Shown: positions 1 to 64,000 of the stretch, piece after piece
Numbering within the stretch: the first letter of the stretch is position 1
Layout of the letters: every line of letters starts with the position of its first letter
NCBI GenBank assembly: GCA_040386535.1
Contig: JAZKFH010000055.1
Location: 19,817 to 83,816, forward strand
Direction: 5' to 3'
From: Myxococcota bacterium
GTDB lineage: Bacteria; Myxococcota_A; UBA796; SXON01
DNA: 64,000 bases
Program-made: the position numbers and the translations under genes
Notes under the pieces: model-generated
Seen by the model: the letters and a program-made list of their open reading frames with translations, nothing else
What the model was told of the DNA's origin: nothing
Database searches by the model: none

Positions 1-58
1 GCCCAGCGACCGCCTGCATGTACGCGGCACGCTACGCGACCGCGACGATGTCCTCCAG

Positions 59-1111
59 GTGCATCTTGACGAGGCCCACCCGCTTGGGAACGTTGTCGTC
101 ACCGACGATGCTACGCCACCGGATGTGAACGTGCCATTCGCTGTCGCGGGTGGCGTGGCTTGGGTCCGCCGCTCCGAGGGGTGGGTCGCGCTCCCCACGA
201 TCGGCACGGCCGCGGGCGTGCTGGCGCGCAACGCCGGCGTGCTCGAGAGCTCCCTGCTCGCCGATGCGTCGGTCGCCGTCATTGGGCTCGGGAGCGGAGG
301 CGCCATCATCGCTGACCAGCTCGCAAGGGCTGGGGTGGGGCGCTTGGTGCTCGTCGACCGCGACCGCATCGAGGTCGAGAACGTCGGTCGCCACCTCTGC
401 GACCTCACGGACCTCGGCCGCCGCAAGACCGCCGCCGTGGCGGATCGGGTGCGCTCGCGGAACCCGGCGCTGCGCGTCGACACCTTCGACCTCGACGTGC
501 TCGAGGAGCCCGACGCCCTCCGGGCCGCGGTCGAGGGCTGCGCCGTGCTCATCGGCGCAACGGACGGGAACGCGAGCCGCCGCGTCGTGAACCGGCTCGC
601 GGTCGAGACCGGGCGGCCGGCCATCTTCGGCCGCGCATACACCCGCGCCTCCGGCGGCGATGTCGCGCGCGTGGCACCTGGGGGCCCCTGCTACGACTGT
701 CTGTACGCGGGGTTCGTGGCCGACGAAGAGGTGGCGTCATCGCGCTCCGCGGGCGCGCCTGCCTACGCCGACACCCCCGTGCTCGCGGAGCCCGGCCTGG
801 CGCTCGACATCCTCCCCATCGCGCTCATGTGCGCACGGTTGGCGGTGCAGGAGCTCGTGCGCGGCCGCGGCTCCTCGCTGGAGAGCCTCGACGAGGACTT
901 CCCCGGCGCGCTCTTCCTCTGGGCCAACCGGCGCGAGGGGCAGTTCGCCGAGTGGGCGCCCATGCGCTTCGGCCATCGCGGCTTCGCGGTGCACCGCTGG
1001 TATGGCCTCTCGGCCCCACGCAATCCCCGGTGCCCGACCTGCAACGAGGACGCCTTCCTCGCGACCCTGCTCGAGAGCGAGGGGGTGTGCGACCCCCAAT
1101 CCCCGTCCTGA
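59..1111 (+). CDS. ThiF/MoeB/E1-like adenylyltransferase (ubiquitin-activating-enzyme superfamily); N-terminus may continue beyond the window edge
   Basis: Rossmann motif 'VAVIGLGSGGAIIADQLARAGVGRLVLVDRDRIEVENVGRH' is typical of ThiF/MoeB/E1. Two CxxC pairs ('GGPCYDCLY', 'PRCPTCNE') resemble the Zn site of MoeB/ThiF/MccB. The frame stays open back to nt 2, so GTG-59 is only the first in-window start. Confidence 0.8.
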   Translation: MHLDEAHPLGNVVVTDDATPPDVNVPFAVAGGVAWVRRSEGWVALPTIGTAAGVLARNAGVLESSLLADASVAVIGLGSGGAIIADQLARAGVGRLVLVDRDRIEVENVGRHLCDLTDLGRRKTAAVADRVRSRNPALRVDTFDLDVLEEPDALRAAVEGCAVLIGATDGNASRRVVNRLAVETGRPAIFGRAYTRASGGDVARVAPGGPCYDCLYAGFVADEEVASSRSAGAPAYADTPVLAEPGLALDILPIALMCARLAVQELVRGRGSSLESLDEDFPGALFLWANRREGQFAEWAPMRFGHRGFAVHRWYGLSAPRNPRCPTCNEDAFLATLLESEGVCDPQSPS

Positions 1112-1168
1112 TTGGAGTCCCCATTGACCGACCGCAGCCGTCCCTCCCTCCCGTTTTTGGAGCCCGCC

Positions 1169-1936
1169 ATGGACCCCGTCCCCCGCGTCGTCCCCGACGC
1201 CATCCTGTCGCACCCTGACGCCGACGGTCGGCGGGAGGAGCTGTTCTTCGACCGGGGCAGCGGCCGCCTCGTCGTGCACCGTCCGGACGAGGCCACCGCC
1301 GACGAGGTCCCCGCCACGGAGATGGCCCGCACGGGCTTCTTCGCGGAGAACGTTTCGGGGGAAAACCGCGCGGTCCTCCATCGCCTCGAGCGGATCACCG
1401 ATGAGAGCGACGACGAGCTCGTCTTCGACCCCTCGACCGGCAAGCTCATCGTCCAGCGGCGGGGCGCCCCCCCGCCAAGCCCGGACTCGGTCTCCGCCGT
1501 CACGATGGCGCGGACCGGGTTCTTCTCCGGCTCCTCGGCGGTCGGCCCCTTCGCGGAAGGACTCCGGGACGGCGCCAACGGCGTGGACCGCTCGGGCGCC
1601 ACCGCGGTGAGGCACGGCATGCGCGCCGTCGGGGTCCTGGGCGCGGGGACCGCCGGCGCGGCGCTGGCCGGGGCCGGCAGCCTCACCGGGTACGCCGGGC
1701 TCGCCACGGGCGTCTCGACCCTCGGTCTGGGTGGCGCCACCACGACGATCGCATCGGTGGCGGGGCTCACCGCGGCCACGGGCGCGCCCCTCGCCGGCGC
1801 GGCCGCCACGTCGGCGGTGGTCGCTGCTGTGGGCGGGCCGCTTATCGCGGCGGCCGCGGTCGTGGGGGGCGTGGCGGCCGTCGGCTACGGGATCTACAAG
1901 GCGGGCAGTTGGATCGGTGAGGCGTTGTTCGGGTGA
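1169..1936 (+). CDS. Hypothetical protein with two internal ~55-aa repeats and a Gly/Ala-rich glycine-zipper-like hydrophobic C-terminal region
   Basis: ATG-1169 is preceded by GGAG (1159-1162); the ORF track's earliest start is TTG-1112, directly after the E1-like stop. Repeats are 'ELFFDRGSGRLVVHR..EMARTGFFAENVSG' and 'ELVFDPSTGKLIVQRR..TMARTGFFSGSS'. The tail is 'GVLGAGTAGAALAGAGSLTGYAGLATG...AAVVGGVAAVGYGIY' and the protein ends '...IGEALFG'. No family recognised. Confidence 0.6.
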   Translation: MDPVPRVVPDAILSHPDADGRREELFFDRGSGRLVVHRPDEATADEVPATEMARTGFFAENVSGENRAVLHRLERITDESDDELVFDPSTGKLIVQRRGAPPPSPDSVSAVTMARTGFFSGSSAVGPFAEGLRDGANGVDRSGATAVRHGMRAVGVLGAGTAGAALAGAGSLTGYAGLATGVSTLGLGGATTTIASVAGLTAATGAPLAGAAATSAVVAAVGGPLIAAAAVVGGVAAVGYGIYKAGSWIGEALFG

Positions 1937-1952
1937 GGGCGACGGGGCGCGC

Positions 1953-2633
1953 GTGGCCATCGTCTCCGACCTCCACGTCGAACGCGGGGGCGAACTGCCA
2001 GGCGAGGTCGACGCCGACGTGCTCGTCGTCGCCGGTGATCTCGGCGACGCACGCCACGTCGAGGATGCACTCGCTGCCTTGTCCGACAGGGCGCCGGTGG
2101 TCGTATACGTCGCGGGCAACCACGAGTACTACGGGGCGGGCCCAGCGGAGACCAGCGAGCGGCTAGCCCGTGCGGCAGCCCGTCTGGGGAACCTCCGCTG
2201 GCTCGATTGTTCCGTCGTGGACGTGGCCGGCTTGCGCTTCGCCGGCACGACGTTGTGGTATCCGCGGCGCGCGTGGAGCGGGCGTCTGCTCGACGCGGTC
2301 GCGCCCGATGCTCTGTTCGTCCGGGATCTCGCTCCCTGGGTTCACGAGGAGGCTGCCCGCGCCGCCTCGTTCGTCGCGAACGCGGACGCCGACATCCTGG
2401 TGACCCATCACCTCCCTACCTGGCGCAGCGCATCCCGCCGCCTCCGTGATGCGGCCCTGAACGCGTATTTCGTGCACGACCTGGAACCTCACCTCGGTCG
2501 GTTTCGCCTCGTCGTGCATGGGCACACCCACCGGGCGTTGGACTACCAGGTCGGGAGGTCCCGAGTGGTGTGCCATCCGTGCAGGGCGAGGCCCCGCGTC
2601 ATCGAGGTGGCGCCGCGGGTCGCGGGGGTTTGA
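1953..2633 (+). CDS. Calcineurin-like metallophosphoesterase
   Basis: Ordered metallophosphoesterase motifs: 'IVSDLH', 'VVAGDLGD', 'VAGNHEYYG', 'LVTHHLP', 'VVHGHTHRA'. The start is taken as in-frame GTG-1953, just after the upstream stop (1934-1936). The long ORF 1731-2633 overlaps the previous gene and its 5' part is Arg/Pro-rich junk. Confidence 0.8.
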   Translation: MAIVSDLHVERGGELPGEVDADVLVVAGDLGDARHVEDALAALSDRAPVVVYVAGNHEYYGAGPAETSERLARAAARLGNLRWLDCSVVDVAGLRFAGTTLWYPRRAWSGRLLDAVAPDALFVRDLAPWVHEEAARAASFVANADADILVTHHLPTWRSASRRLRDAALNAYFVHDLEPHLGRFRLVVHGHTHRALDYQVGRSRVVCHPCRARPRVIEVAPRVAGV

Positions 2634-2797
2634 TCGAACCTGTCAGTCGAGGACCCTCGTCGGGCCCGAGGACGACGAGGCTTCAGCGCGCATCGAGGCC
2701 AACGCCCTCCGGCTCGACGAGGAAGACCAGGAAGCGGCCGCGGCGAAGTTGGGCGCACACCGCGCACGGGCGATTACACCGTTACTTCGGAGCTACC

Positions 2798-3721
2798 ATG
2801 CCTCCTCGCGTCCCCGCGCTCCGTGTGTTCGTCGCGACCCGGGCCGTAGACGTATCGGCCGCCTGCCGTCGGTATCTGTCCGTCGATGGGTCGGTCCCGG
2901 GCGCACTCTGCACGTGGGATCACCATGTCACCGGAGAGGACATCAACCTCGACGCGATGCCGGACAGCATCGATCTGACCGGCATCGATGGTGTGGGCAC
3001 CACCCTCGCCGACACCGACGCGCTCGCCAGCGTGGTCGCGGTGCTGCTCGGGGGGCGCGCCTATTTGCCTCCACGGGCCCGGGCGGTGCTCGAGGCCGCC
3101 AGTCACCGCTGTGACCACCTGTTGCGGCAGCCCGACTATGACGGTCACACCGACCGACTGGGTGCGCGGCTCCACGCGTTCGTGAGCGCCAGCCTCGCGC
3201 GCCAGCCCGTTCAGGCGCGCGGCTCGGAGTTCGCCCGCCTCTGCCGTCTCGTCGCGCGGCGCGTGATGGCCGGCCGGAGCCTGCCTGGCGCCAGCCCGCC
3301 ATCGTGGAAGCGCGCCCTCCGGCTCCTCGCAGAGGACGCCCGGGTGCGCGTTCGGGGACCCTTGTTCGTGGCCGACCTGCGAGGCTTGCCGCCCGAGCGC
3401 GTTCCAGCGCCCGATGCGCTTTACGCGGCCCATCCTACCTGCATCGCGGCGGTGTTTGTCTCGGACCACCGCGTTGGCGGCACCGCCTACACTGTGGGGC
3501 GCAACCCGCTCAACCCCGCGGCACTCCGAGACATCGGACCGGTGCTCGCCGCGCTCGCGAAGGCGGAATTCGCGCATGGGCCCCCGGCAGAGCTCGCAAG
3601 GCCGGGGGCCGCCTCCGAGAACTGGGGCGGGCGGCGTGAGGTCGGGGGCTCGCCGTGGAACTATGGGTCGAGGCTGTCGATCGATACGGTTGTTGGGTTG
3701 GTGGAGGAGGGGATTGGGTGA
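2798..3721 (+). CDS. Hypothetical protein, last gene of the E1-like cluster
   Basis: ATG-2798 lies inside ORF 2570-3721, whose upstream part is Arg/Ser-rich and non-protein-like. The composition is plausible for a globular protein. The competing antisense ORF 2774-3577 is Arg/Gly-rich. No family recognised. Confidence 0.55.
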   Translation: MPPRVPALRVFVATRAVDVSAACRRYLSVDGSVPGALCTWDHHVTGEDINLDAMPDSIDLTGIDGVGTTLADTDALASVVAVLLGGRAYLPPRARAVLEAASHRCDHLLRQPDYDGHTDRLGARLHAFVSASLARQPVQARGSEFARLCRLVARRVMAGRSLPGASPPSWKRALRLLAEDARVRVRGPLFVADLRGLPPERVPAPDALYAAHPTCIAAVFVSDHRVGGTAYTVGRNPLNPAALRDIGPVLAALAKAEFAHGPPAELARPGAASENWGGRREVGGSPWNYGSRLSIDTVVGLVEEGIG

Positions 3722-3860
3722 CAGCCCTCCGGGCGCGATTCACGGTCCATCGCTGTCCTGCCGCGCAGCAGGAGGTCGCAATGTAGAGCTTTCGACGACC
3801 TTGTTCCGATGCTGGCTCTTCTTCGCCGCCTGGGAGAAGCGGACGCCTCGTTTGGCGCCC

Positions 3861-6593
3861 TCAGTCGCACGCTGTGCGCAGGCGCTCGAAGTGGCGCGCA
3901 AGGTCCGGCCCACGGTAGATCTGCGCGAGGGGAGCGGAGGCCATCGCCACCTCGGCGCGGAGCTCCTCGCGAGATGGGCCTGAGGACGCCGCGCCCCAGA
4001 CCGCCGCAGACGTCGGCGGCGCGGCGCCTCGACAGAGTTGAACCGCGAGCGCCGCGGTCCGGAGCTGGCCCATCCTCGGTCCAGACAACGGCGCGGCCTG
4101 CAGCACCACCTCCAGCCGCTCCGTCTGCCCGTCAGCCGCCAAGACGAGGCTCGCGCGCACGACGCACCTCTCAGCGGCCGTGCGGTCGATGCTGGTCAGG
4201 TGACCCATCTGGCCAAGGAGTGCGTCTTGTGCACCAATCTCCGCGGCGGTGTGACATGCCAGGAGCACGGCGGCCCCGCGATGGGGGCCCTCCGTGCGAG
4301 CGAGGGCCGTGAGGCGCGCGTGGAGAGTGTCCACTGGGCGCCCCGGCTCGGCGTGAAGAAGCGCCAGCTCCGCGCTCGCTACGCAGGCCAGCCACTCCGG
4401 GTCGAGCGGCTCTGGCCTCGCCGTGAGCAGCGCGTGCGCAACCGTTGCCAGCGCGGCGGAATTGTCCGCGACGGGCGCAAGGACGGGGCTTTCGGCCAGG
4501 AGTGGCGGCACGAGCGAGCATCCGAGCGCCGTAGCGTTCGCCGTCCGCAGACGGGGCGCTTCGGCGACTCGACCGGGGTTCCCTCTCGGGCGCTCCTCTC
4601 CTGTCTCCACCACAACCCAGGCCTGCGAGAACAGGGTCTGGAGCGCGACGATGTCGGCCTCCCTCAACCGCGCCACCTGTTCATCGGCCGTGAGCGCTGG
4701 ATCGCTGACTGCGAGCCAGTCCCTCACCCCCGCGGGGGCGCCCGTCGCCAGCCGGGCCCATGCCGCATGCCCCCCGGGGACGGTCGACAACGCGGCGAGG
4801 TTGGTTGCCGTCCGCCAGTCGATCGGGGGTGCGGAACCGACGACGACTTCATCGAACGTCCGCCCCTGTGGGCAGACCGCGTTCGACGGGAGGTCGACCT
4901 CCCAGCGCAGCACGGCCCGGCCGGGTTCGTCCACGAAGGGAGGTGTGTCGGCGGCGAACCGCGCGCGCAGATCGGGTGCGAGCGCCACCCAGACGGGCTG
5001 GTCCCGGCAGGTAGCGTGGGCTTCCGGCCACCGCTCGGGTTGCTCCCTCGCCTCTCGCCAGGCGGACAGGCACCCGCGCGCCAGCTCGGCACCGAGGATT
5101 CGGGCCACCACTTCGGGATACCAACCGCTGTCAGAGAGGGCGGCGCGCACAGTGGGCACGTCGCCCGGTTGCCCGCGGACGGCGTCGAGCAGCCATCCCC
5201 CGAAGGCGCGCTCGGATCCTGTGATCAGCGGAGCACCGAGCCGCGTGCGGTCGGCGCTCCGCCAGGTCACAGCGGGGAGCACCTCGCTGCAGAAGCGGGC
5301 AGGCTCCAGGAGCGCCTCCCCGAGCGCAAGGGAGATCCGCTCGCTCGTCCCCCTGTCGTCGGCACACTCGGCGACGTGCGGCCGCAGGGACGCCACCCTC
5401 TCCGCGAGCGGCTGGTCGACGTGAAGCTCGGCGGCCGCAATCGGGAGGCATCCGCACCGGCCGAATCCGCTCGCTCCGAGGCTCGCGCATGCGGCTTGGG
5501 CCAAGCCGCCGAGCGTCTCGGGTTTCCAGAAGGCCCACCCCATCAGGCCGAATGTGGCGCCCAGCATCCCTATCACCGCGGACGCAGCCACTCCCGTCAT
5601 CAGGGAGCTCCGCATCCGCACGCTGGCCGCCATCGCCGCCGTTCGTCGGGCCTCGTCCGCGAGGTACCGCATGCCGACGAGACAGTGACGCGCCGGGAGA
5701 TCGAGGGGACTGTGCTCGAGGGAGGTCTGCAGATAAACCAGGGGGCGCGGGAGCCGGAGGCCTTCGAGGTCCACCAGGAGGTCAGCGCATACTGCGCGCG
5801 TGCACGCGTCGACCCGGAAGTACGCCCGAGCGCGTGCCTCCTCGCCGCCGGTCTCCGCGCGCCGGAGCGCTTCGTAGGCGTCCCTCAGCTCCTGCTGAGC
5901 GCTATCTCCCTCGTCGGGGTCGGCGCCGAAGCTCAGGAGGTCCGCGAAGCCGATCTGGATGGACGAGGCGAGTCCGGAGCAGTCCGCTCCACACCGGGAG
6001 AGGAGGGCGTCGACAAAGTTGGCGCTGTCGCGAAGGTCTTGCCGGACTTCGTGCAGGCCGGGGGCCGACTGCCGAATGGCCCGCTCGTAGGCCGTGCGTT
6101 CGGTGGAGGCGTTCACCCGGCCCCGGCCCACCACCTCACGGTCTCCCCCGACGGGTCTCAGGAACACGACCACGCCCGCCATCCGGGCCCCCTGCAGGAT
6201 CTCGTGGAGCTGGTCTCGCGCCGCGCGGCGGGCCTCCTCGACCTCCCGATGGGCCACCTCCGACGCCGCGGCGGGCTCCTCGGCGGGTGTCGCCACGGCG
6301 ACGTTCAACCTCGGCCGAACCACGTCCCCTGGCAGGTCGATCACCCGGAACACCTTCCTCCGCGGCATGAACAGCAGCCACTCGTCGACGCCTTGCGTGG
6401 GGCTTGCGGCGCTCGGCCGCTCCTCCAGGGTGATGCTTCCGTCTGGGTTGCGGCGCACGAGGCGGCTGCCCTGGTAGTCCTTCCACCGCTCCAGCGTCCG
6501 CGACTTGCCGCAGCGGCGCGGCGCCACGAGCAAAATCGTTGGCAGAGCTTCGAGCTCAGAGCGCGTGCGTGGCAGTTTCGGGGTCCCCCTCAT
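3861..6593 (-). CDS. Large (910 aa) membrane-associated P-loop GTPase-like protein
   Basis: N-terminal Walker A/G1 'LLVAPRRCGKS' and a G3-like 'VIDLPGD'. Mid-protein hydrophobic helix 'LMTGVAASAVIGMLGATFGLMGWAFW'. About 550 aa of uncharacterised C-terminal region. ATG-6593 overlaps the stop of the upstream kinase-HEPN gene (ATGA). Confidence 0.7.
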   Translation of the reverse strand: MRGTPKLPRTRSELEALPTILLVAPRRCGKSRTLERWKDYQGSRLVRRNPDGSITLEERPSAASPTQGVDEWLLFMPRRKVFRVIDLPGDVVRPRLNVAVATPAEEPAAASEVAHREVEEARRAARDQLHEILQGARMAGVVVFLRPVGGDREVVGRGRVNASTERTAYERAIRQSAPGLHEVRQDLRDSANFVDALLSRCGADCSGLASSIQIGFADLLSFGADPDEGDSAQQELRDAYEALRRAETGGEEARARAYFRVDACTRAVCADLLVDLEGLRLPRPLVYLQTSLEHSPLDLPARHCLVGMRYLADEARRTAAMAASVRMRSSLMTGVAASAVIGMLGATFGLMGWAFWKPETLGGLAQAACASLGASGFGRCGCLPIAAAELHVDQPLAERVASLRPHVAECADDRGTSERISLALGEALLEPARFCSEVLPAVTWRSADRTRLGAPLITGSERAFGGWLLDAVRGQPGDVPTVRAALSDSGWYPEVVARILGAELARGCLSAWREAREQPERWPEAHATCRDQPVWVALAPDLRARFAADTPPFVDEPGRAVLRWEVDLPSNAVCPQGRTFDEVVVGSAPPIDWRTATNLAALSTVPGGHAAWARLATGAPAGVRDWLAVSDPALTADEQVARLREADIVALQTLFSQAWVVVETGEERPRGNPGRVAEAPRLRTANATALGCSLVPPLLAESPVLAPVADNSAALATVAHALLTARPEPLDPEWLACVASAELALLHAEPGRPVDTLHARLTALARTEGPHRGAAVLLACHTAAEIGAQDALLGQMGHLTSIDRTAAERCVVRASLVLAADGQTERLEVVLQAAPLSGPRMGQLRTAALAVQLCRGAAPPTSAAVWGAASSGPSREELRAEVAMASAPLAQIYRGPDLARHFERLRTACD

Positions 6594-8335
6594 GGTGTCC
6601 GTCCCTCCCGGGCACGTGAGGCCTCCGACAGCTGTAGGTCGAGGAGCGAGTCCAACGCCGCCAAGCCGCGGTCCAGCGCGGGTAGAGTGGAGTTGGTGTG
6701 TACCGCCCGATTGCGAAGGGCGTTCACCCAGAACGGGACCTGATCCTTGGGCCGGCGCAAGTCCGCCAGGAAGAGGCGCACGTACGGATCGTTCATCCCG
6801 GGTCCTTCATCAAGGCCCCGCAGGAGCGTGAAAACCTTGTGTGCCCCCGCCATGCCAAACGAGGAGTCCCCATGCTTGAGCTTCCACAAGTCCTCGGCGG
6901 TCGTCCCGCGTGCGGTGGCCACGTGCTGGAGAACGGCCTTGTAGAGCCCTTCCATGGCGTTGTTTAGCTCCACGAGTTGCCCTCTGCGCGTCGTCTCCGA
7001 GGCTTCCGGGGAGCGGGCTGGCGAGAGGTAGTGCTGGACCCGGATGATGGCCTGCTCGATGACGTGGAGCCGCGGGTCCGGGTGCGACGCGCGCTGGAGG
7101 GGGCCACGCGGTCGTAGCGCATGCGCGAACTCCGTGCAGGAGGCAAAGCGCTTCTCCGGGTCCACGGAGAGCGCACGCTGGATGGCGGCGTTCTGCGAGG
7201 AGCCAAGGCCCGGAATGACCGATGGGGCCTGCTCGTCGTCTTCGAGCTCCCGGCCAAGGACCACGGCGAGAAACACCCGCGCGAGGCTGAACTGATCGGA
7301 GGCCTGGCGGGAGAGCCTCTCGCGCTGCTCCGGGGCGGCATAAGGTGGGGACAGCCCATGAAATTCACTGCCGCTGAGCGTGATTCCGCCGTCGGCCCGC
7401 GGACCGACCTCTCCCCGGATGGAGATTCCGAAGTCGGTGATGCAGTACTCCGGGGCGCCATCTCCCGTCGACCGCAGGATGTTTGCCGGCTTGACGTCGA
7501 GATGGAGCACGTGCTTCGCGTGGGCGTGATCCAGCCCCGCTGCTATCTGTCGCACCATCTCAACCGCCTCCGCAGGCGCCCAGGGGGCGCGGAGGTGGTT
7601 GTCAAGGGAGAGGCCGCCGTGATGCAGCACCGCGTAGAGCCCCACCTCCGGTTGCTGCTCAAGGAGCAGGTAGCCGCAAATGTTGCTGTGGCGGAGCCTG
7701 GTCGCGAGAAGGTACTCGTCCTTCAATCGCACGCGGTGCTCCTGGCGTGTCGCCACCTTGAGCACGCGTGGTTGTCCGGAGCCTTCCTCCTCCACGGCGT
7801 ACGCGGTGGAGAAGCCGCCCTCCCCAAGGGGGCCGACCACGCGCCACCGATGGCCCACGAGCTGTCCCTTCTGGAGGGGCTGAGGTTGAATCGTGGAACC
7901 CGACGAATCGGGCTCCGACGCTACCGCCCTGGGCCCCTCTGGACTTGGCGCATTCTGCTGCAGTATCTCCGCAGCCGACACGTCAGGTGCGGTGCGGCGG
8001 CGGAAGGCCGCGGCCGCGAGCTCGGGGAACAGGTCCCCCAGGCCTCCGTCCGGGGCCGCCCCGAGTCGCGAGCGGACCGTCGCGACGTCCAGCCGTGTGG
8101 CGGCGGCGATCGCCGCGTCGAGGTGGGCGCGCCGCGCCAGGTCGACGCGCACTTGGCGCAGCCGCTCCGCCGAGACCGGCCACTCTTGTTCGAATGCCTC
8201 GGCCACCGTGGCGGCAGGAGACGTGTTCAGGCGCTGGGTGACGTGGTGCTTCTCCAGTCCCGTTAGGCGTTGCACCATCCTCGTCTCAGCATCGTCAAGG
8301 CTGCGGACTCTGCGCGAAGCAAGCGGGATCGTCAT
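6590..8335 (-). CDS. Ser/Thr protein kinase with C-terminal HEPN (predicted RNase) domain
   Basis: Hanks kinase motifs: 'GPLGEGGFSTAY', 'RVLKVA', 'HLDVKPANIL', 'ITDFGIS', 'YAAPEQ'. The C-terminal helical domain carries the HEPN Rx4H motif 'ALRNRAVH' (nt 6698-6715, checked on the DNA), preceded by 'MAGAHKVFTLLRGL'. Confidence 0.85.
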   Translation of the reverse strand: MTIPLASRRVRSLDDAETRMVQRLTGLEKHHVTQRLNTSPAATVAEAFEQEWPVSAERLRQVRVDLARRAHLDAAIAAATRLDVATVRSRLGAAPDGGLGDLFPELAAAAFRRRTAPDVSAAEILQQNAPSPEGPRAVASEPDSSGSTIQPQPLQKGQLVGHRWRVVGPLGEGGFSTAYAVEEEGSGQPRVLKVATRQEHRVRLKDEYLLATRLRHSNICGYLLLEQQPEVGLYAVLHHGGLSLDNHLRAPWAPAEAVEMVRQIAAGLDHAHAKHVLHLDVKPANILRSTGDGAPEYCITDFGISIRGEVGPRADGGITLSGSEFHGLSPPYAAPEQRERLSRQASDQFSLARVFLAVVLGRELEDDEQAPSVIPGLGSSQNAAIQRALSVDPEKRFASCTEFAHALRPRGPLQRASHPDPRLHVIEQAIIRVQHYLSPARSPEASETTRRGQLVELNNAMEGLYKAVLQHVATARGTTAEDLWKLKHGDSSFGMAGAHKVFTLLRGLDEGPGMNDPYVRLFLADLRRPKDQVPFWVNALRNRAVHTNSTLPALDRGLAALDSLLDLQLSEASRAREGRTP

Positions 8336-8878
8336 CGGGGTGCAGCATACCGCGGGCGGCGCCTTCTAGGGCCGGAGAGTGACGACGAGAACGCGCCCGA
8401 TTTCGAGGACGAGCACGAGCGTTCGGCGCCAAGCGATAGACGCGTCCCACACAGCCATTTCCTTCACACACGCGTCGCGCCCGACCAACAGCTCGACGAA
8501 CTCGTACCCAGGCGTCGACGTCGACTGCGTCGGCCGAGGGGGCCTACACGGCCCGCTCCACTCCTCGGTCCGGAGGACTCATTGGACCCGCTCGGAGGAG
8601 GCGACGCCCTCTTGTCGGTGCGACTGTCGCAGGGGAGCATCGAACCATCCGCCGAGGCGGGAAGGAGCGGCCAGAGGCGGACGCGGCTGCCCGATGAGGA
8701 CGCCGCCCGAGCCGAGCAACCGCGCACATCGAGCCGCGGACTGCCCGGGCGCCGTTGCGTCGTGAGGCGCTGCTATCCACGAGGGGCGTCGTACTTGGAG
8801 ATGGTGAGAGGGTAGAATTGAGCTGGAACCGCGGGCCGAACCGAACCTGATCGCCCGTCAGACCCCGGGACCCAAACC

Positions 8879-11800
8879 TCACCCCACCCCAACCACCACC
8901 TCGTCCTGCACCGTCGCCCCTCCACGAGCAAGCAGCTCGGCAAGGCCGTGCTCCATCGCGGTGATCACGCCCGACCCGAGGCGATGCAGCTCGAAGATGC
9001 GCGCGCCCGCGCGGTGGAGGTCGGCGGCGGGCAGCGAGACCTCGCGCAGGAGAACGTAGGCCATCGCATTGGCCACCTCCTCGGGAGGGAGTTCGTCTGC
9101 GTCACGACGCGTTCCGTCCTCCGCCGCCCCGCGAACCGTCGGCCAGGTGCGGGGATCCTGGTCGGGCCGCCACAAGAAGCCGCCGCGCCGGATCACCTCT
9201 CGTCGGGTCACCATGCCGCGCAAAACCTGGTCCAGCGTGCCGTTCAGCCGCGCGCCGGTCCGCGCGAAGCCCCACGCGGCTGCGACGCGACGGAAAGTCG
9301 CGCCGCCGTCCACTGGCGCCTCTACGCTAACGATCTGGAGGATCTGCGCCCTGATCCGCTCGGGCGAGGCGTGAAAGTCACCGGTCACCGCGGGCAGGGT
9401 GGCACGCACCCAGGGCACCGGGGTGTGCGGGCCCGGGGCGGAGGCCGAGAGCGTGGGCGTCGAGACCCCTGGGGACGGCGCCGGCAGGGCCCAGGGAGGC
9501 GGGACCGGGGCGGGCGGTGCGGGGACCGGCGGCAGTGGGACCTCGCCGGCCTCGGCGCGCGCTAGCGCATCGAGCAGGCGCTGTGACTCGTGGTCCCGGG
9601 ACTGCAACCAATCGAGCGTCCAGACGCGATGCAAGTGTACCCAGCCGAGCCCGCGAAGCACTTCCTGTCGCAGCCGATCGCGCTCGCGGGCCGTACGGAG
9701 CGAGTGGTAGCCCGGTCCGTCGATCTGCACGCCGAGCAGAAAGCTGCGCCCATCGGGGGCGAGCACGGCAACGTCGACGCGTTGGCCGGACCGGCCGACG
9801 TCGAGCCGCACCGCGCAGCCGTGGGCGCGCAGCACCGCGGCGACGTCGGCGGCGATCGCGGTGGGCTCGACGGCGCCCGGCTGGTCCACGCCGGCGAGAT
9901 CGCTCGTCACGTAGGCCAGGAAGCGCCTCAGGTCGTGCACGCCCGCGGCCTGGGTGCGGCCGAGGTCGATCTGCTCGGGCCGTAGGGAGGTGTAGACGAT
10001 CAACTCCTGTCGGGCGCGGGTGACCGCCACGTTGAGCCGCCGCTCGCCCCCCTCGAGGTTGAGCGGCCCGAAGTTCATCGCGATCGCACCGGTGGCATCG
10101 GGCCCGTAGCAGATCGAGAAGAGGATGGTGTCCCGCTCGTCGCCCTGTACGTTCTCGAGGTTTTTGACGAACACCGGTTCGGCGGTGCTCGCGCCGAAGT
10201 GGCTTTCGATCTCGGGCGAGCTACGCCGCGCCTGGTCGAGCAGGTCCTCGATGAGCGCCTGCTGTGGCAGGCTGAAGGTCACGATGCCGAAGCTGCGATC
10301 GGCGGGCGCTGCCAGCCGGAGCCGTGCCACCAGGGCCGCGACGAGCGTCTCCGCCTCCCGTCGATTCGTGCGGGTGGCCGCCCTGTCGTAGACTCCGTCG
10401 ACCACGTGTACGCCGTGTACGCCCAGCCCGGGCTCCGCTCGGCGCGCGCTCGGGAAGGTGCAGAGCCGCCCTTCGTAATAGGCGCCGTTGGAGAACGCGA
10501 TGAGCGACTCATGGCGGCTGCGGTAGTGCCAGAGCAGCGAGCGCTGGGGGATGCCGGCGGCGATCGCCTCGTCGAGCACGCTCTCGAGCTCCGCGGGCGT
10601 GTCCTCGTCGCCTGTCTGGTCGGGCGCCTCCACCTGGCGGCGGAAGAAGGAGGTGGGCGGGAGCTGCCGCGAGTCGCCTACAATGATCGCCTGGGTGCCC
10701 CGCGCGAGCGCGCCGATTGCGTCCTGGGTACAGATTTGTGATGCCTCGTCGAATACGACGAGGTCGAACCTCATCTTCCCGGCCGGCAGATATTGGGCGA
10801 CCGACAGCGGGCTCATCAGCAGGCAGGGCTTGAGACGCCCGAGCAGGTTCGGGATGCCCGCGAGCAGCGCACGGATGGGCACGTGGGCCCGCTGTTTGCG
10901 GGTCTCCCGGAGCAGGAAAGCCACCTCCGAGCCCTGGCTCGCGTTGCCGTCGGCGATGCCGTCCGGGCGGCGCGCTGCGACGGTCTGCGCGACGAACCGT
11001 TGGGCCAGCGCCATCAGCGCACGATCCTCAGCAGCGAAGCGGTCGGCGAACCGGTCGCGTGAGGTGGTGGCGAAGCCGCGGAGCGCCGCGTCGCCGGCGA
11101 TCGTGTGTTCGAGCCAGCGCTCGGCCCGCGCTCGCATGAATGTGGCCGAGAGCCCGGACGCGCTCACCGCCGCGACCCGGTGCGCGTGGACAGCGTCGGC
11201 ACTGCCCGTGTCGACAGCGCGGCCCGCCGCGCGCTGGTAGGCGATCCAATCGTTGAGCCGGGCTAGGTCGCCGAGTCGGGCCGCATCCGTGGTCGGCGGC
11301 CGCCGCACCAGGCGGTCTAGCGCGATGACGAGCCCATCGAGGTGACCGGGATCGCCCGCGGGCGGCCAGGGCGAGGGTGCGAACGGGAGCCGTGCCTCCA
11401 GGCCGGCGAGCGCGACTTCGTACGCGGCCAGGGCGCCCTGCGCCGCCACGACCACCGGACCGAGCTGCGCCCGGCCGCGCGCAGTCCATGCCTCCATCGC
11501 CGGCAGCTCCGCGTGCAGAGCGCGGGCGTGTTCGATCCAGGCGAGTACTACGCCGATACGGGTGGATTCGTCGGGGACGAGCGCTCCGGCAGTTTCGGGC
11601 GCACCGCCCGGAAATGTGTGGCACCACCACTTCGACAGCTGGTCGACTTCCGCCGTCTCCTTCTCGAGCGCGAGCGCGGTGGCGAGGTCTGTGGCGATCT
11701 GGCGATCCGGGGGCAGCGCACCGACGCAGGCGCGTCGCACGACGGCGCGGGCCCCGTAGAGCAGAAAGAACCTGAACAACGGGACGGTGCCGGCCCACCG

Positions 11801-14413
11801 TGCGAATCGGCCAGCAAGCCGAGCGAGCGGCAGCTGTGTTAGTACGGGGAGGTAGCGCTGACCGAGGTCGGCACGGGCCTCTCGCCGCCGGACCAGCGCT
11901 TCTGCCAGCCGATGCGCTGCCGTCCGCGCGGCGGGGAAGCCGGGGTCAGCAACGGCGCCGCCGGCGACCTCGGCGTCGAGCGGTACCGGGGTCGCCGCGT
12001 GAGCGCCGAGCCGTGTCATCCGCTCGATGGCGCTCGGGTCGCCGGTCGACGCGACGCCGAGCGCCCGGGAGAGCGCCTCGCCGGCTGCCCCGAGCGTCTC
12101 GGCCGCGTGGCGCAGGGTGTCGACGGCCGCGACCGCCTCGACGGTATCGCGTGGTGTCCACGCGCTGAGGATGTCGGCGTGCGGGCAGAGCGCGCGCCAC
12201 GGATGTACACCGACCGGCTCGACCCGCGCACCGGCCTCCACGAGGTCGGCGATGGCGTCGGCCGCAGCCCTCGCGGCTTCTGGCGAGGTGGCCGGCGGGA
12301 TGCGCCAGGCTGTCGCGGGCGCGTCGCGCAGATCGAGCAGGGCGGCGCAGACCGCGAACACGCTGTCTCCGGACGGGCGGGCACGGTGCAAGGCGGCAGC
12401 GTGCGCGTCGAGCGCTCCGGCGAGCGTCGTGACCGAGCGGGTCGCGGCCTCGTAGAACCCGCCGGCGCCCGGCTCGCCGCGGCGCATGGCGGCGGCGAAC
12501 TGTTGCGTCACGGCGCGCTTGTTGGCCTTGTTGGAGTGCAGCTCCAGGCAGGCGTCGCCCACGCCCGCCTGATCGAGCCGGCGCTGCACCACCTCGAGCG
12601 CGGCGAGCTTCTCGGCGACGAAGAGTACGGTCCTGCCACCGGCGAGGGCGGTGGCGATGATGTTGGCGATGGTCTGCGACTTGCCCGTGCCCGGCGGCCC
12701 CTGCAACACGAAGGAGCGCCCCTCGGCGGCGGCGCGAACGGCGTCGAGCTGGCTCTGGTCGGCGTCCAGCACCAGCGGCAGGTGCGTCGGCGCGAGCTGG
12801 CCGGTGTGGCGCGCTGCGGTCGGATCGCCGAGCGCGAGCAGACGCAGCACCGGGCTCTCCAGCAGCACCGCGGCGTTGTCGTTCAGGTCCCGCCATAGGG
12901 TGAAGCGCGAGAAGGTGAAGGGGCCGAGCCAGGCCTGCTCGCGCACCTCCCACCCCGACTGCGCCGCAATGGCGGCGCGGACACGCGCGCAGATCCAGGC
13001 GACGTCGATGCCGCTGCCGTCCGCGGGCGGGTCGAGCAGCGCGCTGACGTCGATGCCGAAGTCCCGCGCGAGCTTCTCCACGAGCGCGTGGTTGGGGAGG
13101 GGATCCTCGTCGCTTCGGCGCAGCTGCCAGGGCGCTCCGGCGCGCGCCTGCTCGAGCCGGGCCGGGTACAAGATCAACGGAGCGAGCCGAACTTCGCTCC
13201 CAGGTCGCTCACGCCACGCGAGCGCGCCCACGGCGCAGAACAGGATGTTGAAGCCTGCGTCCTCGATGGCGATACGAGCGTTTCGGGCAAGTGTCACCAG
13301 CCGGCGATCGAGCTCGGTCGTCGTCAGGGAACACTGTACCCACCCTTTGCGCAGTGCGTCCGCCTGGGCGGCCTCGGCCTCGGCGACATCGAGGGTCTTG
13401 GCTCGCGGCTGTTGGCCCACGAGACGTAGCGAGGTACCGCGGGCCAGCATGTCCTCGAACGCGCCGAGGTCGGTCTGGTCGAGGCAGACGAGGCTGCGGC
13501 CGTCGGCACGGAAATGCAGCAGACGGTTGCGGAGGGAGAGGTCGAGAAGCAGGTCCCGCCACCGGTCGATGCGGGGCACGGGGCCGCCGCCGTCCAGCAG
13601 GGCGGCGAGCAGCTGGGTGGCGTCGGCGGGCCGGGCGAGGGGATCGACGCTGAGAGCCGAACGCAGCACTCGCCGAACGGCGACCGGCGCGTCGGGCACG
13701 TGGCGCTCGATGGGGATGTGTCGGCCGTCGGCGACCGCGACATAGACGTCCATGTCGGTCTCACCCTCGAAGGGCAGCCGGCCGCTGACCAACTCGTACA
13801 GCATCACGCCGAGCGACCAGACATCGGAGCGCGCATCGACCGAGGACGGATCGCGCAGCTGCTCGGGGCTCATGTACGCGGGCGTTCCCATGCGGGTGCC
13901 GACGCGCGTACGGGCTGGGCCGGCTTCGGCGGGGCGCCCGATCTTTGCGATCCCGAAGTCTACGAGCATGGGCCGCGGCCCCGCCGGCCCGAGCTCGATG
14001 AGCACGTTGGCGGGCTTCAGATCACGGTGCACCACGCCGCGGTCGTGGACCGTCCCCACCACCGCGAGCAGCGCACGGAACAGGCCAAGCCGCGCCGCGA
14101 CGTTCACCCCCTCGGCCCACACGTCCAGGGTGTCGCCGGGCACGCGGCGCATCACGAAGCCGGCCACGCCCGGCTCCACCACGATGTCGGTCACCTCGAC
14201 GACACCGGGCAGGCGGATCGTCGCGAGCAGGCGTGCCTCGTCGAGGAACCGGCGCCGCACCTCGACGTTCACCACGTGCTCCGGGCGCAGCACCTTCAGC
14301 GCGCCTGGTGCCCCGAGAACGTGGTGGCGCACGGCGTACACGATGGACATCCCGCCTTCGCCGAGCAAGCCCTCGACGACGTAGGCGCCGACGATGTCTC
14401 CGATCGCGAGCAT
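8879..14413 (-). CDS. Ser/Thr kinase fused to a DUF4011-like region, an Upf1-like SF1 helicase, a restriction-endonuclease-like domain and a DUF3320-like tail (1844 aa)
   Basis: Kinase: 'GLLGEGGMSIVY', 'VVHRDLKPANVLI', 'LVDFGIAK', 'GTPAYMSPEQ'. Helicase: Walker A 'LQGPPGTGKSQT' (nt 12680-12700), Walker B 'LVVFDEASQ', 'IIVGDSRQLPP', 'ENVQGDERDTILFS', 'RLNVAVTRARQELIVY'. DUF559/Vsr-like nuclease-fold segment: 'RVDVAVLAPDGRSFLLGVQIDGPGYHSLRTARERDRLRQEVLRGLGW'. Confidence 0.9.
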   Translation of the reverse strand: MLAIGDIVGAYVVEGLLGEGGMSIVYAVRHHVLGAPGALKVLRPEHVVNVEVRRRFLDEARLLATIRLPGVVEVTDIVVEPGVAGFVMRRVPGDTLDVWAEGVNVAARLGLFRALLAVVGTVHDRGVVHRDLKPANVLIELGPAGPRPMLVDFGIAKIGRPAEAGPARTRVGTRMGTPAYMSPEQLRDPSSVDARSDVWSLGVMLYELVSGRLPFEGETDMDVYVAVADGRHIPIERHVPDAPVAVRRVLRSALSVDPLARPADATQLLAALLDGGGPVPRIDRWRDLLLDLSLRNRLLHFRADGRSLVCLDQTDLGAFEDMLARGTSLRLVGQQPRAKTLDVAEAEAAQADALRKGWVQCSLTTTELDRRLVTLARNARIAIEDAGFNILFCAVGALAWRERPGSEVRLAPLILYPARLEQARAGAPWQLRRSDEDPLPNHALVEKLARDFGIDVSALLDPPADGSGIDVAWICARVRAAIAAQSGWEVREQAWLGPFTFSRFTLWRDLNDNAAVLLESPVLRLLALGDPTAARHTGQLAPTHLPLVLDADQSQLDAVRAAAEGRSFVLQGPPGTGKSQTIANIIATALAGGRTVLFVAEKLAALEVVQRRLDQAGVGDACLELHSNKANKRAVTQQFAAAMRRGEPGAGGFYEAATRSVTTLAGALDAHAAALHRARPSGDSVFAVCAALLDLRDAPATAWRIPPATSPEAARAAADAIADLVEAGARVEPVGVHPWRALCPHADILSAWTPRDTVEAVAAVDTLRHAAETLGAAGEALSRALGVASTGDPSAIERMTRLGAHAATPVPLDAEVAGGAVADPGFPAARTAAHRLAEALVRRREARADLGQRYLPVLTQLPLARLAGRFARWAGTVPLFRFFLLYGARAVVRRACVGALPPDRQIATDLATALALEKETAEVDQLSKWWCHTFPGGAPETAGALVPDESTRIGVVLAWIEHARALHAELPAMEAWTARGRAQLGPVVVAAQGALAAYEVALAGLEARLPFAPSPWPPAGDPGHLDGLVIALDRLVRRPPTTDAARLGDLARLNDWIAYQRAAGRAVDTGSADAVHAHRVAAVSASGLSATFMRARAERWLEHTIAGDAALRGFATTSRDRFADRFAAEDRALMALAQRFVAQTVAARRPDGIADGNASQGSEVAFLLRETRKQRAHVPIRALLAGIPNLLGRLKPCLLMSPLSVAQYLPAGKMRFDLVVFDEASQICTQDAIGALARGTQAIIVGDSRQLPPTSFFRRQVEAPDQTGDEDTPAELESVLDEAIAAGIPQRSLLWHYRSRHESLIAFSNGAYYEGRLCTFPSARRAEPGLGVHGVHVVDGVYDRAATRTNRREAETLVAALVARLRLAAPADRSFGIVTFSLPQQALIEDLLDQARRSSPEIESHFGASTAEPVFVKNLENVQGDERDTILFSICYGPDATGAIAMNFGPLNLEGGERRLNVAVTRARQELIVYTSLRPEQIDLGRTQAAGVHDLRRFLAYVTSDLAGVDQPGAVEPTAIAADVAAVLRAHGCAVRLDVGRSGQRVDVAVLAPDGRSFLLGVQIDGPGYHSLRTARERDRLRQEVLRGLGWVHLHRVWTLDWLQSRDHESQRLLDALARAEAGEVPLPPVPAPPAPVPPPWALPAPSPGVSTPTLSASAPGPHTPVPWVRATLPAVTGDFHASPERIRAQILQIVSVEAPVDGGATFRRVAAAWGFARTGARLNGTLDQVLRGMVTRREVIRRGGFLWRPDQDPRTWPTVRGAAEDGTRRDADELPPEEVANAMAYVLLREVSLPAADLHRAGARIFELHRLGSGVITAMEHGLAELLARGGATVQDEVVVGVG

Positions 14414-15091
14414 TGACTACCTGGGAGCGGGGAGAGGTATCTCGACGGAGCGCTCGCTTGGCGTGGACACGGTGCGAGTCTCAGACACGAAGCGCTTCCC
14501 AACGTCGGGCGCGCTGCGTAGCGGGGCGTGTAGAAAGCGGGGGATCGTCGAGGAGGTGGCTGAGCCCCCGTGGGGCTCGTACTGGCCACCGAGGTTGCTC
14601 CTTGGGCCCGATCATGGCGGGCGCACGGTACCACGGGCTGATGGTGGGGCGGGATCGGGCGGAGACGTCGGTATTCATGTGGACTCGCCTCGTACGGACG
14701 GTCGTTCGGGTGCCGCGAGAGGCCCGGCCGCGCCGCGCGCCCCTCAACTCGGAAGGGTCCACCAGGATCAATGTGGACCAGTTGGTGATGATCTTCGGGC
14801 GTTGCGCTCTGGGAAGCCATGCGGCGAGATCAGCCGCATGACCGTACCGGCCGGCTCGCAGCCGCGATCGAAAAATCTCGGGCCCACCGGACGGCGTGCG
14901 GGTGCCCCGCGCGGCGAGGCGGCGCACCGGCTGGCCGCGGACCTGAGGCCGTTTTGGTGGCCGGGGTCGGAGGACATCGCGGGGTCAAGCCGCACCACCG
15001 GACGGAGCTATGGTAGAAGAAGGCACGGCGGTGCGGACCTGCTGGTGATAGCCAGCGATCCATCCGATGAATCTACTTCAGCGAGAATGAC

Positions 15092-16105
15092 ATGAGTGAC
15101 AAGCCCACAGCCGAGTCCGAACTTCAATCTGGTCTGACCGGCAAGCTGCTGGCCGTGTTCGATTCCGGGGTCGAGAGCCGCAGAGGCTTCTACGAGGCCA
15201 ACCCGGACAAGGTGCCGTCGACCCGGGAGATCGATTCGATCATCTCCGCCTGTGCGAACACCAACGCCGTGATTTCAGGTGGACTCAGTCTCCTTCCGGG
15301 CCCGTGGGGACTCGTCGCCATCATCCCGCAGATGGTGTTGGTGATCCAGAATCAGGTCAAGATGATCTACGACATCGGCGTAGCGAGCGGGAAGCAGAGC
15401 GTCCTCACCCGGGAGCTCATCCTGAGCATCGCGCTCTCCGCCTCCGGAGTCAGTGGCATGAGCCTTCTGACCATGCACGGAAGCAAGATCTTGGTGCGGC
15501 GCTCTTCGGTCCGCGTGTTCCAGAAGCTCGTTGCGATGTTCGCCGGCAAGGTCACTCAGCAGGTACTGAAGAAGTCGATTGCCCTGTGGTTACCGATCAT
15601 CGGCGCCGCGGGGATTGCGGTGTGGACCCGCTACAGCACGGCCGAAATCGGACGGAAGGCCAAAGAGATCTTCGCCCACGAAATCGAGATCCTCCCTGAA
15701 GGCGACGCCGATGAGGAGTCTGTCGTAGTTGGGGACGCCGTTGGGACCGCGTCGTCGTTAGAAGCGCTCATGGTCGCCAAGCTTCTTCTGCTCGATGATC
15801 TCATGAAGTGCGACGGCGAAGCGGCGCCTGCGGAACACGCATTCATCAACGAACTGCTCAGTCGCAGCGGACTCGGGCCCGAAAGCCGGATGCTCCTGAT
15901 CAAACGCTTTGATGAGCCGTCCCCCAGAGTGGTGGACCTCGCTCCTTTCCGGGCCGATCGGGACGAGGCGATCGGCCTCCTCATTGACCTCGCGGCCATG
16001 GCCAAGAGGGACGGGAGCCTGAAGGACTCGGAGCGCGCGTTCGTTGTCCGGACCGCGCACGAAGTCGGCCTCGGGGAGAACCAGGTCGCAGCCGCGCTCG
16101 CCTGA
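15092..16105 (+). CDS. EcsC-family domain fused to a TerB-like domain
   Basis: The N-terminal half 'SACANTNAVISGGLSLLPGPWGLVAIIPQMVLVIQNQVKMIYDIGVASG' resembles the EcsC family. The C-terminal half 'LLLLDDLMKCDGEAAPAEHAFINELL...LIDLAAMAKRDGSLKDSERAFV' resembles the TerB/DjlA-N helical repeat. Codon usage is visibly less GC-rich than in flanking genes. Confidence 0.75.
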   Translation: MSDKPTAESELQSGLTGKLLAVFDSGVESRRGFYEANPDKVPSTREIDSIISACANTNAVISGGLSLLPGPWGLVAIIPQMVLVIQNQVKMIYDIGVASGKQSVLTRELILSIALSASGVSGMSLLTMHGSKILVRRSSVRVFQKLVAMFAGKVTQQVLKKSIALWLPIIGAAGIAVWTRYSTAEIGRKAKEIFAHEIEILPEGDADEESVVVGDAVGTASSLEALMVAKLLLLDDLMKCDGEAAPAEHAFINELLSRSGLGPESRMLLIKRFDEPSPRVVDLAPFRADRDEAIGLLIDLAAMAKRDGSLKDSERAFVVRTAHEVGLGENQVAAALA

Positions 16106-16261
16106 CGCACGGAATGCCGGCCGGTAGGCCGGCATTCCGTCGCTTCCAGGTCTTGGCCGTCACGCTGTCGGGGTGGTGGTCCGCCGGAAAGCCTCCTCCG
16201 GACTCGCCGCCAACGTCTCGGGATGACGTTGGTGGGTTAGCCCATCGTGCGCTGAGAACTC

Positions 16262-18436
16262 ATGACCGCATCAACCCTCCCGACCCCTCCCGCGGCCCCG
16301 TCGCCCGCCCCACGCCCGATTATGGCGTCCGCCCGAACCGGCTCCAAGAAGCTCGGGCTTCACGTCACCTGGCGCTACTCCTTCGTGGGGCCAGGGTCCA
16401 CGTTGGCGCCAATTCGTGGGTGTGTATGCCTGGACGTAGGGAACGCGCTGCTGGCGGGCGTGTTGGACACCCATGGGGGCGGCACGCGGGCGGACAGCAC
16501 GGCCCAACTCGTCATCGCCCACCCTGAGCTGGTATACGAGCATCTGCTCGGCGCATACCTGGACCGCGCTGATAACGGTGAGGACCTCTCCGGTAAGGAG
16601 TTCGCGCCCGTCGTGCTCACCCACGTCGCCCCCGATTTTGACGCGGTCGTGGCAACGCTGTTCGTGCAGGCGCTCATCGAGGACGGGGAGCTTCCATGGT
16701 GGGCCCCGGCGCTGGCGGCGTATGCCGCGGAGGTGGATCAGGGGCGGTATCGCCCGCGGGAGGTGCTGGCGCGGGCAGGGAGGGAGCCCACCCCGACAGA
16801 CGTGGCAGCGGCGCTGCTGTCCCCTGTGCATGCCGCCTTCCTGGCCGTCCAGTGGCTCGCGATGGAGGAGAAACGCGACCACGAATGGGCGCTCACCAGC
16901 GGGCTGGCGCTGGTACGCAGGGTGGCCGAGGCGGTGGCAAAAGAGAAGGCAGGAGCGTTGACGGGGTCGAGCTTCTACGCCTTCCAACCGGGTGCTGACG
17001 CCTGGAAGCGAGACCCCGGAAACGCAAAGCTGTCTACGATGCTGGACGAGGAACCCGGGCGATGGAAGGCGGATTTCGAGGACGCCGAGAAGCTGGCAAT
17101 TCCACTACCAGCTACTGATGGCCGGTCCCTCCAAGTCAGCGCGCTGCTCCTCGCGCGCCCTCCCGAGTCGCGACTCAACAAATATTGGGCACGAAGCTTC
17201 GGGTTTGTGTATTTCGTATGTCCCTATGGAGCCGGGGTTGATGGTTCGAATCCCACCTATCCGAAGGTGGTCCTTTCCTTGGATCCGCTATGGGACGACG
17301 CGGGAGCGAAGCCAAGTCTGCTCGGCCTTGGCTTCGCGCTGGAGCGCGAGGAGCGAAAACACCGCGAGGCGCAGGGACGCGATGAGCGCATCCCGATCCC
17401 CCGGTATGCGGACGGCTCCTGCGACAACGACGATCCCTGGTACGACGGGCGCGCCCACGGCCACACCATCGTCGACGCTCCCCGCGAGGGAACCCGGCTT
17501 CCCTACTCGAAAGTCCGGGAGATCGCCTGTTCGCCGTTCTGGGAGCCGCCCATCCATGATGTGAGGATTACCGTCGTTCGCCGCGCATTGGGCGAGACTT
17601 TGCCTCCCCTCTCAGGGAGCAAGCTGGACACCCTGCGTGTCGGGGTCCACGAGGTCGTGACACTTACCCAGACGGTGGTGACCCTCGACGCCCTCGAAAA
17701 GTGGCTGACCGTCGCTATCGAGGCCGGCCATTCTCCCATTCGGGTCGCCGCTCGCCACATCAACCCGTTCTGGCCAGTGGACTCGGTGCTCAACCGGCTG
17801 GCCCGCCGCTTCGGCGCTCCGCACGAGCTCGACGCGCAGTCCGTGTATCTGGGGAGTGGGGTCCTGTGGGCGGTGCCGCGGGAAGGGCAGGTTTCCGGTT
17901 CGGCCGCAAAAGAAGCGGCCTTCGCGGAGGTCGCGCGGCTCGACATCCGATTGGAGGAATTCGCCTTGGAGATGCGCCGCGCGGTCTCCAAACGGCCTGC
18001 CAAGGGCGCACGCGACCGGGTGATCGCCCTCAGGAACCTGGCCATGGGGACCGGGAGAGGCTTGGCCCAACTACGCCGAGATTTCCTCGACTTCCGGGTG
18101 AGTAAGCTCGACACCGCGGATGGCGGGAGCTCGCGCTGGGATCCTGCAGCCATCGCGCTGGCAGAGCGGCTGCGGCTGCGCGAGAGAGCCGAGCACACGA
18201 AGGAGAACCTGGACGAACTGGCGGGCATCGAGGGCCAACTCAACCAGAAGGTGTTCGAGGGCCTCGCCGTGCTGATCGGCGTGGCCGGCGTTGCTCAGAC
18301 CGTCGCGGCCGTGTTCGCCATGTCCGCGGAGCAGCGGACGTCACCCTTCTGGATGATGTTCTGGGGCTTGACGTTGGTTCCCGTCCTCATCGCGATCGGG
18401 TTGATCTGGCGACGGGACGCGGGCACCGGGGGCTGA
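16262..18436 (+). CDS. Hypothetical 724-aa protein with a coiled-coil and two C-terminal transmembrane helices
   Basis: Long ORF with protein-like composition. C-terminal TM helices are 'VFEGLAVLIGVAGVAQTVAAVFAM' and 'FWMMFWGLTLVPVLIAIGLIW'. 'VVLTHVAPDFDAVVATLFVQAL' weakly recalls DHH motif I, but no other DHH motifs were seen. The start is uncertain (ATG-16262 or ATG-16322). Confidence 0.6.
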   Translation: MTASTLPTPPAAPSPAPRPIMASARTGSKKLGLHVTWRYSFVGPGSTLAPIRGCVCLDVGNALLAGVLDTHGGGTRADSTAQLVIAHPELVYEHLLGAYLDRADNGEDLSGKEFAPVVLTHVAPDFDAVVATLFVQALIEDGELPWWAPALAAYAAEVDQGRYRPREVLARAGREPTPTDVAAALLSPVHAAFLAVQWLAMEEKRDHEWALTSGLALVRRVAEAVAKEKAGALTGSSFYAFQPGADAWKRDPGNAKLSTMLDEEPGRWKADFEDAEKLAIPLPATDGRSLQVSALLLARPPESRLNKYWARSFGFVYFVCPYGAGVDGSNPTYPKVVLSLDPLWDDAGAKPSLLGLGFALEREERKHREAQGRDERIPIPRYADGSCDNDDPWYDGRAHGHTIVDAPREGTRLPYSKVREIACSPFWEPPIHDVRITVVRRALGETLPPLSGSKLDTLRVGVHEVVTLTQTVVTLDALEKWLTVAIEAGHSPIRVAARHINPFWPVDSVLNRLARRFGAPHELDAQSVYLGSGVLWAVPREGQVSGSAAKEAAFAEVARLDIRLEEFALEMRRAVSKRPAKGARDRVIALRNLAMGTGRGLAQLRRDFLDFRVSKLDTADGGSSRWDPAAIALAERLRLRERAEHTKENLDELAGIEGQLNQKVFEGLAVLIGVAGVAQTVAAVFAMSAEQRTSPFWMMFWGLTLVPVLIAIGLIWRRDAGTGG

Positions 18437-18463
18437 AGGGCCATCCCGGTGCACGCGGCTGCG

Positions 18464-21400
18464 TCAGCTCGCTTCCGGAACCTGCGCTTGCGCGCTGGTG
18501 AGGTGCCGGCTCACGTAGGTGCTCAGCTGGATGACGGCGGAGGTCACGCTCCTGGCCACGCCGTCCGTCCCGAGCTCGTCGATTGTCACGGGAAGGAGCG
18601 CCTCGTATCCGAGAGCTTTCCATTCCGAGTCGGCCAGCGGTGTCCACCCGTGGCCGAGCGCGGGATTGCACGACTCGGCGATCTGTCGGCGTGCCTCGCG
18701 ATATTCGGGGCCCTTGGTCGCGTGGGTGGAGTAGAAGCCGACCACGACCTTCACCTTCTTCCCATACTTCGAGGTAAACCAAATGGAGATCCCGTGGCGG
18801 TCGTCCGCGGGGAGCCACAGCTCGCCGTCGTTGTTTTCGACCAGATCGATCTCCTCGGGCGAGCTGATCTCCCGTGGCGCGTAGTAGAGCTGCTTGGGGA
18901 GCCGCTGGCGCAACTGGCGGAGGAGCACTCGGCCGGCTTCGGGCCAGTCAAGCGCGGGCGCGCCCTGGCCAGCAGCGGTGTGTTCGCTCTCGGCGATGTC
19001 CAGCGGGGTGGCGGCCTGCGGAGTGACAAGCTGGGGGGCAGCTGCCGTGGCCGCCAACGGGGGAGCACCAACTGCGGCGCGCAGCCAGCCCGCGATCGCC
19101 ACGCACGCTGGGTCGACGCGAAGCATTTCGTCGGCGATATTCGGGAACTGCGCCGCCCCGGAGATCTTGGGGTGTCCCGGTGGCAGGTGGAGCGCCGCGG
19201 CCGCTCCCGCCAAGAGCTCCGAGCGCTCCGTGGGAGGCAGCGTGCTCCAGAATCCGACGTTCAGCACGACACCTCCGCTGGAGTATGCGGTCAACAGGGA
19301 CGGCGACCCCGAAGTCGACTTCAGCGTGAAGCTCCCCGACTGTTGTCCGCGACCCCAGGCCTGCTTCAGCCACGCGCTAGCGACCAGGTCGCGACCCACG
19401 TTGAAGAGGGTGCGATGAAGCGCGACAAGCGCCGGTGACAACGCCCGTGTCTCCAGTTCGGCGAAATAGGTGCCTTCATCCCAGGACCGTTTACCCGGCA
19501 CCTCTCCCTTCTGCAGCGACGCCTCGGACCCGGCGACAGAGGCGGCGTCGTCCACCGCCCGTTCGACGAACCTCTCGGCGAGAAACGCGAGCGTGTCCGC
19601 ATCCCTCAACCTGCACGCCGTGAGCGGCGATGCGAACATCCCTGCCTTCGTGATGGCTTCCTCCGACGGGAAGGTGGTCTGCCACCGGATCGCGCGGCCG
19701 TACTCCGCCTCGTCCGCATGCACCATGTCGTTCTTGAGCATCGCAAGGCGTGTAGTGGGGCTGATGCTCTGCTGCGATAGCGGCTGACCATCCTCCGTTA
19801 CGAACGCGTCTAAGCGGACTGCGGTGCCCGTAACGACGGTGCCTAGCCCGACGTACCCCTTGCCGGACTCGTAGGCGTAGACCGTATCTCCCGCCTTCAG
19901 GTTCTCGGCGCACTTTCGGTATCGGACGGCCCCGCCCGCACACCAAAGCCCATGAGTTCGCATGTCCGGCCAGGAGCGCCCGCCAGTGTTCAGGTACCAG
20001 ATGGTTTGCTCTCCCTGGGGGACGGCCGTGAGTGCGGACTCGTCTCCTTCTTCCTCTCGTCCACGAGTCGCCGGGCCCATTGCCGCGACCGAAGACGCGC
20101 CGACGCTCTGGGGAGCGAGCACGCCTTCCTTCGTCCTGGCCTCTTGCGGCGTCCGGAGATTCGGCGCATCATCCCGCGCTTCAAAGCGCAGGGCCATGGA
20201 AATGGGTTTGCCGGCGACGCGGGCCAGCAATTCGACCGCGAGCGCGCAGAGCTTCGAAGCGTTCCAGTTGACGTTTACGTAGCCTCCCGGCACTGGCTTG
20301 TGCGGTTGCTTGAACGGGGTGCGGGAGAGCAGAACGGCGCCGCCGGAAGTTGCGGGTGCGTCGAACGGGAGATGGTACCCGCTTGCCCCGAGGTACTCAA
20401 CGGCCGCCGCGAGCACTTCGTTGTAGTGCCTGATGGGAAGAGATGGGGCATCGCCGATCTGCACCGCCTTCAGCGGCGGGCGATCGGTGAGATCAACCGG
20501 CCAGGCCTCCCAGATGGGGGGCGCAGCGCTCGGAACCGAGCGAGCGGTCTGCCCGTGCTCGGAGGCTTCCGGGCGCCCGGGTGCAACCTCGGCTTCGGTT
20601 GGCGCCGCTGGCCTCCCGATTGGGGGGACCGGGTGTGCCTGAGTCGAGTGCGCCGCGAGGTATCGTCCGTGCATCTCCGATACGTCTTCTTCGTTCAACC
20701 CGAGCAGCGCGCGGATGCCGTCGAGCCGTTCCCGCTCGGCGGAAGAAACCCCCTCGAGGGCGGCGAGGTCTAGGACACGCTCGTAGACCTCCTTCGCCCG
20801 AACCTGGACGGACACAGCCGCTGGGGAGCTGGGGGAGGGGTCCCGCGGCCACGGCGTCGCGTTGTAGTTGAATGGAAAGAGGCGGTCACCACGACGCTTT
20901 CCGGTCAATTTGACGAGGTACTCTCCCTTGTCGAACCACTCGCGAAAGACTGCGGTGACCTTCACCGGATTCTCGTATTGGGCCTGGCACTCCATTTGGA
21001 AGGTACCATCAGTGGCCCGGGTGGCCGGTGCGCCCGGCGTCACCCAGACGTATCTGGTGAGCGTTTCCAGCACCTTGGGGCTGCTCAAAACCTCGGCCAG
21101 CGCCGGAAGCAGAACCCCGGCGATGGCAGTGTTGAGATCGTCGTCCTCCGCAGGGAAGTTCTTCTCGACGGAGTGAGAAACGTGGTTGCGATAGGCGAGC
21201 ACGTGCCCGAAGAACTCGTCGAGGCTCAGCTTGCCCTGGTCCTTTTCGGCCAGCTTCGCGGCGAGTCCGCCGACGACCTTGCCAGGAGGACGGCCAGAGG
21301 CGATCTGGTCGGACAGGTAGCACCAGGCGCGCCCGAAGAGCGCTGCCTTGGGGAGCGACTCGGAGGCCACCCTGACACGCATGTCGAGGTCGAGCACACC

Positions 21401-21715
21401 AGCCCCGCGTTCCCCGAAGTCTTGGTCCGCAAGCGCCCGGAGGAGGGTGAGCCAGTGCCCCATGGAGGCCTTGTCGTTCGTGGCGCGGATGGCCCGCTCC
21501 ACGGTCTCCACCTTGGCGTCGCTCGCGACGTAGTCCCACCATCCCATCCAGGAGAGGTACTGGAGGGTGACGAAGGACGCCCGCATCGCCTGCCAGTTCT
21601 TGCGGCGAGCCTCCGTAGCGTTGGTGATCTCTCGAATCTCGACCGCGATCGGCTTGGGAAGAGTTTGCTTGTCGAGGAGCAATTCAAGCGGATCCGGCTG
21701 ATCGTCAATGTCCAT
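18464..21715 (-). CDS. Large multidomain protein: N-terminal HEPN domain, central EVE/PUA-like domain, uncharacterised C-terminal region (1083 aa)
   Basis: The start is taken at ATG-21715 ('MDIDDQPDPLELL'); the ORF's upstream 91 codons are Arg/Trp-rich junk. HEPN: 'SMGHWLTLLRAL' followed by the Rx4H motif 'AYRNHVSH' (nt 21173-21190, checked on the DNA). PUA/EVE-like: 'TIWYLNTGGRSWPDMRTHGLWCAGG..NLKAGDTVYAYESGKGYVGLGTVV' (about nt 19570-20008). Confidence 0.75.
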   Translation of the reverse strand: MDIDDQPDPLELLLDKQTLPKPIAVEIREITNATEARRKNWQAMRASFVTLQYLSWMGWWDYVASDAKVETVERAIRATNDKASMGHWLTLLRALADQDFGERGAGVLDLDMRVRVASESLPKAALFGRAWCYLSDQIASGRPPGKVVGGLAAKLAEKDQGKLSLDEFFGHVLAYRNHVSHSVEKNFPAEDDDLNTAIAGVLLPALAEVLSSPKVLETLTRYVWVTPGAPATRATDGTFQMECQAQYENPVKVTAVFREWFDKGEYLVKLTGKRRGDRLFPFNYNATPWPRDPSPSSPAAVSVQVRAKEVYERVLDLAALEGVSSAERERLDGIRALLGLNEEDVSEMHGRYLAAHSTQAHPVPPIGRPAAPTEAEVAPGRPEASEHGQTARSVPSAAPPIWEAWPVDLTDRPPLKAVQIGDAPSLPIRHYNEVLAAAVEYLGASGYHLPFDAPATSGGAVLLSRTPFKQPHKPVPGGYVNVNWNASKLCALAVELLARVAGKPISMALRFEARDDAPNLRTPQEARTKEGVLAPQSVGASSVAAMGPATRGREEEGDESALTAVPQGEQTIWYLNTGGRSWPDMRTHGLWCAGGAVRYRKCAENLKAGDTVYAYESGKGYVGLGTVVTGTAVRLDAFVTEDGQPLSQQSISPTTRLAMLKNDMVHADEAEYGRAIRWQTTFPSEEAITKAGMFASPLTACRLRDADTLAFLAERFVERAVDDAASVAGSEASLQKGEVPGKRSWDEGTYFAELETRALSPALVALHRTLFNVGRDLVASAWLKQAWGRGQQSGSFTLKSTSGSPSLLTAYSSGGVVLNVGFWSTLPPTERSELLAGAAAALHLPPGHPKISGAAQFPNIADEMLRVDPACVAIAGWLRAAVGAPPLAATAAAPQLVTPQAATPLDIAESEHTAAGQGAPALDWPEAGRVLLRQLRQRLPKQLYYAPREISSPEEIDLVENNDGELWLPADDRHGISIWFTSKYGKKVKVVVGFYSTHATKGPEYREARRQIAESCNPALGHGWTPLADSEWKALGYEALLPVTIDELGTDGVARSVTSAVIQLSTYVSRHLTSAQAQVPEAS

Positions 21716-21791
21716 GCGTCGGCTCTCGGGGGGCGCATGGTAGCACACGGCCTCGACCCCGAAGTTGCGTGTGACCCCGACCCAGCTGTGC

Positions 21792-23756
21792 TTATCGAAC
21801 GATGGGCGTGATCCGCACCGGCGCATCCGGCTCCGGGATCGCCATGCCTTCCTCCACCCCCTCCTCCACCCCCAACTCAACGTCCCCCTCCGCCGGCCCG
21901 GCGACCTCCGCCTCCACCGCCGTGACCACCCCCGCCTCCTCCTGCAACCGCAGGATCGTGCCGTCGGCGACCATGGCGCGGAGCGCATCGTCGACCCGTT
22001 GTTTCAACGCCTCGTTACCAAGCTGCATGGCGATGCCGTACCGGTCGCGCGCGATGGGCGGGCCGGTGACACGCCAGCCCTCGGAGAGCTGGCCGGCCTC
22101 GATGGTGTCGAGGACGACAACGTCGGCGCTGCCGGCCTCGACGGCGGCGGTCGCCTTGGCGGTGGATGTGACGTCGACGAGGATGCAGGGGGTCGTTGCC
22201 ACCATGGGCGCATAGATCGCGTGGGCGGCGGCGCAGCGGACGGCGAACCAAGTGGGGTCGGGGTCGGGGCGGTCGCGGGGCACGAGCGCCCGCACCTCAG
22301 GCTCCAGGTAGGGGATCGAGTAGAGCTGCTCGAGCTCGCGTTCGGGCGTGATCGAGATGGCGCCAATTGCGAGGTCGACCTCGCCGCGGCTGGCCCGGGT
22401 ACGGACGTTGCCCGCGTGATCGAAGCGCACGCCCTGTTTGCCGAGCCGGCGGGCAAGCTCCTGGGCGAGGCGAACGTCGAAGCCGGTGGGCTCGGCGCCG
22501 GCGGTAAAGTCGAACATCGGCGGGAGCCTGGTCCCGATGGCGACGATCAGCTCGGGATCCTCGCCGGATGCCCGGAAGGGGGAGACAGGGCGCGGGGCAA
22601 CGTCGCGTTCAGCGGCCTCGACGACAGGGGCGGAGGCCGGCCGAGGAGCGTCGTGGCTATCCAACCACACAACCCAACAAATCACCGCCGCGAGGGCCAA
22701 CCCGCCGAGCATCAGCAGCGTGGTGAAGCAGCTCCACAGGGTAGCGAAGAAGCCGCGGCCCTCCCGCTTGGGCGGCGAAGTAGACGCGACCGCGGGCACG
22801 ATCTTGGCCGGCGCCGATGGCGGCGGTGCGGGCGGGGCCGTGGCCCCAGCGCGTGGTGCCTTGGCCGCCGGAGGCGGGATGGGTGAAGCGGCAGGCTTCA
22901 TCGGCGCACCCGAGATTCCGAGCGCGAACGCCTCACACCCAGGAAACCGCGCTTCCCGCTTGACCGCCAGCGCGCGCGCGATCGCCGCCGCCAAGACCGG
23001 GTCCGCCGCCACCAACGCCGCGGGCACCGTGACATCGCCCGTCACGATGGCGTTCATCGTGTCGAACTCGTTGTCGCGCGCGAACGCGGGAGTCAGCGTC
23101 GCGACCTCGAAGAGCACGGCGCCGAGGGAGAACACGTCGGAGCGGGCGTCCACGTCGTGGGCCGAGCGGACCTGCTCCGGGCTCATGTACGCGTACGTGC
23201 CCATCTGGCCGCCCGCGACCGTCGAGTGGTTGTTGGCCCTCGCAAGCTCGCCGCGCACCTTCGCGACGCCGAAATCCACCACGTAGGGGAACAACGCGCC
23301 GCCCGGTCGCGCCACCAGCAGCACGTTTTCAGGCTTGATGTCCCGGTGCACGACGCCGCGTTCGTGCGCATACGCCATGGCATCGAGCAGGGGGAGGGCG
23401 ATGGCCCGGACGGTGACCCCCGTGGGCGGTCCCGATCCGGAGGCCACGCGGGCGGCGATCCAATCCGCGAGCGTGCCACCACGGACCAGATCCATGACGA
23501 TACCGGCGGCGCCGGGCTCGGAGAGGATGTCGGTGACGCGCACGATGTTCGGGTGCTGGAGCTGGGCCTGCACGCGCGCTTCGTCGAGGAAGCGGCCCCG
23601 GATCTCGGGGCTGGTCACCCGTTCGGCACGCAGGAACTTGATGGCGTGCTCGCTCCCGAGCGTGACGTGGCGGGCGCGGTACACCTCCGCGAACGCGCCC
23701 CCGCCCAGAAGCTCCAGCACCTCGTACGTGCCGTACCTTTCGCCGGGAGCCGGCAC
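21792..23756 (-). CDS. Ser/Thr protein kinase with a transmembrane helix and an extracytoplasmic SBP_bac_3-type solute-binding domain
   Basis: Kinase: 'LLGGGAFAEVY', 'VVHRDIKPENVLL', 'VVDFGVAK', 'GTYAYMSPEQ'. TM: 'LLMLGGLALAAVICWVVWL'. SBP_bac_3-like: 'GFDVRLAQELARRLG..GEVDLAIGAISITPERE..YSIPYLE'. GTG-23756 directly abuts the stop of the upstream gene (23757-23759). Confidence 0.9.
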   Translation of the reverse strand: MPAPGERYGTYEVLELLGGGAFAEVYRARHVTLGSEHAIKFLRAERVTSPEIRGRFLDEARVQAQLQHPNIVRVTDILSEPGAAGIVMDLVRGGTLADWIAARVASGSGPPTGVTVRAIALPLLDAMAYAHERGVVHRDIKPENVLLVARPGGALFPYVVDFGVAKVRGELARANNHSTVAGGQMGTYAYMSPEQVRSAHDVDARSDVFSLGAVLFEVATLTPAFARDNEFDTMNAIVTGDVTVPAALVAADPVLAAAIARALAVKREARFPGCEAFALGISGAPMKPAASPIPPPAAKAPRAGATAPPAPPPSAPAKIVPAVASTSPPKREGRGFFATLWSCFTTLLMLGGLALAAVICWVVWLDSHDAPRPASAPVVEAAERDVAPRPVSPFRASGEDPELIVAIGTRLPPMFDFTAGAEPTGFDVRLAQELARRLGKQGVRFDHAGNVRTRASRGEVDLAIGAISITPERELEQLYSIPYLEPEVRALVPRDRPDPDPTWFAVRCAAAHAIYAPMVATTPCILVDVTSTAKATAAVEAGSADVVVLDTIEAGQLSEGWRVTGPPIARDRYGIAMQLGNEALKQRVDDALRAMVADGTILRLQEEAGVVTAVEAEVAGPAEGDVELGVEEGVEEGMAIPEPDAPVRITPIVR

Positions 23757-26543
23757 CTACGCCCCCAAGAGCCGCAGAACGCCGCTCTTGTCGGGCCCTT
23801 GCGCCAGCACGTCCGCGGGGGTGCACCGGGGACACCCATGGTCACACGGGCACCCCTGGAGCAGGCGCCGCACCCAGACGAGGGCGTTGTCGACCACGTC
23901 GGCGTCGAGGGCCTCGGCCATGCCCATGCCGCCGACGTAACGGTCCACTGCCACGATGCCGGCGGGGAGCTCGCCGTGGAGGCCAGCGTCGACGGGGATG
24001 ACGTGGACGTCGTCGTCGCCGGCGAGCAGGTGCACGAGGAGCACATGGTCGAGGCACGCGGCGAGGTGGCGGCGCGCGGGGAGGGCGGAGGGCTGGGGGA
24101 AGAACACGCCGCGTGCCCGGGTGCGGTAGCGGCTGGTGACGGGAGCGTAGGCGACCGAGCCCTCGCCGACGCGGATGCCGGCGACGGTCTCCAGCACGTC
24201 CACGTCGAACGAGGCGAGCGTGTAGACGCGGCGCTCCCTGCGGACGGTATGGGGGTCCTCGACCACGACGGCGTCGCGCACGGCCACGGCGAGCGCCGGG
24301 CTGGTCATGGCGCGGTCGGGCGCCACGCGGTTGACGTCCACGCGGTTGCGCTTGGCGTCGAAGGCGTGGAGGGGCACCTCGTACCGGAGGTCGCAGTCCG
24401 CGAACACGCGCTGGGGGTAGAAGCGGGTCTCGACGACCGCGCGATCGCAGCGTCCGAGGAGGCGCCCGTCGTTCCGATCACGGATCTCGACCACGTCCTC
24501 GGTGACCGTGTCGCGCAGGGTCCCGTCGAGGTCCCCGGTCTGGGCCGGCGCCAGCGCGACGCGCCAGAGGCCTTCGCGCGAGGGAGTACGTCGCAACACG
24601 AAGGCGTCGGCCTCCGCGGTGGGGTGCGCGTACTGGTCGGTGAGGGAGCGGCCGAAGAGCCCGGACAGCGAGTCGATGTCCTGGCGGCCCTCGCGCAACG
24701 CGGCGACGAGGTGGGTACGCGCGAGGTGCGTGTTGGCATAGCCGACGAGGGGGCGCGGCGCGGGGAGGCGGCCCTGGGCGGCGGAGGCGCGCAGGTTGTC
24801 GGGCCCGGTGAGGAGCCGGGTGATGGGGCTCGTGGGCCAGGCCCAGAGCGCGTGGTGGGTGCCGCCGTGTTCGAGGGGGAGGCGGTTCGCCAAGGTGCGC
24901 CACGCGCCGACGAGCCAGGTCTCGTCAAGCTGGCTGATGGATGCGTCCCCGCCGAGCGTGGCGCCACGATGCAGGCGTACGTCGGCCCCCCATACCTGCA
25001 CGCCGGCGTCGAACGCGCCGGTGGGATCGCCCACGGCGACGGCGAGCGCGCGCTGGGCGAGAGGCTCGGCGGCGCGGCGGGGCCAGGGGTCCCCTGGCTT
25101 CGTGACGAAGCGCTCGGCGGCGGGCCAGACCTTCACGGCCGCGGAGGAGCGGGGCGCGAACGGGACGGCGGAGACGCGGATGGGGGGGAAGAGCCTCTCC
25201 ACGAGGCCGATGGTGCCCGAGCCGCCGAGGCCGGTAGCGAGGACCGAGAAGCGCGCGCCGGCGGCGCCAAGCGCAAGCGCGAGACGACGGAGCGTGAAGA
25301 AGCGGTGGGTGGCGACGAGTGGCGAGCCGCGGTCGACCTGGGAGAGGACGACGAGGCCGACGGTGCGTGCCCACGGGACGCCGTCGCCGACGGTGCTGTT
25401 CCAGAGGGCGCGGATGCCACGCGAGGAGAGCTCGTTCGTGTCGAGGAACGCCACGGCTGGCATGCGGCGCTGGCCGAGGGCGAGCCGGAGTTCCTCCTCG
25501 CCGACGACGAGCGGACCGCCGCTCCAAGCGCCGCTCAGCACGAGGGCCGCAGCGACCGTTTCGCGGAGGACGCGTGGCTGCTCAGTTACGACGAGGCAGG
25601 GGATGCCGGCGCCCTGGGCCGCGAGGAGGATGCTCGCCGCGAGGAAGGTGGCCTCGGTGGGATCGGGGAGATCGCCCACGAGCCAGCCCTGGCCGGGCTT
25701 GTCCGCGAGGCGCGCGATCTGCTCCAGCGCGAGCGGGGGCGCTCCGATGGCGCCGACGTGCCGCCACGCGTCGGCCGCGAAGCCGGGCCCGCCGGCGCCG
25801 CGGACGGCGGGGATCTCCATGAGGGGAGGTGCGGCTACGTCGAGCGCTCCTCGCTCGCGCCAAAGCGCCGGGATGTCGACGCGGTCGGGGCGGAACGCCT
25901 CGACCTCGGCTTCAGGTGCGGCGGCTGGGGGGAGGGCGCGTCCGGCCAGGGTCCAGATGGCGAGGCAGGCCATCGCGACGGGGAGGAGGGCCGCGCCGTC
26001 GAGCAGGACGCGTGTGGCGGGCTGGATCTGGCCGACGACGTAGGCGTGGTCGAGCCCGAGGAGGGTGAGGAGCGTCGCGACGACGACGACGATCCCGGCC
26101 GGCCCGGCGAGGGGGATGCGGAAGGCGGGCCGGCCCTCGTCCCCGCGGAGCCGGAAGGCGGCGATGGCCGCGAAAGGGACGACAAGCGAGCCATTGAACG
26201 CCGCGAGCGGAAAGACGAGGTCGGCGGGGAGCGTCCTGGTGAGATCGAGGGCCACCGGCGCGCCGGGAACCGCGGGGACCGCGACCGGCCCGTTCACCCA
26301 GGCGGCGAAGGACACGATCCACGCGGCGGGATCGGCGCCGGAGCCGGTCACGAGCCCGAGGAGCCGGGCGAGGACGGCCCACCCGAGGAGCACGGGGACG
26401 GCCCAGCCGAGGGCGATGGCGGCGCGGCGGGCGCGGGTGCCCGGGCCGACAATCAGCATCGCCGTGAGCCACGCGAGCAACGGCCCGCCGATCGCTATCA
26501 GGCCGAGCAGGGCCTTGCCCCAGCCGGGGAGGGAGAAGGCCAT
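23757..26543 (-). CDS. Polytopic membrane protein with an apparently inactivated MrfA/YprA-type helicase core and a C-terminal DUF1998 zinc-finger domain
   Basis: ATG-26543 ('MAFSLPGWGKALLGLIAIGG') overlaps the upstream stop by 1 nt (TAATG). The N-terminal ~270 aa contain several hydrophobic helices. 'GDLPDPTEATFLAASILL' sits where motif I (GSGKT) is expected. 'VGLVVLSQVDRGSPLVATHRFFTLRRLALAL' sits where 'DExH..G..G.H.....RRL' is expected. The C-terminus 'GCPCDHGCPRCT' is the DUF1998 Cys cluster. The 5' 312 codons of ORF 23757-27479 are Arg/Pro junk that overlaps the upstream gene. Confidence 0.75.
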   Translation of the reverse strand: MAFSLPGWGKALLGLIAIGGPLLAWLTAMLIVGPGTRARRAAIALGWAVPVLLGWAVLARLLGLVTGSGADPAAWIVSFAAWVNGPVAVPAVPGAPVALDLTRTLPADLVFPLAAFNGSLVVPFAAIAAFRLRGDEGRPAFRIPLAGPAGIVVVVATLLTLLGLDHAYVVGQIQPATRVLLDGAALLPVAMACLAIWTLAGRALPPAAAPEAEVEAFRPDRVDIPALWRERGALDVAAPPLMEIPAVRGAGGPGFAADAWRHVGAIGAPPLALEQIARLADKPGQGWLVGDLPDPTEATFLAASILLAAQGAGIPCLVVTEQPRVLRETVAAALVLSGAWSGGPLVVGEEELRLALGQRRMPAVAFLDTNELSSRGIRALWNSTVGDGVPWARTVGLVVLSQVDRGSPLVATHRFFTLRRLALALGAAGARFSVLATGLGGSGTIGLVERLFPPIRVSAVPFAPRSSAAVKVWPAAERFVTKPGDPWPRRAAEPLAQRALAVAVGDPTGAFDAGVQVWGADVRLHRGATLGGDASISQLDETWLVGAWRTLANRLPLEHGGTHHALWAWPTSPITRLLTGPDNLRASAAQGRLPAPRPLVGYANTHLARTHLVAALREGRQDIDSLSGLFGRSLTDQYAHPTAEADAFVLRRTPSREGLWRVALAPAQTGDLDGTLRDTVTEDVVEIRDRNDGRLLGRCDRAVVETRFYPQRVFADCDLRYEVPLHAFDAKRNRVDVNRVAPDRAMTSPALAVAVRDAVVVEDPHTVRRERRVYTLASFDVDVLETVAGIRVGEGSVAYAPVTSRYRTRARGVFFPQPSALPARRHLAACLDHVLLVHLLAGDDDVHVIPVDAGLHGELPAGIVAVDRYVGGMGMAEALDADVVDNALVWVRRLLQGCPCDHGCPRCTPADVLAQGPDKSGVLRLLGA

Positions 26544-28936
26544 TACGCGGCACCTCCGTCGCGACGACCGAGGGGCACGATACCTGCTCCTCGGCCGACG
26601 TCGAGCACACGGTAGCCCTCCCAGGTACGGAGAAAGATTGCGCGGGGCGCCTGCCGGTCGGTCCAGAGGGGGGTGAGGGTGAGCGGGGCCTTTTGGAGGG
26701 CCCGTTCGATGGGATCCTTGGCGATGCCGGGGGCAACGGCCAGCGCCTCCCCGGCGCGCAGGCCGCCGACGGGATCCCCATTCTCGTCCCGGGCGGCGAC
26801 GGGGGCCGCGAGCGCGGCGGCGGCCCGACCCAGGAAGTCGGCGATCGCCCGACCGGCGGCTGTCTGGGCGGGCTCGTCGGCGAGCAGGCTGCGGGTGCCG
26901 AGGGAGCGGACCTGTTCGCGGCTCGCGCCGTCGATGGGGACGGCGTCGCCGCAGGGCACGTCGGGCTCCCCGTTGTCCGGCGGCCACGCCGCGGCCAGGA
27001 GGCGGGAGGCCCACACGTCCGGATCGCTCGCCTCGCGGCAGCGGCCGACCCACTGACTCACGTAGTGGGACGGGAGCAGCGGGCCGTGCAAGAGGTCGGG
27101 CTCGCCGACGAGGCCGCCGAGATCGTCCAGGGCGGCGTCCGCGGCGGGGGGGACGCCCATGGCGACAAGAGCCTGGCGCGCGCGGTCGCGGGCGCTGGCG
27201 ATGGTGAGCTGCATGGCGGTGACGCGGGCCAGGGCGCCTTCGACGGCCAGCAGCGCGGCGCGACGGACCCGGTGGCGACGGAGCTCCAGCTGGTCGTCCG
27301 CTTGCCGGGACGTGCGGCCGCCGCCGCCCTTGCTCCAGATCGCGCGCAGCGCTTGGGTCCGCGCGGTCAGGAGCTCGCGGACCCTTTGGCGGGCGAGATT
27401 TCCGGCGAGCCAGCCCCAGCCGATGGCGACGAGCAGGCCGATGGCGGCGCCGGCGGCCCACGGGAGGAGGTCTTGCCACGGGAACGGTGCCATCGCAGCA
27501 GCTGCGGTCACGACAGGCGCGACCATCGTGGGGGAGGGCATGACGGGCGCGCCCGCGGCGGAGGTCGTAGCGTGGCCGAGCCCGGCGATGACCACCGTTG
27601 CCAGCCCGCCCACCGCGATCCCCACTGCGGCCGCGCCCGTCCGAACGAGCCCCGGGGCCGGCAGCGCTGCGACAGCGGCCTCGAGCTCGACCCGGTGCGG
27701 ATCCGGCGGCGGTCCGTCGGGCCCCGCGCCGAGGAGGCCCACGCGAGTCTGCTGGTCGCGGAGCTGCGCGGCGACCTGCTTCAGGCCGAGCTCGATCTCC
27801 AGCAGCGGCTTCAGCGACTCGCGGCGCAGATGCCCGCCGAACAAGCCCGCGATACGACCATGGATCCCGCGCACGAGCTGCGCCTCCTCGTTGTCGAGGT
27901 GGCGGAGGAGTGCCTCCAGCTGGCCCTGGTCGACGCCCGTGAGCGTGCGGTCCTGGGTGGCAGGCGCGAAGAGGACCGCGTACCGTTCACGGATCCGCGC
28001 GCCCTCCTCGAACGCGCCCACCCGTACTCTGTCCGGCAACCCCGACGCTGCCCCTGCGAGCGTCGCGGCGAGCTGGCGGCAGCGCTGGGCGGCCTCGGAG
28101 GTGTCCTCGAACGGGCGCACCCACTCCACATGCTCGAGGCTCCGCACCGCGGCGAGTCCTTCGGCGGGATCGGTCACCGGGCGGGCTTGCACGCGCGCGA
28201 CCAGCGTGGAGAGCGCATCGTAGGCGGCGCGCTGCACGGCATAGTCGCGGATCCGGGCCTCGGGAACATCCAGAGACGCGACCGAGAAGAACGCCACCTT
28301 CGGCTCCCCGGCGGGGAGGTGGGCGAGACGGCGGCTCACCGGGTCGCTCTGGCGCAGCCCCGATCCCACCAGCGCGACGGCGAAGGAGGCACAACTCGCG
28401 AGCACCACGCTCGCGGCGAGCGGCCCGGCGAGGGTCATTTGCGAGAGCAGCCAGATCCGCGCCAGGAGTGGCGGCGCGGACCCGCTCTCCACCCACCGCT
28501 CGAGCTTGTAAACGCGGTCGAGGGCGCGGCGGGCCACGTCAGTATCGCCGAGCGGAGGTAGGACGAGCACGACGTGGAGCGCGGCGTTGCGCTGCTCGGG
28601 GGGCCGCGACAGGTCGAACATGACCCGGTAACGGTCGTGAACCACCCGCGTGATCTGCTCGGCGAGCACCACCAGATCGTCGTCACCGCCCGCGAGGACG
28701 TGTTGGAACGCGAGCAGATCGAGCCGTCGCTCCGACTGCTCAGTGGCGAACCTACCGGCCTGGAGGAGCTCCTTCAGGACAGGCCCCAGCCGCTCGCCGG
28801 CCTCGCCCGCGACGGGCGTCGCCACACGGCAGATCAGCTCGTCTTCGCCCGAGAGAGACGACTCGATCCGCTGCAGCACGCTCCCGCCGAACGCGCCCAC
28901 TCCCACGAGAACGGTGGGGTTGCTCATGACCGGCAC
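26543..28936 (-). CDS. Degenerate tubulin/FtsZ-like paralog with transmembrane helices (797 aa)
   Basis: The N-terminus 'NPTVLVGVGAFGGSVLQRI' mirrors the T1/G-box of the upstream tubulin-like protein ('PTLFVGLGGNGGKIVNLL'). The position equivalent to the GGTGSG loop reads 'HVVLVLPPLGDTDVA'. TM helices: 'AAAVGIAVGGLATVVIAGLG' and 'LLPWAAGAAIGLLVAIGWGWLAG'. GTG-28936 overlaps the upstream stop by 1 nt (alternative ATG-28927). The fold assignment is tentative. Confidence 0.65.
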   Translation of the reverse strand: MPVMSNPTVLVGVGAFGGSVLQRIESSLSGEDELICRVATPVAGEAGERLGPVLKELLQAGRFATEQSERRLDLLAFQHVLAGGDDDLVVLAEQITRVVHDRYRVMFDLSRPPEQRNAALHVVLVLPPLGDTDVARRALDRVYKLERWVESGSAPPLLARIWLLSQMTLAGPLAASVVLASCASFAVALVGSGLRQSDPVSRRLAHLPAGEPKVAFFSVASLDVPEARIRDYAVQRAAYDALSTLVARVQARPVTDPAEGLAAVRSLEHVEWVRPFEDTSEAAQRCRQLAATLAGAASGLPDRVRVGAFEEGARIRERYAVLFAPATQDRTLTGVDQGQLEALLRHLDNEEAQLVRGIHGRIAGLFGGHLRRESLKPLLEIELGLKQVAAQLRDQQTRVGLLGAGPDGPPPDPHRVELEAAVAALPAPGLVRTGAAAVGIAVGGLATVVIAGLGHATTSAAGAPVMPSPTMVAPVVTAAAAMAPFPWQDLLPWAAGAAIGLLVAIGWGWLAGNLARQRVRELLTARTQALRAIWSKGGGGRTSRQADDQLELRRHRVRRAALLAVEGALARVTAMQLTIASARDRARQALVAMGVPPAADAALDDLGGLVGEPDLLHGPLLPSHYVSQWVGRCREASDPDVWASRLLAAAWPPDNGEPDVPCGDAVPIDGASREQVRSLGTRSLLADEPAQTAAGRAIADFLGRAAAALAAPVAARDENGDPVGGLRAGEALAVAPGIAKDPIERALQKAPLTLTPLWTDRQAPRAIFLRTWEGYRVLDVGRGAGIVPLGRRDGGAA

Positions 28937-31900
28937 TAGCCGCTCACCTCGGCGTCGAGGCCGCGAGCGGCCTCCCGCTCTTCTTCGATGAAGCGGACCT
29001 CAGCATCCCGGCCCTCGGCGTTCGCCTTGCCGTAGGCCCGCTTCAGGCGCTCCTGCAGAGCGCCGAGCTCGGCGCGCAGCCGGCCGCGGCCGCCGGTGTC
29101 GACGCGGAGCTGGCCCCATTGCCGGACGGCGTCCTCCTCGATGTCGGTGCGGAGCCCGGGCTTCAGCGCCTCGTAGCCCTGGAATGCCACGGCGCGCTCC
29201 TTGCCGAGGGTGCCCCGGGCACCCGACGACGACCAGGAGAGGACGCCGTCCTCCTCGAGGATACCACCGAAGAGGTTCACCAGGGTGAACGCCCGTACCC
29301 GGCGGGCACGCTCGTCTCGCTGCCGGCGCACCTCGTCCTCCTGCACGCGCCGCTCCTCGGCCCGCCGGATCTCCAGCGGATCGAGGTCGGGCAGCCCGGG
29401 CTCGGACTCCCACGCGGCCTCGATGTGGAGGGGGTAGGAGCGGGTCTTGTCATCGCGGACCTTGCGGTAGGCCGGGTACAGGACCGAGGCCACGTTCTTG
29501 AACCAGTAGACCGGCACGCCGAGCTGCGCACGGTACAGGACCAGCGAGTCGCGCTCCTCCCAGTCCGGCAGGAGCTGCACTCCGCTCGCGACGCGGCGGA
29601 GGATGCTGCCGAGCGCCCCGGCCTCGTCCGTCGCGAAGCGGGAATGCAGGCCCGCTAGGAACACGTCCGCGGGGCGCACGGTGGTATCGCCGCGCTTGCT
29701 GTGGTCCATCTGCGCGAGCAGCACGCAGTCGTCGGTGACGCGCTTCAGGCGGTCCTCGAGGCCGCGCTCGACGCGGCGGGCGTCCACGGCGGCGATCGTG
29801 TCGTCGAGCTTGCCTTCGCGTCGCAATGCGTCGAAGTCGACGCCGTCGTCCAGGCACGCAATGTAGCGCTGCTCGAGCTCAAGGGCGGAGCCGAGATCCA
29901 GGTTCATCGACTCCAGGGCGCGGGCGTAGACGTCGTTCGCCTGGGCGCCGAGGCGGTCCTTCACGACCGCCACGATCTCGCTCGCGTCGCGCTCCCGGAG
30001 ACGGCCGTCCGCGTCACGTGCCGGGGCGAACGCGGTCGTCACCTCCGCGAAGATCTTCTTCGTGTCGAAGAGCGAGGCACGGTCGAGGCGGTGGGCGTAG
30101 AACACGTTCCAGAGCCGCTCGCGGCGCCGGTCGTCGCGGAGGGCCTCCGCGTCGAGGTAGTACTGGGCGACGTCGGAGGTGGGATCGGCCCCCGGGTCCT
30201 TGCGAAAGCGCTCGGTCGCAGCCTCGGTTTCCCGGGCCGTGAATTCGGCCACTTGGGAGACGTTCCGGAACGCCGAGAGCAGCGTGCCGCCGACCTCGCG
30301 CAGCTTGCCCTCGAAGGTCCGCCAGAACGTCCGCTTCAGGTCTTCGCGGTGCTCCTGGGCGAGGTCCTGGTAGAAGCCGATCGCGCGCTGCTTTGCGGCG
30401 CGGAACGCGGCGTTCTCACGGTCGACGATCTTGGTGAAGAAGCCAGGGTTCGCGTGGGTGGCGAGGTCCGTCTGGAGCCTGGCCTTCTCGTCCTGCACGC
30501 CCTGCCCGTCGATGTCCCGCCTGCCGCCCGCCTCCTGCTTGAGGAAGCCCTCCTCCTCGTCCTCGGTCGGCGCGATGAAGGCCTCGCGCAGGAGCTGGAT
30601 GAGGAAGTAGCGCTGGGCGATCGGGTTCACCTCCATGTCGTTGAAGAAGCCCCCGAACGTGCGGCCGTTCGTGAGGTCGGCCACCTGTGCCTCGAGGTAG
30701 CCGCGAACCTTCGTCTGCGACTCGGCGAAGTCCTTGCGGAGGTTCGCGATCGGCCGCTCGATCGAGGGGTTCCCCGGGCTGATCATCTGCGGCTCGATGT
30801 CGTTCACGGCGATGAGCTCCGTGAGCCGCTCGTAGATCTGGGCGAGCTTCGCCCGGAACGCGACGGGGATGCTCCGCGCGTCCTTGGCCGTCTGCGCCTG
30901 GATCGCCGAGAAGACGCCCTTGATGTTGGAGCGCTCCTCGTCCTGGGCGCGCCACGCGACGTAGGCCAGGAACTTGTCGTCGATCTGGCGGTCCTTGACC
31001 GCGCGATCCTGCTGTTCGAAGGCGGGGTCCCCATAGTTGACGCGGAACGCCGGATCGTCCCCGCCGAAGCACAGGTAGTCGCGGAAGGCCCGCGCGACGT
31101 AGCGCAGGCTCGCGTACTTCACGATGTCGCGACGCGGCAGGTGGAGGATCGCCGTGCCAAACGCCGCGTAGTGCACGGAGAAGTGCCCGTTGGCGAGCTT
31201 CTTCTGGTGCTTGTCGTAATTGTCATACTCGCCGGCCTGGGCCCCGAGGAGCGGCGAGAAGATCTGCAGGAACGAGGCGTCGGCGACGGCGTGCTCGTAG
31301 CGCTCGATGGATACGCGATCGGGGCGGTCGACGATGTAGGTGAGGCTGAAGGGGCGATCCTTCACCATGCGGTGTTCGGGCTTGCCCGGGTCGTAGTGGA
31401 ATTCGATCTCCTCCTGGCCGCCCTCGTAGCCGAGCTGGCGGGTGAGGTATTCCAGCTCTTTGAGGGCCGCGTAGCCGTTCGCCATGATGTCGGCCTGGAG
31501 CTCGGGCTTCACCTTGTCGAGGAACGTGGTCGGCATCGACAGCACGCCCACCACGTTCGGGCGGCCCCAGCCGTTGTCGAGCACGACATCACGAAGCAGG
31601 TACGCCATCGGGATGAAGCCGCCCGAGCCGGTGCCACCCGCGATGGAGGCGTAGAGGACGACCTGCACCACGCGGTCGGCGTTGTCGCGCCAGGGGTTGT
31701 CTCGGCGGGTCGCCTCGTCGAGCACCTCGGCGAGCTTCTTGCGGATGCGGGCGCGGTTGTCGTCTTCGAGGTTGTAGTACAGGCCGAGGCGGCTCTCGAT
31801 GCGGATCTGGCCGGCGCCGGCTCCCTGGGCCCCGCGGAACTTGTAGTTCTGGGGGATCCACTGGGTGACCATCGTGTCCTCACGCTCCTCCAGCTCGCCG

Positions 31901-32151
31901 CGCTTGCGGGCCACGAAGGCCTGGCGATCGAACGCGGAGACCAGGAAACGGTTCTCGCCCGGGACGTTCCGCTGCTTGTCGAGGTCGTCCTTGTTCGTGT
32001 CGATCGCGATGAAGTGGGTCATCGCGGAGATGCGGTCCCAATTCGGGTGGCGACGGAGCTTGCCGGCGAGGAGGTTGACGATCTTCCCCCCGTTCCCGCC
32101 GAGCCCGACGAACAGCGTCGGCTTGAACTTGTCCTTGGCGATAATTCCCAT
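28936..32151 (-). CDS. Tubulin-like GTPase (divergent tubulin/FtsZ superfamily, Tubulin_2/FtsZl-like) with a ~800-aa C-terminal extension
   Basis: ATG-32151 is preceded by GAGGGG. 'FVGLGGNGGKIV' is a T1 loop, and 'VVLYASIAGGTGSGGFIPMAY' carries the tubulin signature GGTGSG (nt 31618-31638, checked on the DNA). Total length is 1071 aa. The 5' 39 codons of ORF 28936-32268 were discarded. Confidence 0.85.
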   Translation of the reverse strand: MGIIAKDKFKPTLFVGLGGNGGKIVNLLAGKLRRHPNWDRISAMTHFIAIDTNKDDLDKQRNVPGENRFLVSAFDRQAFVARKRGELEEREDTMVTQWIPQNYKFRGAQGAGAGQIRIESRLGLYYNLEDDNRARIRKKLAEVLDEATRRDNPWRDNADRVVQVVLYASIAGGTGSGGFIPMAYLLRDVVLDNGWGRPNVVGVLSMPTTFLDKVKPELQADIMANGYAALKELEYLTRQLGYEGGQEEIEFHYDPGKPEHRMVKDRPFSLTYIVDRPDRVSIERYEHAVADASFLQIFSPLLGAQAGEYDNYDKHQKKLANGHFSVHYAAFGTAILHLPRRDIVKYASLRYVARAFRDYLCFGGDDPAFRVNYGDPAFEQQDRAVKDRQIDDKFLAYVAWRAQDEERSNIKGVFSAIQAQTAKDARSIPVAFRAKLAQIYERLTELIAVNDIEPQMISPGNPSIERPIANLRKDFAESQTKVRGYLEAQVADLTNGRTFGGFFNDMEVNPIAQRYFLIQLLREAFIAPTEDEEEGFLKQEAGGRRDIDGQGVQDEKARLQTDLATHANPGFFTKIVDRENAAFRAAKQRAIGFYQDLAQEHREDLKRTFWRTFEGKLREVGGTLLSAFRNVSQVAEFTARETEAATERFRKDPGADPTSDVAQYYLDAEALRDDRRRERLWNVFYAHRLDRASLFDTKKIFAEVTTAFAPARDADGRLRERDASEIVAVVKDRLGAQANDVYARALESMNLDLGSALELEQRYIACLDDGVDFDALRREGKLDDTIAAVDARRVERGLEDRLKRVTDDCVLLAQMDHSKRGDTTVRPADVFLAGLHSRFATDEAGALGSILRRVASGVQLLPDWEERDSLVLYRAQLGVPVYWFKNVASVLYPAYRKVRDDKTRSYPLHIEAAWESEPGLPDLDPLEIRRAEERRVQEDEVRRQRDERARRVRAFTLVNLFGGILEEDGVLSWSSSGARGTLGKERAVAFQGYEALKPGLRTDIEEDAVRQWGQLRVDTGGRGRLRAELGALQERLKRAYGKANAEGRDAEVRFIEEEREAARGLDAEVSG

Positions 32152-32177
32152 CTGCCGCCCCTCTACTCGAAATACGA

Positions 32178-34262
32178 TTAGTCGAATCTCACGTGGAGAT
32201 TGCCGACGCGGTATACCACGCCGGGTGTGTAGCCCAGGGAGAGCTCGCCCGTCTCGACCGGCTCCCATTTGGCGGTCCGGCGATTCTTCTTCTCCAGGCC
32301 GTTCGTCTTCTTGAACCGGGTGCTCCCGCCCGCGCCGGCCTCGAGCACGAGGATCGCGAGCCCGGGCTTGCGGAGGAAGTCGCCGTCCGCGGAGAGGCAG
32401 GCACGGCCGTCGCGGTAAAAGCCTCGCCGCCCGCCCGGCTGTTCGCGGAGGACCAGCGCTGTGCCACGCTTCAAGCCGGCTTCACTCCCGGCGATTCGAA
32501 CGGTGGCGGCGGGGTCGAAATCATGGGGCCGCAGGAAACCCACGACGAGCCACAGCCCGGTGAACGTGCCGACGGTGCCCGCGATCCACGGCCACCAGCA
32601 GCGGAAAAAACCAGTGGCGTCGATGGCGAAGGAGACGGGGACGCGCACCGCGCCGGGCGCGTAGTGGGGGTTCGCCCCGACGAGCGTGACGGACGGGGCC
32701 CCGGTAGAGGATGCGGCGTCGCAACAGCCTGGTGCCTCGACGCACACCTCCCACCGCTGGGGCTGGCCACGATTGGCCCCGACCGTGGCCTCCGAGCCGG
32801 CGACAGGCGTGCACGTCGCCACCAAGGGGCCCTCGCCCTGGCCTTCGAACCCTGCCGGCGTGCAGGTGATCGGCACCCGATCGGCGTTCTTCGACCCCGA
32901 TAGATCCAGCGTGGCGCAGCGCCGGGTGCCCCCCCGTTCGCCTCTCCACTGGCCGAGGTCGATGGGGTTGGGGTTGACGGCGAGGGTGAGGTCGAGGAAC
33001 CCCTCCACGGTCACGGGCCGGCGGGCCGACAGATCGAGCCATGTGTTGGTGAAGCGGACCTGGGCTTGCACCGGGCGTCCGTCCACGGAGGGGCCGGTAG
33101 GCGACCAAGCGCCGCGGAAGTGACCGTCGCCGCTGTGGGTGAGGAGGACCTCCTGCCCGTCGACCTCCAACACCGCGCGGAACCCGTCGGCGGCAAAGAA
33201 CGCGGCGTCATCGAAGGTCTGCCCTCGGAAGAGCAGCTCGGCCTCGATCGGCACGGTGTCGCCGACCTGGGCGCGCGGCGGGATGACGAGGGAGGGGACG
33301 AGGTCGTAGCGGAGGATGACGCCGTACTCCACGTCGCCGGGGGCGGCCGGCACGGAGAGCGTCCACTGGCTCGGAACGGTCGGGTCGTTCGGCGCGCGGA
33401 AGACGACGTAGTGGCGGCGCGGATCGTCGCAGATCTTCGGAGCGTTCGCCAGCGCCACGTCACGCGGACAGCCGTTGTCGCCGGACGCCTGCACCGGCAC
33501 GCTCCCCTTAGGCCCGGCGAGCGCCGCGGTGTAGGCGGGACCGGGCTCCGTGGAGGCGGTCATCGCGAGCACCTCGACCACGAAGCGGGGCACCGCGAAG
33601 GTCTTCGAGCCACCGCTCGCGAGGGTGCCGACCTCAGGGCGGGAGCCGAGCGCCCGCGCGTAGCCGTTGGTGAACGCGCGCAGCACCTGGTTCGCGTCGT
33701 TCATGAAGGTCAGCGCGTCGGGCGTGCGCGCCATCGGCCGCAGGAAGATCTCGCCCTGGGCGCGCGCGTCGTCGCTGCCGAACAGGCCGAGGATCACGGT
33801 GTCGAGCGCGTCGTTCGTCTCCAGCCCGGCGATCCGCGGCGACTCGTCAGGCTGCACGTCGCTCGGAGCGCCGTCCGTGAAGAAGAGGAGGAGCTTCTTC
33901 TCGCGGTCGGAGGCTTCGAGGCGGCGTCGGGCCTCCTCGAGCGGGCGGCGAAAGAACGTGCCGCCGCTGTAGGGGAGGGCGCGGATGGCGGCGGCGTCGG
34001 TGACGACGGGCGGCGCCGCCTTTTCGTCGACGCCGAAGCCGATGACGGTGACCCGATCGGTCGAGCCGCGCGCGAGTCCCTCGACGACGAGGGTGCCGAG
34101 GACCGCGGCGCGCTCGGGGTCGTTGGGGGGAAGCACTTGGTTCGTACCGTCGACACGGGCGCCGGCCGCCATCGAGCACGAGGTGTCGAGGACGAGCGCC
34201 ATCTCGACGCCGGGCGAGGCGTGGGCGGGGCCCGCGAGTAGCGCGAGAAGGGACGGAATCAT
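32178..34262 (-). CDS. Exported von Willebrand factor A (vWA) protein with a C-terminal TM helix and a conserved cytoplasmic tail module
   Basis: ATG-34262 overlaps the upstream stop (ATGA). Signal peptide 'MIPSLLALLAGPAHASPG'. MIDAS 'MALVLDTSCSM'. TM 'WIAGTVGTFTGLWLVVGFL'. The tail 'RPHDFDPAATVRIAGSEAGLKRGTALVLREQPGGRRGFYRDGRACLSADGDF' is paralogous to the tail of the upstream gene. The 5' 153 codons of ORF 32178-34721 are junk. Confidence 0.8.
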   Translation of the reverse strand: MIPSLLALLAGPAHASPGVEMALVLDTSCSMAAGARVDGTNQVLPPNDPERAAVLGTLVVEGLARGSTDRVTVIGFGVDEKAAPPVVTDAAAIRALPYSGGTFFRRPLEEARRRLEASDREKKLLLFFTDGAPSDVQPDESPRIAGLETNDALDTVILGLFGSDDARAQGEIFLRPMARTPDALTFMNDANQVLRAFTNGYARALGSRPEVGTLASGGSKTFAVPRFVVEVLAMTASTEPGPAYTAALAGPKGSVPVQASGDNGCPRDVALANAPKICDDPRRHYVVFRAPNDPTVPSQWTLSVPAAPGDVEYGVILRYDLVPSLVIPPRAQVGDTVPIEAELLFRGQTFDDAAFFAADGFRAVLEVDGQEVLLTHSGDGHFRGAWSPTGPSVDGRPVQAQVRFTNTWLDLSARRPVTVEGFLDLTLAVNPNPIDLGQWRGERGGTRRCATLDLSGSKNADRVPITCTPAGFEGQGEGPLVATCTPVAGSEATVGANRGQPQRWEVCVEAPGCCDAASSTGAPSVTLVGANPHYAPGAVRVPVSFAIDATGFFRCWWPWIAGTVGTFTGLWLVVGFLRPHDFDPAATVRIAGSEAGLKRGTALVLREQPGGRRGFYRDGRACLSADGDFLRKPGLAILVLEAGAGGSTRFKKTNGLEKKNRRTAKWEPVETGELSLGYTPGVVYRVGNLHVRFD

Positions 34263-36466
34263 CCGGGGTCCACCTGGAAACAGGTGCTGCCGGCGCGGTA
34301 GATCGCGCGCGGCGACGGGGCGTGGCCGGTACGGCCGTCGGGCACGTCCTTCCAGGAGCGGGTGCGCGGGTCGTAGACCTCGACGGGGACCGACGCCAGG
34401 AGGATCAGGCGATTGGGCCCGCGCGTCGCCCGCAGGCGGACCAGCGCGTTGCGCGTGCGGCCGTTCACGTCCCCGTCGGCGTGCAGGCCGAGCGCGGCGT
34501 CCCGGTAGAAGCCCGAGGACGCGCCGGGGCACTCGACCAACACGAGCGCGCTGGACTTCTTCAGGCCCTTCTCCGAGCCGGCGACCTTCACCGTCGCGGA
34601 CGGGGAGAAGCGCGCGGGCCGGAGGACGCCGAGCAGGAGGAGGCCGAGCAGGGACAGCACCGCGGACGGGCCGAGCCAGACGCCGTGACAGCGGTACCAG
34701 GGAAGACCGGTGACCTGCCACCGGAGCGCGACAGTCTTCTGTTCAGCGGCGAATTGGGGCGTGAGCGGCATCACGCGCAAGCCGGCGTCGGGCGGCGAGC
34801 GATCGGCCGCGCAGCGCGGCACGTCCAGGCAGAGGAGGAAGAACGGGTTCAACGGATCGAGCGCCGCCACCTGCCGGACGGTGCCGAGGTCCATCTTGTC
34901 ATTGTCGCCGTTCGCGTTTCGGTACCCGAAGACGGGCCGCGCCTCGCACGTGCCGCTGCCGACGGCCTCAAGCTCCCAACCGTGCTCCATTGCCGCCTGT
35001 GACCGGCTCATGTCGAGCGGCTTGCAGGTCTCGCTCCAGGGCGTCCCTGCGGCGACCGTGCCGAAGTCCAGCACGTCGTCCAGCACGAGCTTCAGCGGGA
35101 GGCGCACGCGTACCTCTACCGGCGGCATCACGACGGGTGTGCCGGCGGTGCCGCCTACCGACGCGGGCACGATCTCCAGGCGCCAGGAGTGGCTGCCGAC
35201 GCTCGTGTACACGCCGTCGAAGCGGTACCGGTCATCAGAATGCGTAGACGAACGGGCGAGCTCGGCGCCGTTGTCGTAGAGGATTACGGCGGTGGCGGGG
35301 TCGGCGAGGAGCGCGTCCACGCGCTGGCGGGCCGCGCCGCTCTCGGGGCGGACGAGGCTCACCACCCCGCCGCAGGGCAGGCCGACGTAGCAGACGCCGG
35401 GCAGGTCGGAGACGTCGAAGCCGATGCCGATGTCGCTGACCGTCGCCTGGGCAACGGCCTTGCCGGGGCAGACCACGCGCCCCCCCGCGTTGCCGCCCGC
35501 CCGGATGGTGAGGGCGCGAGGGGTGGGGGAGGGGGGCGGTGTCCACGTGGCCTGGAGGTTCGCGTCGGCGGGCAGGGTCACGTCTGGGGTGCCGGCAAGG
35601 CTCACCGTGAACGTGAGCGAGGGGGACCCGGCAGTGCTGGAGGGGACCGGCACCTGGTCGGCCTTGTCGAAGAGGGCGGCGCTCAACGAGGTAGGCTGCC
35701 CGCTCGCGAGGGCCGCGCCGGCGGCGGGGGCGAGGACGCGGGCGCGGAAGGCGCAGACGTCGACGGTGAAGGCCAGTGGCGCGGAGGTGGGCCCGCCCAT
35801 CGTCTCGTTCTTCGCGAGGGTGGGGGTGTCCGGGACGAACGTGACGGTGGGGGCCGCGGAGGCGGGGAGGACGATGTCGGCAACGACCCTGCCGTCGGGC
35901 CGGATGCGGGCGGGGACGATCCTCGCGGGGCCCACGCCGTCATCGACGACGAAGTGTCCGCCCGCGATGGGGTGCACGGCGCCCTGGTCGTCGCGCAGGC
36001 TCGCCTCGATGGTGACGGTGTCGTCTACGCTGTAGGGCCCCGGCGAGACGTGGTCGATCGTCGGGCGCAGCACGGTCGGGGCTGGAGGCGGCGCGACGCG
36101 ATCCTGCCCGTCCACAACGTGCTGGAAGATTGTGTCGGCCTTGGCGTGTTTTGCGCACAGCGGCGACTCTGGGTCGAGCGCCCGCCAGGTCGGGTTGCGG
36201 GAGAGGAACGACGACTGGCACGTGCTGTCCTGCTCGTCCCAGCAGCTCCAGCATCGTGTGCCGTCCGTCACGAAGTTGTGATGGTGCCATGCCCCGTGCA
36301 CGTTGCTCTGGGCGGGCTGGCCGCAGGCATCGGCGTTGTTCGGCGGTGTTCCGTCGTAACCACCGACACAGTAGGTCACGCCGAGCTGGAAGAGGGCGTC
36401 CAATGGCCCGGCGTGCGCGGGCGGCGCCGTGGCAAGCAGCCCGATGAGGAGCGGGGTGGCGGACAT
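34259..36466 (-). CDS. Exported Cys-rich / beta-rich (Ig-like?) protein with a C-terminal TM helix and the same cytoplasmic tail module
   Basis: Signal peptide 'MSATPLLIGLLATAPPAHAG'. Cys-rich N-terminal segment ('YCVGGY..DACGQ..RCWSCWDEQDSTCQ'). TM 'LGPSAVLSLLGLLLLGVL'. Tail 'RPARFSPSATVKVAGSEKGLKKSSALVLVECPGASSGFYRDAALGLHADGDV'. ATG-36466 overlaps the PP2C stop by 1 nt. Confidence 0.75.
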   Translation of the reverse strand: MSATPLLIGLLATAPPAHAGPLDALFQLGVTYCVGGYDGTPPNNADACGQPAQSNVHGAWHHHNFVTDGTRCWSCWDEQDSTCQSSFLSRNPTWRALDPESPLCAKHAKADTIFQHVVDGQDRVAPPPAPTVLRPTIDHVSPGPYSVDDTVTIEASLRDDQGAVHPIAGGHFVVDDGVGPARIVPARIRPDGRVVADIVLPASAAPTVTFVPDTPTLAKNETMGGPTSAPLAFTVDVCAFRARVLAPAAGAALASGQPTSLSAALFDKADQVPVPSSTAGSPSLTFTVSLAGTPDVTLPADANLQATWTPPPSPTPRALTIRAGGNAGGRVVCPGKAVAQATVSDIGIGFDVSDLPGVCYVGLPCGGVVSLVRPESGAARQRVDALLADPATAVILYDNGAELARSSTHSDDRYRFDGVYTSVGSHSWRLEIVPASVGGTAGTPVVMPPVEVRVRLPLKLVLDDVLDFGTVAAGTPWSETCKPLDMSRSQAAMEHGWELEAVGSGTCEARPVFGYRNANGDNDKMDLGTVRQVAALDPLNPFFLLCLDVPRCAADRSPPDAGLRVMPLTPQFAAEQKTVALRWQVTGLPWYRCHGVWLGPSAVLSLLGLLLLGVLRPARFSPSATVKVAGSEKGLKKSSALVLVECPGASSGFYRDAALGLHADGDVNGRTRNALVRLRATRGPNRLILLASVPVEVYDPRTRSWKDVPDGRTGHAPSPRAIYRAGSTCFQVDPG

Positions 36467-37803
36467 CAGGGCGTGGGCGAAGGAGTGGGGGCCGGAGCGG
36501 CGTCGGGGGCCGGAGCGGTGGGTTCCTTCTCCGGTGCTTCTTCAGCCGGAGCTGGGGTTCCAAGTGAGGGCTTCGGCGGCTCCTTCGCCTCCGCTCCCGC
36601 GGCTTCGGCGCCGGTGGTCTCGGCGCGCGCGGGGACCTCGGCGGCTCCGAAGTGAGTGAGTCCGAGCGCCATGGTGACGACCAGCATCGTGACCATTCCC
36701 GCGCCAAACGCCGCGCCGAGCAACACCGCCAGCATCGGGAGGTCCATGACCCGTCGCTCCACGGCCGCGCGCGCGGGCTTGGAGCCGCGTCGTGGGGCCG
36801 CCTCGGAGACGGTGGGCTCGTCCGCTGGCCGGCCGTACATCGGCGAGACCTCAGCGCGTGGAGCGGGGCGAGGCGCCACCCCGTCGGGCAGCGTGCCCTC
36901 GGAGACGTACGGGTCCTGGGGAACGTGCGGTGGTTCGCTCCGGGATGGGACGGGAGCCGCTGGCTCCGGGACCGGCGCGATCGGCCGCATCGGCGGCTCG
37001 GTGAGGCGGGTCCCGGGCAGGAACGGGGAGGCGGGCTCGGTTCGGCGCGCGGGGATCTGGTCCGCCTCGTAGAGCGCCACGATCACCGTGATGTTGTCGT
37101 GGCCACCGCGGGCGTTCGCGGCGTCGACCAGGCGCTGCGCCGCGGTGGCCGGATCGGTGCCGGCCATGAGAGCCGCGATCTCCTCGTCACTGAGGAGATC
37201 GTAGAGGCCGTCGCTGCACAGGAGGAGCACGTCGCGCGGCTGGAGCTCCAGCGGCTCGTTCCACGAGGTCGGCTTGAACGTGTCGCGCACGCCAGCCCCG
37301 CCGCCGAGCGCTTGCGTCAAGATGTGGGCGTCGGGATGCGATTTTGCCTCCGGCGCGGAGAGGATGCCGCGGCGCACCATCTCGGCCACCCGCGTGTGGT
37401 CCTCCGAACCGGACACGCGCACACCGTCGCGCAGCTGGTACAGCCGGCTGTCACCCACCCAGCCGATCCAGCAGCGGTCCCCGGTCACCCGCGCGACGAC
37501 AGCCGTGGTCCCCATGTCCGGCATGCCGCGCCGCTCGGCCTCCGCCACCACCGCGGCGTTCGCGCCCACGAGCGCATTGAAGATGACGACGGTCGGGTTC
37601 GCCGTCCGGTCCGCGCGGAGCGACGCCAGGATGAACTCCGAGGCCACTTCGCTCGCCACCTCTCCGCCCTCGTGGCCGCCCATGCCGTCGCACACGAGCA
37701 GGATCCAGTCGTCGTCGCGCCCCTCGACACGGAAGTTGTCCTCGTTGAGCGAGCGCTCCATCCCGACGTGCGAGAGCGCGGCGACCTGCAGTGGCGGCCT
37801 CAT
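36466..37803 (-). CDS. PP2C-family Ser/Thr phosphatase with a Pro-rich linker and a C-terminal TM anchor
   Basis: PP2C motifs: 'SLNEDNFRV', 'LLVCDGMGGHEGGEVAS', 'GTTAVV', 'VGDSRLY', 'LLLCSDGLYD', 'GGHDNITVIV'. TM 'MLAVLLGAAFGAGMVTMLVVTMALGL'. ATG-37803 overlaps the upstream stop (ATGA). Confidence 0.9.
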   Translation of the reverse strand: MRPPLQVAALSHVGMERSLNEDNFRVEGRDDDWILLVCDGMGGHEGGEVASEVASEFILASLRADRTANPTVVIFNALVGANAAVVAEAERRGMPDMGTTAVVARVTGDRCWIGWVGDSRLYQLRDGVRVSGSEDHTRVAEMVRRGILSAPEAKSHPDAHILTQALGGGAGVRDTFKPTSWNEPLELQPRDVLLLCSDGLYDLLSDEEIAALMAGTDPATAAQRLVDAANARGGHDNITVIVALYEADQIPARRTEPASPFLPGTRLTEPPMRPIAPVPEPAAPVPSRSEPPHVPQDPYVSEGTLPDGVAPRPAPRAEVSPMYGRPADEPTVSEAAPRRGSKPARAAVERRVMDLPMLAVLLGAAFGAGMVTMLVVTMALGLTHFGAAEVPARAETTGAEAAGAEAKEPPKPSLGTPAPAEEAPEKEPTAPAPDAAPAPTPSPTP

Positions 37804-39629
37804 TGTTCCTCCCCGGGCGGCTTCACGGGCGCGAAGACTGTCTGTGAGCGCTTCCTCGGGGGCGCCGCTTCCGACCCGCCAAGGTTCACGACGGAGCCCG
37901 CCGCGGTCTGGGGGAGCTGGGCGGGCGCCGGGTTCGCCTCGACCGGCGGGGCCAGCCCAGGCTGGTCGATCCGCAGCTCGAGCTGCCGGGAGAGGCCGAG
38001 CACATCTCCGTGTTTGAGGGCGACGCGCTCGTTCTTCTGGAGCAACCGGCCGTTCACGTACGTGCCGTTGGTCGACTCGAGGTCGGTCACGAAGACAGTA
38101 CCGAGCTTGTAGAGCTCCAGCTTCGCGTGGCGCCCGCTGACCTGGGCGACGTCGAACACGAGGTCGACGTCGCCTTCCGCCCGCGCGCCGAGGGTCAGGC
38201 TCTGCTTGTGCATCCGGTACATGGGACGGAGCCCGGACCCGGAAGGCGCCGTCACCAGGAGCAACCGGGTCTCGGGGAGGCCAGCGATGGCGAAGTCGTC
38301 GTGCGTCGGGAGCGGCGCGGCCGGAGCCACGTAGTCATGCGCGGGCTCGACGGACGGCGCGGCCCTGGGAGGGCTGGGAGGCGGAACCGGAGCGGGAGGT
38401 ACAACGGACGACCCGGCGGACCTGGGTGGAGGACCGGCGGCCGGTCCACGCTTCCGGCCGAGCAGGAAGGCGAGGAGGCCGAGGCCGAGGGCGGTCGCTA
38501 CGAGCGCGCTCGCGCCGAGGATCCACCAGCCCCAAGGGGGCGACGCGGCCGGCCCAGGGGTGGTCACGGGCACCACCGGGTCAGCCGCAGGTGGCGTGAC
38601 CGTGGCCGTTGCGGCGTCGTCGGGGCAGGCCGCCGCTGCGGGGCCGAGGCCGTCCTGATCGAACGGCACCCGGTCCGACCACGCCCGACGCTGACCGCCC
38701 TCCACGATCTCGACGGAGAGCGCATCGGAGGGGGTGGCGCCTGACGCCGCGGGCACGCCGCAGAACGAGAGGTCGAGCCAGACCGTGCGGCGGGCGCTCT
38801 CCGCGATCGAGACGAGCTGGGCCGGGGCGGCGGCGTCCCCGCCGGTGACGCTGATGCCGCCGGTCTCATCCGCGAGGCGCCGCATCTCGTCGAGGCGCTG
38901 CGCGAGGTTCTTGCCGCGGGTGGGGGGGAACACGACCACGTGCACCTCGACGCCCCGCGAACGCGCGGAGGTGACGAGGTCCTCGATGCTGTAGGCGGTC
39001 GACTCCTCGCCCGCGTCGGTGAAGACGACGACTTGCCGGAGCCCACCCGCCGCTACCGGCTGCCCGGCGGCGGCGTGCTCCACGCACTCCTCGACCAGCG
39101 ACTTCAGCCGGGTGACGGCTTCCTTCCCGGGGGTCACGGCGTCGAGGAGGCCGCCGATGCCGGGTCCGTCCGTTGCCTTGCCAACGACATTCAGCGTGGT
39201 TCCGAAGGTCACCACTTCGGTCGTGTGCCGCCCATTCGGCGGAACCGCGTTGGCGTACCGGCGCGCGAGGGCCACGGCGTCCAGCGTGTTCGGCGCGAAC
39301 GAACCCGAAGCGTCGAACGCCAGGATCGTGTAGACAGGCTCCTGTTCGGCGCGCGTGACCTTGTGCACCGTCGCGCGGCCACGTCCCGGTCCGAGCACGA
39401 CGCCGAACGAGGATGGCTCGAGCTGCGGCGTCGTGATGCGGGCGAGCAGCGCGGGGTCACGAATGTCGACCGACACGCGGGCCGCGCCGTGGCGGGCGGG
39501 CGTGAGGGTGGTGACCGCCACACCCTGCCCGGACGCCCACGCGGGGCCCGTGAGCATGAGGAGCACAAGCATACTTGAGACGATGGGGCGCCCGGCACGC
39601 GAGGCGTAGTCGTGCTCGGAGGGAGACAC
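37800..39629 (-). CDS. Exported vWA domain, TM helix and cytoplasmic FHA domain protein
   Basis: Signal/anchor 'IVSSMLVLLMLTGPAWASG'. MIDAS 'YTILAFDASGSF'. TM 'WWILGASALVATALGLGLLAFLLG'. FHA 'LTLGARAEGDVDLVFDVAQVSGRHAKLELYKLGTVFVTDLESTNGTYVNG'. Confidence 0.9.
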   Translation of the reverse strand: MSPSEHDYASRAGRPIVSSMLVLLMLTGPAWASGQGVAVTTLTPARHGAARVSVDIRDPALLARITTPQLEPSSFGVVLGPGRGRATVHKVTRAEQEPVYTILAFDASGSFAPNTLDAVALARRYANAVPPNGRHTTEVVTFGTTLNVVGKATDGPGIGGLLDAVTPGKEAVTRLKSLVEECVEHAAAGQPVAAGGLRQVVVFTDAGEESTAYSIEDLVTSARSRGVEVHVVVFPPTRGKNLAQRLDEMRRLADETGGISVTGGDAAAPAQLVSIAESARRTVWLDLSFCGVPAASGATPSDALSVEIVEGGQRRAWSDRVPFDQDGLGPAAAACPDDAATATVTPPAADPVVPVTTPGPAASPPWGWWILGASALVATALGLGLLAFLLGRKRGPAAGPPPRSAGSSVVPPAPVPPPSPPRAAPSVEPAHDYVAPAAPLPTHDDFAIAGLPETRLLLVTAPSGSGLRPMYRMHKQSLTLGARAEGDVDLVFDVAQVSGRHAKLELYKLGTVFVTDLESTNGTYVNGRLLQKNERVALKHGDVLGLSRQLELRIDQPGLAPPVEANPAPAQLPQTAAGSVVNLGGSEAAPPRKRSQTVFAPVKPPGEEQ

Positions 39630-39630
39630 G

Positions 39631-40464
39631 CTACGTCCCGTTCGGGATCAGCAGAAGCACGAGCCGCGAGCCCCCGAGCTGCAGGACCGAGCCATGGCGC
39701 ACGTCCACCTGCTCCCCGTGGATGGCCTGCCCATCCAGCACGCTGCCGTTGGTCGAGTGGTCGATGAACGTCGCGCGGTCCGGCTTGATGAAGAGGAAGC
39801 CGTGGTCGCCGCTGACGCGCCCGTCGTCCACCGACACGTCGCACTCGGGCCCGCGCCCGATCTTGTTGCGGCCAGCGCGGAGGGGGTGGACGCGACCGGG
39901 GTCCGATGGGCCGCGGTGCTCGATGAGCACGCCGCGGATCTGGGGGCTGGCGGCGGCGGGACCCGTCGACTCGATGATCGTGCCGTGCTTGCGAGGCGGA
40001 GCCGGGGGAGGCGACGCGTGAGGTGCCGCGTTTGGAGGCGCCGGGCGGGGGCGGACGGCCTGGCCGAATGGGTCGTCGCCGTTGTTGATCGGCGGGCGCG
40101 GCGGGAGGGGAGCTGCGAAAAAGTCAGGCTCACTCGGGGACGGCAGGCCCGGCGGCGGCGCGTACTCGGTGTGGCGCTTCTGCCCGCTCGACAGCGGGGG
40201 CGCGGCCGTCGGGTTCGAGGAAGGCGCGGCCGCCTGGTTCACGGGCGGCGGCGGCGGGAGCGCCGCAGTGGGCGGCGGGCGCGCCGGGCCGGGCTCGTAC
40301 TGGGTGTGACGCTTCTGGGAGGGCGCTTGCCCGCCGGCGGGGACGGCAGATCCCTCGAACTGTGTGGCGCGCTTCGTCGCAGAGGAGAGCGGGTACCCGC
40401 ACATCTCGCAGACCACGCGGTCGGGGGCGTTGTCATTCATACAATTCGAGCAGCGCACACGCAC
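39631..40464 (-). CDS. Zinc-ribbon, Pro-rich linker and FHA domain protein (first gene of the operon)
   Basis: Zn ribbon 'CSNCMNDNAPDRVVCEMCG'. Pro-rich linker with four basic-x-Thr motifs. FHA 'NKIGRGPECDVSVDDGRVSGDHGFLFIKPDRATFIDHSTNGSVLDG'. Confidence 0.9.
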   Translation of the reverse strand: MRVRCSNCMNDNAPDRVVCEMCGYPLSSATKRATQFEGSAVPAGGQAPSQKRHTQYEPGPARPPPTAALPPPPPVNQAAAPSSNPTAAPPLSSGQKRHTEYAPPPGLPSPSEPDFFAAPLPPRPPINNGDDPFGQAVRPRPAPPNAAPHASPPPAPPRKHGTIIESTGPAAASPQIRGVLIEHRGPSDPGRVHPLRAGRNKIGRGPECDVSVDDGRVSGDHGFLFIKPDRATFIDHSTNGSVLDGQAIHGEQVDVRHGSVLQLGGSRLVLLLIPNGT

Positions 40465-40526
40465 TCCATCGGGCCGGCGGCGGAAGACTACACCATCCCG
40501 GACGTGCCGCGCGGTAGAGTCCCTGC
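40465..40526. promoter_or_regulatory. 62-bp divergent intergenic region that must hold the promoters of the minus-strand FHA/tubulin-like operon and the plus-strand pseudokinase operon
   Basis: Inferred only from the divergent gene arrangement (starts at 40464 and 40527). I did not recognise -35/-10 or operator motifs. Confidence 0.3.
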
Positions 40527-42602
40527 GTGCCGCCGCTTACCCCAGAGCTCGACGATCGTTATGAGTCCATCGACGTACTCGAGGTCGCCGGCGCGACGAC
40601 GCTCTACCGCGCCCGTCACCGCGTCCTGGGCGCCGACCACGTGCTCCGGGTGCTCCACGCAGCCGTCGGGGAGCGCGACGCCGACCGTGCGCGGTTCCGG
40701 GAGCGTGCCCAAGCCCAGGCGTCCGTGCGCCACCCCGCCGTCGTGCGCGTGCACAATGTGTTCGACAGCCCCGAGATGCTCGCGCTCGCCGTCGACTACA
40801 TCTCCAGCGAGGACGCCCGTACCCGCGTCGCCCGCGACGGTCCGCTCGCGCCAGTGCACGCCGCCGCCGTGGTCGCCGAGCTGGCCGATGCCCTGGAGGT
40901 GGCGCACGCGGCCGGGGTGGTGCACCACGAGCTCCATCCCGGGCTCGTGCTGTTCCCTACCGACGGCAGTCCGGCGCGCCTTGCGCACTTCAGCGCGCGC
41001 TACGTCACGACGCACGACGGGCCGGCGATCCCGTTCGCGAGCCCCGAGGAGCTCCTACGACCGGGCGATGGCGACGCGCGGGCGGACGTCTTCGCGCTGG
41101 GAGCCCTCCTCCACTTTCTGCTGACCGGCGCGCCTCCGTTCCCGATGGAGGCGCGCGAGGCTGCCTTGCAACGCCGGCTCGACGGCGCGGCGCCGGCGGC
41201 TTGGGGGGGAGATGCCGCCCTCGCGGCAATCCTGCGCGCGGCGATGGGGGAGCGTGTCATCCATCGCACCCCCACGGCGGCGGGCCTCGCCGCGGCGTTG
41301 CAGCGGTTCGTCGAGCGGACGGGGGGAGGAGCGACGCGCGCCGACACGCTGGTGCCGGCGCCAATTGGGGCCTCGCTTGGGAACGGTGAGGAGGCGGGGC
41401 CGGCCGCCGCGGGGGGCTCGACACCTGCTGTCGCCTCTGGTCTCTCCGCGGTCCCGACTGCCGCGCCCACTGTGGCTCCCGTCGAAGCGACCGCCGCTAC
41501 CACCGTCACGGTTCCCCGGCGCCCGACGCGCGCGACAGGACGCGGTCTGCCGCTGCTGCTCCTCGGCGGGCTCATCGGCTTCGGGTTCCTGGCATCGGTC
41601 GCCGCGGTCGTCGGCTGGCAGTCCTGGCAGGCGGGCGAGTCCCGTCGGGTCGCGGCCGAGGGGATGGCGGCTCTACAGCACTACAAGACCGACCCTGCCG
41701 CGAACGCGGACCCCGACGTCGTGGACCGTGCCGCTCGCACCGCCGCCCGCGCCGTGGAGCACGCCGATACGCCTGAGGCGCTCGCAGCGAACGGCCTCGC
41801 GCGCGTCTGGGACGAGGGTTGGCACCACGCCAACGCGACCTGGGACGAGCAGAAATTCCTCGCGACGAGCGAGGTCGTCCGCGCCGCCGCCGCGACGGGC
41901 CGCGCGGAGGGTGTCTTCGCGCACGGCCTCCTTTCCGCGAACGCCTGCAAGATCCTCCCAATCGCCGACGTCCGGCGCCCCGCGCTCTGCGCCGCCGCCG
42001 AGCGCGACTACGCACAGGCCCGCACCCTCCTGGAGGCCGACCCCCGCGGCTGGCTCCGGTTCGAGCTCTGGTGGTCGCTCGCCGCGATGCACGGCCAGCG
42101 CGCGCTCGAGGCCGTCGTACGGGACGACGCCGCCGCGGCCCATGCCGCCCGGGTCGACGGCCTCGCGGTCTGCGAGCGCGCCCGCTCGGACCTCTTCGAG
42201 GCCCCGGTCAACGACTCGGAGCTGGGGCAGGAGTGTGTCCCCCTCGCGGGGGGCGCCGGCGACATCGACGCCTACCTCTGGTGGTCGGGCTGGCTCCAGG
42301 ACGACGACCGCGCCGCCGACGGCAAGCTGTCCACCTTCAACGTGGAGCGCATTTACCGGGGTGCGCTCCCCGCCTGCGGCAAGCTCGTCGTCTCCAAGAG
42401 GAATCGCCGCCGCAAGAGCCTCCCGGAGACCGACAACACCGGCTCCAGCCAATTCTGCTACGCGGCGGGGCTCCTGGCGTTGGGCTGCGACGGGTCGGCC
42501 GCGCTCGTGGTCGCTTCGAATACGGCGATGTACCCTGAGCAGCCTTGGTTCAGGATCGGGGGGAAGGTGTCGGGGCGGGCGTGCTATCTGGACGAAATGT
42601 AG
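40527..42602 (+). CDS. Hanks-type pseudokinase with a TM helix and a large helical extracytoplasmic domain
   Basis: The kinase fold is recognisable but the catalytic motifs are degenerate. The G-loop is 'LEVAGATTLYRA', the VAIK Lys is replaced in 'HVLRVLH', the HRDLKPxN box is 'VVHHELHPGLVLF', and DFG is 'LAHFSAR'. TM 'LLLLGGLIGFGFLASVAAVVGW'. Confidence 0.8.
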   Translation: MPPLTPELDDRYESIDVLEVAGATTLYRARHRVLGADHVLRVLHAAVGERDADRARFRERAQAQASVRHPAVVRVHNVFDSPEMLALAVDYISSEDARTRVARDGPLAPVHAAAVVAELADALEVAHAAGVVHHELHPGLVLFPTDGSPARLAHFSARYVTTHDGPAIPFASPEELLRPGDGDARADVFALGALLHFLLTGAPPFPMEAREAALQRRLDGAAPAAWGGDAALAAILRAAMGERVIHRTPTAAGLAAALQRFVERTGGGATRADTLVPAPIGASLGNGEEAGPAAAGGSTPAVASGLSAVPTAAPTVAPVEATAATTVTVPRRPTRATGRGLPLLLLGGLIGFGFLASVAAVVGWQSWQAGESRRVAAEGMAALQHYKTDPAANADPDVVDRAARTAARAVEHADTPEALAANGLARVWDEGWHHANATWDEQKFLATSEVVRAAAATGRAEGVFAHGLLSANACKILPIADVRRPALCAAAERDYAQARTLLEADPRGWLRFELWWSLAAMHGQRALEAVVRDDAAAAHAARVDGLAVCERARSDLFEAPVNDSELGQECVPLAGGAGDIDAYLWWSGWLQDDDRAADGKLSTFNVERIYRGALPACGKLVVSKRNRRRKSLPETDNTGSSQFCYAAGLLALGCDGSAALVVASNTAMYPEQPWFRIGGKVSGRACYLDEM

Positions 42603-42652
42603 GGAGGTGGTGGGTCCCGTGATACGCGCGGCCAGTCCTTGGGGCCCCGTCG

Positions 42653-43756
42653 ATGTCGCTTCTGCCCGCCTCCGTTTCCCACCGCGCCCTGTGGGTGCCG
42701 CCCGTTCTCGCGATCCTGGCCTGCTCGGGTGGCGGCACGCCCGATCCCACGATGACGCCTGCCGTGCCCGCTGCGAACGTCCCGGTGGTCGCGCCGACCT
42801 CGACCGTGGCCCCCGCCGTAGCGCCGGTCGCGCCTGCGGGGCCTGCGATCGATCGGATCCGGCAGCGTGGCGAGATCCTCGTCGGGATGGACACTGGGGA
42901 GCCCGCGGGCGCCGGCACGCCGCCGATGTACTTCCTCGACGCCGCCGGCAAGCCGGATGGGTTCGACTACCAGGTGGCACGTTGGGTCGCGACCGCGATT
43001 GGGGTGCCCAACGTGCGCGTCGTCCACGGGAAGTATTCGGAGCTGCCCGAGTTGCTCGTGGACAAGCAGCAGTTCGACCTCATCGTGTCGGGTTACACGC
43101 CCGCGCCGACCGACGGGGTCGCCTGGTCGGACGGCTACCTCGACTTCGGGCTCTGCCTGGTGGTGCCCTCCAAATCGGACGTACGGACCGTTGCCGACTT
43201 GTGGGGCAAGGACGTGGGTATCTTCGACGATGATGCCGCGGCGGAGGCGGTGGAGACCATGGCCAAGGGGTACACGAGCCTGGTGCGTATGGAGGACGGG
43301 TATTGGGACGCCCTTTCGGCCGGAAAGGTCGCCGGCTTCATCTACGACTACCCATACGCCGTGGCGGAGCTCGCGGAGTGGTACGGGGACAACCCAAAGA
43401 AGGCGGGCACGTTTCGTATCGCCCAGTACAACCTGACGGACTCGACCTACGCCGCGGGTGTGCGTGCGAGTGAGCCGGAGCTGCTCGCCGCGGTGAACGA
43501 GGGCCTGGCGCGTTTCCGCAGCTCGGACGACTACGCGACCGCCGTTCGCAGCTACCTCTCCGGGGGGGACAAGAGCGAGGCACCCAAGGACAAGGGCCGC
43601 GTCTACACCGTGCAGAAGGGGGACACCCTGAGCAAGATCGCGGCACGCGAGCTCGGGGGGGCCAAGCGTTGGAAGGACATCTGGGCGCTCAACAAGTCCC
43701 GGTTCCCGAACCCGAACCTCATCGAGGTCAACGACCAGGTGGTGTTGCCGAGCTGA
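42653..43756 (+). CDS. Probable lipoprotein: SBP_bac_3-type solute-binding domain plus a C-terminal LysM domain
   Basis: Signal peptide with 'VLAILACSGG'. SBP_bac_3-like 'GFDYQVARWVATAIG..QFDLIVSGYTPAPTD..'. LysM 'YTVQKGDTLSKIAARELGGAKRWKDIWALNKSRFPNPNLIEVNDQVVLP'. Confidence 0.85.
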   Translation: MSLLPASVSHRALWVPPVLAILACSGGGTPDPTMTPAVPAANVPVVAPTSTVAPAVAPVAPAGPAIDRIRQRGEILVGMDTGEPAGAGTPPMYFLDAAGKPDGFDYQVARWVATAIGVPNVRVVHGKYSELPELLVDKQQFDLIVSGYTPAPTDGVAWSDGYLDFGLCLVVPSKSDVRTVADLWGKDVGIFDDDAAAEAVETMAKGYTSLVRMEDGYWDALSAGKVAGFIYDYPYAVAELAEWYGDNPKKAGTFRIAQYNLTDSTYAAGVRASEPELLAAVNEGLARFRSSDDYATAVRSYLSGGDKSEAPKDKGRVYTVQKGDTLSKIAARELGGAKRWKDIWALNKSRFPNPNLIEVNDQVVLPS

Positions 43757-45722
43757 CGGGGCGGACGAGCCGCAGCCCGATGCTCGAGCTGCGCGTCGTC
43801 GGGAGCGCGGCTCGACGGTAGGCCACCCGCTGGGCGCGCGCTGTGGCGTTCCAACTGCCGCCACGGTGGATCCGGGTCTCGCCGTCGTTGGCACCCACCG
43901 GATCGGTGGCGAGGTCCGCAGGGTAGTCCGCGTAGGCGTCCCAGGTCCACTCGCTGACGTTGCCGCTCATGTCGTACAGTCCGAGTCCATTTGGTCGAAG
44001 CGCGCCGACGGGGTGCGCCGCTCCGGCTGACGTGCGGTCGTACCAGGCGACCTCTCCGACCTGCGTCGACCCGGCGAACGCGTCCGGTGCGCTGCCCCCA
44101 GTGGCATCGGCCCGGGCCGCCGCCTCCCACTCGGCTTCGGTGGGCAATCGATAACCGTCGGCGTTTGGTCGCAGGACCACCGGGGGCCCCAGCACGTACG
44201 CAGGAACGAGCCCCTCGCGCGTGGAGAGGCGGTTGCAGAAGTCGACGGCCTCGTACCAGGTGACTCCCTCGACGGGTCGGTCGGCCGCGACGTGGGCACT
44301 CGGGTTGGTGCCCATCACGTCGGCCCAGAGGGCCTGATCGACCTCGTGGACGCCGACGAGCAGGGAGCCGGTGAGCGCGACCGGATGCGGCGTCTCGTCC
44401 TTCCAACGCTCGGCTTCGGCCGGAGGCGACCCCATGGTGAAGCGGCGCGGGGAGAGCGACACCATGGGGTAGCGCGCGGTGAGTGGAGCAGACGGGGTCA
44501 GGGCGGCGGTCGAGACGGGTACTTCCACGCTTGGGAGAGGCGTCGCGACGACCGGGTTGGTGTCGGAGCCGAGGGCCGCGAGATAGAGGAAAGTCGCGAC
44601 GATTCCGACTGCGCCGAGCGCCACCGCGCCGAGGAGAAGGTAGTAGACCGCGGATCGGCTTGGCGACGCCTTCCCCATCACCGCCGGTTTCGCGATGGGC
44701 GGCGCTTGCGACTTGACGGGTGTGGCCTGGGTCGCGACCGGCGGAGTTGGTGCCACGATGGGCGCGGGAGGTTCCGGCACGACCGACGGTCCGCGCCCGG
44801 GATCCGTGGCTTCGTCGTCCGAGAGGTCATCCGCGGCGACGAGCGCTCTCTCGAGCGCAATGTGCAGCGAGCCGCACGAGGGAAATCGCGCGGAGGGCGA
44901 GAGCGCGAGCGCGCGGCGGAGGAGATCGCATACGCCGGGCGAGAGGCCGGGGATGTGGGCTTCGGGGGGGTGAAATGCGCCCGAGACGATGTTGCGCATC
45001 GTGTCGTACTCGGTGTCGGCCTCGAACGGGAGGTGCCCGGTGAGGAGCTCGTAGAGCAGGACGCCGATGGCCCAGGTGTCGGTCTCCGGGCCCACGTCGT
45101 CGCCTCCGCGCACCTGCTCGGGGCTCATGTAGTGCAACGTGCCGACGCGAAGTCCGTCGTCCATGCGTTGCTTTCCCGTCGCCAGGGCGCTCCCCACGAT
45201 GACCTTGGCAATGCCGAAGTCCGTGACCATCGGGCGCAGGCGCCCTGGCCCCCTGGACGTGGCCGCGTCCCGCGCGAGCAGCACGTTCTCCGGCTTCAGG
45301 TCTCTGTGAATGATGCCGGCGCGATGCGCAACGTCCACGGCGTCGAGGACGGGGAGCAGCACCTCGAGGGCCTCGGAGAGGGTCATCCGGCGGCCCAGCG
45401 TCTCGAGGTGGCCTCGCAGCGACGGGCCCTCTACCAACTCCATCACGAGCCCGGACACGGGAGTGGTGAGGATGTCGGTGGCGCCGACGAGGTGTGGGTG
45501 GCGGAGCTGGGCCTGAATGCGACCCTCGGCCAGGAACCGAGCCCGAACATCCTCGATTTGCGCGTAGCGTTCATCGAGCACCTTCACCGCGTGAAGGCTT
45601 CGGAGCGCAACGTGACGAACACTGTAGACGCGTGCAAACGTGCCACTGCCGACGAGCTCGATCACCTCGTATCGTCCTTCCAGGAGAGCGCCGGGGGTCA
45701 GCAGAGTCAGAACGACGTCCAC
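43728..45722 (-). CDS. Ser/Thr protein kinase with a TM helix and an extracytoplasmic FGE-sulfatase (SUMF1-like) domain
   Basis: Kinase: 'LVGSGTFARVY', 'IIHRDLKPENVLL', 'VTDFGIAK', 'GTLHYMSPEQ'. TM 'VYYLLLGAVALGAVGIVATFLYLAAL'. FGE-like: 'RRFTMGSPP..', 'WYEAVDFCNRLS', 'GYRLPTEAEWEAAAR', 'GLYDMSGNVSEWTWD', 'RIHRGGSW'. The start is uncertain: GTG-45722 (16-nt overlap with the upstream gene) or ATG-45767. Confidence 0.85.
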   Translation of the reverse strand: MDVVLTLLTPGALLEGRYEVIELVGSGTFARVYSVRHVALRSLHAVKVLDERYAQIEDVRARFLAEGRIQAQLRHPHLVGATDILTTPVSGLVMELVEGPSLRGHLETLGRRMTLSEALEVLLPVLDAVDVAHRAGIIHRDLKPENVLLARDAATSRGPGRLRPMVTDFGIAKVIVGSALATGKQRMDDGLRVGTLHYMSPEQVRGGDDVGPETDTWAIGVLLYELLTGHLPFEADTEYDTMRNIVSGAFHPPEAHIPGLSPGVCDLLRRALALSPSARFPSCGSLHIALERALVAADDLSDDEATDPGRGPSVVPEPPAPIVAPTPPVATQATPVKSQAPPIAKPAVMGKASPSRSAVYYLLLGAVALGAVGIVATFLYLAALGSDTNPVVATPLPSVEVPVSTAALTPSAPLTARYPMVSLSPRRFTMGSPPAEAERWKDETPHPVALTGSLLVGVHEVDQALWADVMGTNPSAHVAADRPVEGVTWYEAVDFCNRLSTREGLVPAYVLGPPVVLRPNADGYRLPTEAEWEAAARADATGGSAPDAFAGSTQVGEVAWYDRTSAGAAHPVGALRPNGLGLYDMSGNVSEWTWDAYADYPADLATDPVGANDGETRIHRGGSWNATARAQRVAYRRAALPTTRSSSIGLRLVRPVSSATPPGR

Positions 45723-46966
45723 GCGCCGACCGGCGTACCACGCTTGCGACGAACCGCTACGCCCCATCCATCGGCCGCCAGGAGCGGCGCGCTGACGAAC
45801 CAACTCAAGCCGCCGCTGGCGCAGGTGACCGTCGACACCAGCGCCATGAGCACGAGCCCCTTTCCGGCCTGCCCATTGTAGAGCTGACCAACCCCCGGGA
45901 TGCAGACCAGCCCCAGAAGCGCGGCGAGCAACGGCGACGAGGTCCTGTCGGGTCGGAGCGTAGGCGCCGTGACGGGGACTCTCGCGGCGGTGGATGCGAC
46001 CGGCGCTGCGCCGACCGGCACCACCCCCACCGGCTCTGGGAGGCGCGTCACCGCGACGGACAGCGACGGCCGCTCCGGGAGCGGGGCGCCAGGAGTGGTG
46101 GCGAGCGCCAGGGCCTTCCGGAAGTCGTCGCAAGTGGCGAATCGCTCGCCGGGGTCGACCGCGAGCGCCTTGCGGATGCACGCGGCCACCACGGGGGGAA
46201 GCCCGCCGATGAGGCGCTCCGGCGGCGCGAACTGGCCCTCCACGATGTTCTTCATCGTGTCGAACTCCGAGTCCGCGGCGAACGCGACGCGGCCCGTGAC
46301 GACCTCGTACAGGATGGCGCCCAGCGCGAAGATGTCCGAGCGCGCGTCGAGGTCGACGCTCCCGCGCACCTGCTCGGGGCTCATGTAGAGGAGCGTCCCC
46401 ATGCGCATCCCCGCCTCGGTCTTGCGCTTCCCGAAGCGCGCGGCGTCGGCGCCGGTGATCTTCGCGATGCCGAAGTCGGCCACCATCGGGCGCGGGCGGC
46501 CCCGGCTGTCCTGGCTGACGATGATGTTCTCGGGTTTCAGGTCACGGTGAACGATCCCGAGCGCGTGCGCGGCGCCGACGGCGTCGAGAACCGGCAGAAG
46601 GAGGTCGAGCACCAGGGGCAGGGGCGGCGGGCCCCCGTGCGCCTGCACGAAGCCGTCGAGCGTCGGCCCCTCGACGTACTCCATCACCAGGCCCGCCACG
46701 GGCTGCGTGACGATGTCGGTCACCGGCACGATGTTCGGGTGGCGCAGCTGCGCCTGGATGCGGCCCTCCGCGAGGAAGCGGTTCCGCAGGTCCGGATCGG
46801 CGGCGAGCGTGTCGTCGAGCACCTTCAACGCGTGCTGGCTCAGCAGCGCGACATGCCGCACGAGGTACACGGACGCCATCGCGCCGCGGCCGATGGGTCG
46901 GACGATCTCGTAGCGGTTCTCGAGGAGGGTGCCGGGGGGGAGCATGAGGGGCGGCCACTGTACCAC
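45707..46966 (-). CDS. Ser/Thr protein kinase with a C-terminal TM2-like membrane segment
   Basis: Kinase: 'PIGRGAMASVY', 'IVHRDLKPENIIV', 'VADFGIAK', 'GTLLYMSPEQ'. C-terminus 'LLAALLGLVCIPGVGQLYNGQAGKGLVLMALV'. Start is GTG-46966 or ATG-46945. Confidence 0.85.
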   Translation of the reverse strand: MVQWPPLMLPPGTLLENRYEIVRPIGRGAMASVYLVRHVALLSQHALKVLDDTLAADPDLRNRFLAEGRIQAQLRHPNIVPVTDIVTQPVAGLVMEYVEGPTLDGFVQAHGGPPPLPLVLDLLLPVLDAVGAAHALGIVHRDLKPENIIVSQDSRGRPRPMVADFGIAKITGADAARFGKRKTEAGMRMGTLLYMSPEQVRGSVDLDARSDIFALGAILYEVVTGRVAFAADSEFDTMKNIVEGQFAPPERLIGGLPPVVAACIRKALAVDPGERFATCDDFRKALALATTPGAPLPERPSLSVAVTRLPEPVGVVPVGAAPVASTAARVPVTAPTLRPDRTSSPLLAALLGLVCIPGVGQLYNGQAGKGLVLMALVSTVTCASGGLSWFVSAPLLAADGWGVAVRRKRGTPVGAWTSF

Positions 46967-46977
46967 TGGGGGAGGGG

Positions 46978-48969
46978 CTACCAGCTCCCTCCACCGAAGC
47001 GATAGGTCTTCTTGATGGGCTGTGCCTTCACGATCGGCTGAAACTGCCAGGCGGTGACTTGTCTGGCCATGCAGGCTTCGAGCTCGGCGTCGGACCCGTT
47101 CACGCCCGACACGTGCACCGACGTCGTGGCTCCGTCCTTGGCGATCGTGAAGGACACCTCCCAGGCGCCCTTCAGGCCCTCCACCTGTTTCAACCGCTCG
47201 TTGTAGCAGCCCTGGAGCTGCGGCGAGGATGCGTTGATCACGGCCTTTGCCATGGCAATGATCTCGTCGTTGTCCGTGAGGCCCCCCGTCGGTGGGTGGT
47301 CTTCCCGCGGTGCGGGCCCGGGAACCACGCGAATCGGCGGATCGCTGCCCTGTCCGGCTGGTCTCGTTTTCTCCCGGGGCCGGGTGAGCGGGGGTTTCTC
47401 CCTCGGGGCCGGCGCGGCGGGCTCGACCGCGGGGGCAGCAGGGCTCGGCGCCTTTGGCCGGGCCGGCATGATCGAGGGCGCCGTCGCGGGGACCACTGGG
47501 GCGTCGGGGTACCCGTACAGCGAGGAAACGCCTGACCCGAGGCAGACCAGGAACCCCACGAGCGTGGCCACTCCGGCAAGCGTCGGGGCGGCGCCGCCGG
47601 ACTTGTCACGCGAAGCGTTGGAGGTGGGCGAGCTCACCGGTCCCATCCCACCAAACGCTACGGGCATCCCTATCCAACGCGCGGTGACGTCCTTGCCCGT
47701 CCAATGGCGTCCGTTCGGGGCGCGAGCCTTCGCCCGCGGTGCTTTGTTGATGAACTCGGCCACCTGGCTCGGCGTCGTCACCCGGGGGGGGAGCACGCGG
47801 GCGACGGACGCCCAGAAGTCGGCCGAGGTCGTGGTGTGCACGTAGGGGTCGGTCGCCTCGGGGGCCGCGGGCGGGGCTTCAGGAGAAGCCGCGAGTGCCC
47901 CGCCATGTTGCCCCGATGTGTGCAGCAGCCTCGCGTAGGCCGAAGCGGTTTCCGGCTTGGGGTCAACGGTGCGTATGGTAGCAGTTCCGGGGTAGCCGCG
48001 ACGGGTATCCACCGCGGACGCGACCGCGGCACCTTGGACCCGCTCGACAATCGTTGGGGCAACAGGACGGACTGGCCTCGATGCGGGCACCGCCGTCACC
48101 TCGGACGTAGGGGCAGTCGCTCGCGTTTTTGGCGTCCCCCCGAGCACGGCGGCCAACTCCGCACAGCTCCCGATCCGCGCGTCCCGATCCGGCTCCAGGC
48201 ACCCCGCGATCGCGGCGCGCCAGGCTCCGGGCACGTCCGCGCGCTCCGTCTCCACCCGCGCCCACCGCCCCGCCTGGATCGCCGAGTACGTCGTGAACAT
48301 GCTCGGGTAATCAAACGCCGCCCGCCCCATCAGCATCTCGTAGAGGATGCAGCCGAGCGCGAACACGTCCGCGCGGGCGTCGACCCCCTTCGCGTCGTCG
48401 TATTGCTCCGGCGACATGTACTGCGGCGTGCCCATCATCATCCCGGTGCGGGTGCGCCCCTTCGGCGTGTCGTCGTCGGCGAGCACCTTCGCGATGCCGA
48501 AGTCGCTCACCCGCGGCACCGGCACGGACCCCGACACGTCGAGGAGCACGTTGGCCGGCTTCAGATCGCGGTGCACCAGCCCGCGCGCGTGCGCCGCCCC
48601 CACTCCGGAAAGGATCCCCCGGAAGATCGCCTCGACTTCCGCGACGGGCAGCGGCCCGCGCTGTCCGATCCACGCCTCCAGCGTCGGCCCGTCGACGAAT
48701 TCCATGAGCAGCGCGGGCGCCCCGTCCACGTCCAACACGTCGGTCACGGCGACGAGGTTCGGATGCCGGAGGCCCGCCTGGATCCGTCCTTCCAACACCA
48801 GCCGGTCGCGCACCTGTGGCGCCGCCGTGGTGAGCACCTTGAGCGCATGCAGCGTGTTCAGCGTTCGATGGCGCACCCGGTACACCGCGGCCATGCCCCC
48901 GCCCCCGAGGAGTTCCTCCACGACGTAGCGATCGATGATTTGTCCGGCGGGCAACACGGCGTCGAGCAT
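46978..48969 (-). CDS. Ser/Thr protein kinase with an AgmX/PglI-type (TonB_C-like) C-terminal domain
   Basis: Kinase: 'LLGGGGMAAVY', 'LVHRDLKPANVLL', 'VSDFGIAK', 'GTPQYMSPEQ'. TM 'LAGVATLVGFLVCLGSGV'. C-terminus 'LQGCYNERLKQVEGLKGAWEVSFTIAKDGATTSVHVSG..LEACMARQVTAWQFQP' is typical of myxobacterial AgmX/PglI C-terminal domains. Confidence 0.85.
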   Translation of the reverse strand: MLDAVLPAGQIIDRYVVEELLGGGGMAAVYRVRHRTLNTLHALKVLTTAAPQVRDRLVLEGRIQAGLRHPNLVAVTDVLDVDGAPALLMEFVDGPTLEAWIGQRGPLPVAEVEAIFRGILSGVGAAHARGLVHRDLKPANVLLDVSGSVPVPRVSDFGIAKVLADDDTPKGRTRTGMMMGTPQYMSPEQYDDAKGVDARADVFALGCILYEMLMGRAAFDYPSMFTTYSAIQAGRWARVETERADVPGAWRAAIAGCLEPDRDARIGSCAELAAVLGGTPKTRATAPTSEVTAVPASRPVRPVAPTIVERVQGAAVASAVDTRRGYPGTATIRTVDPKPETASAYARLLHTSGQHGGALAASPEAPPAAPEATDPYVHTTTSADFWASVARVLPPRVTTPSQVAEFINKAPRAKARAPNGRHWTGKDVTARWIGMPVAFGGMGPVSSPTSNASRDKSGGAAPTLAGVATLVGFLVCLGSGVSSLYGYPDAPVVPATAPSIMPARPKAPSPAAPAVEPAAPAPREKPPLTRPREKTRPAGQGSDPPIRVVPGPAPREDHPPTGGLTDNDEIIAMAKAVINASSPQLQGCYNERLKQVEGLKGAWEVSFTIAKDGATTSVHVSGVNGSDAELEACMARQVTAWQFQPIVKAQPIKKTYRFGGGSW

Positions 48970-49017
48970 ACCCCGTGCTCCGGTGCGGAGTTCACCGCGC
49001 GGACACGGTCGTGGAAA

Positions 49018-50400
49018 TCAGCCGCCGGCCTGCTTGGGTGGAGTCGCATGCTTCCAGCCGGATTCCTGGCGCCATCGCAAGATTGGGTACTCTTTGTAGT
49101 GGGACAATGGCTTTCGAAGGCGGCTCGTGGTGGCGGCCCGAACGATGCCATAGGCGAATAGAAAGCACAGAAGTCCACAGACGACTCCCCCGAACTCCCC
49201 GTCCGCCAGCGCCTGGGAGAGGGCGAGCGCACCGAGGATCGCGCCCAACGTGCCAAACGTGTTCAGGGCGGATGTTCGACGATGCGCCCCACGACAATCC
49301 CCGCAGTAGGGAATACGGAGCTGACTCGTCTCCCAACGTCCCTGCTCCTGCCTGCACAGCGGGAGGATGTACGGAGGCGTGTCGCCAGCGGGTGGCCCTC
49401 CGCAGAACCAACACGAGGAGGCGCCCCGCTCTCGTGCCTCGATGAGCTCGCGCTCGAGCGCCGGACTTAGAGATCCTGTCGCCCTCTCCGGTGCCGCGCG
49501 CGGATCGGCCGCCGGACGCCGCACTACCGCCGAGCCAGCAACCGAAGAAGGGGCGAGCGCCCCCCCCAACGCCGTCACAAACGCCCCGCAATCCTGGAAC
49601 CGAGCGTCCGCGGCTGGCGCGAGCGCTGTCTGGATGCACTCCGCCAGCGCAGGACTGACCCCGGCCGCGACGCGCGCGGGCGGGTCGAAGCGGCCGTCCA
49701 CGATGTTGCGCATCGTGTCGAACTCGCTGTCGCCCGCGAAGGCCGGGCGCCCGGTCGCACACTCGTAGAGGATGGCGCCCAGCGCGAAGATGTCCGCGCG
49801 GGCGTCGACGTTGCTCGAGCCCCGGATCTGCTCTGGGCTCATGTAGTGCAGGGTGCCCATGCGCATGCCCGTGCGCGTCCTCTGTTTCCCCGCGTCGAGC
49901 GCGCTCGCTTCGAGCACCTTGGCGATCCCGAAGTCACCCACTACCGGCCACAGGTCGGTGCCTCGGCGCGTCACCAACACGTTGTCGGGCTTGAGATCGC
50001 GGTGGACGACCCCAGCGGCATGCGCGGCACCCACCGCGTCGAGCAGCGGGAGCATGATGACAGCGATCTCCCGCGGTTCGAGGGCGGCGACCCGCTCGGC
50101 GAGGAGCTGGGTGAGCGTCGGACCCTCGATGAGCTCCATCACGAGCCCGGCCACGGGGTCGGTGACGATGTCCGTCACCGCGATGATGTTGGGATGCCGA
50201 AGGCCGGCCTGGATGCGCCCTTCCGACAGGAAGCGGCTCCGCATCTCGGGGTCGTTGGCGAGGTGCGGGAGCAGCACCTTGATGGCGTGCGTGCTGTGGA
50301 GGAACTGGTGGCGTGTCCGGTAGACCGTCGCGAAGCCGCCTTCTCCGAGCGTGCCAGTTATGGTGTAGCGTCCATCGAGAATTGTGCCGACAGGAAGCAT
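49018..50400 (-). CDS. Ser/Thr protein kinase with a C-terminal Cys4 zinc-ribbon-like segment and two TM helices
   Basis: Kinase: 'TLGEGGFATVY', 'VVHRDLKPDNVLV', 'VGDFGIAK', 'GTLHYMSPEQ'. 'CWFCGG...CGDCRG' is followed by 'FGTLGAILGALALSQAL' and 'GGVVCGLLCFLFAYGIV'. The start is taken as ATG-50400; GTG-50427 is the earliest possible. Confidence 0.85.
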   Translation of the reverse strand: MLPVGTILDGRYTITGTLGEGGFATVYRTRHQFLHSTHAIKVLLPHLANDPEMRSRFLSEGRIQAGLRHPNIIAVTDIVTDPVAGLVMELIEGPTLTQLLAERVAALEPREIAVIMLPLLDAVGAAHAAGVVHRDLKPDNVLVTRRGTDLWPVVGDFGIAKVLEASALDAGKQRTRTGMRMGTLHYMSPEQIRGSSNVDARADIFALGAILYECATGRPAFAGDSEFDTMRNIVDGRFDPPARVAAGVSPALAECIQTALAPAADARFQDCGAFVTALGGALAPSSVAGSAVVRRPAADPRAAPERATGSLSPALERELIEARERGASSCWFCGGPPAGDTPPYILPLCRQEQGRWETSQLRIPYCGDCRGAHRRTSALNTFGTLGAILGALALSQALADGEFGGVVCGLLCFLFAYGIVRAATTSRLRKPLSHYKEYPILRWRQESGWKHATPPKQAGG

Positions 50401-50603
50401 GGGCGCGCACAGTAGCACGGGCACCACCGAGGACGATGCGTCTCGGGGACGGGGATGCCGTCCGCGGGGGGCGACGTCCTACGGGGTGGCCGGGGACCTC
50501 GTCGTCGGGCGCGGGGGCGGCCGGCGGCTGGTCGTGAGCACGCCCAGGCGCTCCGCTTGACGCCCCCACCGGTCTCTGCTCTGCTCCCGCCCCGGAGAAC
50601 GGA

Positions 50604-52952
50604 ATGCCACGAAGCGATGCAAACGCCATCTCGCTGCGCACGGTGCGCGCGGTGCTGGACGCCGCGGCGTCGTTCGAGATGACCGTTGCCGGGCAGCACG
50701 TACATGTGGAGGTCGAGCGGCTCCCGGCGCCGACGTGGCCGCGCCCGAACATGATGGCGTTGGATGCGCAGGCAGACGGGCCTTGGCCGACGCCGGTGCG
50801 CGTGCGATGCACCTGGCCGGGCGGCGCCACGACGCTCCGCGTGATGGCCAGCTTCTGGCGGGGCGGGCCCCACGACGGACAGGTGACCTTGCGGGTGGCC
50901 ATCGACGCCACCGATCGGGAGCTTGTGTCCATCACGCTCTACCCGATGTTCCACGAGGTGCCCGACGGCGGCACCGCGCTGATCTGGGCGAGCACGGCTC
51001 TCTTCCCGCGGAAGGAGGCCGCGCCGGACGGGCAGTTGGCGGCGCTCGCCGAGCACCTTCGAGCCCGGGTCGCATCGGAGGGCCTGGTGGGTCCGACGCC
51101 CGCGCGCGTAATGCTTGGCGAGGCGTCGGTGCCCGGACCGGTCCTCCACCCGGACGCTGCAACTGTCTTCCGTCGCCTCACGACGGTCACCCTGATCAAG
51201 GTCCCATACCTGCTGCGCGGCGGCATTCCCGGCATCGATGGCGCGCCGCCGTTCGACGTACCGTTGGGAGCCCCGCTTGCGCCCCCACCTCCTCCTGACC
51301 CTTCCACCCGGAAGGGCGCGTTCTGGCCGCTCCCGGGCGGCGTGCGCGGCTACAAGACGACACTCGACGCGCTCCTCGCCGACCTCGCCGAGGAGCCTCT
51401 CACCGACGCGGAGCTCCGCGATTGGTTCCGGGAGCGATTCAATCTCGAAGGGACCACCGCCGTGAACGGCTACCGGGCGGTGCCGGTGAGGCTTGGCTTC
51501 TCCGCGCGCGTCGATGGCCGGGTGGTTCTCACCGCGGCTGGGCGGGCCTACGTGGACGGCGGCAACGATCCGACCGTGTTGTTCGACCACATCCACCGTT
51601 CGCTCACGGGCATTCTCGACATCCTCGTGCTCGCCGAGGTGGCCGGCGCGGCGACGCGCTCGGGGACGCAGGCGATGCTCAACCACCTGCTCTCGACGAG
51701 CTGGGAGAGCTCGAATCAGTCGGAATTCCGCCGCAACTGGCTGCTCTCGGTCGGTGCGACGGATCGGACTCCGGGCGGCGACGTCCTCACGCCCCTCGGC
51801 CGGGCGCTGGTCGAGCGGCACGCTACAGATGCCGCCGCCCTCCGCCCCCGCGTGATCGCGTTCCTGGCCGCCGCCGGCTCCCCGGAGCCCGGCGACGACG
51901 ACGCGGACGACCCAGTCGAGCCCCTGATCGTGCCCGAGGCCGCCCCCTCCGCCCCGACCGACGCCTGGCTCTCCGGACGCCCGGTGCTCCGCCCGTCAAT
52001 GGTGCACCCACACCTCGGGACGCTCCAGGTGCCGGACCGGCTGCTCGAACAGGCGTGCGCGGCGCTGACCGCCGGGAAGCACCTCCTGCTCGTGGGCCCA
52101 CCGGGCACAGGGAAGACCGAACTCGCCATCGCGCTCGCGAACGCAGCCGCCACCGAGGGCTACTGCGCGCCGCCGCTCCTCTCGACCGCCTCTGCGGACT
52201 GGACGAGCTTCGACACGATCGGCGGCTACATGCTCACCCAGTCCCGCGAGCTGCGCTTCCGCCCGGGCGTCTTCCTCGCGGCCCTGGAAGAGCAACGCTG
52301 GCTGCTCGTCGACGAGCTCAACCGCGCGGACGTCGACCGATCCTTCGGCGAGCTGATGACCGTGCTCTCGGGCAAACCCTCGCGCACGCCGTTCACTCTG
52401 GAGGATGGGCGCGCCGTCTCGATCGGGGCTCCCGGCGCCGGCCACAGCCACGTCGTCCCCGGGAGCTTCCGTGTGCTCGCGACGATGAACACCTGGGACA
52501 AGACCTCCCTGTTCCGGCTGTCCTTCGCGGTGCAGCGCCGCTTTGCGGTGCTCCACCTCGGCGTGCCCGACGATGCGGCCTACGCGTCGATCCTCGCCGA
52601 TGCGGCCACACGGGTGCACTATGACGACCCGGTGCTCGGCATCGCCTCGCTACACGCGCTCCAGGACCTCTTCCGGAGCGACCGCCTCCTCTCGTGCCGA
52701 CCTGTCGGCCCGGCCGTCCCGCTCGACATGATCCGCTACCTGCGCCGACGGGGCCCCGGCGCAGACGCCCTCGTCGAAGCGGTGGCGCTCTTCCTGCTCC
52801 CGCAGCTGGAAGGCTTGCCGGAGGAGCCCGCGGCCGAAGTGCTCCGCATGCTCCGCGTCGGGATCGCGGCCTCCGCTTCGGACGAGGCCCGAGCCGAGCT
52901 CGTCGAACGCTATCGAGAGCTCTTCCCGATGTTTGCACTGGACCGAGCATGA
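50604..52952 (+). CDS. McrB-like AAA+ (AAA_5) GTPase subunit with a large uncharacterised N-terminal region
   Basis: 'HLLLVGPPGTGKTELA' (Walker A), 'WLLVDELNRADVDRSFGELM' (Walker B / DELNR) and 'FRVLATMNTWDKTSLFRLSFAVQRRFAVLHL' (the McrB-type 'TMN..D....RRF' signature). The N-terminal ~480 aa are unrecognised and contain two winged-helix-like stretches. Confidence 0.85.
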   Translation: MPRSDANAISLRTVRAVLDAAASFEMTVAGQHVHVEVERLPAPTWPRPNMMALDAQADGPWPTPVRVRCTWPGGATTLRVMASFWRGGPHDGQVTLRVAIDATDRELVSITLYPMFHEVPDGGTALIWASTALFPRKEAAPDGQLAALAEHLRARVASEGLVGPTPARVMLGEASVPGPVLHPDAATVFRRLTTVTLIKVPYLLRGGIPGIDGAPPFDVPLGAPLAPPPPPDPSTRKGAFWPLPGGVRGYKTTLDALLADLAEEPLTDAELRDWFRERFNLEGTTAVNGYRAVPVRLGFSARVDGRVVLTAAGRAYVDGGNDPTVLFDHIHRSLTGILDILVLAEVAGAATRSGTQAMLNHLLSTSWESSNQSEFRRNWLLSVGATDRTPGGDVLTPLGRALVERHATDAAALRPRVIAFLAAAGSPEPGDDDADDPVEPLIVPEAAPSAPTDAWLSGRPVLRPSMVHPHLGTLQVPDRLLEQACAALTAGKHLLLVGPPGTGKTELAIALANAAATEGYCAPPLLSTASADWTSFDTIGGYMLTQSRELRFRPGVFLAALEEQRWLLVDELNRADVDRSFGELMTVLSGKPSRTPFTLEDGRAVSIGAPGAGHSHVVPGSFRVLATMNTWDKTSLFRLSFAVQRRFAVLHLGVPDDAAYASILADAATRVHYDDPVLGIASLHALQDLFRSDRLLSCRPVGPAVPLDMIRYLRRRGPGADALVEAVALFLLPQLEGLPEEPAAEVLRMLRVGIAASASDEARAELVERYRELFPMFALDRA

Positions 52953-54178
52953 CGGCGCCCTGGGAGGGCTTCCTGCGGGAGCACTTCCCGGGCTACCTGC
53001 TCCCGGAGACGCGCGTCTCTCGCATCGATCCCGACGAGGCAGCCCTCTTCCTCGCTCGCATGGCCGACCGTCCGCACGCGCTCCTGCTCGTGCGCGCCGC
53101 CGCCCTCGTCGCTGGCAATCTCGACGCGATCGAGGCCCTCGCCGTCCGCGAGCTGCCCGACCTCGTGCGGGGCCTCCCCAGCACGACGGAGGCTCGCCCG
53201 CGTCGCTGGGAGGGAGGCTTTCAGGGACGTCTCGATGCGCCCGCGACGCAGGCGTTGAACCTCATGGGCGCCGAGACCGCCTTCATCACGCGCGCGCGTC
53301 GCCGCCACTTCGCCCTCCCGGAGAACCGCGTGCTCCGGCACGTGGCAGGGAAGCTCCTCGCCACCCTGGTGTCGCTCGACGCCGCTGGCGTGTCAGGTGG
53401 CTCCGATTGGGGGGTCCGCGCCCGTGGGTGTGACCTCCCGCTCCGCACCGCGCTCCACGCCAGCGCGCTCCGCCAGGTGCCGGACGGCCACCTCGACGCC
53501 CCGGATCTCGCCGCCGCCGCGCACGCGCGTCACCCCGCCTACCGGCGCGCGGCCTCCCTCTACGGACGCATCCGCGACACGCTGGACGCTCGGGATCCCG
53601 CGCGGGTCGCCGCGCTCCTCGCGGAGGGGGCGCTGGTGCCGCTCAAGGACTGGACTCGCTTCGAGGTTGCGGTGCTCCTTCGGCTCGTCCAAGCGATGCA
53701 CGCGCGACTCGACCGGACACAGCCGGGGCGGTGGAGGCTCGAGCGCGCAGCGTTCCAGAAGGGGCGCGCGGACGTGGCGGCGCTGCTCCGCGACGACGGC
53801 GTCGCCGTCCGCTTCTTCCACAACCAGTCCCTCTTCGAGCCCGGGCAGCGGGAGCGCGGGCTCCGGCACTACTTCAGCAGCGGCGCCTCCATGCGGCCCG
53901 ACATCACCCTCCGCTACGAGCGGCCCGGGTCTGCGCCGCTCCACACCGTGGTCGAGGTCAAGCTGTCAGACAAGCCGGAGTACGTGGCTTCCGGCTACGA
54001 GGAGGCCCTCCTGTACGCCTACGAGTACGCAGATCGCCTCCGCGCGTGGCCTCGCGCCATCCTCGTCGCGAGCGGCGTGGTCACCGGGAGCGCCTCGCGC
54101 GCTCACCCGGTGGTCGCTATTGACTGGGCGCGCTGGGTCCCCGAGGTGGTGCTGGACGGGCTTGTCGAGGGGTTGTGA
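52949..54178 (+). CDS. McrC-like partner protein with a PD-(D/E)xK nuclease motif
   Basis: ATG-52949 overlaps the McrB-like stop (ATGA). The C-terminal 'MRPDITLRYER..(11 aa)..VVEVKLSD' fits a PD...ExK nuclease core. The assignment rests on this motif and on position downstream of a McrB-like gene. Confidence 0.7.
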   Translation: MTAPWEGFLREHFPGYLLPETRVSRIDPDEAALFLARMADRPHALLLVRAAALVAGNLDAIEALAVRELPDLVRGLPSTTEARPRRWEGGFQGRLDAPATQALNLMGAETAFITRARRRHFALPENRVLRHVAGKLLATLVSLDAAGVSGGSDWGVRARGCDLPLRTALHASALRQVPDGHLDAPDLAAAAHARHPAYRRAASLYGRIRDTLDARDPARVAALLAEGALVPLKDWTRFEVAVLLRLVQAMHARLDRTQPGRWRLERAAFQKGRADVAALLRDDGVAVRFFHNQSLFEPGQRERGLRHYFSSGASMRPDITLRYERPGSAPLHTVVEVKLSDKPEYVASGYEEALLYAYEYADRLRAWPRAILVASGVVTGSASRAHPVVAIDWARWVPEVVLDGLVEGL

Positions 54179-54393
54179 CGGCTCGGCGCCACGGTGATCA
54201 CGGCGCGGGTCGAGGGGGCGAGGGAGCGGGGAGCGGCGCGGGCGCGGGCGCGGAGAGGGCGGGAACGTGCGGAGTCGTGACGCACACGCGCCCAGCTGTG
54301 CCCCTGGTCAGCCGTTGGTCAGCGAACACCTCCCAACACCCCCCTCCACACCCCCGCACCTCCCCACGCTGACCAGTGAATGATCCGCAAAGT

Positions 54394-54465
54394 ACCGATG
54401 TTTACGCCATGCAAGTGTGATTCGTAATCAGCAGGTCGTCGGTTCAAGTCCGATCTTCGGCTCCA
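54394..54465 (+). pseudogene. tRNA-Thr(CGU)-derived remnant: intact 3' part (anticodon loop to CCA, about 54416-54465), non-foldable 5' part
   Basis: 54421-54465 reads TTCGTAA (anticodon loop, CGT) - TCAGC - AGGTC - GTCGG-TTCAAGT-CCGAT (T arm) - CTTCGGC-T-CCA. The expected 5' acceptor strand GCCGAAG is absent; ACCGATG at 54394-54400 pairs at only 5 of 7 positions. The D-arm region is about 4 nt short with no D stem, and only 3 of 5 anticodon-stem pairs form. Confidence 0.5.
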
Positions 54466-54478
54466 TCAGATAAAGAAG

Positions 54479-54514
54479 CGCCCGCCCTGGAGAAATCTGG
54501 GGCGGGCGTTTCTG
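54479..54514. terminator. GC-rich hairpin, likely a bidirectional intrinsic terminator
   Basis: The 9-bp stem CGCCCGCCC (54479-54487) / GGGCGGGCG (54500-54508) has a 12-nt loop and is followed by TTTCT on the + strand. On the - strand it is followed by CTTCTTTAT. It lies just after the tRNA remnant and 44 nt downstream of the stop of the minus-strand gene ending at 54558. Confidence 0.5.
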
Positions 54515-54557
54515 CGTCTTCGATGCGTGACGGAAATCCGGGTCGCCCGCGGGACGA

Positions 54558-55886
54558 TCAGCTCCGCGCCCTGATGTGTGCCCACACGAACCGCACGACC
54601 CAGACGGGCCCCGCCACGGCGAGCACGATCAGCAGTGGATCGTAGGGCACCCGGTACCGGATCTCGCCGGTGTAGGCGAGCGCGGCGAGCACCATCACCA
54701 CGAGATGGAGGATGGGCACCACGAGCGCGTCCGCGTCGACCGCCCCAGCCCGCGGCCGCCCGGGGAGGCCTCGACGCGCCCACAGGCTGACCGCCGTGCC
54801 GAGCATCCCAAGGGCCGCCAGGGGCAGGAGCCCAGACGCGACGATCCGAGGCCACGCGTCGAGGAGCTCTTTCCTCACCCCCTCCCCAGCCTGCTTCCGC
54901 TCGGGCCACATCACGTTGTCGGCGTAGAGGAAGCGCACATTGCGATTGAGCCGCCCGGCGATGTCCGACCACGAGGACGCCCTGAATACGCGGTCCCGCT
55001 CCGCGTTCAGCGGCCGCGGATCACAGCGGAGGCCCTCGAACCGGAAGTCCGGATCGAACCCGCTCGTCCTGCCTCGCGCGGGCGGGTGGAACCCGTTGTA
55101 CTCGGTCACCACCCCCGGGGGCGGCTTGGCCTCCAGCCCCGAGTACTCGCTGAAGGCGAACAGGCTCATCACCGCGCCGTTGTCCGCAATGAGGCCGACG
55201 CGGCCAGTCCGATCGTGGTACCGCGCGGCCCCGAGCGCCACCGCGCACGCCACGGGCACGAGGAAGGCGAGGAGCCCGCGCCAGGTCCCCGCGCGACGCC
55301 AAAGCGCCCACCCGACGAGGAGCGGGACGGCGAGCAGGATCGGCGGGCGGAGCAGATAGGCGAGGCCGGTCACGACGCCCGCGAGCCCCGCCCCGCGCCC
55401 CGTCTGGACGTAGCGCACCCACGCCCACGCGCTCGTCACCAGGGCGAGCGTATAGGGGAGCTCCGACGAGAAGTACCCGCCGTACGTCACGAGCGGGTAC
55501 CAGAGCGCGACGGTGAGGCCTACGATCGCGGCCGCTGCGACGCTCCCGAGGCAGCGCCGGGCGAGCAGGACCGCGATCGGGGCGACGAGCGTGCCGAGCG
55601 CAACGTGTACCCACCCCATCGCGTCGAGACCATCGGGACCGAAGACCGTCATCTCCGCCGCGTAGAGCCAGTGTGCGCCCGGGGCGAAGCAGACCTCGGC
55701 ATCGCTGCCTTCGAGCAGGTCCCGGGCGCGCCCGATGTAGCCCTTCATGTCCGAGAACACGCCGTCCGCCGGCCGCTGGAAATGGATCAGCCACGCGGCG
55801 CGCACCCCGAACGCGACCGCGGTGCTGCCGATCGCGGCGACCCACGTAGCGTCGTGCGCTTCGTCGTTTCTGGGCGGTGAGAGCAT
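54558..55886 (-). CDS. Polytopic membrane protein, probable GT-C fold glycosyltransferase (ArnT/PMT_2, GT39/83-like)
   Basis: ATG-55886 ('MLSPPRNDEAHDATWVAAIGSTAVAF'); the upstream 56 codons of the ORF are Arg-rich junk. There are roughly 10 hydrophobic helices. The first-loop 'FSDMKGYIGRARDLLEG' and the C-terminal 'GEIRYRVPYDPLLIVLA' resemble ArnT/PMT_2-family proteins. The family call is from memory. Confidence 0.65.
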   Translation of the reverse strand: MLSPPRNDEAHDATWVAAIGSTAVAFGVRAAWLIHFQRPADGVFSDMKGYIGRARDLLEGSDAEVCFAPGAHWLYAAEMTVFGPDGLDAMGWVHVALGTLVAPIAVLLARRCLGSVAAAAIVGLTVALWYPLVTYGGYFSSELPYTLALVTSAWAWVRYVQTGRGAGLAGVVTGLAYLLRPPILLAVPLLVGWALWRRAGTWRGLLAFLVPVACAVALGAARYHDRTGRVGLIADNGAVMSLFAFSEYSGLEAKPPPGVVTEYNGFHPPARGRTSGFDPDFRFEGLRCDPRPLNAERDRVFRASSWSDIAGRLNRNVRFLYADNVMWPERKQAGEGVRKELLDAWPRIVASGLLPLAALGMLGTAVSLWARRGLPGRPRAGAVDADALVVPILHLVVMVLAALAYTGEIRYRVPYDPLLIVLAVAGPVWVVRFVWAHIRARS

Positions 55887-56008
55887 CGGGGGGCCCCCAG
55901 TGTAACGTCGAGCGCGCCCCCGCCAACCGCTCCTCGGACGGCGGGTGGAGTGCGTCTCCCGACTTGCGACGGTATTCCGGAGGCGCGCGCGACTGGTTAC
56001 CCGCCCGC

Positions 56009-58306
56009 ATGCCCGCTCCCGAACACGACGACGCGTCCGCCACCCCCTTCGCACCGCTCGCCGCCGTCCTCGCCAACGTCAGCCGCCCCGGCGACTTCTG
56101 CGCGCATGGCACCGTCGTCACGCCCATTCCCCGCATCGACGTCGGGGGCGTCGGCACGATCGCGTTCCCGTTGCCGCCGTTCCAGGCCGAGCAGCTCCTC
56201 GCGGCGGCCGAGGCGGCTCCGTATGGCCGCGGCGCCGACACCCTCGTGGACCCCGACGTGCGGCGCGCCTGGCAGATCTCGCCCGGGCGCGTGCGGCTGG
56301 ACGATCGGCAGTGGGACAAGACGCTCGCGAGCATCGTGGCGAGCGCCGCGGCCGGCCTCGGGGTCGACGGCGACGTGACGGCCGAGCTGTACAAGATGCT
56401 CGTCTACGACGCAGGCGGCTTCTTCGTGCCGCACCGCGACACCGAGAAGGCGCCGAGCATGTTCGGGACGCTGGTGATCGTCCTGCCGTCCACGTACCGG
56501 GGCGGCGATCTCGTCGTGCGCCATGGTGGGCGCGAGGCCGTGCTGACGCTCCCCGGCGAGGACGTGGCGCGCGTGTCGTGGGGCGCGTTCTACGCGGACT
56601 GTGTGCACGAGCTCCGCCCCATCACCAACGGATATCGGTTGTGCCTCGTCTACAATCTTCTGCGCATCGGCACGTCGCGGCCGGTGGCACCCGACCACTC
56701 CCGCGAGGTCGAGGGCGTGGCGGCCTTCCTCGAGGAGTGGGCGCGGAGCACGGACGCCTCCGAGCAGCTCGAGGACGACGAGGAGGGGTACGACGAGCCG
56801 CCCGTGTACCCGAACAAGCTCGTCCACCTCCTCGAGCACCACTACACACCCGCCGAGCTCTCCTTCGACACGCTCAAGAACCGCGACGCCGCGCTCGCCT
56901 CCGTGCTCCTCGCCGCCGCGGAGCTCGGCGACGCCGTCGTCCACCTCGCCATGGTCTCGATCGAGGAGTCCGGATCAGCGGAGCCGCTGTACGACGAGCG
57001 GCGACACGGGCACTGGGGGCGCTACGAGGACGAGGACGAGGACCAGGACTTCGAGATCCACGAGATCTTCGAGCGTGTTGAAACGGTGAGCGGCTGGGTG
57101 CGGGCCGACGAGCAAGAGGTCACTCTCGGTGCGCTCCCCATCGACGAGGACGAGCTCTTCCCGCCCGACGCGCTCGACGACGAGGAGCCCGACGAGAAGC
57201 ACCTCCACGAGGCCACCGGCAACGGCGGCGCCAGCTTCGAGCGCACCTACCGCCGCGCGGCGCTCGTGGTCTGGCCCCGAAGCCTGGAGCTCGCGGTCGT
57301 GGCGCAGGCGCCGCTCGCGTCGCTCGTCGGGATGCTCCTGCCCCTCGTCACCTCGACCGATCCAGGAGAGCGCCTCCGCGGCCAGGCGCTCGCGACGAGG
57401 ATCATCGAGGGGCCCCCGTCCGGGAGCGGGACGGGACGGGTCGACCTGCTGAGCGTCCTCCTTCGCCTCGGCGATCCCGCGCTGGTGGCCCGCTACGTCC
57501 GTGCTCACCTCCAGCACGGCTTCGCCCCCACCGAGATCGACACGCTCCTGGCGTGCCACGGGCTGCTCGGAGGCGCCGTGTTGGCGGCGCTCGTGGCCTC
57601 CATCTTCGAGACCAACGCCCCCGCGCGGGCACCCGTGTGCCTCGATCTGCTCGACCGGCTCGTCACGATAGACCCCTCCGCGGCACGCACGGCCGCGCCG
57701 GTGCTGCTCGCCCGCCTCCCCGGCGATCCGACGGCGGAGGGAAACATCCCCGAGCACCTCCGCGCCCGGCCCGACGCTGGGTGGCTGACCCGCCTCCTGG
57801 ACGTCCTGCTTCGCCTCTCCGACCCTCCGCTCCTCGACCGCGCGGTCGCCTACACACGCGACTGCCTCGCCCCCCAGCACCTCGACGCCATCGTGCTTCC
57901 CGCGGTGCTCGACCTCTGGCGCGACGGAGCCGCAACCAACGCTGCCGCCGCGTTGGCACCGCTCCACACGTTGTGTGTCACCCACCTTCGCCGACGCGTG
58001 GCAGAGCCGTGTGAGGCCCCGACCGATTGGACGCGCGAAGCGCACGGGACATGCAGGTGCGCCGATTGTGTCACGTTCCGCGCCTTCCTCGTGAGCCCGC
58101 GGGAGCAGCGTTGGGAGCTCAAGGCCGTGCAGGGCCGGCGCACACACGTCGAGTCCCAGCTGTCCGGCGCCGACGTCGATATCCGGACCGAACGGAAGGG
58201 GAGCCCGCACACGCTGGTGTGTGTGAAGAATCGACGGTCCTACGAACGTCGGTTCGCCCAACGGGAAGCCGATCGGGCGGCGCTCGTGACGCTTGGGGTG
58301 GGGTGA
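56009..58306 (+). CDS. 2OG-Fe(II) oxygenase (prolyl-4-hydroxylase-like) with a ~500-aa helical C-terminal extension
   Basis: ATG-56009. 'GGFFVPHRDTEK' (HxD) and 'YADCVHELRPITNGYRLCLVYNL' (distal His and Arg) fit the 2OG-Fe(II) oxygenase facial triad. An acidic linker is followed by Leu-rich helical repeats and 'CRCADCVTF' near the C-terminus. Confidence 0.75.
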   Translation: MPAPEHDDASATPFAPLAAVLANVSRPGDFCAHGTVVTPIPRIDVGGVGTIAFPLPPFQAEQLLAAAEAAPYGRGADTLVDPDVRRAWQISPGRVRLDDRQWDKTLASIVASAAAGLGVDGDVTAELYKMLVYDAGGFFVPHRDTEKAPSMFGTLVIVLPSTYRGGDLVVRHGGREAVLTLPGEDVARVSWGAFYADCVHELRPITNGYRLCLVYNLLRIGTSRPVAPDHSREVEGVAAFLEEWARSTDASEQLEDDEEGYDEPPVYPNKLVHLLEHHYTPAELSFDTLKNRDAALASVLLAAAELGDAVVHLAMVSIEESGSAEPLYDERRHGHWGRYEDEDEDQDFEIHEIFERVETVSGWVRADEQEVTLGALPIDEDELFPPDALDDEEPDEKHLHEATGNGGASFERTYRRAALVVWPRSLELAVVAQAPLASLVGMLLPLVTSTDPGERLRGQALATRIIEGPPSGSGTGRVDLLSVLLRLGDPALVARYVRAHLQHGFAPTEIDTLLACHGLLGGAVLAALVASIFETNAPARAPVCLDLLDRLVTIDPSAARTAAPVLLARLPGDPTAEGNIPEHLRARPDAGWLTRLLDVLLRLSDPPLLDRAVAYTRDCLAPQHLDAIVLPAVLDLWRDGAATNAAAALAPLHTLCVTHLRRRVAEPCEAPTDWTREAHGTCRCADCVTFRAFLVSPREQRWELKAVQGRRTHVESQLSGADVDIRTERKGSPHTLVCVKNRRSYERRFAQREADRAALVTLGVG

Positions 58307-60697
58307 GGCTGCGCATTCATCCCACGGCGACCGCATCCGGCGCGAGGGTGAAGAAAAAGGTGGCTCCGTGGCCGACCATACCCTGGGCCCAGATCCGCCC
58401 GCCGTGCCGTTGGACGATCCGCTGTACCGTCGCGAGCCCGATGCCGGTCCCCTCGAATTCGTGCGTTCCGTGTAGCCGCTCGAAGGGGGCGAAGAGGCGG
58501 ACCGCGTGGGCCATGTCGAAGCCGGCGCCGTCGTCACGGACGAAGAACACGCGCTCGCCCCCCTCGGTCCGCGCGCCGAACGTGATGTGCGCAGGCCTGC
58601 GACCGGAGGAGAACTTCCAGGCGTTCTCCAGCAGGTTCTGCAGCGCGCTCCGGAGGAGCGTCCCGTCCCCTTCGGCCGTCAGTGCCGTCTCCACGGTGAC
58701 GACCACGTCGCGAGTGGGGTCTGCCACGCGCAGGTCGGCCACGATGGAGCTCGCGAGGGCGCCGAGGTCGACCCGTTCGCAACGGAGCGCGCAACGCGAG
58801 ACGCGCGAGAGACGAAGGAGGTCGTCGATCAGTTGGGCCATGCGGCCCACCGCGGCGCGGATGCGGCCGAGGTTTTTACGCGAAGAGGCGCTGAGCGCGT
58901 CCTGCTCGTCTTGAACGAGGATCTGGCTGAAGCCGTCGATGGCCCGAAGGGGCGCCCGCAAGTCGTGGGAGACCGTGTAGCAGAACGTCTCCAGGTCCCG
59001 GTTGGTTTGCGAGAGCTCCCGGGTGCGCTCGGAGACGAGCTCCGCGAGGTGGTCCCGGTGCTGGAGGAGCTCCTCCTCGGCTCTGCGCTGCGCCGTAACG
59101 TCACGAAAACTCCAGACCCGGCCGACAACCTCGGCGTCGAGGCGTTGCGGCCGCGAGTACCGCTCGAGGATGCGCCCGTCTTGCAGGTGCAGCACGTCGA
59201 AGCTGTCCTCCTCGGGCCGTGTGTAGATTTCGCGGATGCGCACGGCGAAGCCCTCCGGATCGAGGAGCTGGTCCTCGGCGTGCTGCACGCCGAGCTCGTG
59301 GTCGCCGGTCTCGAGGACCTCGGCGGGGATCCGCCACATGGCGATGTAGCGCTGGTTGAAACCGGCGAGGCGGCGTGCGCGGTCGACCACGACCAGGCCC
59401 TCTCCGCTCGCCTCCAGGGTGGCCTCCAGGAGAGAAAGCGCGCGTAGGCGGCCGTGCTCCGCCCGCCTGCGCTCGTCGATGTCGGTGAGCGCCCCGACAA
59501 TTGCCACGACGCGGCCATCGCGCACCACGGGGGCCTCGTTGACCTCCACCCACAGCGGATCCCCGGACCGGCTGCGCACCTCGATCTCGTAGGCTGGCTG
59601 GCGCTGCCTCGTCCGGATCGCGCGCTCGGTGGCCTCCATCGCGAGTCGGTTGCTCGCGGAATCGGGCACGAAATCCGTCCAGCGGACCTTCGCCTCGTCG
59701 GGGTCACACCCGAAGAAGTGCCTGGACTGGGGGCTCATGTACGTGAACACCTGCTCCAGGTCGTGGGCGTAGAACATGTTGGTGCTGTGCTCGATGACGT
59801 CCCGGAGCCGCGCCTCGCTGTCCTGCACCGCCCGGGTCAGGCGATGGATCTCCGTGATGTCGGACGCGACACCGCCGACGGAGCGGGGCACACCATCGGG
59901 TCCGATGAGCGGAAACTTGGACACGAGGAAGGTGTGGGGTCGATCGTCCCGCGGGATCATCTGCTCGACCTCGACGACGCTCCGCGTCGCGAACACCTTG
60001 CCGTCCTCCCGTTTGAACCTCTCCGCGATCTCCGCCGAGAAGAGCTCCTCGTCCGTGCGCCCGAGGATCTCCTCCCGCCCCCGGCCCACGAACACCTCGA
60101 ACGAACGGTTCACGACGGAGTAGCGCCCGCGCGTGTCCTTCATGAACACCACCGCGGGGAGGTTTTCGAGGATGGTAGCCAGGAAGCGGCCGCGATCCTC
60201 CTCGGCCGACGCGCCCGCCCGTGTCGCCAGGACCGTGGCCACCGGGATGCCCGCCGCGACCAACAGCCCGGGGAACGCGCGCACCGCGTCGGCCCAGGCC
60301 ATGGGCTCTCCTCGCAGGGCGAACGTGATCGTCGCCGTGGCCGCGACCGCCAACGTGCACCCCATCGCACGGACGAACGAGCGGCCCGCCCGGAGGGGCG
60401 CATCGAGCCGGAGGAGTGCCGCTCCGGCCGCCGCTGGGACCGTCGCCGCGACAGCGTGCAGCAGCGCCCACGCGAGGGGCAGGGGGCCCGCGAGGTTGCT
60501 GGCGAGCACGCCGACGAGCGCACCCACGAACCCCCAGGGGCCGAGGACGAGCGGTGCGGCGAAGACCACGGTGAGGGTCAGCGCGGGCGTCCCGCTGGCC
60601 GGCGCACCCGACGCGAACGCCGCCCCTGCCGCTACGACCGCGGACGCCAGGAGCTTGGTCGCCAGGGTGTCGCCGCGCACGGCACCTCCGTCCCAAA

Positions 60698-63866
<3,169 letters not shown>

Positions 63867-63877
<11 letters not shown>

Positions 63878-64000
63878 GGCCTTCCCCCAGCTCGCTCTTC
63901 GCCAGCTCGCTCTTGAGGGTGAAGGCGCCCTCGACGACGACCGGCTCGCCGGGGGTCAGGCCCTCCGCGAGGTGGACGTCACTTCCGTGCCGCGACGCGA
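63867..64000 (-). CDS. C-terminal fragment of an RND periplasmic adaptor (CzcB/CusB, HlyD-family); the gene continues beyond the window
   Basis: My manual minus-strand translation gives '...[41 protein letters not shown]', with TGA at 63867-63869 overlapping the RND ATG (63877). The pattern 'GL.PG..VV..G...LKSEL...' is typical of adaptor C-termini. It is absent from the ORF track because there is no in-window start. Confidence 0.7.

Follow-up and report, generated by a model that had tools for sequence, protein, structure and literature searches.

HEPN RNases are found again and again as immune effectors, among them Cas13, Csm6, the Abi proteins and RNase L, and for each of these systems the central mechanistic question is what switches the RNase on. 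The known bacterial switches include cyclic oligoadenylates, AMPylation and crRNA; in the MNT-HEPN (MntA-HepT) systems it is the MNT nucleotidyltransferase that AMPylates HepT. The HEPN motif is Rx4-6H, in which the Arg is often followed by a polar residue (N, H, D or Q). In eukaryotes, Ire1 and RNase L carry a kinase or pseudokinase which is directly followed by KEN, an RNase domain of the HEPN superfamily. Their activation logic is well established, as are the back-to-back dimers of PknB. No bacterial protein with a kinase-HEPN architecture turned up in the literature we searched.

Here we analysed a candidate for such an architecture in a 64-kb stretch of bacterial DNA, referred to as the window. 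The candidate is a 581-aa protein of three parts, in which an N-terminal repeat domain is followed by a Hanks kinase and, at the C-terminus, by a helical domain of 160 aa. The original prediction had called it RNase L/Ire1-like. The order of the parts is indeed the same, with a C-terminal HEPN-type domain carrying an Rx4H motif directly behind the kinase, and by analogy a composite RNase site assembled by kinase dimerisation, as in Ire1 and RNase L, would also be plausible here. Beyond the domain order, a relationship to these two proteins was not supported. The kinase belongs with the bacterial kinases PknB, PknA and StkP, which were the best PDB matches of the kinase-family profile (E~1e-37); neither Ire1 nor RNase L occurred among the best 60. 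In contrast to KEN, the C-terminal domain is a minimal form of ~150 aa which is closest to HepT, DUF4145 and Swt1-like domains. Chains of Ire1, RNase L or KEN were absent both from the best 50 Foldseek matches in the PDB and from the PDB search with the family profile, and KEN is listed as eukaryote-only (Anantharaman et al. 2013). A novel N-terminal repeat domain replaces the lumenal or ankyrin sensor, and in most relatives of the 581-aa protein the kinase and HEPN-like parts are separate genes. Neither is the C-terminal domain a KEN domain nor is the kinase Ire1-like; the two designs resemble each other by analogy and arose independently.

Among the bacterial systems, MNT-HEPN likewise has a small HEPN gene which overlaps and directly follows the gene of a nucleotide-using modifying enzyme. 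However, the partner here is a Hanks kinase with a sensor-like N-terminal domain instead of a minimal nucleotidyltransferase, and in the 581-aa protein the two are fused. No MNT/NTase domain was found in the 581-aa protein, its neighbours in the window or the homologous loci. A regulatory or sensor domain N-terminal to HEPN is also seen in the CARF-HEPN proteins Csm6/Csx1, Abi NTD-HEPN and CBS-HEPN DS-11, which are probably active as dimers, whereas the regulatory domain of the 581-aa protein is, judging from its sequence, an apparently active protein kinase. Hanks kinases in defence islands are likewise known from Stk2, PD-T4-6, PglW of BREX, MAD6 and some Mokosh MkoA proteins. The PADLOC models for PD-T4-6, PglW, MkoA and mad6 matched the 581-aa protein with E between 1e-20 and 1e-29, but over the kinase domain only, and the NCBIfam scores for MADS6 (104 bits, cut-off 460) and PglW (67.6 bits, cut-off 990) were below the cut-offs. 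We therefore rejected an assignment to the PD-T4-6, MAD6 or PglW kinases, as the likeness is limited to the kinase fold. None of these kinase systems has the N-terminal domain or the HEPN partner of the 581-aa protein.

Two overlapping genes and an orphan partner

The gene of the 581-aa protein is located on the minus strand at 6590..8335 and is directly followed on the same strand by an ORF of 910 aa at 3861..6593. The two overlap in an ATGA (6590..6593, minus strand) that can be read directly from the sequence: at the junction (...GGA CGG ACA CCA TGA GGG...) the TGA that ends the kinase gene shares bases with the start codon ATG of the gene behind it. A Shine-Dalgarno-like run, GGGAGGG, lies 8-9 nt upstream of the overlap. 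Because of the overlap and this run the two ORFs are considered translationally coupled, as originally predicted. Both show coding-type GC across the three codon positions (0.74/0.49/0.81 for 6590-8335 and 0.76/0.56/0.84 for 3861-6593), and for the 910-aa ORF the GC3 is of the coding type along the whole length. One database gene call comprises 770 aa, without the first 140 codons of this ORF; codon-position GC for these codons was 0.73/0.53/0.89. In a second assembly, 100% identical, the full 910-aa gene was called, overlap included. We rejected the possibility that the kinase-HEPN fusion is an assembly artefact, since this independent assembly is 100% identical across 11.6 kb. On the upstream side a non-coding spacer of 543 nt (8336..8878, minus strand), presumably the promoter region, parts the kinase-HEPN gene from a kinase-helicase-nuclease gene. 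There is no ORF with coding-type GC3 in this spacer, and a 112-aa ORF at 8544-8882 was rejected for that reason. The sigma-70 consensus was not found in the spacer, though it may not apply to an organism with ~70% GC.

The 910-aa protein had been predicted to be a membrane P-loop GTPase-like protein and the partner of the kinase-HEPN protein in a two-gene module. It is composed of an N-terminal P-loop-like region, a helical region, one transmembrane segment and an Ala/Arg-rich C-terminal part of ~550 aa. The motifs named in the prediction are in place: a Walker A-like APRRCGKS (residues 24-31, 6501..6524, minus strand) follows the hydrophobic strand TILLV, and a Walker B or G3-like DLPG (residues 86-89, 6327..6338, minus strand) follows the strand FRVI, so that FRVIDLPG spans residues 82-89. 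A single transmembrane segment is predicted at residues ~331-353 (5535..5603, minus strand) with an Arg-rich N-terminal flank, but it is weak, with a maximum of 1.62 over the 19-residue Kyte-Doolittle window that barely exceeds the threshold. A Walker A anywhere in the protein occurred in 0.77% of composition-preserving shuffles, and the combination of strand, Walker A and hhhhDxxG in 0.005% (5e-5), which makes it unlikely that the two motifs arose by chance. The protein contains only 5 lysines, one of which is inside APRRCGKS. At the motif level, with Walker A and Walker B both present, we regard it as a putative P-loop NTPase. The GTPase identity was not borne out. A G4 motif [NT]KxD is missing: within the first 330 residues, [NT][KR]x[DE] is not found beyond residue 13, and none of the 5 lysines of the protein belongs to such a motif. 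There was no Pfam, PADLOC or NCBIfam match for the whole protein or its N-terminal part, and phmmer against the PDB returned nothing relevant. For the P-loop region, AF2 modelling from a single sequence gave an unusable model (pLDDT 38.5), which was discarded.

Nor is the 910-aa protein co-conserved with the kinase. Among 5.8 billion proteins we found only the protein itself, and neither the GTDB species genomes nor plasmids nor all ORFs of five homologous loci yielded a relative. In the neighbourhood survey the gene was absent from six of the seven homologous loci. The seventh (L001) has a P-loop protein of 940 aa in the equivalent position, whose Smith-Waterman score against the 910-aa protein was not above that of shuffles (p=0.17). 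The gene is an orphan, and its product would be a lineage-specific accessory, either a sensor or a membrane effector, outside the conserved core.

The kinase and its HEPN-like domain

The Hanks-type Ser/Thr kinase domain covers residues ~157-410 (7106..7867, minus strand) and matches Pfam Pkinase PF00069 with 72.8 bits (cut-off 31.7). All catalytic residues are in place, namely GEGGF171-175, K193, E207, HLDVKPAN278-285 with D280 and N285, DFG301-303 and APE334-336, and they are invariant across the alignment of all eight members of the kinase family, i.e. the 581-aa protein and seven homologues. The claim of an intact Hanks core thus holds, and on the strength of these residues the domain is predicted to be a catalytically competent Hanks Ser/Thr kinase. 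It is of the non-RD type, with HLD in place of HRD (Arg to Leu), and Thr319 of the activation loop is invariant.

The preceding residues 1-150 (7886..8335, minus strand) form a family-specific domain which is conserved in all seven homologues and has no Pfam match. It is made up of helical repeats of ~60 aa with the pattern TGLxxxxVxxRL...F..EWP. The family N-terminal HMM scored 132 bits on the 581-aa protein, although this HMM was itself built partly from that N-terminus. The internal repeat is significant in the homologue P0003 (score 50 vs 23±4.6) and weak in the 581-aa protein's own N-terminus (p=0.13). The domain is presumed to be a sensor or targeting part.

The seven homologous kinases share 32-41% identity with the 581-aa protein and in all of them the kinase is the last domain, without a fused C-terminal domain. 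Five of the seven loci instead have an overlapping downstream gene of 149-167 aa, a count to be read with thin co-occurrence statistics as there are only eight family members. The other two kinases have no small HEPN-like partner beside them, and one of these is followed by bpMoxR and VWA genes. We compared an HMM of four of the free-standing small proteins with the 581-aa protein and obtained a match to residues 425-568 with 38.4 bits (E=7e-14), whereas none of 1000 shuffles exceeded 7.1 bits. It was the sole match among the six-frame ORFs of the window. As the small-protein profile matches the C-terminal domain, the 581-aa protein is a conserved two-gene module in fused form. By these sequence comparisons the C-terminal domain is a real, separately evolving module that exists as a free-standing, kinase-coupled gene in relatives, and the conserved unit is the kinase plus the HEPN-like protein rather than kinase-HEPN plus GTPase. 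The family is small. With the C-terminal domain as query, phmmer found only the domain itself and a spurious repeat protein among 1.84 billion representative proteins, and when the family profile was used in a word-indexed search, only the four small proteins already known from the homologous loci were returned. Scanning GTDB with the kinase alignment listed 80 generic kinases, none of which had the N-terminal domain or lay next to a HEPN-like gene, and none of the 120 loci listed in a metagenome scan for the family DNA pattern DVKPxN...DQ[FY]xLA belonged to the kinase family.

The HEPN-like, all-helical domain itself extends over residues ~420-576 (6608..7078, minus strand). Its Rx4H motif RNRAVH (R541-H546) is located at 6698..6715 on the minus strand, exactly where it had been predicted. 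A lone Rx4H is common by chance; conservation in the family and its position lift RNRAVH above chance. Across the HEPN-like family L121, N123 and H127 (domain numbering) are invariant, so that the N and H of the motif are found in six of six members, whereas the R is found in three. The motif Arg and an acidic helix-2 residue (Glu) are kept in the 581-aa, L001 and L005 proteins. The remaining three members read GNxNEH and have lost both, so that the family as a whole does not conserve RNase catalysis. The core role of the domain could be non-catalytic.

The AF2 model of the domain reached a pLDDT of 78.6 and a pTM of 0.77 on an alignment of 5 sequences. It places helices at 2-21 and 28-56, insert helices at 61-104, a helix at 114-127 and, after a loop, a last helix at 132-157 (domain numbering). 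Helix 114-127 ends at the motif His, i.e. RNRAVH is at the end of the penultimate helix. This is the position of the motif in the canonical HEPN topology, with which the predicted topology agrees (PMC3710099). In the Foldseek search of the PDB the ranks 1-12 were all HEPN toxins or proteins (including 5yep, 8xeh, 8yuf, 6m6w, 1wwp, 8xdj and 6m6u) and rank 16 was 2hsb. The best matches include HepT-type toxins of MNT-HEPN systems, some in AMPylated form. The HEPN matches had probabilities of 0.92-0.99, E between 0.03 and 0.15 and target-normalised TM scores of 0.33-0.53, and generic four-helix bundles (cytochrome b562) matched with similar TM scores. A search of the viral structures in BFVD was uninformative. 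No Pfam family matched the domain of the 581-aa protein even at E<=10, and the family profile found no HEPN among the PDB sequences. The free-standing homologues gave sub-threshold matches that all span the motif helix: L005 to DUF4145 (21.3 bits, E=2.8e-4, cut-off 23.1) and HEPN_Swt1 (E=9.3e-4), and L001 to HEPN_Swt1 (E=0.059) and HEPN_Cthe2314 (E=0.15). The family consensus gave no better HEPN score (HEPN_Swt1, E=0.067). From the motif, the predicted topology and the best structural matches we conclude that the domain probably belongs to the HEPN superfamily. The predicted HEPN identity is upheld to this extent, but it did not extend to a HEPN profile match by the domain itself.

Proposed mechanism and alternatives

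The genetic setting is that of a defence island. Defence-type genes in the window comprise ProA/Hhe/PDC-S37-like, E1-E2 and PDC-S10/S11/S30-like genes, and the homologous loci carry BrxC, Cas3-like, MAD7, methyltransferase, HamA, PLD-MZB-helicase, ParE and PIN genes. The PADLOC search and the neighbouring genes agree with the conflict setting that had been proposed, and both the region of the 581-aa gene and the homologous loci are defence islands. The window also holds at least six other kinases as well as FHA and PP2C genes.

We consider the 581-aa protein to be the fused form of a rare two-gene module of a kinase and a HEPN-superfamily protein, of the defence or abortive-infection type, and estimate the probability of this reading at roughly 55%. 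The N-terminal repeats would sense an infection cue, upon which the kinase domains would dimerise and/or autophosphorylate and join two HEPN domains into a composite Rx4H RNase site. This site would cleave RNA and bring about growth arrest. The action would be analogous to that of Ire1 or RNase L, with an independent origin. The same parts might also be wired differently, with the kinase covalently restraining a HEPN toxin as MntA does with HepT. The more specific version, according to which bacteria independently built an enzyme of the Ire1/RNase L type where an active kinase senses infection through the novel N-terminal repeat domain, dimerises or autophosphorylates and so licenses the HEPN RNase, is possible but on the doubtful side. 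In that version the orphan membrane P-loop protein may add a membrane-linked input or output.

A different division of labour, which we consider unlikely, would make the kinase the effector: host or phage proteins would be phosphorylated on infection and the HEPN-like domain would be a non-catalytic regulatory, dimerisation or substrate-recruiting subunit, as proposed by analogy with Stk2 and PD-T4-6, so that the HEPN shape is kept while RNA cutting is dispensable. The GNxNEH members are consistent with such a role, having lost the motif Arg and the helix-2 Glu and still being tightly coupled to an intact kinase, and the invariant catalytic residues of every kinase point the same way, as do the two kinases without a HEPN-like partner. 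However, a purely structural domain would not be expected to keep the full R-N-x-x-x-H together with the acidic helix-2 residue as the 581-aa, L001 and L005 proteins do, and the motif N and H are invariant even where the Arg is lost. The matches to the PADLOC defence kinases, which could also be cited for a kinase effector, reflect generic kinase similarity, as an unrelated neighbouring kinase scores higher.

It is more improbable that the locus encodes a toxin-antitoxin-like pair in which a constitutive HEPN RNase toxin is kept inactive through phosphorylation by the kinase and is freed by infection or loss of ATP. The gene order and the stop/start overlap mirror the MNT-HEPN operons, with the modifying enzyme followed by a small HEPN gene, and HepT-type toxins, AMPylated forms among them, are the best structural matches. 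In the 581-aa protein T547, S549 and T550 directly follow H546, but these motif-adjacent Ser/Thr are not conserved in L005 or the GNxNEH members. A fusion of toxin and antitoxin in one chain would moreover be unusual for such a pair, and the conserved 150-aa N-terminal repeat domain suggests sensing over simple neutralisation. Finally, it is very improbable that the C-terminal domain has nothing to do with HEPN and is a helical bundle of a generic type, for example for dimerisation or scaffolding, with a family-specific RNxxxH unrelated to RNA cleavage and a locus that serves ordinary Ser/Thr-kinase signalling in a kinase-rich genome: the lack of a HEPN profile match above threshold, Foldseek E values of at least 0.03 next to cytochrome b562-type bundles of similar TM, and the other kinase, FHA and PP2C genes of the window would fit, but the twelve best fold matches are all HEPN proteins, the sub-threshold Pfam matches come from three families of the HEPN clan, the motif sits at the position of the HEPN active site, and the family members are found in defence islands rather than signalling operons.

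With eight kinases in 5.8 billion proteins the family is very rare, and it will therefore escape enrichment-based screens for defence systems. The split and fused forms already offer the means to test genetically whether the two parts act jointly. Should the Ire1/RNase L-type version apply, the split relatives would document how an operon of kinase and HEPN genes evolved into a single-chain kinase-RNase, and the 581-aa protein would represent the first kinase-gated HEPN nuclease of prokaryotes. A kinase-coupled HEPN module in bacteria would extend the known switches by protein phosphorylation or the dimerisation of a kinase, and would be the convergent equivalent of how Ire1 and RNase L are built.

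The fused kinase gene and its coupled partner

Both genes were read from ORF and translation on the minus strand, the 581-aa kinase-HEPN ORF at 6590-8335 and the 910-aa partner ORF at 3861-6593. The GC content of the window is ~70%, and the codon-position GC of the two ORFs resembles that of real genes (0.74/0.49/0.81 for the 581-aa and 0.76/0.56/0.84 for the 910-aa ORF). The junction on the minus strand reads ...CCA TGA GGG..., thus stop and start overlap as ATGA, and the sequence GGGAGGG is located 8-9 nt upstream of the partner start. The starts called for the partner gene conflict (6174-6593, minus strand): in one assembly it begins at codon 141, which leaves 770 aa and loses the P-loop region, whereas a second, independently assembled contig with 100% identity across 11.6 kb carries the 910-aa call with the overlap. 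As one database call begins the partner at residue 141, the GC of the first 140 codons, which carry the NTPase-like motifs, is important; it amounts to 0.73/0.53/0.89, and GC3 supports the long 910-aa form. The partner gene is real and translationally coupled to the kinase-HEPN gene. The two minus-strand ORFs and the ATGA overlap of the original prediction are therefore present, given the sequence, the codon-position GC and the identical second assembly, and the motifs of the kinase-HEPN protein were placed correctly (HLDVKPAN at 278-285, DFG at 301, APE at 334 and RNRAVH at 541-546, nt 6698-6715).

The 581-aa protein matches the Pfam Pkinase family with 72.8 bits (cut-off 31.7). An alignment with its seven nearest homologues, which share 32-41% identity with it, shows that the Gly-rich loop, K193, E207, D280, N285, D301-G303 and A334-P335-E336 are invariant, as is Thr319 of the activation loop. 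With this Pfam score and these catalytic residues the kinase core is intact, as had been predicted. The arginine of the HRD motif is replaced by Leu, which makes the protein a non-RD kinase. The nearest PDB matches of the kinase-family profile are the bacterial PknB, PknA and StkP (E~1e-37). All members of this family share a 150-aa N-terminal domain for which we found no Pfam match. It consists of ~60-aa repeats, which are significant in the homologue P0003 and weakly detectable in the window protein.

The principal new result concerns the C-terminal domain, which is a copy of an otherwise separate gene that has become fused to the kinase. All seven kinase homologues terminate directly after the kinase domain, and at 5/7 loci they are followed by a gene of 149-167 aa whose start overlaps with the stop codon of the kinase (155 aa in locus L001, 167 aa in L003, 163 aa in L004, 151 aa in L005 and 149 aa on the contig of the kinase P0004). 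An HMM made from four of the free-standing small proteins only matched residues 425-568 of the window protein with 38.4 bits (E 7e-14 as a single comparison), compared to a maximum of 7.1 bits for 1000 shuffles. When the same HMM was run against all six-frame ORFs of the window, the C-terminal domain was the sole match (E=4e-10). The split downstream genes and this match thus indicate that the 581-aa protein arose by fusion of a conserved gene pair, and such a fusion strongly supports joint action of the two parts. It also strengthens the predicted link between kinase and HEPN. Among the homologues recovered we found no further fused example.

Probable HEPN assignment and possible mode of action

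Within the motif LxNxxxH the L, N and H do not vary among the six members of the small-protein family, and the Arg is kept in the window (LRNRAVH), L001 (LRNRVTH) and L005 (LRNEAAH) proteins. With its intact RNxxxH the window copy appears to be capable of catalysis. The proteins of L003 (gene at 11242-11745) and L004 (8191-8682) as well as protein P0126 carry GNxNEH and have also lost a Glu of helix 2 (replaced by N/H), which is retained in the RN-type members. The joint loss of the Arg and the Glu suggests, from the residues concerned, inactive or differently active versions, and with three such members catalysis is not conserved family-wide. For the window protein we propose that the N-terminal repeats would detect a cue, that kinase dimerisation or autophosphorylation would then join two HEPN domains into an active RNase and that this RNase would arrest the infected cell. 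The GNxNEH members would fit a rival in which the kinase acts as effector, with the HEPN-like domain as a non-catalytic partner; the intact motif of the window copy speaks against it.

We also modelled the C-terminal domain with AF2 using a 5-sequence alignment as input (pLDDT 78.6, pTM 0.77). In the model two long helices are followed by several short ones as an insert; the next helix (114-127) terminates exactly at the motif His, and a short loop connects it to the long final helix. This arrangement agrees with the HEPN topology described by Anantharaman et al. (PMC3710099). In a Foldseek search against the PDB all of ranks 1-12 were HEPN proteins, among them toxins of MNT-HEPN systems, with probabilities of 0.92-0.99, at E-values of only 0.03-0.1 and TM scores of 0.33-0.53, and plain four-helix bundles matched too. 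The presence of such toxins among the matches fits a second rival, a toxin-antitoxin-like arrangement in which the kinase restrains a HEPN toxin; the fusion of both parts into one protein would be uncommon for such a pair.

In Pfam scans the L005 homologue matched DUF4145 (E=2.8e-4, 21.3 bits, below the cut-off of 23.1) and HEPN_Swt1 (E=9.3e-4), the L001 homologue matched HEPN_Swt1 (E=0.059) and HEPN_Cthe2314 (E=0.15), and every one of these matches covers the motif helix. The window domain itself had no Pfam match, the family consensus did no better (E=0.067) and the sequence search of the PDB with the family profile found no HEPN protein. A domain unrelated to HEPN would suit these missing matches and the four-helix bundles, and is the less probable reading given the motif, the modelled topology and the fold ranks. 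The predicted HEPN identity is favoured by motif and modelled topology and lacks a Pfam match of the window domain; we consider membership of the HEPN superfamily probable, at about 0.75.

The 910-aa protein and other downstream genes

The conserved core of the system is the kinase and the HEPN-like protein, and the large partner is variable. The 910-aa protein had no match in Pfam, PADLOC or NCBIfam. A word-indexed search of 5.8 billion proteins, which distant relatives may escape, returned only the protein itself, and we found no relatives in GTDB species genomes, plasmids or any ORF of the homologous loci; by these searches it appears to be an orphan. The predicted motifs exist, namely the Walker A-like APRRCGKS at residues 24-31 and DLPG within FRVIDLPG at 82-89. 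The combination of Walker A, strand and hhhhDxxG occurred in 5e-5 of shuffles and one of only five lysines lies within GKS, so a P-loop NTPase head is plausible. The label GTPase is unsupported, as there is no [NT]KxD motif and no profile match and the single-sequence AF2 model of the P-loop region was unusable (pLDDT 38.5). The predicted TM helix corresponds to a single hydrophobic segment at 331-353, and a weak one.

A large protein at the same position occurs only in the closest homologous locus, L001, whose kinase is 39% identical. It has 940 aa and start/stop overlaps and carries a GDGKS P-loop in its N-terminal part (AAA_16 E=0.008) as well as LDLPG at 84-88; no homology to the 910-aa protein was detectable. 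In the remaining loci there is either nothing downstream, or bpMoxR and VWA genes replace the HEPN gene. The partner thus varies and has no homologue in the surveyed loci, which does not bear out a two-gene module of kinase-HEPN and GTPase.

In L001 four genes with stop/start overlaps form an operon at 10001-18286. They encode the kinase (518 aa), the HEPN-like protein, the P-loop protein and a protein of 1149 aa whose C-terminal sequence (...GDRVVLLAIESKGS...) looks like a PD-(D/E)xK nuclease motif. The operon is flanked by BrxC, Cas3-like and sacsin/NOV_C-like genes. In L002 (10001-14557) a HEPN-like gene is absent, and the family kinase P0005 is followed by bpMoxR AAA+ and VWA genes and a 1817-aa protein; upstream of it we found a second kinase, an N6/N4 methyltransferase and a weak match to MAD7. 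This exchange of the HEPN-like gene suggests that kinase and N-terminal domain together form a portable unit for sensing or regulation whose downstream partners can be swapped.

Defence setting and comparison with Ire1 and RNase L

A defence island occupies the left third of the window. Upstream of the kinase-HEPN gene, after a 543-nt non-coding spacer, lies the gene of an 1844-aa protein (8879-14413, minus strand) whose N-terminal part is a Hanks kinase (Pkinase 127.7 bits), fused to DUF4011, an SF1 helicase (AAA_11/AAA_12), an MTES_1575 nuclease and DUF3320. Its body matches the NCBIfam anti-phage ProA model with 1387 bits (cut-off 1500, profile positions 355-1903), with the kinase in place of the first ~354 profile positions, and it also matches Hhe and PADLOC PDC-S37. 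It is a second gene with a kinase in front of a nuclease adjoining the kinase-HEPN gene; the two kinases share only 31% identity.

Genes close by encode a ThiF protein that is E1-E2-like, a metallophosphatase resembling PDC-S10, a protein with TerB and one that is PDC-S11-like. The first two belong to a plus-strand run at 59-3721, convergent with the 910-aa gene, that also encodes a 274-aa and a 383-aa protein and may be another conflict system (ThiF/E1-like protein: PADLOC E1-E2 models E=9e-37, 6A-MBL cap2_3 weak). Further defence-gene candidates are the TerB-domain protein (15092-16105, weak PDC-S30 match), a 724-aa protein (16262-18436) and a 1174-aa protein (18464-21988, minus strand, PADLOC PDC-S11 E=2e-28). 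The homologous loci contain BrxC, Cas3-like, MAD7, methyltransferase, HamA, PLD-MZB-helicase, ParE, PIN and WYL genes. GC3 is ~0.80-0.87 in the island genes compared to an extreme 0.97 in an AcrB/AcrD/AcrF-family RND efflux transporter (60698-63877, minus strand, 927 bits), and the regional GC is slightly lower too, which is consistent with horizontal acquisition.

Elsewhere a 1110-aa protein (28936-32268, minus strand) has an N-terminal Tubulin_2 domain (PF13809, E=4e-52); the large ORFs next to or overlapping its gene (797 aa at 26543-28936) had no Pfam or NCBIfam match. The window is also unusually dense in Ser/Thr-kinase signalling genes (21792-23756 and 36466-48969), with a kinase-SBP_bac_3 fusion (21792-23756), a PP2C (36466-37803), two FHA proteins (37800-40464) and kinases at 40527-42602, 45707-46966 and 46978-48969, which suggests a kinase-rich lineage, for example a myxobacterium or an actinomycete.

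The likeness to Ire1 and RNase L is one of domain order only. Unlike them, the window protein has a PknB-like kinase, with no Ire1 or RNase L chain among the best 60 PDB matches of the family profile, and a minimal HEPN-like domain that comes closest to the HepT, DUF4145 and Swt1-like forms. Neither the fold nor the sequence searches with the domain and its family returned a KEN structure, and the survey of Anantharaman et al. 2013 gives KEN as eukaryote-only. The resemblance is convergent, and homology to Ire1 and RNase L is not supported; what had been observed is confirmed and its interpretation is partly supported. We found no description of a bacterial kinase-HEPN architecture in the open-access papers searched. 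Judged from its genes, the system would be a very rare HEPN conflict module coupled to a sensor or regulator, in which the regulator is a kinase.

Follow-up and report, generated by a model that had tools for sequence, protein, structure and literature searches.

A conserved Myxococcota gene cluster combining an FtsZl1/Tubulin_2 protein with a predicted pseudo-tubulin and a predicted pseudo-helicase

Introduction

In the T6SS, the PpkA-PppA-Fha1 pathway comprises a membrane Hanks kinase, a PP2C phosphatase and an FHA reader that gate the assembly of an envelope machine, with a periplasmic vWA domain contributing to sensing. The actinobacterial PknA/B-PstP-FhaA/FhaB(FipA) system controls FtsZ and the divisome.

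Operons encoding a tubulin-like FtsZl1 protein, a vWA protein and a protein kinase were predicted computationally, and a role in membrane remodelling was proposed (Makarova and Koonin 2010, PMC2875224). That survey lists a Plesiocystis (myxobacterial) FtsZl1 with an adjoining vWA gene, and mentions neither FHA, PP2C nor DUF1998 (PMC2875224). The GAP1-N2 GTPase-centric systems include a tubulin theme and a kinase/PP2C/vWA theme (Kaur, Burroughs, Iyer, Aravind 2020, PMC7159879). In the Firmicute version, two tubulin-domain genes accompany two vWA genes, of which one codes for a membrane-bound protein whose vWA domain is extracellular; the third theme comprises an active kinase (often fused to a Zn-ribbon), an active PP2C and a vWA protein. 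[quoted passage not shown] The locus described here had been noted as matching no characterised system in composition. This holds, and we found no experimental work on this FtsZl1 system in the literature; the class itself, however, has been predicted (PMC2875224, PMC7159879).

Results

Organization of the locus

Nine minus-strand ORFs (g1 to g9) occupy positions 21792-40464 of the 64-kb window, which is the whole stretch of DNA analysed. They are listed below with two neighbouring candidate accessory genes; topologies are predicted.

39631..40464, minus strand: g1, cytoplasmic Zn-ribbon, Pro-rich linker and FHA, 277 aa (Pfam, motifs)
37800..39629, minus strand: g2, signal/anchor, periplasmic vWA, TM, cytoplasmic Pro-rich linker and FHA, 609 aa (Pfam FHA, TIGR03436, MIDAS)
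36466..37803, minus strand: g3, PP2C Ser/Thr phosphatase with C-terminal TM anchor, 445 aa (Pfam, motifs)
34259..36466, minus strand: g4, exported beta-rich protein, TM and ~115-aa cytoplasmic tail, 735 aa (BLASTP to g5, tail motif)
32178..34262, minus strand: g5, exported vWA, beta-rich region, TM and g4-type tail module, 694 aa (VWA_2, MIDAS, tail homology)
28936..32151, minus strand: g6, FtsZl1/Tubulin_2 GTPase domain and C-terminal extension, 1071 aa (Pfam, invariant signatures)
26543..28936, minus strand: g7, predicted pseudo-tubulin N-domain, helical stalk, TM hairpin and C-terminal alpha/beta domain, 797 aa (AF2, Foldseek, hhalign)
23757..26543, minus strand: g8, five TM, MrfA/YprA-like SF2 helicase core without ATPase motifs and MZB (DUF1998), 928 aa (Pfam, AF2, Foldseek)
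21792..23756, minus strand: g9, Hanks Ser/Thr kinase, TM and periplasmic SBP_bac_3 sensor, 654 aa (Pfam, motifs)
40527-42602, plus strand: TM pseudokinase, candidate accessory gene (Pkinase 5e-15)
42653-43756, plus strand: SBP_bac_3-LysM protein, candidate accessory gene (SBP_bac_3 5e-13, LysM 7e-8)

None of the eight junctions overlaps by more than 4 nt or leaves a gap wider than 26 nt: ATGA overlaps join g2/g3 and g4/g5, 1-nt overlaps join g3/g4, g6/g7 and g7/g8, and gaps of 1, 26 and 0 nt separate g1/g2, g5/g6 and g8/g9, respectively. The chosen internal starts of g5 (34262), g6 (32151) and g8 (26543) are ATG, and a Shine-Dalgarno-like AGAGGGG lies 5' of the g6 start. GC3 is 0.87-0.93 in all nine genes versus 0.42-0.58 at codon position 2, which indicates that all nine frames are coding. 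Public gene calls for an identical contig reproduce the nine genes, except that g1 is shorter by two codons, and no terminator-like site was found on the minus strand within 21792-40464. Coordinates, starts, GC3 and gene calls thus agree with the original prediction of nine coupled same-strand genes. The cluster lies on the chromosome.

The two plus-strand genes at 40527..43756 are divergent from g1, and an accessory role for them is possible. The pseudokinase has HHE in place of HRD and HFS in place of DFG; other loci, too, have another kinase gene upstream of g1.

Signalling and tail-module proteins

Profile searches and motifs agree with the domain calls made earlier for all nine products (FHA, PP2C, Tubulin_2, MZB/DUF1998, Pkinase and SBP_bac_3), as do the architectures and predicted topologies. 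The g1 protein carries an FHA domain (Pfam, 8.4e-12) with intact pThr-binding motifs GR..SxxH..NG, and a CxxC-x10-CxxC zinc ribbon (CSNC...CEMC, residues 5-22) with a weak DZR/Zn_Ribbon match. The FHA domain of g2 (Pfam, 1.2e-15) follows a TM segment (370-388) and a vWA region (residues 92-259) that matches weakly (TIGR03436, 1e-5) with its MIDAS, DASGS, present; g2 orthologues have Pfam VWA and FHA matches. The phosphatase g3 (PP2C_2, 1.1e-16; Stp1/IreP-type PP2C, 1.6e-57) has the motifs DGMGG, GDSR, SDG and GHDN and a TM segment at 358-376. The kinase g9 (Pkinase, 1.9e-41; SBP_bac_3, 5.4e-18; TM 347-365) has intact AIK, HRDIKPEN and DFG motifs.

No credible Pfam match was found for g4, which has a TM segment at 596-614 followed by a conserved ~115-aa cytoplasmic tail. 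Its C-terminal ~290 residues are common to g5 (BLASTP, 3e-23), and 108 sequences share the conserved tail motif. The VWA_2 match of g5 (1.4e-4) lies under the cut-off, and the MIDAS, DTSCS, is present. No phospho-acceptor was found, and a Thr beside the TM helix of the g4/g5 tails is not conserved.

By predicted topology, g6, every catalytic or reader domain and the soluble portions of both g7 and g8 are cytoplasmic, and the vWA and SBP domains are periplasmic. From domain content and hydropathy, we infer phospho-threonine gating and an envelope-spanning arrangement. Signalling genes turn up repeatedly among the loci, their sensors differing, and Ser/Thr kinase-Tubulin_2 fusions occur in Planctomycetota (PMC9871819; PMC11032199).

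The tubulin-like protein g6

Residues ~13-356 of g6 match Pfam Tubulin_2 (3.8e-52; score 178 bits, cut-off 27), with GGTGSG at residues 172-177, and are followed by an unannotated C-terminal extension of ~700 aa. GLGGNGG, GAGAGQ, AGGTGSGG and GEYDNY are invariant in 17 g6-family sequences down to 43% identity. By its sequence, g6 belongs to Tubulin_2 and has every nucleotide-binding signature; a motif scan found no P-loop in any of the nine proteins. A word-indexed protein search returned 621 homologues at E<=1e-5, the best 120 of which are 41-94% identical to g6, all but three being 1050-1104 aa long. The gene is single-copy in every complete genome listed and is also present in several Archangium species.

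The predicted membrane-inserted pseudo-tubulin g7

The AF2 model of g7 (pLDDT 83.8) consists of a head, a long helical stalk, a TM hairpin (helices ~428-455 and 487-515) and a C-terminal alpha/beta domain. Foldseek aligned the N-terminal ~300 residues with dozens of tubulins and FtsZ (prob 0.97-1.0, E~1e-2), and hhalign matched the N-domain to that of g6 over 227 columns (E=6.6e-4, probability 27%); a viral structure library also returned generic Rossmann folds. GGTGSG is absent from g7, whose signature loop is reduced to AGG, and the tubulin C-terminal (activation) domain is absent from the model. These data support, with moderate confidence, a tubulin/FtsZ-like fold that has lost its signature loop, in keeping with the degenerate tubulin paralog proposed earlier, and the hairpin is predicted to insert g7 in the membrane. 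The assembly had been thought to be powered by a tubulin-like GTPase pair; this does not hold, because nucleotide-binding motifs are present in g6 only. Foldseek also gave weak matches of the stalk and hairpin to alpha-pore-forming toxins; these are not meaningful as homology because TM-scores are 0.1-0.24 with rmsd >30 A.

The membrane-anchored pseudo-helicase g8

The C-terminal MZB domain of g8 (Pfam MZB/DUF1998, 2.9e-7) is homologous in sequence to that of PDB 6znp (HMMER, 5e-9). Moreover, the AF2 model (pLDDT 76) matches 6znp_A (MrfA), a DNA-bound helicase structure, with a Foldseek E-value of 8.2e-20 over 775 columns that cover the whole soluble part (~700 residues). A motif scan and the family alignment show neither Walker A GK[ST] nor DExH; conserved GDLPDPTE and VDRG stand at the places of the ATPase motifs, and the four-Cys zinc cluster CPCDHGCPRC is invariant in the family. 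Five N-terminal TM helices precede the helicase core and Zn cluster, and the protein has 6 Lys in 928 residues. Model and sequence together identify g8 as an MrfA-derived, ATPase-dead, Zn-binding helicase shell anchored in the membrane by five predicted TM helices, as the original prediction of a dead helicase with a DUF1998 Cys cluster had it. At the same position, clade-B Polyangiales encode a TM protein with a DEAD-domain match, GSGRTT (K to R) and DDLD.

Conservation of the gene order

The search of 185,579 species genomes gave 241 loci, and in every one the context is of Myxococcota type. A g7-family gene directly follows g6 in 66 of 67 testable Myxococcota loci (clade A, 53/53; clade B, 13/14), and g8 is next in 42/43 loci of the closer clade, in line with the expected synteny across Myxococcota. 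The Bradymonadales subclade has g6 and g7, the latter as a partner protein matched by the g7 profile, and no helicase-like gene. Upstream of g6, 49/56 clade-A loci have a tail-module gene; 20 of the 39 loci with enough flank have an upstream g1 orthologue, and 23/32 clade-A loci have a kinase gene no more than 10 kb away. The order g1-g2-g3-g4-g5-g6-g7-g8 recurs in Pyxidicoccus and several MAG lineages at 44-59% g6 identity.

Genes for vWA, tail-module, FHA, PP2C and kinase proteins are common among the loci but can be separated from one another; in many loci the signalling genes are relocated, lie on the opposite strand or are not there at all, which suggests that gating may be lineage-specific. 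In Archangium, 1.1-5.7 kb of foreign genes are inserted between g5 and g6, including an NsnB/AriA/GajA-like ATPase in one MAG. The idea of a single nine-gene unit therefore stands for the tight packing in the window, but not across loci, where the signalling genes and g4/g5 vary: the invariant core is g6 and g7, plus g8 in the closer clade, and the nine genes are a modular assembly.

Discussion

We propose, with middling confidence, that the locus encodes a signal-controlled, inner-membrane-tethered FtsZl1 polymer system of the predicted FtsZl1-vWA-kinase class. In this scheme, g6 would polymerise with GTP at the cytoplasmic membrane face, and g7 would be both its membrane anchor and a pseudo-subunit that does not hydrolyse, serving as nucleator or cap; a non-exchangeable tubulin subunit, or FtsA/ZipA in the case of FtsZ, would be the analogue. 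g8 may be a membrane scaffold or a ligand-binding adaptor, its ligand possibly nucleic acid, and g4/g5 would link the polymer via their common cytoplasmic tail to periplasmic vWA/beta-rich domains. Thr phosphorylation would switch assembly, with the mark written by the g9 kinase through its periplasmic solute-binding-type sensor, erased by the membrane PP2C g3 and read by the FHA domains of g1 and g2. The output would be local membrane or envelope remodelling, for envelope physiology or a conflict/abortive response.

A conflict system of the Kaur-Aravind type (anti-phage or abortive, kin-protective) is a less probable, rather unlikely account, in which a threshold-gated tubulin-like assembly would be the effector, the g7 hairpin would compromise the membrane, g8 would be a sensor or decoy that responds to invading nucleic acid or to an anti-helicase factor of a phage, and kinase, PP2C and FHA would set the threshold. 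DUF1998/MZB helicases are known in defence contexts, e.g. DISARM DrmB, and the patchy distribution of the loci would fit. Defence-type genes lie nearby or inside, namely a PDC-S11-like ORF downstream of the cluster in the window, a Mrr_cat-ResIII helicase adjoining the Pyxidicoccus copy and the Archangium ATPase; on a Thermus megaplasmid, a distant Tubulin_2 and vWA pair adjoins BrxL, an exonuclease and a giant RecQ. In addition, tubulin+vWA and kinase+PP2C+vWA neighbourhoods have been classed as conflict systems enriched in multicellular prokaryotes (PMC7159879). However, PADLOC has no model for g1-g8 and gave only a generic kinase and a weak PP2C match, the flanks of other loci are housekeeping (carboxyltransferase, thioredoxin, acyl-CoA dehydrogenases, RecO and MgtE), and the toxin matches of g7 that would favour this account are as poor as described above. 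Phage and plasmid collections hold no full-length homologue, and the unusual conservation of g6 sequence and length across orders, its single copy and its spread in Archangium make a pattern more like a vertically kept cellular machine.

It is quite improbable that the locus is a DNA-handling device, in which g8 would keep the MrfA DNA-binding surface and tether DNA at the membrane while g6 filaments move or position it. Tubulin-family DNA segregation has precedent in TubZRC and PhuZ, which move plasmids or phage DNA. A putative DNA binding by g8 would fit its fold, which matches a DNA-bound helicase over the whole soluble part, and its intact Zn cluster. Actinobacterial tubulin systems also include a fusion to HRDC, a helicase-associated DNA-binding domain (PMC7159879). 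Nevertheless, profile searches found no centromere-binding/partition adaptor, replication or recombination gene in the cluster, its chromosomal location and periplasmic sensors argue against such a device, and the Bradymonadales pair without a helicase-like gene means that DNA handling cannot be the core function. That two or more unrelated units merely abut, a generic FHA/PP2C/kinase set and vWA proteins beside an independent g6-g8 module, is very improbable. Ser/Thr kinases are very numerous in myxobacteria, three more lying within 6 kb of the cluster, and both the varying presence, place and strand of the signalling genes and the Archangium insertions would fit; the eight tight junctions and the recurring g1-to-g8 order speak against it, as do vWA and kinase genes beside Tubulin_2 genes in other phyla and the kinase-Tubulin_2 fusions.

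Comparison with known systems

As in the T6SS PpkA-PppA-Fha1 pathway, a membrane Hanks kinase, PP2C, FHA reader and periplasmic vWA occur together; here the vWA domains are on separate proteins, not on the kinase, and the gated module would be tubulin-like. Profile searches found no T6SS structural genes at the locus (TagH model, 31 bits versus a cut-off of 120). The actinobacterial system likewise combines a tubulin-family GTPase with a Hanks kinase, membrane PP2C and FHA adaptors, but g6 is an FtsZl1, not FtsZ, division and cell-wall genes are absent here, and the FHA domains of g1 and g2 score 30-37 bits against the FhaB/FipA model, far under its equivalog cut-off of 125.

Among structural relatives, g8 shares with MrfA/YprA (6znp/6znq/6zns) the soluble ~700-residue fold, the MZB domain and the four-Cys Zn site; lacking GK[ST]/DExH and bearing five TM helices, it would be a pseudo-helicase rather than a repair helicase. 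A nucleotide-cycling subunit paired with a non-cycling partner of the same fold recalls alpha/beta-tubulin and BtubA/B as an architectural analogy only; unlike these, g7 lacks the tubulin C-terminal domain and signature loop. The head-stalk-hairpin layout of g7 resembles BDLP/IniA-type dynamin-like proteins, again by analogy and with no homology claimed (weak Foldseek matches, probability 0.25-0.54).

The locus differs from GAP1-N2 systems in missing the GAP1-N2 GTPase and FNIII-repeat components, and in that both themes are joined in a Myxococcota locus that also has FHA readers and a dead helicase. With the FtsZl1-vWA-kinase operons it shares a long Tubulin_2/FtsZl1 protein (~1000+ aa) that is extended at its C-terminus, membrane-associated vWA proteins (MIDAS intact), Ser/Thr kinases and lineage-specific membrane proteins. 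Many of those operons have a diverged P-loop GTPase or OmpA-like protein, neither of which is among g1-g9, whereas the pseudo-tubulin, the DUF1998/helicase-derived partner, FHA and PP2C are undescribed there (PMC2875224). Judged by domain content, what is new relative to the predicted class is the addition of pseudo-tubulin and pseudo-helicase partners, with the GAP1 GTPase missing, and this conserved myxobacterial operon provides a concrete, testable example of the tubulin-like class predicted in 2010.

Organization and coding status of the nine-gene unit

The unit comprises nine minus-strand genes, numbered g1 to g9 from position 40464 down to 21792, and all nine frames were recovered at exactly the predicted coordinates by an ORF check; the same nine gene calls are present on the identical public contig.

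g1, minus: Zn-ribbon-FHA protein
g2, minus: vWA-TM-FHA protein
g3, minus: PP2C-TM protein
g4 and g5, minus: exported proteins with a common tail module
g6, minus: Tubulin_2/FtsZl1 GTPase-like protein, 1071 aa
g7, minus: probable degenerate tubulin-like partner, 797 aa
g8, minus: MrfA/YprA-like DUF1998 (MZB) TM protein, 928 aa
g9, minus: kinase-SBP_bac_3 protein

The junctions from g1 to g9 likewise agree with the original prediction: a 1-nt gap, an ATGA overlap, a 1-nt overlap, an ATGA overlap, a 26-nt gap, two 1-nt overlaps and a 0-nt gap. Three starts lie inside longer ORFs, those of g5 (34262), g6 (32151) and g8 (26543); all three are ATG, and a Shine-Dalgarno-like AGAGGGG lies 5' of the g6 start. 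In a window of ~71% G+C, each gene has a GC3 of 0.87-0.93, which indicates that all nine frames are coding. No terminator-like site was found inside the unit on the coding strand.

Signalling and tail-module proteins

All earlier domain calls were borne out by Pfam, NCBIfam and motif checks. g1 combines an FHA domain with a CxxC-x10-CxxC ribbon, and g2 is predicted to consist of an N-terminal anchor, a periplasmic vWA domain, a TM helix and an FHA domain; the vWA domain is weak in the window copy, in which the MIDAS motif DASGS is present, and the orthologues match Pfam VWA. g3 is a Stp1-type PP2C with a TM anchor and a complete set of metal-binding motifs. By its intact AIK, HRDIKPEN and DFG motifs, g9 looks like an active Hanks kinase; in the predicted topology a TM helix separates the kinase from an SBP_bac_3 domain in the periplasm. 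TM segments are present in g2-g5 and g7-g9. Judged by sequence, the catalytic or reader motifs are intact in g1-g3, g6 and g9, and the catalytic motifs are lost in g7 and g8.

g4 and g5 are predicted to be exported, g5 with a vWA domain of intact MIDAS, and have in common ~290 C-terminal residues (BLASTP 3e-23) that span a TM helix plus a cytoplasmic tail of ~115 aa. Within the tail, the motifs RP..F, GFYR, KWEPV and VYR.G.L.F are kept across 108 sequences. The Thr following the TM helix (TVKV/TVRI) was considered as an FHA target, and this idea was dropped because the residue is not conserved in the 108 tails. Pfam searches at E<=1 gave nothing credible for the tails and periplasmic parts of g4 and g5, the C-terminal 711 aa of g6, the C-domain of g7 or the TM domain of g8; a Kelch_1 match in this search covers only a 16-residue fragment and was rejected.

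The tubulin-like protein g6 and its partner g7

g6 matches PF13809 (Tubulin_2) over profile positions 1-355 of 356, with a score of 178.2 bits (cut-off 27, E=3.8e-52). Its nucleotide-binding signatures comprise the T1 loop GLGGNGG (residues 16-22) and the T4 motif AGGTGSGG (171-178). Together with GAGAGQ and GEYDNY, both are invariant in 17 members of the g6 family, down to 43% identity. Neither g6 nor g7 matched the PDB by HMMER, with single sequences or profiles, and g7 has no match in Pfam.

The AlphaFold2 model of g7, built with 21 homologues in the input, is a confident one, with a pLDDT of 83.8. Its N-domain folds into six alternating strand-helix units (residues 8-250), which lead into a long helical stalk. 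Two hydrophobic helices (~428-455 and 487-515) are linked by a disordered loop of ~30 residues, and the C-terminus forms an alpha/beta domain. A Foldseek search of the N-domain against the PDB returned dozens of tubulins and FtsZ proteins with probabilities of 0.97-1.0 over ~300 columns, but with E~1e-2 and TM-scores (target) of 0.25-0.33. When the N-domain profiles had been enriched (91 and 120 sequences) and were compared by hhalign, g7 6-248 aligned with g6 10-362 over 227 columns (E=6.6e-4, probability only 27%). In this alignment VLAGGDDD of g7 falls on IAGGTGSGG of g6, and SVASLDVPEARIRDYAVQRAA of g7 on GTAILHLPRRDIVKYASLRYVA of g6. BLASTP between the two proteins gave only a 17-residue N-terminal match (E=0.16), and an initial comparison of the full-length profiles aligned 26 columns with a probability of 14%. 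Taking model and profiles together, a tubulin/FtsZ fold of the g7 N-domain is probable but not proven, and g7 is probably a membrane-inserted pseudo-tubulin. The proposal of a degenerate tubulin paralogue is thus probably right as to the fold. By sequence methods alone, g7 can barely be connected with g6. The second GTPase of the predicted tubulin GTPase pair has to be abandoned, since g7 lacks a G-box (GGTGSG) and its model contains no tubulin C-terminal domain.

The g7 family itself is small. A profile search of 1.84 billion proteins recovered only 111 g7-type clusters (50% identity), none of them annotated and no Tubulin_2 protein among them, and Foldseek against BFVD gave nothing significant. 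Matches of g7 to alpha-pore-forming toxins and dynamins, with TM-scores <=0.24 and an rmsd >24 A, were not accepted as evidence of homology and represent an architectural analogy only.

The helicase-derived protein g8

g8 matches PF09369 (MZB) at 31.5 bits (cut-off 24.2), and homology to MrfA/YprA (PDB 6znp, profile E=5e-9) covers its last ~270 residues. The AlphaFold2 model (pLDDT 76) shows five N-terminal TM helices, and the remainder is predicted to be cytoplasmic by the positive-inside pattern. The soluble part resembles 6znp_A (MrfA), with a Foldseek E of 8.2e-20 over 775 columns and a TM-score (target) of 0.52, followed by Hel308, Lhr and PolQ (Pol-theta); two RecA-like SF2 domains are found in the MrfA arrangement. 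C898, C900, C904 and C907 form an invariant CxCxxGCxxC zinc cluster. Neither Walker A GK[ST] nor DE.[HD]/DExH was found anywhere in g8, a protein with only six lysines. At the places expected for motifs I and II, as set by secondary-structure order rather than residue-level superposition, stand the family-conserved GDLPDPTE and VDRG. On the strength of the missing ATPase motifs, the conserved GDLPDPTE and VDRG and the invariant zinc cluster, g8 is a predicted ATPase-dead, Zn-binding helicase shell under purifying selection, in agreement with the "dead helicase" bearing a DUF1998 Cys cluster that had been proposed.

Conservation and modularity of the system

Scanning 185,579 species genomes with a back-translated pattern yielded 241 loci; the 80 loci retrieved are myxobacterial and come from Archangium, Vitiosangium, Polyangiaceae, Labilithrix, Haliangiales, Bradymonadales and Sandaracinaceae. 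Myxococcus xanthus does not appear among these 80. All nine genes are present in the same order in Pyxidicoccus.

Table. Genes at g6 loci of the clade with >=40% g6 identity, from tblastn searches with all nine proteins. Denominators are loci with enough flank.
g7 downstream of g6: 45/49
g8 downstream of g6: 42/43
g5 upstream of g6: 48/60
g4 upstream of g6: 27/47
a PP2C at the locus: 31/39
g2 at the locus: 25/39
g1 at the locus: 20/39
a kinase at the locus: 23/32

With HMMs of the enlarged families, and with three cases hand-corrected for ORF coordinates, a g7-family gene lies directly 3' of g6 at 53/53 loci of this clade and at 13 of the 14 loci of the distant clade (30-36% g6 identity). In distant-clade Polyangiales (L079, 15712-19659; L076, 14206-18141), g6 and g7 are followed by a third gene, for a TM protein of ~1310 aa that matches Pfam DEAD; its Walker A reads GSGRTT (Lys to Arg), and DDLD stands where DExH is expected. 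The next gene encodes a vWA protein. The ~1310-aa protein has no Cys cluster, and the L076 copy weakly matches the g8 HMM (2e-16); the protein seems to be a relative of g8 that has degenerated less. In the Bradymonadales loci, g6 is accompanied solely by a g7-like gene; a vWA gene and a gene for a kinase-PBP protein are found in the vicinity. In Archangium (L029; also L011, L013, L014, L021, L043, L045 and L075), a variable, unrelated insert of 1.1-5.7 kb separates the g5 and g6 orthologues. The insert of an Archangium MAG (L029, 4200-10000) encodes an NsnB/AriA/GajA-like ABC ATPase on the opposite strand (PADLOC NsnB 1e-49), its 301-aa partner and also a DUF2381 protein. In Archangium gephyra, an ORF of 703 aa from the g5-g6 gap was compared with g4/g5 as a possible paralogue, with a negative result.

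The invariant core is g6 and g7, and in most lineages the helicase-derived third gene is part of it; both the phospho-signalling set and the tail-module proteins g4 and g5 count as accessory. Co-conservation of the gene set, as originally expected, applies to the obligate g6-g7(-g8) linkage and to Pyxidicoccus, whereas g1-g5 and the kinase are variable and Archangium carries inserts. This locus-to-locus variation, the clade-specific third gene and the Archangium inserts indicate that the system is modular.

Several MAG records titled Rickettsiales, Enterobacteriaceae or Alphaproteobacteria (L023, L026, L039, L042, L047, L049 and L056) carry a high-GC cluster of myxobacterial type and have probably been mislabelled; two of them, L042 and L056, have 'MYXO' in the isolate name. 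Distant Tubulin_2 genes (25-28% identity, N-domain only) occur on megaplasmids. On Thermus oshimai plasmid pTHEOS01 (L088), a TROVE protein gene lies upstream of genes for a vWA protein, a tubulin-like protein and a 677-aa hypothetical protein, which are followed by BrxL, a 3'-5' exonuclease and a giant RecQ. An Azospirillum ramasamyi plasmid (L089) encodes a 1146-aa tubulin-like protein, then proteins of 710 aa (one TM) and 1118 aa (three N-terminal TMs), a trio that mimics g6-g7-g8 in size and topology. No homology of the plasmid partner genes to g7 or g8 was detected.

Genomic surroundings

The following features lie around the unit in the window:

8879-14416, minus: 1846-aa ORF, GC3 0.87
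18464-21715, minus: 1083-aa ORF, 76 nt downstream of g9 and on the same strand
40527-42602, divergent from g1: TM pseudokinase, HHE for HRD and HFS for DFG
42653-43756, next after the pseudokinase: SBP_bac_3-LysM protein
43728-46181, minus: kinase-FGE-sulfatase fusion
60698-63955, minus: 1086-aa ORF, GC3 0.96

The pseudokinase and the SBP_bac_3-LysM protein may be part of the system, because other loci, too, have a second kinase upstream of g1. The cluster of Pyxidicoccus parkwayensis has two kinases after g8, one with an Lcl_C domain, and a restriction-type Mrr_cat-ResIII-Helicase_C gene just 3' of it (L001, 22907-23225). Residues 568-713 of the 18464-21715 ORF match the PADLOC candidate defence family PDC-S11 (2e-28); neither Pfam nor the PDB gave a match for this ORF, and it does not recur next to the cluster at other loci. 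The stretch 14001-22000, with a G+C of 0.655-0.669 against ~0.71, is probably an acquired island that includes this ORF.

Proposed mechanism and biological role

We propose that g6 would polymerise with GTP on the inner face of the membrane, where g7 may anchor the polymer and also cap or nucleate it, with g8 serving as a putative assembly scaffold or ligand binder. The g4/g5 tails would tie the polymer to periplasmic vWA/beta-rich domains, and the switch would be written by g9, erased by g3 and read by the FHA domains of g1 and g2. As a whole, this physical model stands at about even chances.

Two roles may be considered. Housekeeping envelope remodelling is consistent with the strong conservation of g6, the single-copy, vertical-looking inheritance within Archangium and the housekeeping flanks of several loci, while a role in conflict is suggested by the published classification (PMC7159879), by a patchy distribution and by neighbours or inserts of defence type at loci. 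A bolder and rather unlikely reading is that g6-g7-g8 represent a new kind of machine, a pseudo-tubulin-nucleated membrane polymer triggered via a dead membrane-anchored helicase shell that senses foreign or damaged nucleic acid, under a trans-envelope kinase/PP2C/FHA threshold circuit. If true, social bacteria would have a tubulin-based device of their own for innate immunity or programmed membrane remodelling.

FtsZl1/Tubulin_2 was predicted in 2010 and still has no assigned function, and the locus offers it sharply defined conserved partners: an obligate membrane partner that is probably a pseudo-tubulin, a helicase-derived predicted pseudoenzyme and a complete putative write/erase/read phospho-switch. 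As the cluster is present in cultivable genera (Archangium, Pyxidicoccus and Vitiosangium), the FtsZl1 question is open to direct genetics, biochemistry and cryo-ET. In addition, two predicted pseudoenzymes (g7 as a dead tubulin, g8 as a dead SF2 helicase) that are kept under purifying selection beside an active paralogue bear on the evolution of cytoskeletal heteropolymers and scaffold proteins.

Comparison with known systems

For T6SS, TIGR03354 (VI_FHA) reached 31 bits against a cut-off of 120, and no T6SS domain was found in the nine genes or flanks. PADLOC-DB v2 holds no model specific to the cluster and gave no match for g1, g2 or g4-g8, only a generic kinase for g9 and a weak PDC-M21C for the PP2C. 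Literature searches found no relevant work combining tubulin-like with anti-phage and vWA, or with myxobacteria and FHA, no paper joining DUF1998 with tubulin and no experimental study of the system; the later literature searched cites FtsZl1/Tubulin_2 solely as an outgroup or conflict-system component.

Kaur et al. (2020, PMC7159879) assigned tubulin+vWA and kinase+PP2C+vWA neighbourhoods of Firmicutes and Actinobacteria to GAP1-N2 GTPase-centric conflict systems, the Firmicute version having two tubulin and two vWA genes. The present cluster unites both themes. A GAP1-N2 system is defined by a P-loop GTPase with N-terminal Zn ribbons and an FNIII-repeat component; no [AG]x4GK[ST] motif occurs in the nine proteins, and no GTPase or fn3 Pfam match in the cluster or flanks. 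Membership therefore fails for want of a P-loop protein.

FtsZl1 was defined by Makarova and Koonin (2010, PMC2875224), who predicted membrane remodelling and linked it to vWA proteins, kinases, diverged GTPases, OmpA-like proteins and lineage-specific membrane proteins. The only myxobacterial example there, from Plesiocystis, consists of vWA, FtsZl1, a hypothetical gene and a histidine kinase, and FHA, PP2C and DUF1998 are not mentioned. With the vWA proteins g2 and g5, the kinase g9 and membrane proteins, in a linkage that recurs across loci, the cluster falls into this FtsZl1-vWA-PK operon class. Tubulin_2 domains fused to Ser/Thr kinases in Planctomycetota (PMC9871819, PMC11032199) lend independent support to a functional link between kinase and FtsZl1. 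The original view that no characterised system has such a composition stands, but the class as such had already been predicted: the system is real, conserved and uncharacterised, and it is a new form within a computationally predicted kind rather than a categorically new one.

Follow-up and report, generated by a model that had tools for sequence, protein, structure and literature searches.

The gene cassette

The analyzed window comprises 64,000 nucleotides of a Myxococcota contig and harbors a cassette on its minus strand, listed here from upstream to downstream:

34259..40464, minus strand: upstream part of the cassette, four genes (Pfam, NCBIfam, stop/start overlaps), namely
40464-39631, minus strand: zinc-ribbon and FHA protein (Pfam/NCBIfam)
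39629-37800, minus strand: vWA, transmembrane and FHA protein (Pfam/NCBIfam)
37803-36466, minus strand: PP2C phosphatase (Pfam/NCBIfam)
36466-34259, minus strand: 735-aa protein of unknown family with a single transmembrane segment
32178..34262, minus strand: exported vWA-domain protein, 694 aa (Pfam VWA_2)
28936..32151, minus strand: protein 1, FtsZl1/Tubulin_2 family, 1071 aa, soluble (Pfam PF13809, AlphaFold, Foldseek)
26543..28936, minus strand: protein 2, 797 aa, or 794 aa from the ATG at 28927 (AlphaFold, family survey)
23757..26543, minus strand: protein 3, 928 aa, third member of a conserved gene triad
21792..23756, minus strand: final cassette gene, a Ser/Thr kinase with a transmembrane segment and an extracytoplasmic SBP_bac_3 domain (Pfam)

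The ORFs of proteins 1 and 2 are both coding frames according to GC3 frame analysis, and all sequence features ascribed to them in the initial annotation are present on the minus strand. Competing ORFs of 1240 and 1152 aa across 23.2-27.5 kb were partly spurious in the same analysis. The ATG start of protein 1 is preceded by a Shine-Dalgarno-like site, GAGGGG. The reported 1-nt overlap between proteins 1 and 2 (TAGTG) is real if GTG is the start of protein 2. However, protein 2 homologues begin (MSNPTV or MANPTV) at the equivalent of an ATG 9 nt downstream, so the true junction may be an 8-nt gap; the database entry P0001 has 794 aa. The two genes are tightly coupled under either start. Stops and starts also overlap between proteins 2 and 3 (TAATG) and among the upstream genes.

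The vWA protein, encoded directly upstream of protein 1, has a signal-peptide-like N-terminus and a C-terminal transmembrane segment. Protein 3 consists of five N-terminal transmembrane segments, a cytoplasmic region and a MrfA/YprA-like C-terminal part with an MZB zinc-binding domain (Pfam E 2.9e-7; aa 691-913 match YprA, PDB 6znp, with E 2.7e-8). The kinase was assigned by Pkinase (E 1.9e-41) and SBP_bac_3 (E 5.4e-18). Based on hydropathy, nearly all cassette proteins besides protein 1 are membrane proteins.

Protein 1 belongs to the FtsZl1 family

The following features were located in protein 1:

31072..32151, minus strand: N-terminal GTPase-like domain, aa 1-360 (model secondary structure; Pfam aa 13-356)
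32086..32106, minus strand: T1 glycine loop GLGGNGG, aa 16-22
31801..31824, minus strand: T3-like loop GAGAGQIR, aa 110-117
31618..31641, minus strand: T4 tubulin signature AGGTGSGG, aa 171-178

Residues 13-356 match Pfam Tubulin_2 (PF13809) with 178 bits and E 3.8e-52. As the cut-off of this model is 27, GLGGNGG, which lies within FVGLGGNGGKIV, and AGGTGSGG are not chance motifs. In T1, G16, L17, G18, G19 and G21 are invariant among 25 homologues; G112, A113, G114, Q115, I116 and R117 of the T3-like loop and the entire AGGTGSGG are likewise invariant in the homologue alignment. The segment GAGAGQIR, which we take to resemble the T3 loop of FtsZ, has a low pLDDT, as expected of a nucleotide-dependent loop. 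In the AlphaFold model (pLDDT 84.3) the elements of the N-terminal domain follow the order S1-T1-H1 ... S4-T4-H4-S5-T5-H5-S6-H6, after which one strand and a long helix are added. Foldseek comparison with the PDB retrieved CetZ1 (4b46, E 4e-5) and CetZ (3zid, TM score 0.49) as well as FtsZ (5mn6), TubZ and tubulins, each with a probability of 1.0. Pfam and the model assign a tubulin/FtsZ GTPase fold to protein 1, in which the T1, T3-like and T4 motifs are intact; this confirms the original reading of its motifs.

The remainder of protein 1 forms a long helical or coiled-coil stalk, including a 70-residue helix (aa 581-651), followed by a C-terminal alpha/beta domain. No transmembrane segment was found by Kyte-Doolittle hydropathy. 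The protein, which has more than 632 full-length homologues, is a member of the FtsZl1 family of Makarova and Koonin (2010), who also listed a myxobacterial member from Plesiocystis (PMC2875224). It was initially described as far larger than canonical tubulin or FtsZ. This holds for its size, but proteins of about 1050 aa with a coiled coil and a neighboring vWA gene are normal in this family, and the linkage of vWA and FtsZl1 genes has already been described (PMC2875224). The model lacks the canonical C-terminal activation domain, as described for FtsZl1 (PMC2875224), and thus tubulin-style protofilaments are not assured.

Protein 2 combines a probable degenerate FtsZl1-like domain with a membrane hairpin

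The features of protein 2, together with one matching motif of protein 1, are:

27947..28936, minus strand: putative pseudo-tubulin domain at the N-terminus, aa 1 to approximately 330 (Foldseek, hhalign)
28883..28903, minus strand: T1-like loop GVGAFGG, aa 12-18 (hhalign T1 block)
28676..28693, minus strand: probable T4 remnant AGGDDD, aa 82-87 (hhalign register, secondary structure)
28532..28570, minus strand: VLVLPPLGDTDVA, aa 123-135, most likely the S5-T5 equivalent (hhalign alignment)
28229..28264, minus strand: P-x6-Y-x3-R motif PEARIRDYAVQR, aa 225-236 (hhalign strand-helix block)
27392..27649, minus strand: transmembrane hairpin (hydropathy, model helices)
31102-31137, minus strand: P-x6-Y-x3-R motif PRRDIVKYASLR of protein 1, aa 339-350 (hhalign strand-helix block)

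Protein 2 starts with VPVMSNPTVLVGVGAFGGSVL and belongs to a family of 111 clusters at 50% identity, nearly all of about 780 aa. Its AlphaFold model (pLDDT 83.7, pTM 0.69) comprises an FtsZl1-like N-terminal domain, a helical stalk, a transmembrane hairpin, a long return helix and a C-terminal alpha/beta domain. The C-terminal extensions noted earlier on both proteins are therefore long helical stalks with C-terminal domains, according to the models; comparison of the two C-terminal halves revealed no similarity. The two transmembrane helices previously predicted were recovered by Kyte-Doolittle hydropathy and as helices in the model (TM1, aa 430-456; TM2, aa 490-515), separated by an Ala/Pro-rich outer loop of low model confidence (aa 455-486). 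The hairpin is conserved: 57 of 59 full-length family members have at least one strong transmembrane segment. From the basic residues following TM2, the two large domains are predicted to lie in the cytoplasm, and the proposed membrane anchoring by protein 2 is reasonably supported.

The N-terminal 330 residues or so model as an alpha/beta domain. Alpha-, beta- and gamma-tubulins make up most of the top 50 Foldseek matches of protein 2 in the PDB (probability 0.95-1.0, mostly at least 0.97; about 300 columns, rmsd 6-8 Å), although these are modest by E-value (about 1e-2) and TM score (about 0.3). The lowest E-values (3e-4, probability 0.97) fell to pore and pre-pore forms of AhlB and SmhB, which are tripartite alpha-pore-forming toxins. 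Profile comparison of protein 2 with the FtsZl1 N-terminal domain by hhalign gave a score of 39.1 and P 2e-4 over 263 collinear columns (probability 46.6% in local and 92.9% in global mode). Eight negative controls scored 11-24 (P at least 0.02), and full column shuffles reached at most 22. Block-shuffling revealed that the score is carried by two short blocks, which match independently and in the same order in both proteins: the T1 strand-loop-helix (P 1.2e-9 alone) and a strand-helix unit with P-x6-Y-x3-R (P 5.6e-7 alone). The three residues of this motif are invariant in the respective family alignments (P339, Y346 and R350 in protein 1; P225, Y232 and R236 in protein 2), and the motif was found in 82/83 protein 1 and 51/74 protein 2 family members. 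Between the anchored blocks, the secondary-structure elements of both models pair one to one from the H3-equivalent helix onward.

These results have to be weighed against the view that protein 2 is no paralogue of tubulins. In that case its N-terminal domain would be generic Rossmann-like, with a convergent beta-GxGxxG-alpha start, and the protein a lineage-specific membrane partner that contacts FtsZl1 via the helical stalks and not via a tubulin-type interface. The membrane proteins associated with FtsZl1 have indeed been described as uncharacterized lineage-specific families, including the 'B' families (PMC2875224). In line with this, no family match to protein 2 was found in Pfam, NCBIfam, PADLOC or PHROGs, PDB sequence searches gave no match, and a profile search of 1.84 billion proteins retrieved the family of about 780 aa itself and no tubulin family. 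A first hhalign run with shallow alignments covered only 26 columns with 15% probability. In the viral structure library BFVD, generic Rossmann-like and dynamin-like structures were matched and no phage tubulins, the best compact match being an SDR-type dehydratase. Furthermore, the local-mode probability of the hhalign match to the FtsZl1 domain stays under 50%, the beta-GxGxxG-alpha block is common to Rossmann-like folds generally, and the T4-region block by itself is not significant (P 0.1). However, although Rossmann-fold enzymes number in the thousands in the PDB, the compact matches among the top 50 are tubulins without exception. The P-x6-Y-x3-R block is specific to FtsZl1 and no general Rossmann feature, the alpha/beta domain of the vWA protein from the same operon scores at background in the hhalign control, and the two models match element by element. 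We regard this view as unlikely. The suggestion that protein 2 is a degenerate paralogue of the FtsZl1 GTP-binding domain is reasonably supported, and the best PDB matches of its model are tubulins rather than an unrelated fold.

Nucleotide-binding loops of protein 2

The motif GG[TS]G[ST]G occurs nowhere in protein 2. In related loci it is kept in 83/83 FtsZl1 proteins, and the tubulin signature is found in 0/74 partners, as expected if the second gene always lacks it. The equivalent of the GGTGSG loop had been placed at PPLGDTD, which most likely misses the correct site by one beta-alpha unit: VLVLPPLGDT of protein 2 aligns with the FtsZl1 S5-T5 segment VVGVLSMPTTF, and a T5-like proline is present in 72/74 partners (P127) and invariant in protein 1 (P207). 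VLVLPPLGDTDVA is thus most likely the equivalent of S5-T5 and not of T4. The likely T4 equivalent is VLAGGDDD (aa 80-87), a register obtained by counting secondary-structure elements between the two anchored blocks; here AGGDDD is aligned with AGGTGSGG of protein 1 both in hhalign and in the element-by-element match of the models. Only about 31-33 of 74 sequences retain the GG of this remnant, and only 39/74 retain GxGxxG of T1. The T3-like loop of protein 1 has no counterpart, as it falls in a segment of about 90 aa that is missing from protein 2 in the hhalign alignment.

Conservation of the cassette

The survey covered 83 related loci, almost all from Myxococcota or Bradymonadales. The protein 2 gene lies directly downstream of FtsZl1 in all 73 assessable loci, with overlapping or few-nt junctions; the remaining ten loci seem to break off ahead of the FtsZl1 gene or shortly past it. 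The partner evolves faster: within the same genomes, identities of partner vs FtsZl1 were 85% vs 94% and 42% vs 59%. Gene order was stable in the 83 loci: the vWA gene is conserved upstream of FtsZl1, protein 3 follows protein 2 in most loci, and in many loci protein 3 is in turn followed by one or two kinase genes. The upstream order is the same in Archangium and many MAG loci. Across Myxococcota, the cassette was present in at least 241 species-level genomes.

Comparison with known systems

As in known FtsZl1 systems, protein 1 is immediately preceded by a vWA gene and shares its operon with Ser/Thr kinases and membrane proteins. In contrast to the published account, the associated membrane protein here itself probably contains a degenerate FtsZl1-like domain, and the triad of FtsZl1, a pseudo-FtsZl1 with transmembrane hairpin and a transmembrane protein with MrfA-like C-terminus is not described there (PMC2875224).

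The analogy to alpha/beta-tubulin and BtubA/B drawn initially is loose. The pairs would share two paralogous tubulin-fold subunits, whose genes lie together in BtubA/B, and nucleotide turnover at only one site. Alpha-tubulin still binds GTP. Alpha-tubulin and BtubA retain full GTP-binding loops, whereas T3 and T4 are gone from protein 2, and in its family T1 often is as well. Moreover, the canonical C-terminal activation domain is absent from both proteins of the present putative pair, each has 450-700 extra residues, and one subunit, protein 2, is an integral membrane protein.

The GAP1-N2/DO-GTPase systems of Firmicutes and Actinobacteria (Kaur, Iyer and Aravind 2020, PMC7159879) also combine tubulin domains with coiled-coil or helical C-terminal regions. 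In Firmicutes they have two tubulin-domain genes per locus, and the tubulin-containing systems are linked to proteins with extracellular vWA domains and have a predicted membrane-proximal function (PMC7159879). The present cassette differs in its Myxococcota lineage, and DO-GTPase and GAP1 genes were not detected in it with Pfam/NCBIfam; the published account of those systems includes no degenerate second tubulin-like gene and no transmembrane hairpin in such a gene (PMC7159879). Finally, FtsZ with FtsA or ZipA likewise pairs a soluble tubulin-family GTPase with a separate membrane-bound partner. FtsA is actin-like and ZipA unrelated to FtsZ, whereas the putative anchor here would be a degenerate derivative of the GTPase domain itself.

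Possible function

A membrane-associated system in which FtsZl1 pairs with a pseudo-GTPase anchor explains the findings best, with a likelihood that we place somewhat above even. Together with the third gene downstream, the two genes would make up the conserved core of the FtsZl1-vWA membrane-associated system in its Myxococcota/Bradymonadales version. Protein 1 is the soluble FtsZl1 with GTP-binding domain, coiled-coil stalk and C-terminal domain, and protein 2 would have arisen by duplication of the FtsZl1 N-terminal domain. With the T3 segment and the T4 signature gone, and the T1 glycines as well in many lineages, it would be a pseudo-GTPase, held in the inner membrane by the hairpin at the tip of its stalk. 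Its dead domain may pair with the live domain of protein 1 by a tubulin-type subunit contact, and in this way recruit GTP-dependent FtsZl1 assemblies to the membrane, or nucleate or cap them there. The FHA/PP2C/Ser-Thr-kinase module could exert control, as could the exported vWA and solute-binding sensor domains of the operon.

It is rather improbable that the pair instead acts like a bacterial dynamin-like pair, with GTP-dependent head association tethering or remodeling the membrane without protofilaments. Membrane remodeling by FtsZl1 systems was proposed by Makarova and Koonin (PMC2875224), and the missing activation domain of FtsZl1 (PMC2875224) would agree with it. Both models also show a head domain with a long helical stalk and the hairpin lies at the tip, almost all cassette proteins are membrane proteins, and Foldseek gave weak matches to the Campylobacter pair 5owv/5oxf, BDLP (2j69), IniA (6j73) and MxA. 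These matches, however, have TM scores <0.2 and rmsd >20 Å, i.e. generic long-helix similarity, and the head is of tubulin type and not a P-loop dynamin GTPase. To our knowledge, there is no membrane-remodeling phenotype.

Least probable is a conflict (anti-phage or cell-suicide) system, in which protein 1 would act as a threshold switch dependent on NTP, while the membrane proteins, protein 2 with its helical hairpin and protein 3, would be effectors that damage the membrane on triggering. Such a role was proposed for tubulin and vWA neighborhoods by Kaur, Iyer and Aravind, and regulated systems of this kind typically contain vWA, FHA, PP2C and kinase components (PMC7159879). The pore-form matches of protein 2, the MZB domain of protein 3 and a gene adjoining the cassette that matches a PADLOC candidate system would fit. 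The MZB domain family (DUF1998) is also present in the DISARM defense system. However, the toxin matches have TM scores <0.2 and rmsd >30 Å, PADLOC defense models matched no cassette protein except for a weak PP2C hit, the defining DO-GTPase and GAP1 genes were not found, and the wide distribution and stable order resemble vertically kept housekeeping or developmental machinery more than a defense island of patchy occurrence.

Under the preferred reading, the decay of the protein 2 N-terminal domain from an FtsZl1-like domain suggests that FtsZl1 has a built-in membrane anchor. FtsZl1 is an already described but experimentally unexplored bacterial cytoskeletal family, for which protein 2 offers such a possible anchor.

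Gene organization of the cassette

The window has a G+C content of about 71%, and GC3 phase analysis identified a single run of minus-strand genes from 21.8 to 40.5 kb. The operon around the tubulin-like pair, here called the cassette, codes almost entirely for membrane and phospho-signalling proteins.

Genes of the cassette
Gene 1: zinc-ribbon and FHA protein
Gene 2: vWA, TM and FHA protein
Gene 3: PP2C phosphatase
Gene 4: 735-aa single-TM protein, function unknown
Gene 5: exported vWA protein with a TM segment
Gene 6: 28936-32151, minus strand, FtsZl1 (Tubulin_2) protein, 1071 aa
Gene 7: 26543-28936, minus strand, candidate degenerate membrane partner, 797 aa
Gene 8: 23757-26543, minus strand, TM protein, 928 aa
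Gene 9: Ser/Thr kinase with an extracytoplasmic solute-binding domain

The stop codon of the 735-aa protein gene overlaps the start of the exported vWA gene (ATGA), the vWA stop lies 26 nt ahead of the FtsZl1 start codon (ATG), and the genes of the partner and the 928-aa protein meet at TAATG. The partner start is ambiguous (28925-28936). It is either a GTG at 28936, overlapping the FtsZl1 stop codon TAG by 1 nt (TAGTG), or the ATG at 28927, 9 nt downstream, which is favoured by the homologues and by a 794-aa database entry. Two long ORFs overlapping the pair, 23757-27479 (minus) and 23157-26615 (plus), were rejected as genes by GC3 phase. All sequence strings quoted in the initial annotation were recovered from the places it had assigned to them.

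The 1071-aa protein is a member of the FtsZl1 family

The 1071-aa protein belongs to the already known FtsZl1 family of Makarova and Koonin (PMC2875224). The Pfam model PF13809 (Tubulin_2), which a later phylogenetic paper equated with the 'FtsZ-like' group (PMC9871819), matches aa 13-356 over profile positions 1-355 of 356 with 178.2 bits (gathering cut-off 27, E 3.8e-52), and the classical Pfam Tubulin model matches weakly. The T4 loop AGGTGSGG (aa 171-178), the T1 loop GLGGNGG (aa 16-22) and a T3-like loop, GAGAGQIR, are invariant in the homologues. These number more than 632; the best 120 listed are nearly all 1050-1104 aa long, with identities of 41-94%, and some homologues carry the NCBI name 'tubulin-like domain-containing protein'. 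In the AlphaFold model (pLDDT 84.3) the elements of the N-domain run S1-H1-S2-(insert with S3)-H3-S4-T4-H4-S5-H5-S6-H6, and a further strand and a long helix complete them. After these come about 700 residues that are largely a helical stalk, and an alpha/beta domain at the C-terminus. Foldseek grouped the N-domain with CetZ1 (E 4e-5), CetZ (TM-score 0.49), FtsZ of S. aureus, TubZ and eukaryotic tubulins, with a probability of 1.0 throughout. Pfam identified no FtsZ_C or Tubulin_C domain, PADLOC, PHROGs and NCBIfam gave no match, and a PDB sequence search with the family profile returned nothing.

Judged from the AlphaFold model and homologue lengths (1057-1104 aa), this architecture of N-terminal FtsZ-like domain, coiled coil and alpha-helical C-terminal region within about 1050 aa is of the FtsZl1 type. 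Size, coiled coil, helical C-terminus and lack of a canonical C-terminal domain are published traits of the family, as is its association in operons with genes for vWA, Ser/Thr kinase and membrane proteins (PMC2875224); here a vWA gene lies upstream and a kinase gene downstream. Taken together, these data show an FtsZl1 protein with intact GTP-binding loops that is predicted to be soluble.

Fold of the partner protein

The partner has no match in Pfam at E up to 0.01, including PF00091 and PF13809, and none in PADLOC, PHROGs or NCBIfam; a PDB sequence search with its family profile returned noise only. An indexed search found 26 full-length relatives in Archangium and MAGs. By exhaustive profile search of 1.84 billion proteins the family falls into 111 clusters (50% identity), almost all about 780 aa long, and in this HMM search the partner profile matched no FtsZl1 or other tubulin-family protein. 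The AlphaFold model reached a pLDDT of 83.7 and a pTM of 0.69, with block means of 74-95 and one block at 60 in aa 1-330.

Predicted architecture of the partner, from N- to C-terminus
Part 1: alpha/beta domain, aa 1 to about 250, with helices onward to about 330
Part 2: helical stalk
Part 3: TM helix, ill-defined Ala/Pro-rich loop, second TM helix
Part 4: return helix of about 100 residues
Part 5: C-terminal alpha/beta domain

Two strong hydrophobic segments (aa 430-456 and 490-515) agree with the two TM helices predicted initially. The compact PDB matches found by Foldseek are all alpha-, beta- and gamma-tubulins and make up most of the top 50 (about 300 columns, rmsd 6-8 A, probability 0.95-1.0, TM-score about 0.3, modest E-values). 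By AlphaFold and Foldseek the partner is thus predicted to have a tubulin/FtsZ N-domain fold. Among viral structures (Foldseek, BFVD) no phage tubulin was matched and the sole compact match is a generic Rossmann-type enzyme, which limits the specificity of this assignment and would suit a generic Rossmann-like partner.

The partner N-domain is probably a diverged FtsZl1 copy

The initial annotation had tentatively regarded the partner as a paralogue of the FtsZl1 protein. BLASTP between the two gave only a 17-aa N-terminal match (E 0.16), and hhalign with the first, shallow alignments aligned 26 columns with 15% probability. For deeper alignments, 80 related loci were fetched from species-representative genomes and combined with three earlier ones; 241 of 270 pattern matches encoded a relative, and almost all of these came from Myxococcota or Bradymonadales. 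Iterative HMM searches of the 83 loci yielded 74 partner and 83 FtsZl1 N-domains. Only after divergent members had been mined in this way did hhalign improve, to a score of 39.1 (P 2e-4) over 263 collinear columns, with a probability of 46.6% in local and 92.9% in global mode. Eight negative controls, namely six other domains of the same loci (including an alpha/beta vWA domain) and both reversed alignments, scored 11-24 (P 0.02-0.9). Full column shuffles scored at most 22, but shuffles keeping 25-column blocks reached the observed score. This indicates that the signal sits in local blocks; being little better than these block shuffles, the 263-column alignment as a whole was not relied on. 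Relatedness is argued instead from two anchored blocks and from the agreement in secondary structure.

The first block is the T1 strand-loop-helix (hhalign P 1.2e-9). The second is a strand-helix unit, aa 208-252 of the partner and aa 322-364 of the FtsZl1 protein (P 5.6e-7), and both stand in the same order in the two families. Block 2 carries the pattern P-x6-Y-x3-R, invariant in the first alignments and present in 82/83 FtsZl1 proteins and 51/74 partners. This block is not a general Rossmann feature, which argues against a generic Rossmann-like partner. Between the anchors the secondary-structure elements of both models match one to one, except for an S3/T3 insert of about 90 residues in the FtsZl1 protein that is missing from the partner. 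The C-terminal halves show no similarity (hhalign P 0.45); at the sequence level, relatedness is confined to the N-domains. The two blocks and the matching elements support the proposed paralogy, and the partner N-domain is probably a diverged FtsZl1 paralogue.

The helical stalks of both proteins weakly match the tripartite alpha-pore-forming toxins AhlB, SmhB, MakA and NheA, as well as the bacterial dynamin-like proteins 5owv/5oxf, BDLP and IniA (Foldseek). AhlB, SmhB and MakA gave the lowest PDB E-values for the partner (3e-4). Toxin and dynamin matches were set aside, with TM-scores below 0.2 and rmsd above 20 A, and probably reflect generic long-helix similarity in the models. A dynamin-like tethering pair would account for the dynamin matches, but these are confined to the stalks, the head domains are tubulin-type, and Pfam and NCBIfam found no P-loop GTPase domain, dynamin-type or other, in any cassette protein. 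A conflict system with membrane effectors fits poorly, as the published tubulin-containing conflict systems, the GAP1-N2/DO-GTPase systems of Kaur et al. 2020 (PMC7159879), require adjacent genes for a DO-type P-loop GTPase and GAP1, which were not found in the cassette; the Pfam and NCBIfam comparison behind this covers the P-loop GTPase.

Loss of the nucleotide-binding loops in the partner

In the alignment, LDLLAFQHVLAGGDDD of the partner corresponds to VQVVLYASIAGGTGSGG of the FtsZl1 protein (S4-T4). The segment LHVVLVLPPLGDT, initially taken as the T4 equivalent, instead falls on VVGVLSMPTTF (S5-T5), whose Pro is present in 72 of the 74 partners and invariant in the FtsZl1 proteins. From the count of elements between the anchors, the T4 remnant is most likely AGGDDD (aa 82-87); the T4 block alone is not significant (hhalign P 0.1). 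In either register the T4 signature is absent from the partner.

GG[TS]G[ST]G occurs in 83/83 FtsZl1 proteins and 0/74 partners, so that the lack of GGTGSG first seen in the window holds throughout the orthologous loci. The position aligned to T4 varies across the partner family, being AGGDDD in the window, and its GG survives in less than half of the partners. GxGxxG is kept in only 39/74; Bradymonadales partners have 'EVGQTF' or 'RLGEAL' there. This pattern of loss indicates that the nucleotide loops of the partner are not under selection and thus that, on alignment evidence, it is a pseudo-GTPase. The degeneracy proposed initially is supported by these counts.

Conservation of the locus

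In 73 of the 83 loci the gene immediately downstream of FtsZl1 encodes the partner; the remaining ten loci appear to stop ahead of the FtsZl1 gene or shortly past it. A vWA gene precedes FtsZl1, and the gene of the 928-aa protein follows the partner in most loci. Of 59 full-length partners, 57 have one or more strong TM segments beyond residue 330, which supports the membrane anchoring suggested at the outset. Within the same genomes the partner diverges faster than FtsZl1.

Bradymonadales loci (L067-L073, L080) encode a shorter partner (about 640 aa) without the T1 glycines ('LLIEVGQTFEP'). No homologue of the 928-aa protein was found downstream by phmmer, and the next gene product looks MoeA-like by eye. 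This replacement shows that the triad of FtsZl1, partner and 928-aa protein is not universal. The closest public relative of the window is JAUXTN010000055.1, from the MAG 'Pseudomonadota bacterium C13_maxbin.099' (FtsZl1 protein 94%, partner 85% identical). Several cassette-bearing MAGs are labelled Pseudomonadota, Alphaproteobacteria, Rickettsiales or Enterobacteriaceae. Their gene content and relatives point to Myxococcota, and these labels look like taxonomic mislabels.

Neighbouring genes

The 928-aa protein has five N-terminal TM segments. Over some 220 aa its C-terminus matches that of the MrfA/YprA helicase, with the MZB zinc-binding domain as part of the match (PDB 6znp, E 2.7e-8). Pfam detected no helicase motifs in it, and by eye its middle reads like a degenerate RecA-type core ('LVGDLPDPTEATF', 'FLDTNE').

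Further genes of the window
8879-14416, minus strand: 1845-aa protein with N-terminal Ser/Thr kinase, DUF4011, SF1 helicase (AAA_11/AAA_12), MTES_1575 (restriction-endonuclease-like) and DUF3320
18464-21988, minus strand: 1174-aa ORF just downstream of the cassette
21792-23756 (minus), 40518-42602 (plus), 42623-43756 (plus) and 46978-49017 (minus): dense Ser/Thr kinase set
50538-52952, plus strand: 804-aa protein, AAA_5 ATPase domain (MoxR/McrB-like) at the C-terminus, weak nSTAND3 match

The kinase fusion to a helicase-nuclease architecture at 8879-14416 is unusual. The ORF at 18464-21988 has a lower G+C content (about 0.66 vs 0.72), weaker GC3 and no Pfam match. PADLOC gives it a partial match, over aa 662-807, to the candidate defence family PDC-S11 (E 2e-28), and in relatives it does not belong to the conserved cassette. 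Read from its first possible start codon it would run about 200 nt into the kinase gene, so translation probably begins at a later codon. Dense Ser/Thr kinase sets are typical of Myxococcota. The one around the cassette includes a kinase fused to periplasmic SBP_bac_3, a kinase that ends in a TonB_C-like region and, as a protein of its own, SBP_bac_3 combined with LysM, which suggests that extracellular ligand sensing feeds the cassette. The N-terminal 500 aa or so of the protein at 50538-52952 are without annotation.

Possible role of the FtsZl1 pair

The analysis shows the partner to be an always adjacent, putatively co-translated and membrane-anchored protein whose head domain is probably a decayed copy of that of FtsZl1. 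This dead head may pair with the live head of the FtsZl1 protein, and such pairing could tether, nucleate or cap FtsZl1 assemblies at the inner membrane. Gating of the system might come from the FHA, PP2C and kinase proteins and from the vWA and solute-binding domains that are exported. An Asp-Pro after the long helix is conserved in both proteins (TDPA vs DDPA in the hhalign alignment) and could, speculatively, be a T7-like element.

A more specific possibility, which we consider rather doubtful at present, is an independent myxobacterial live/dead pair of tubulin folds, in which a membrane pseudo-FtsZl1 in obligate complex with the GTP-binding FtsZl1 sets place and time of the GTP-driven growth of an FtsZl1 assembly on the inner membrane. 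The contact would be longitudinal as in tubulin, the partner may supply a T7-like acidic loop, and Ser/Thr phospho-control would be fed by extracellular vWA and solute-binding sensors. Such a pair would differ from the obligate alpha/beta-tubulin heterodimer, a stable dimer that needs GTP binding by both subunits, whereas the nucleotide loops of the partner are lost. The literature searched contained no live/dead pairing with a TM-hairpin pseudo-tubulin and no experimental work on FtsZl1 family members.

Few branches of the tubulin/FtsZ superfamily are as divergent as FtsZl1, which was predicted in 2010. The tubulin-like reading of the partner would provide its family of about 111 clusters, now without annotation, with a structural identity. 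If the partner is a decayed, anchored copy of the GTPase domain, it provides a concrete, testable model for how the giant FtsZl1 proteins reach the membrane. A live/dead pair, if real, would be a second tubulin-fold pair with divided labour besides alpha/beta-tubulin and would constitute a self-contained, signal-gated membrane cytoskeleton, giving a first functional handle on the FtsZl1 family.
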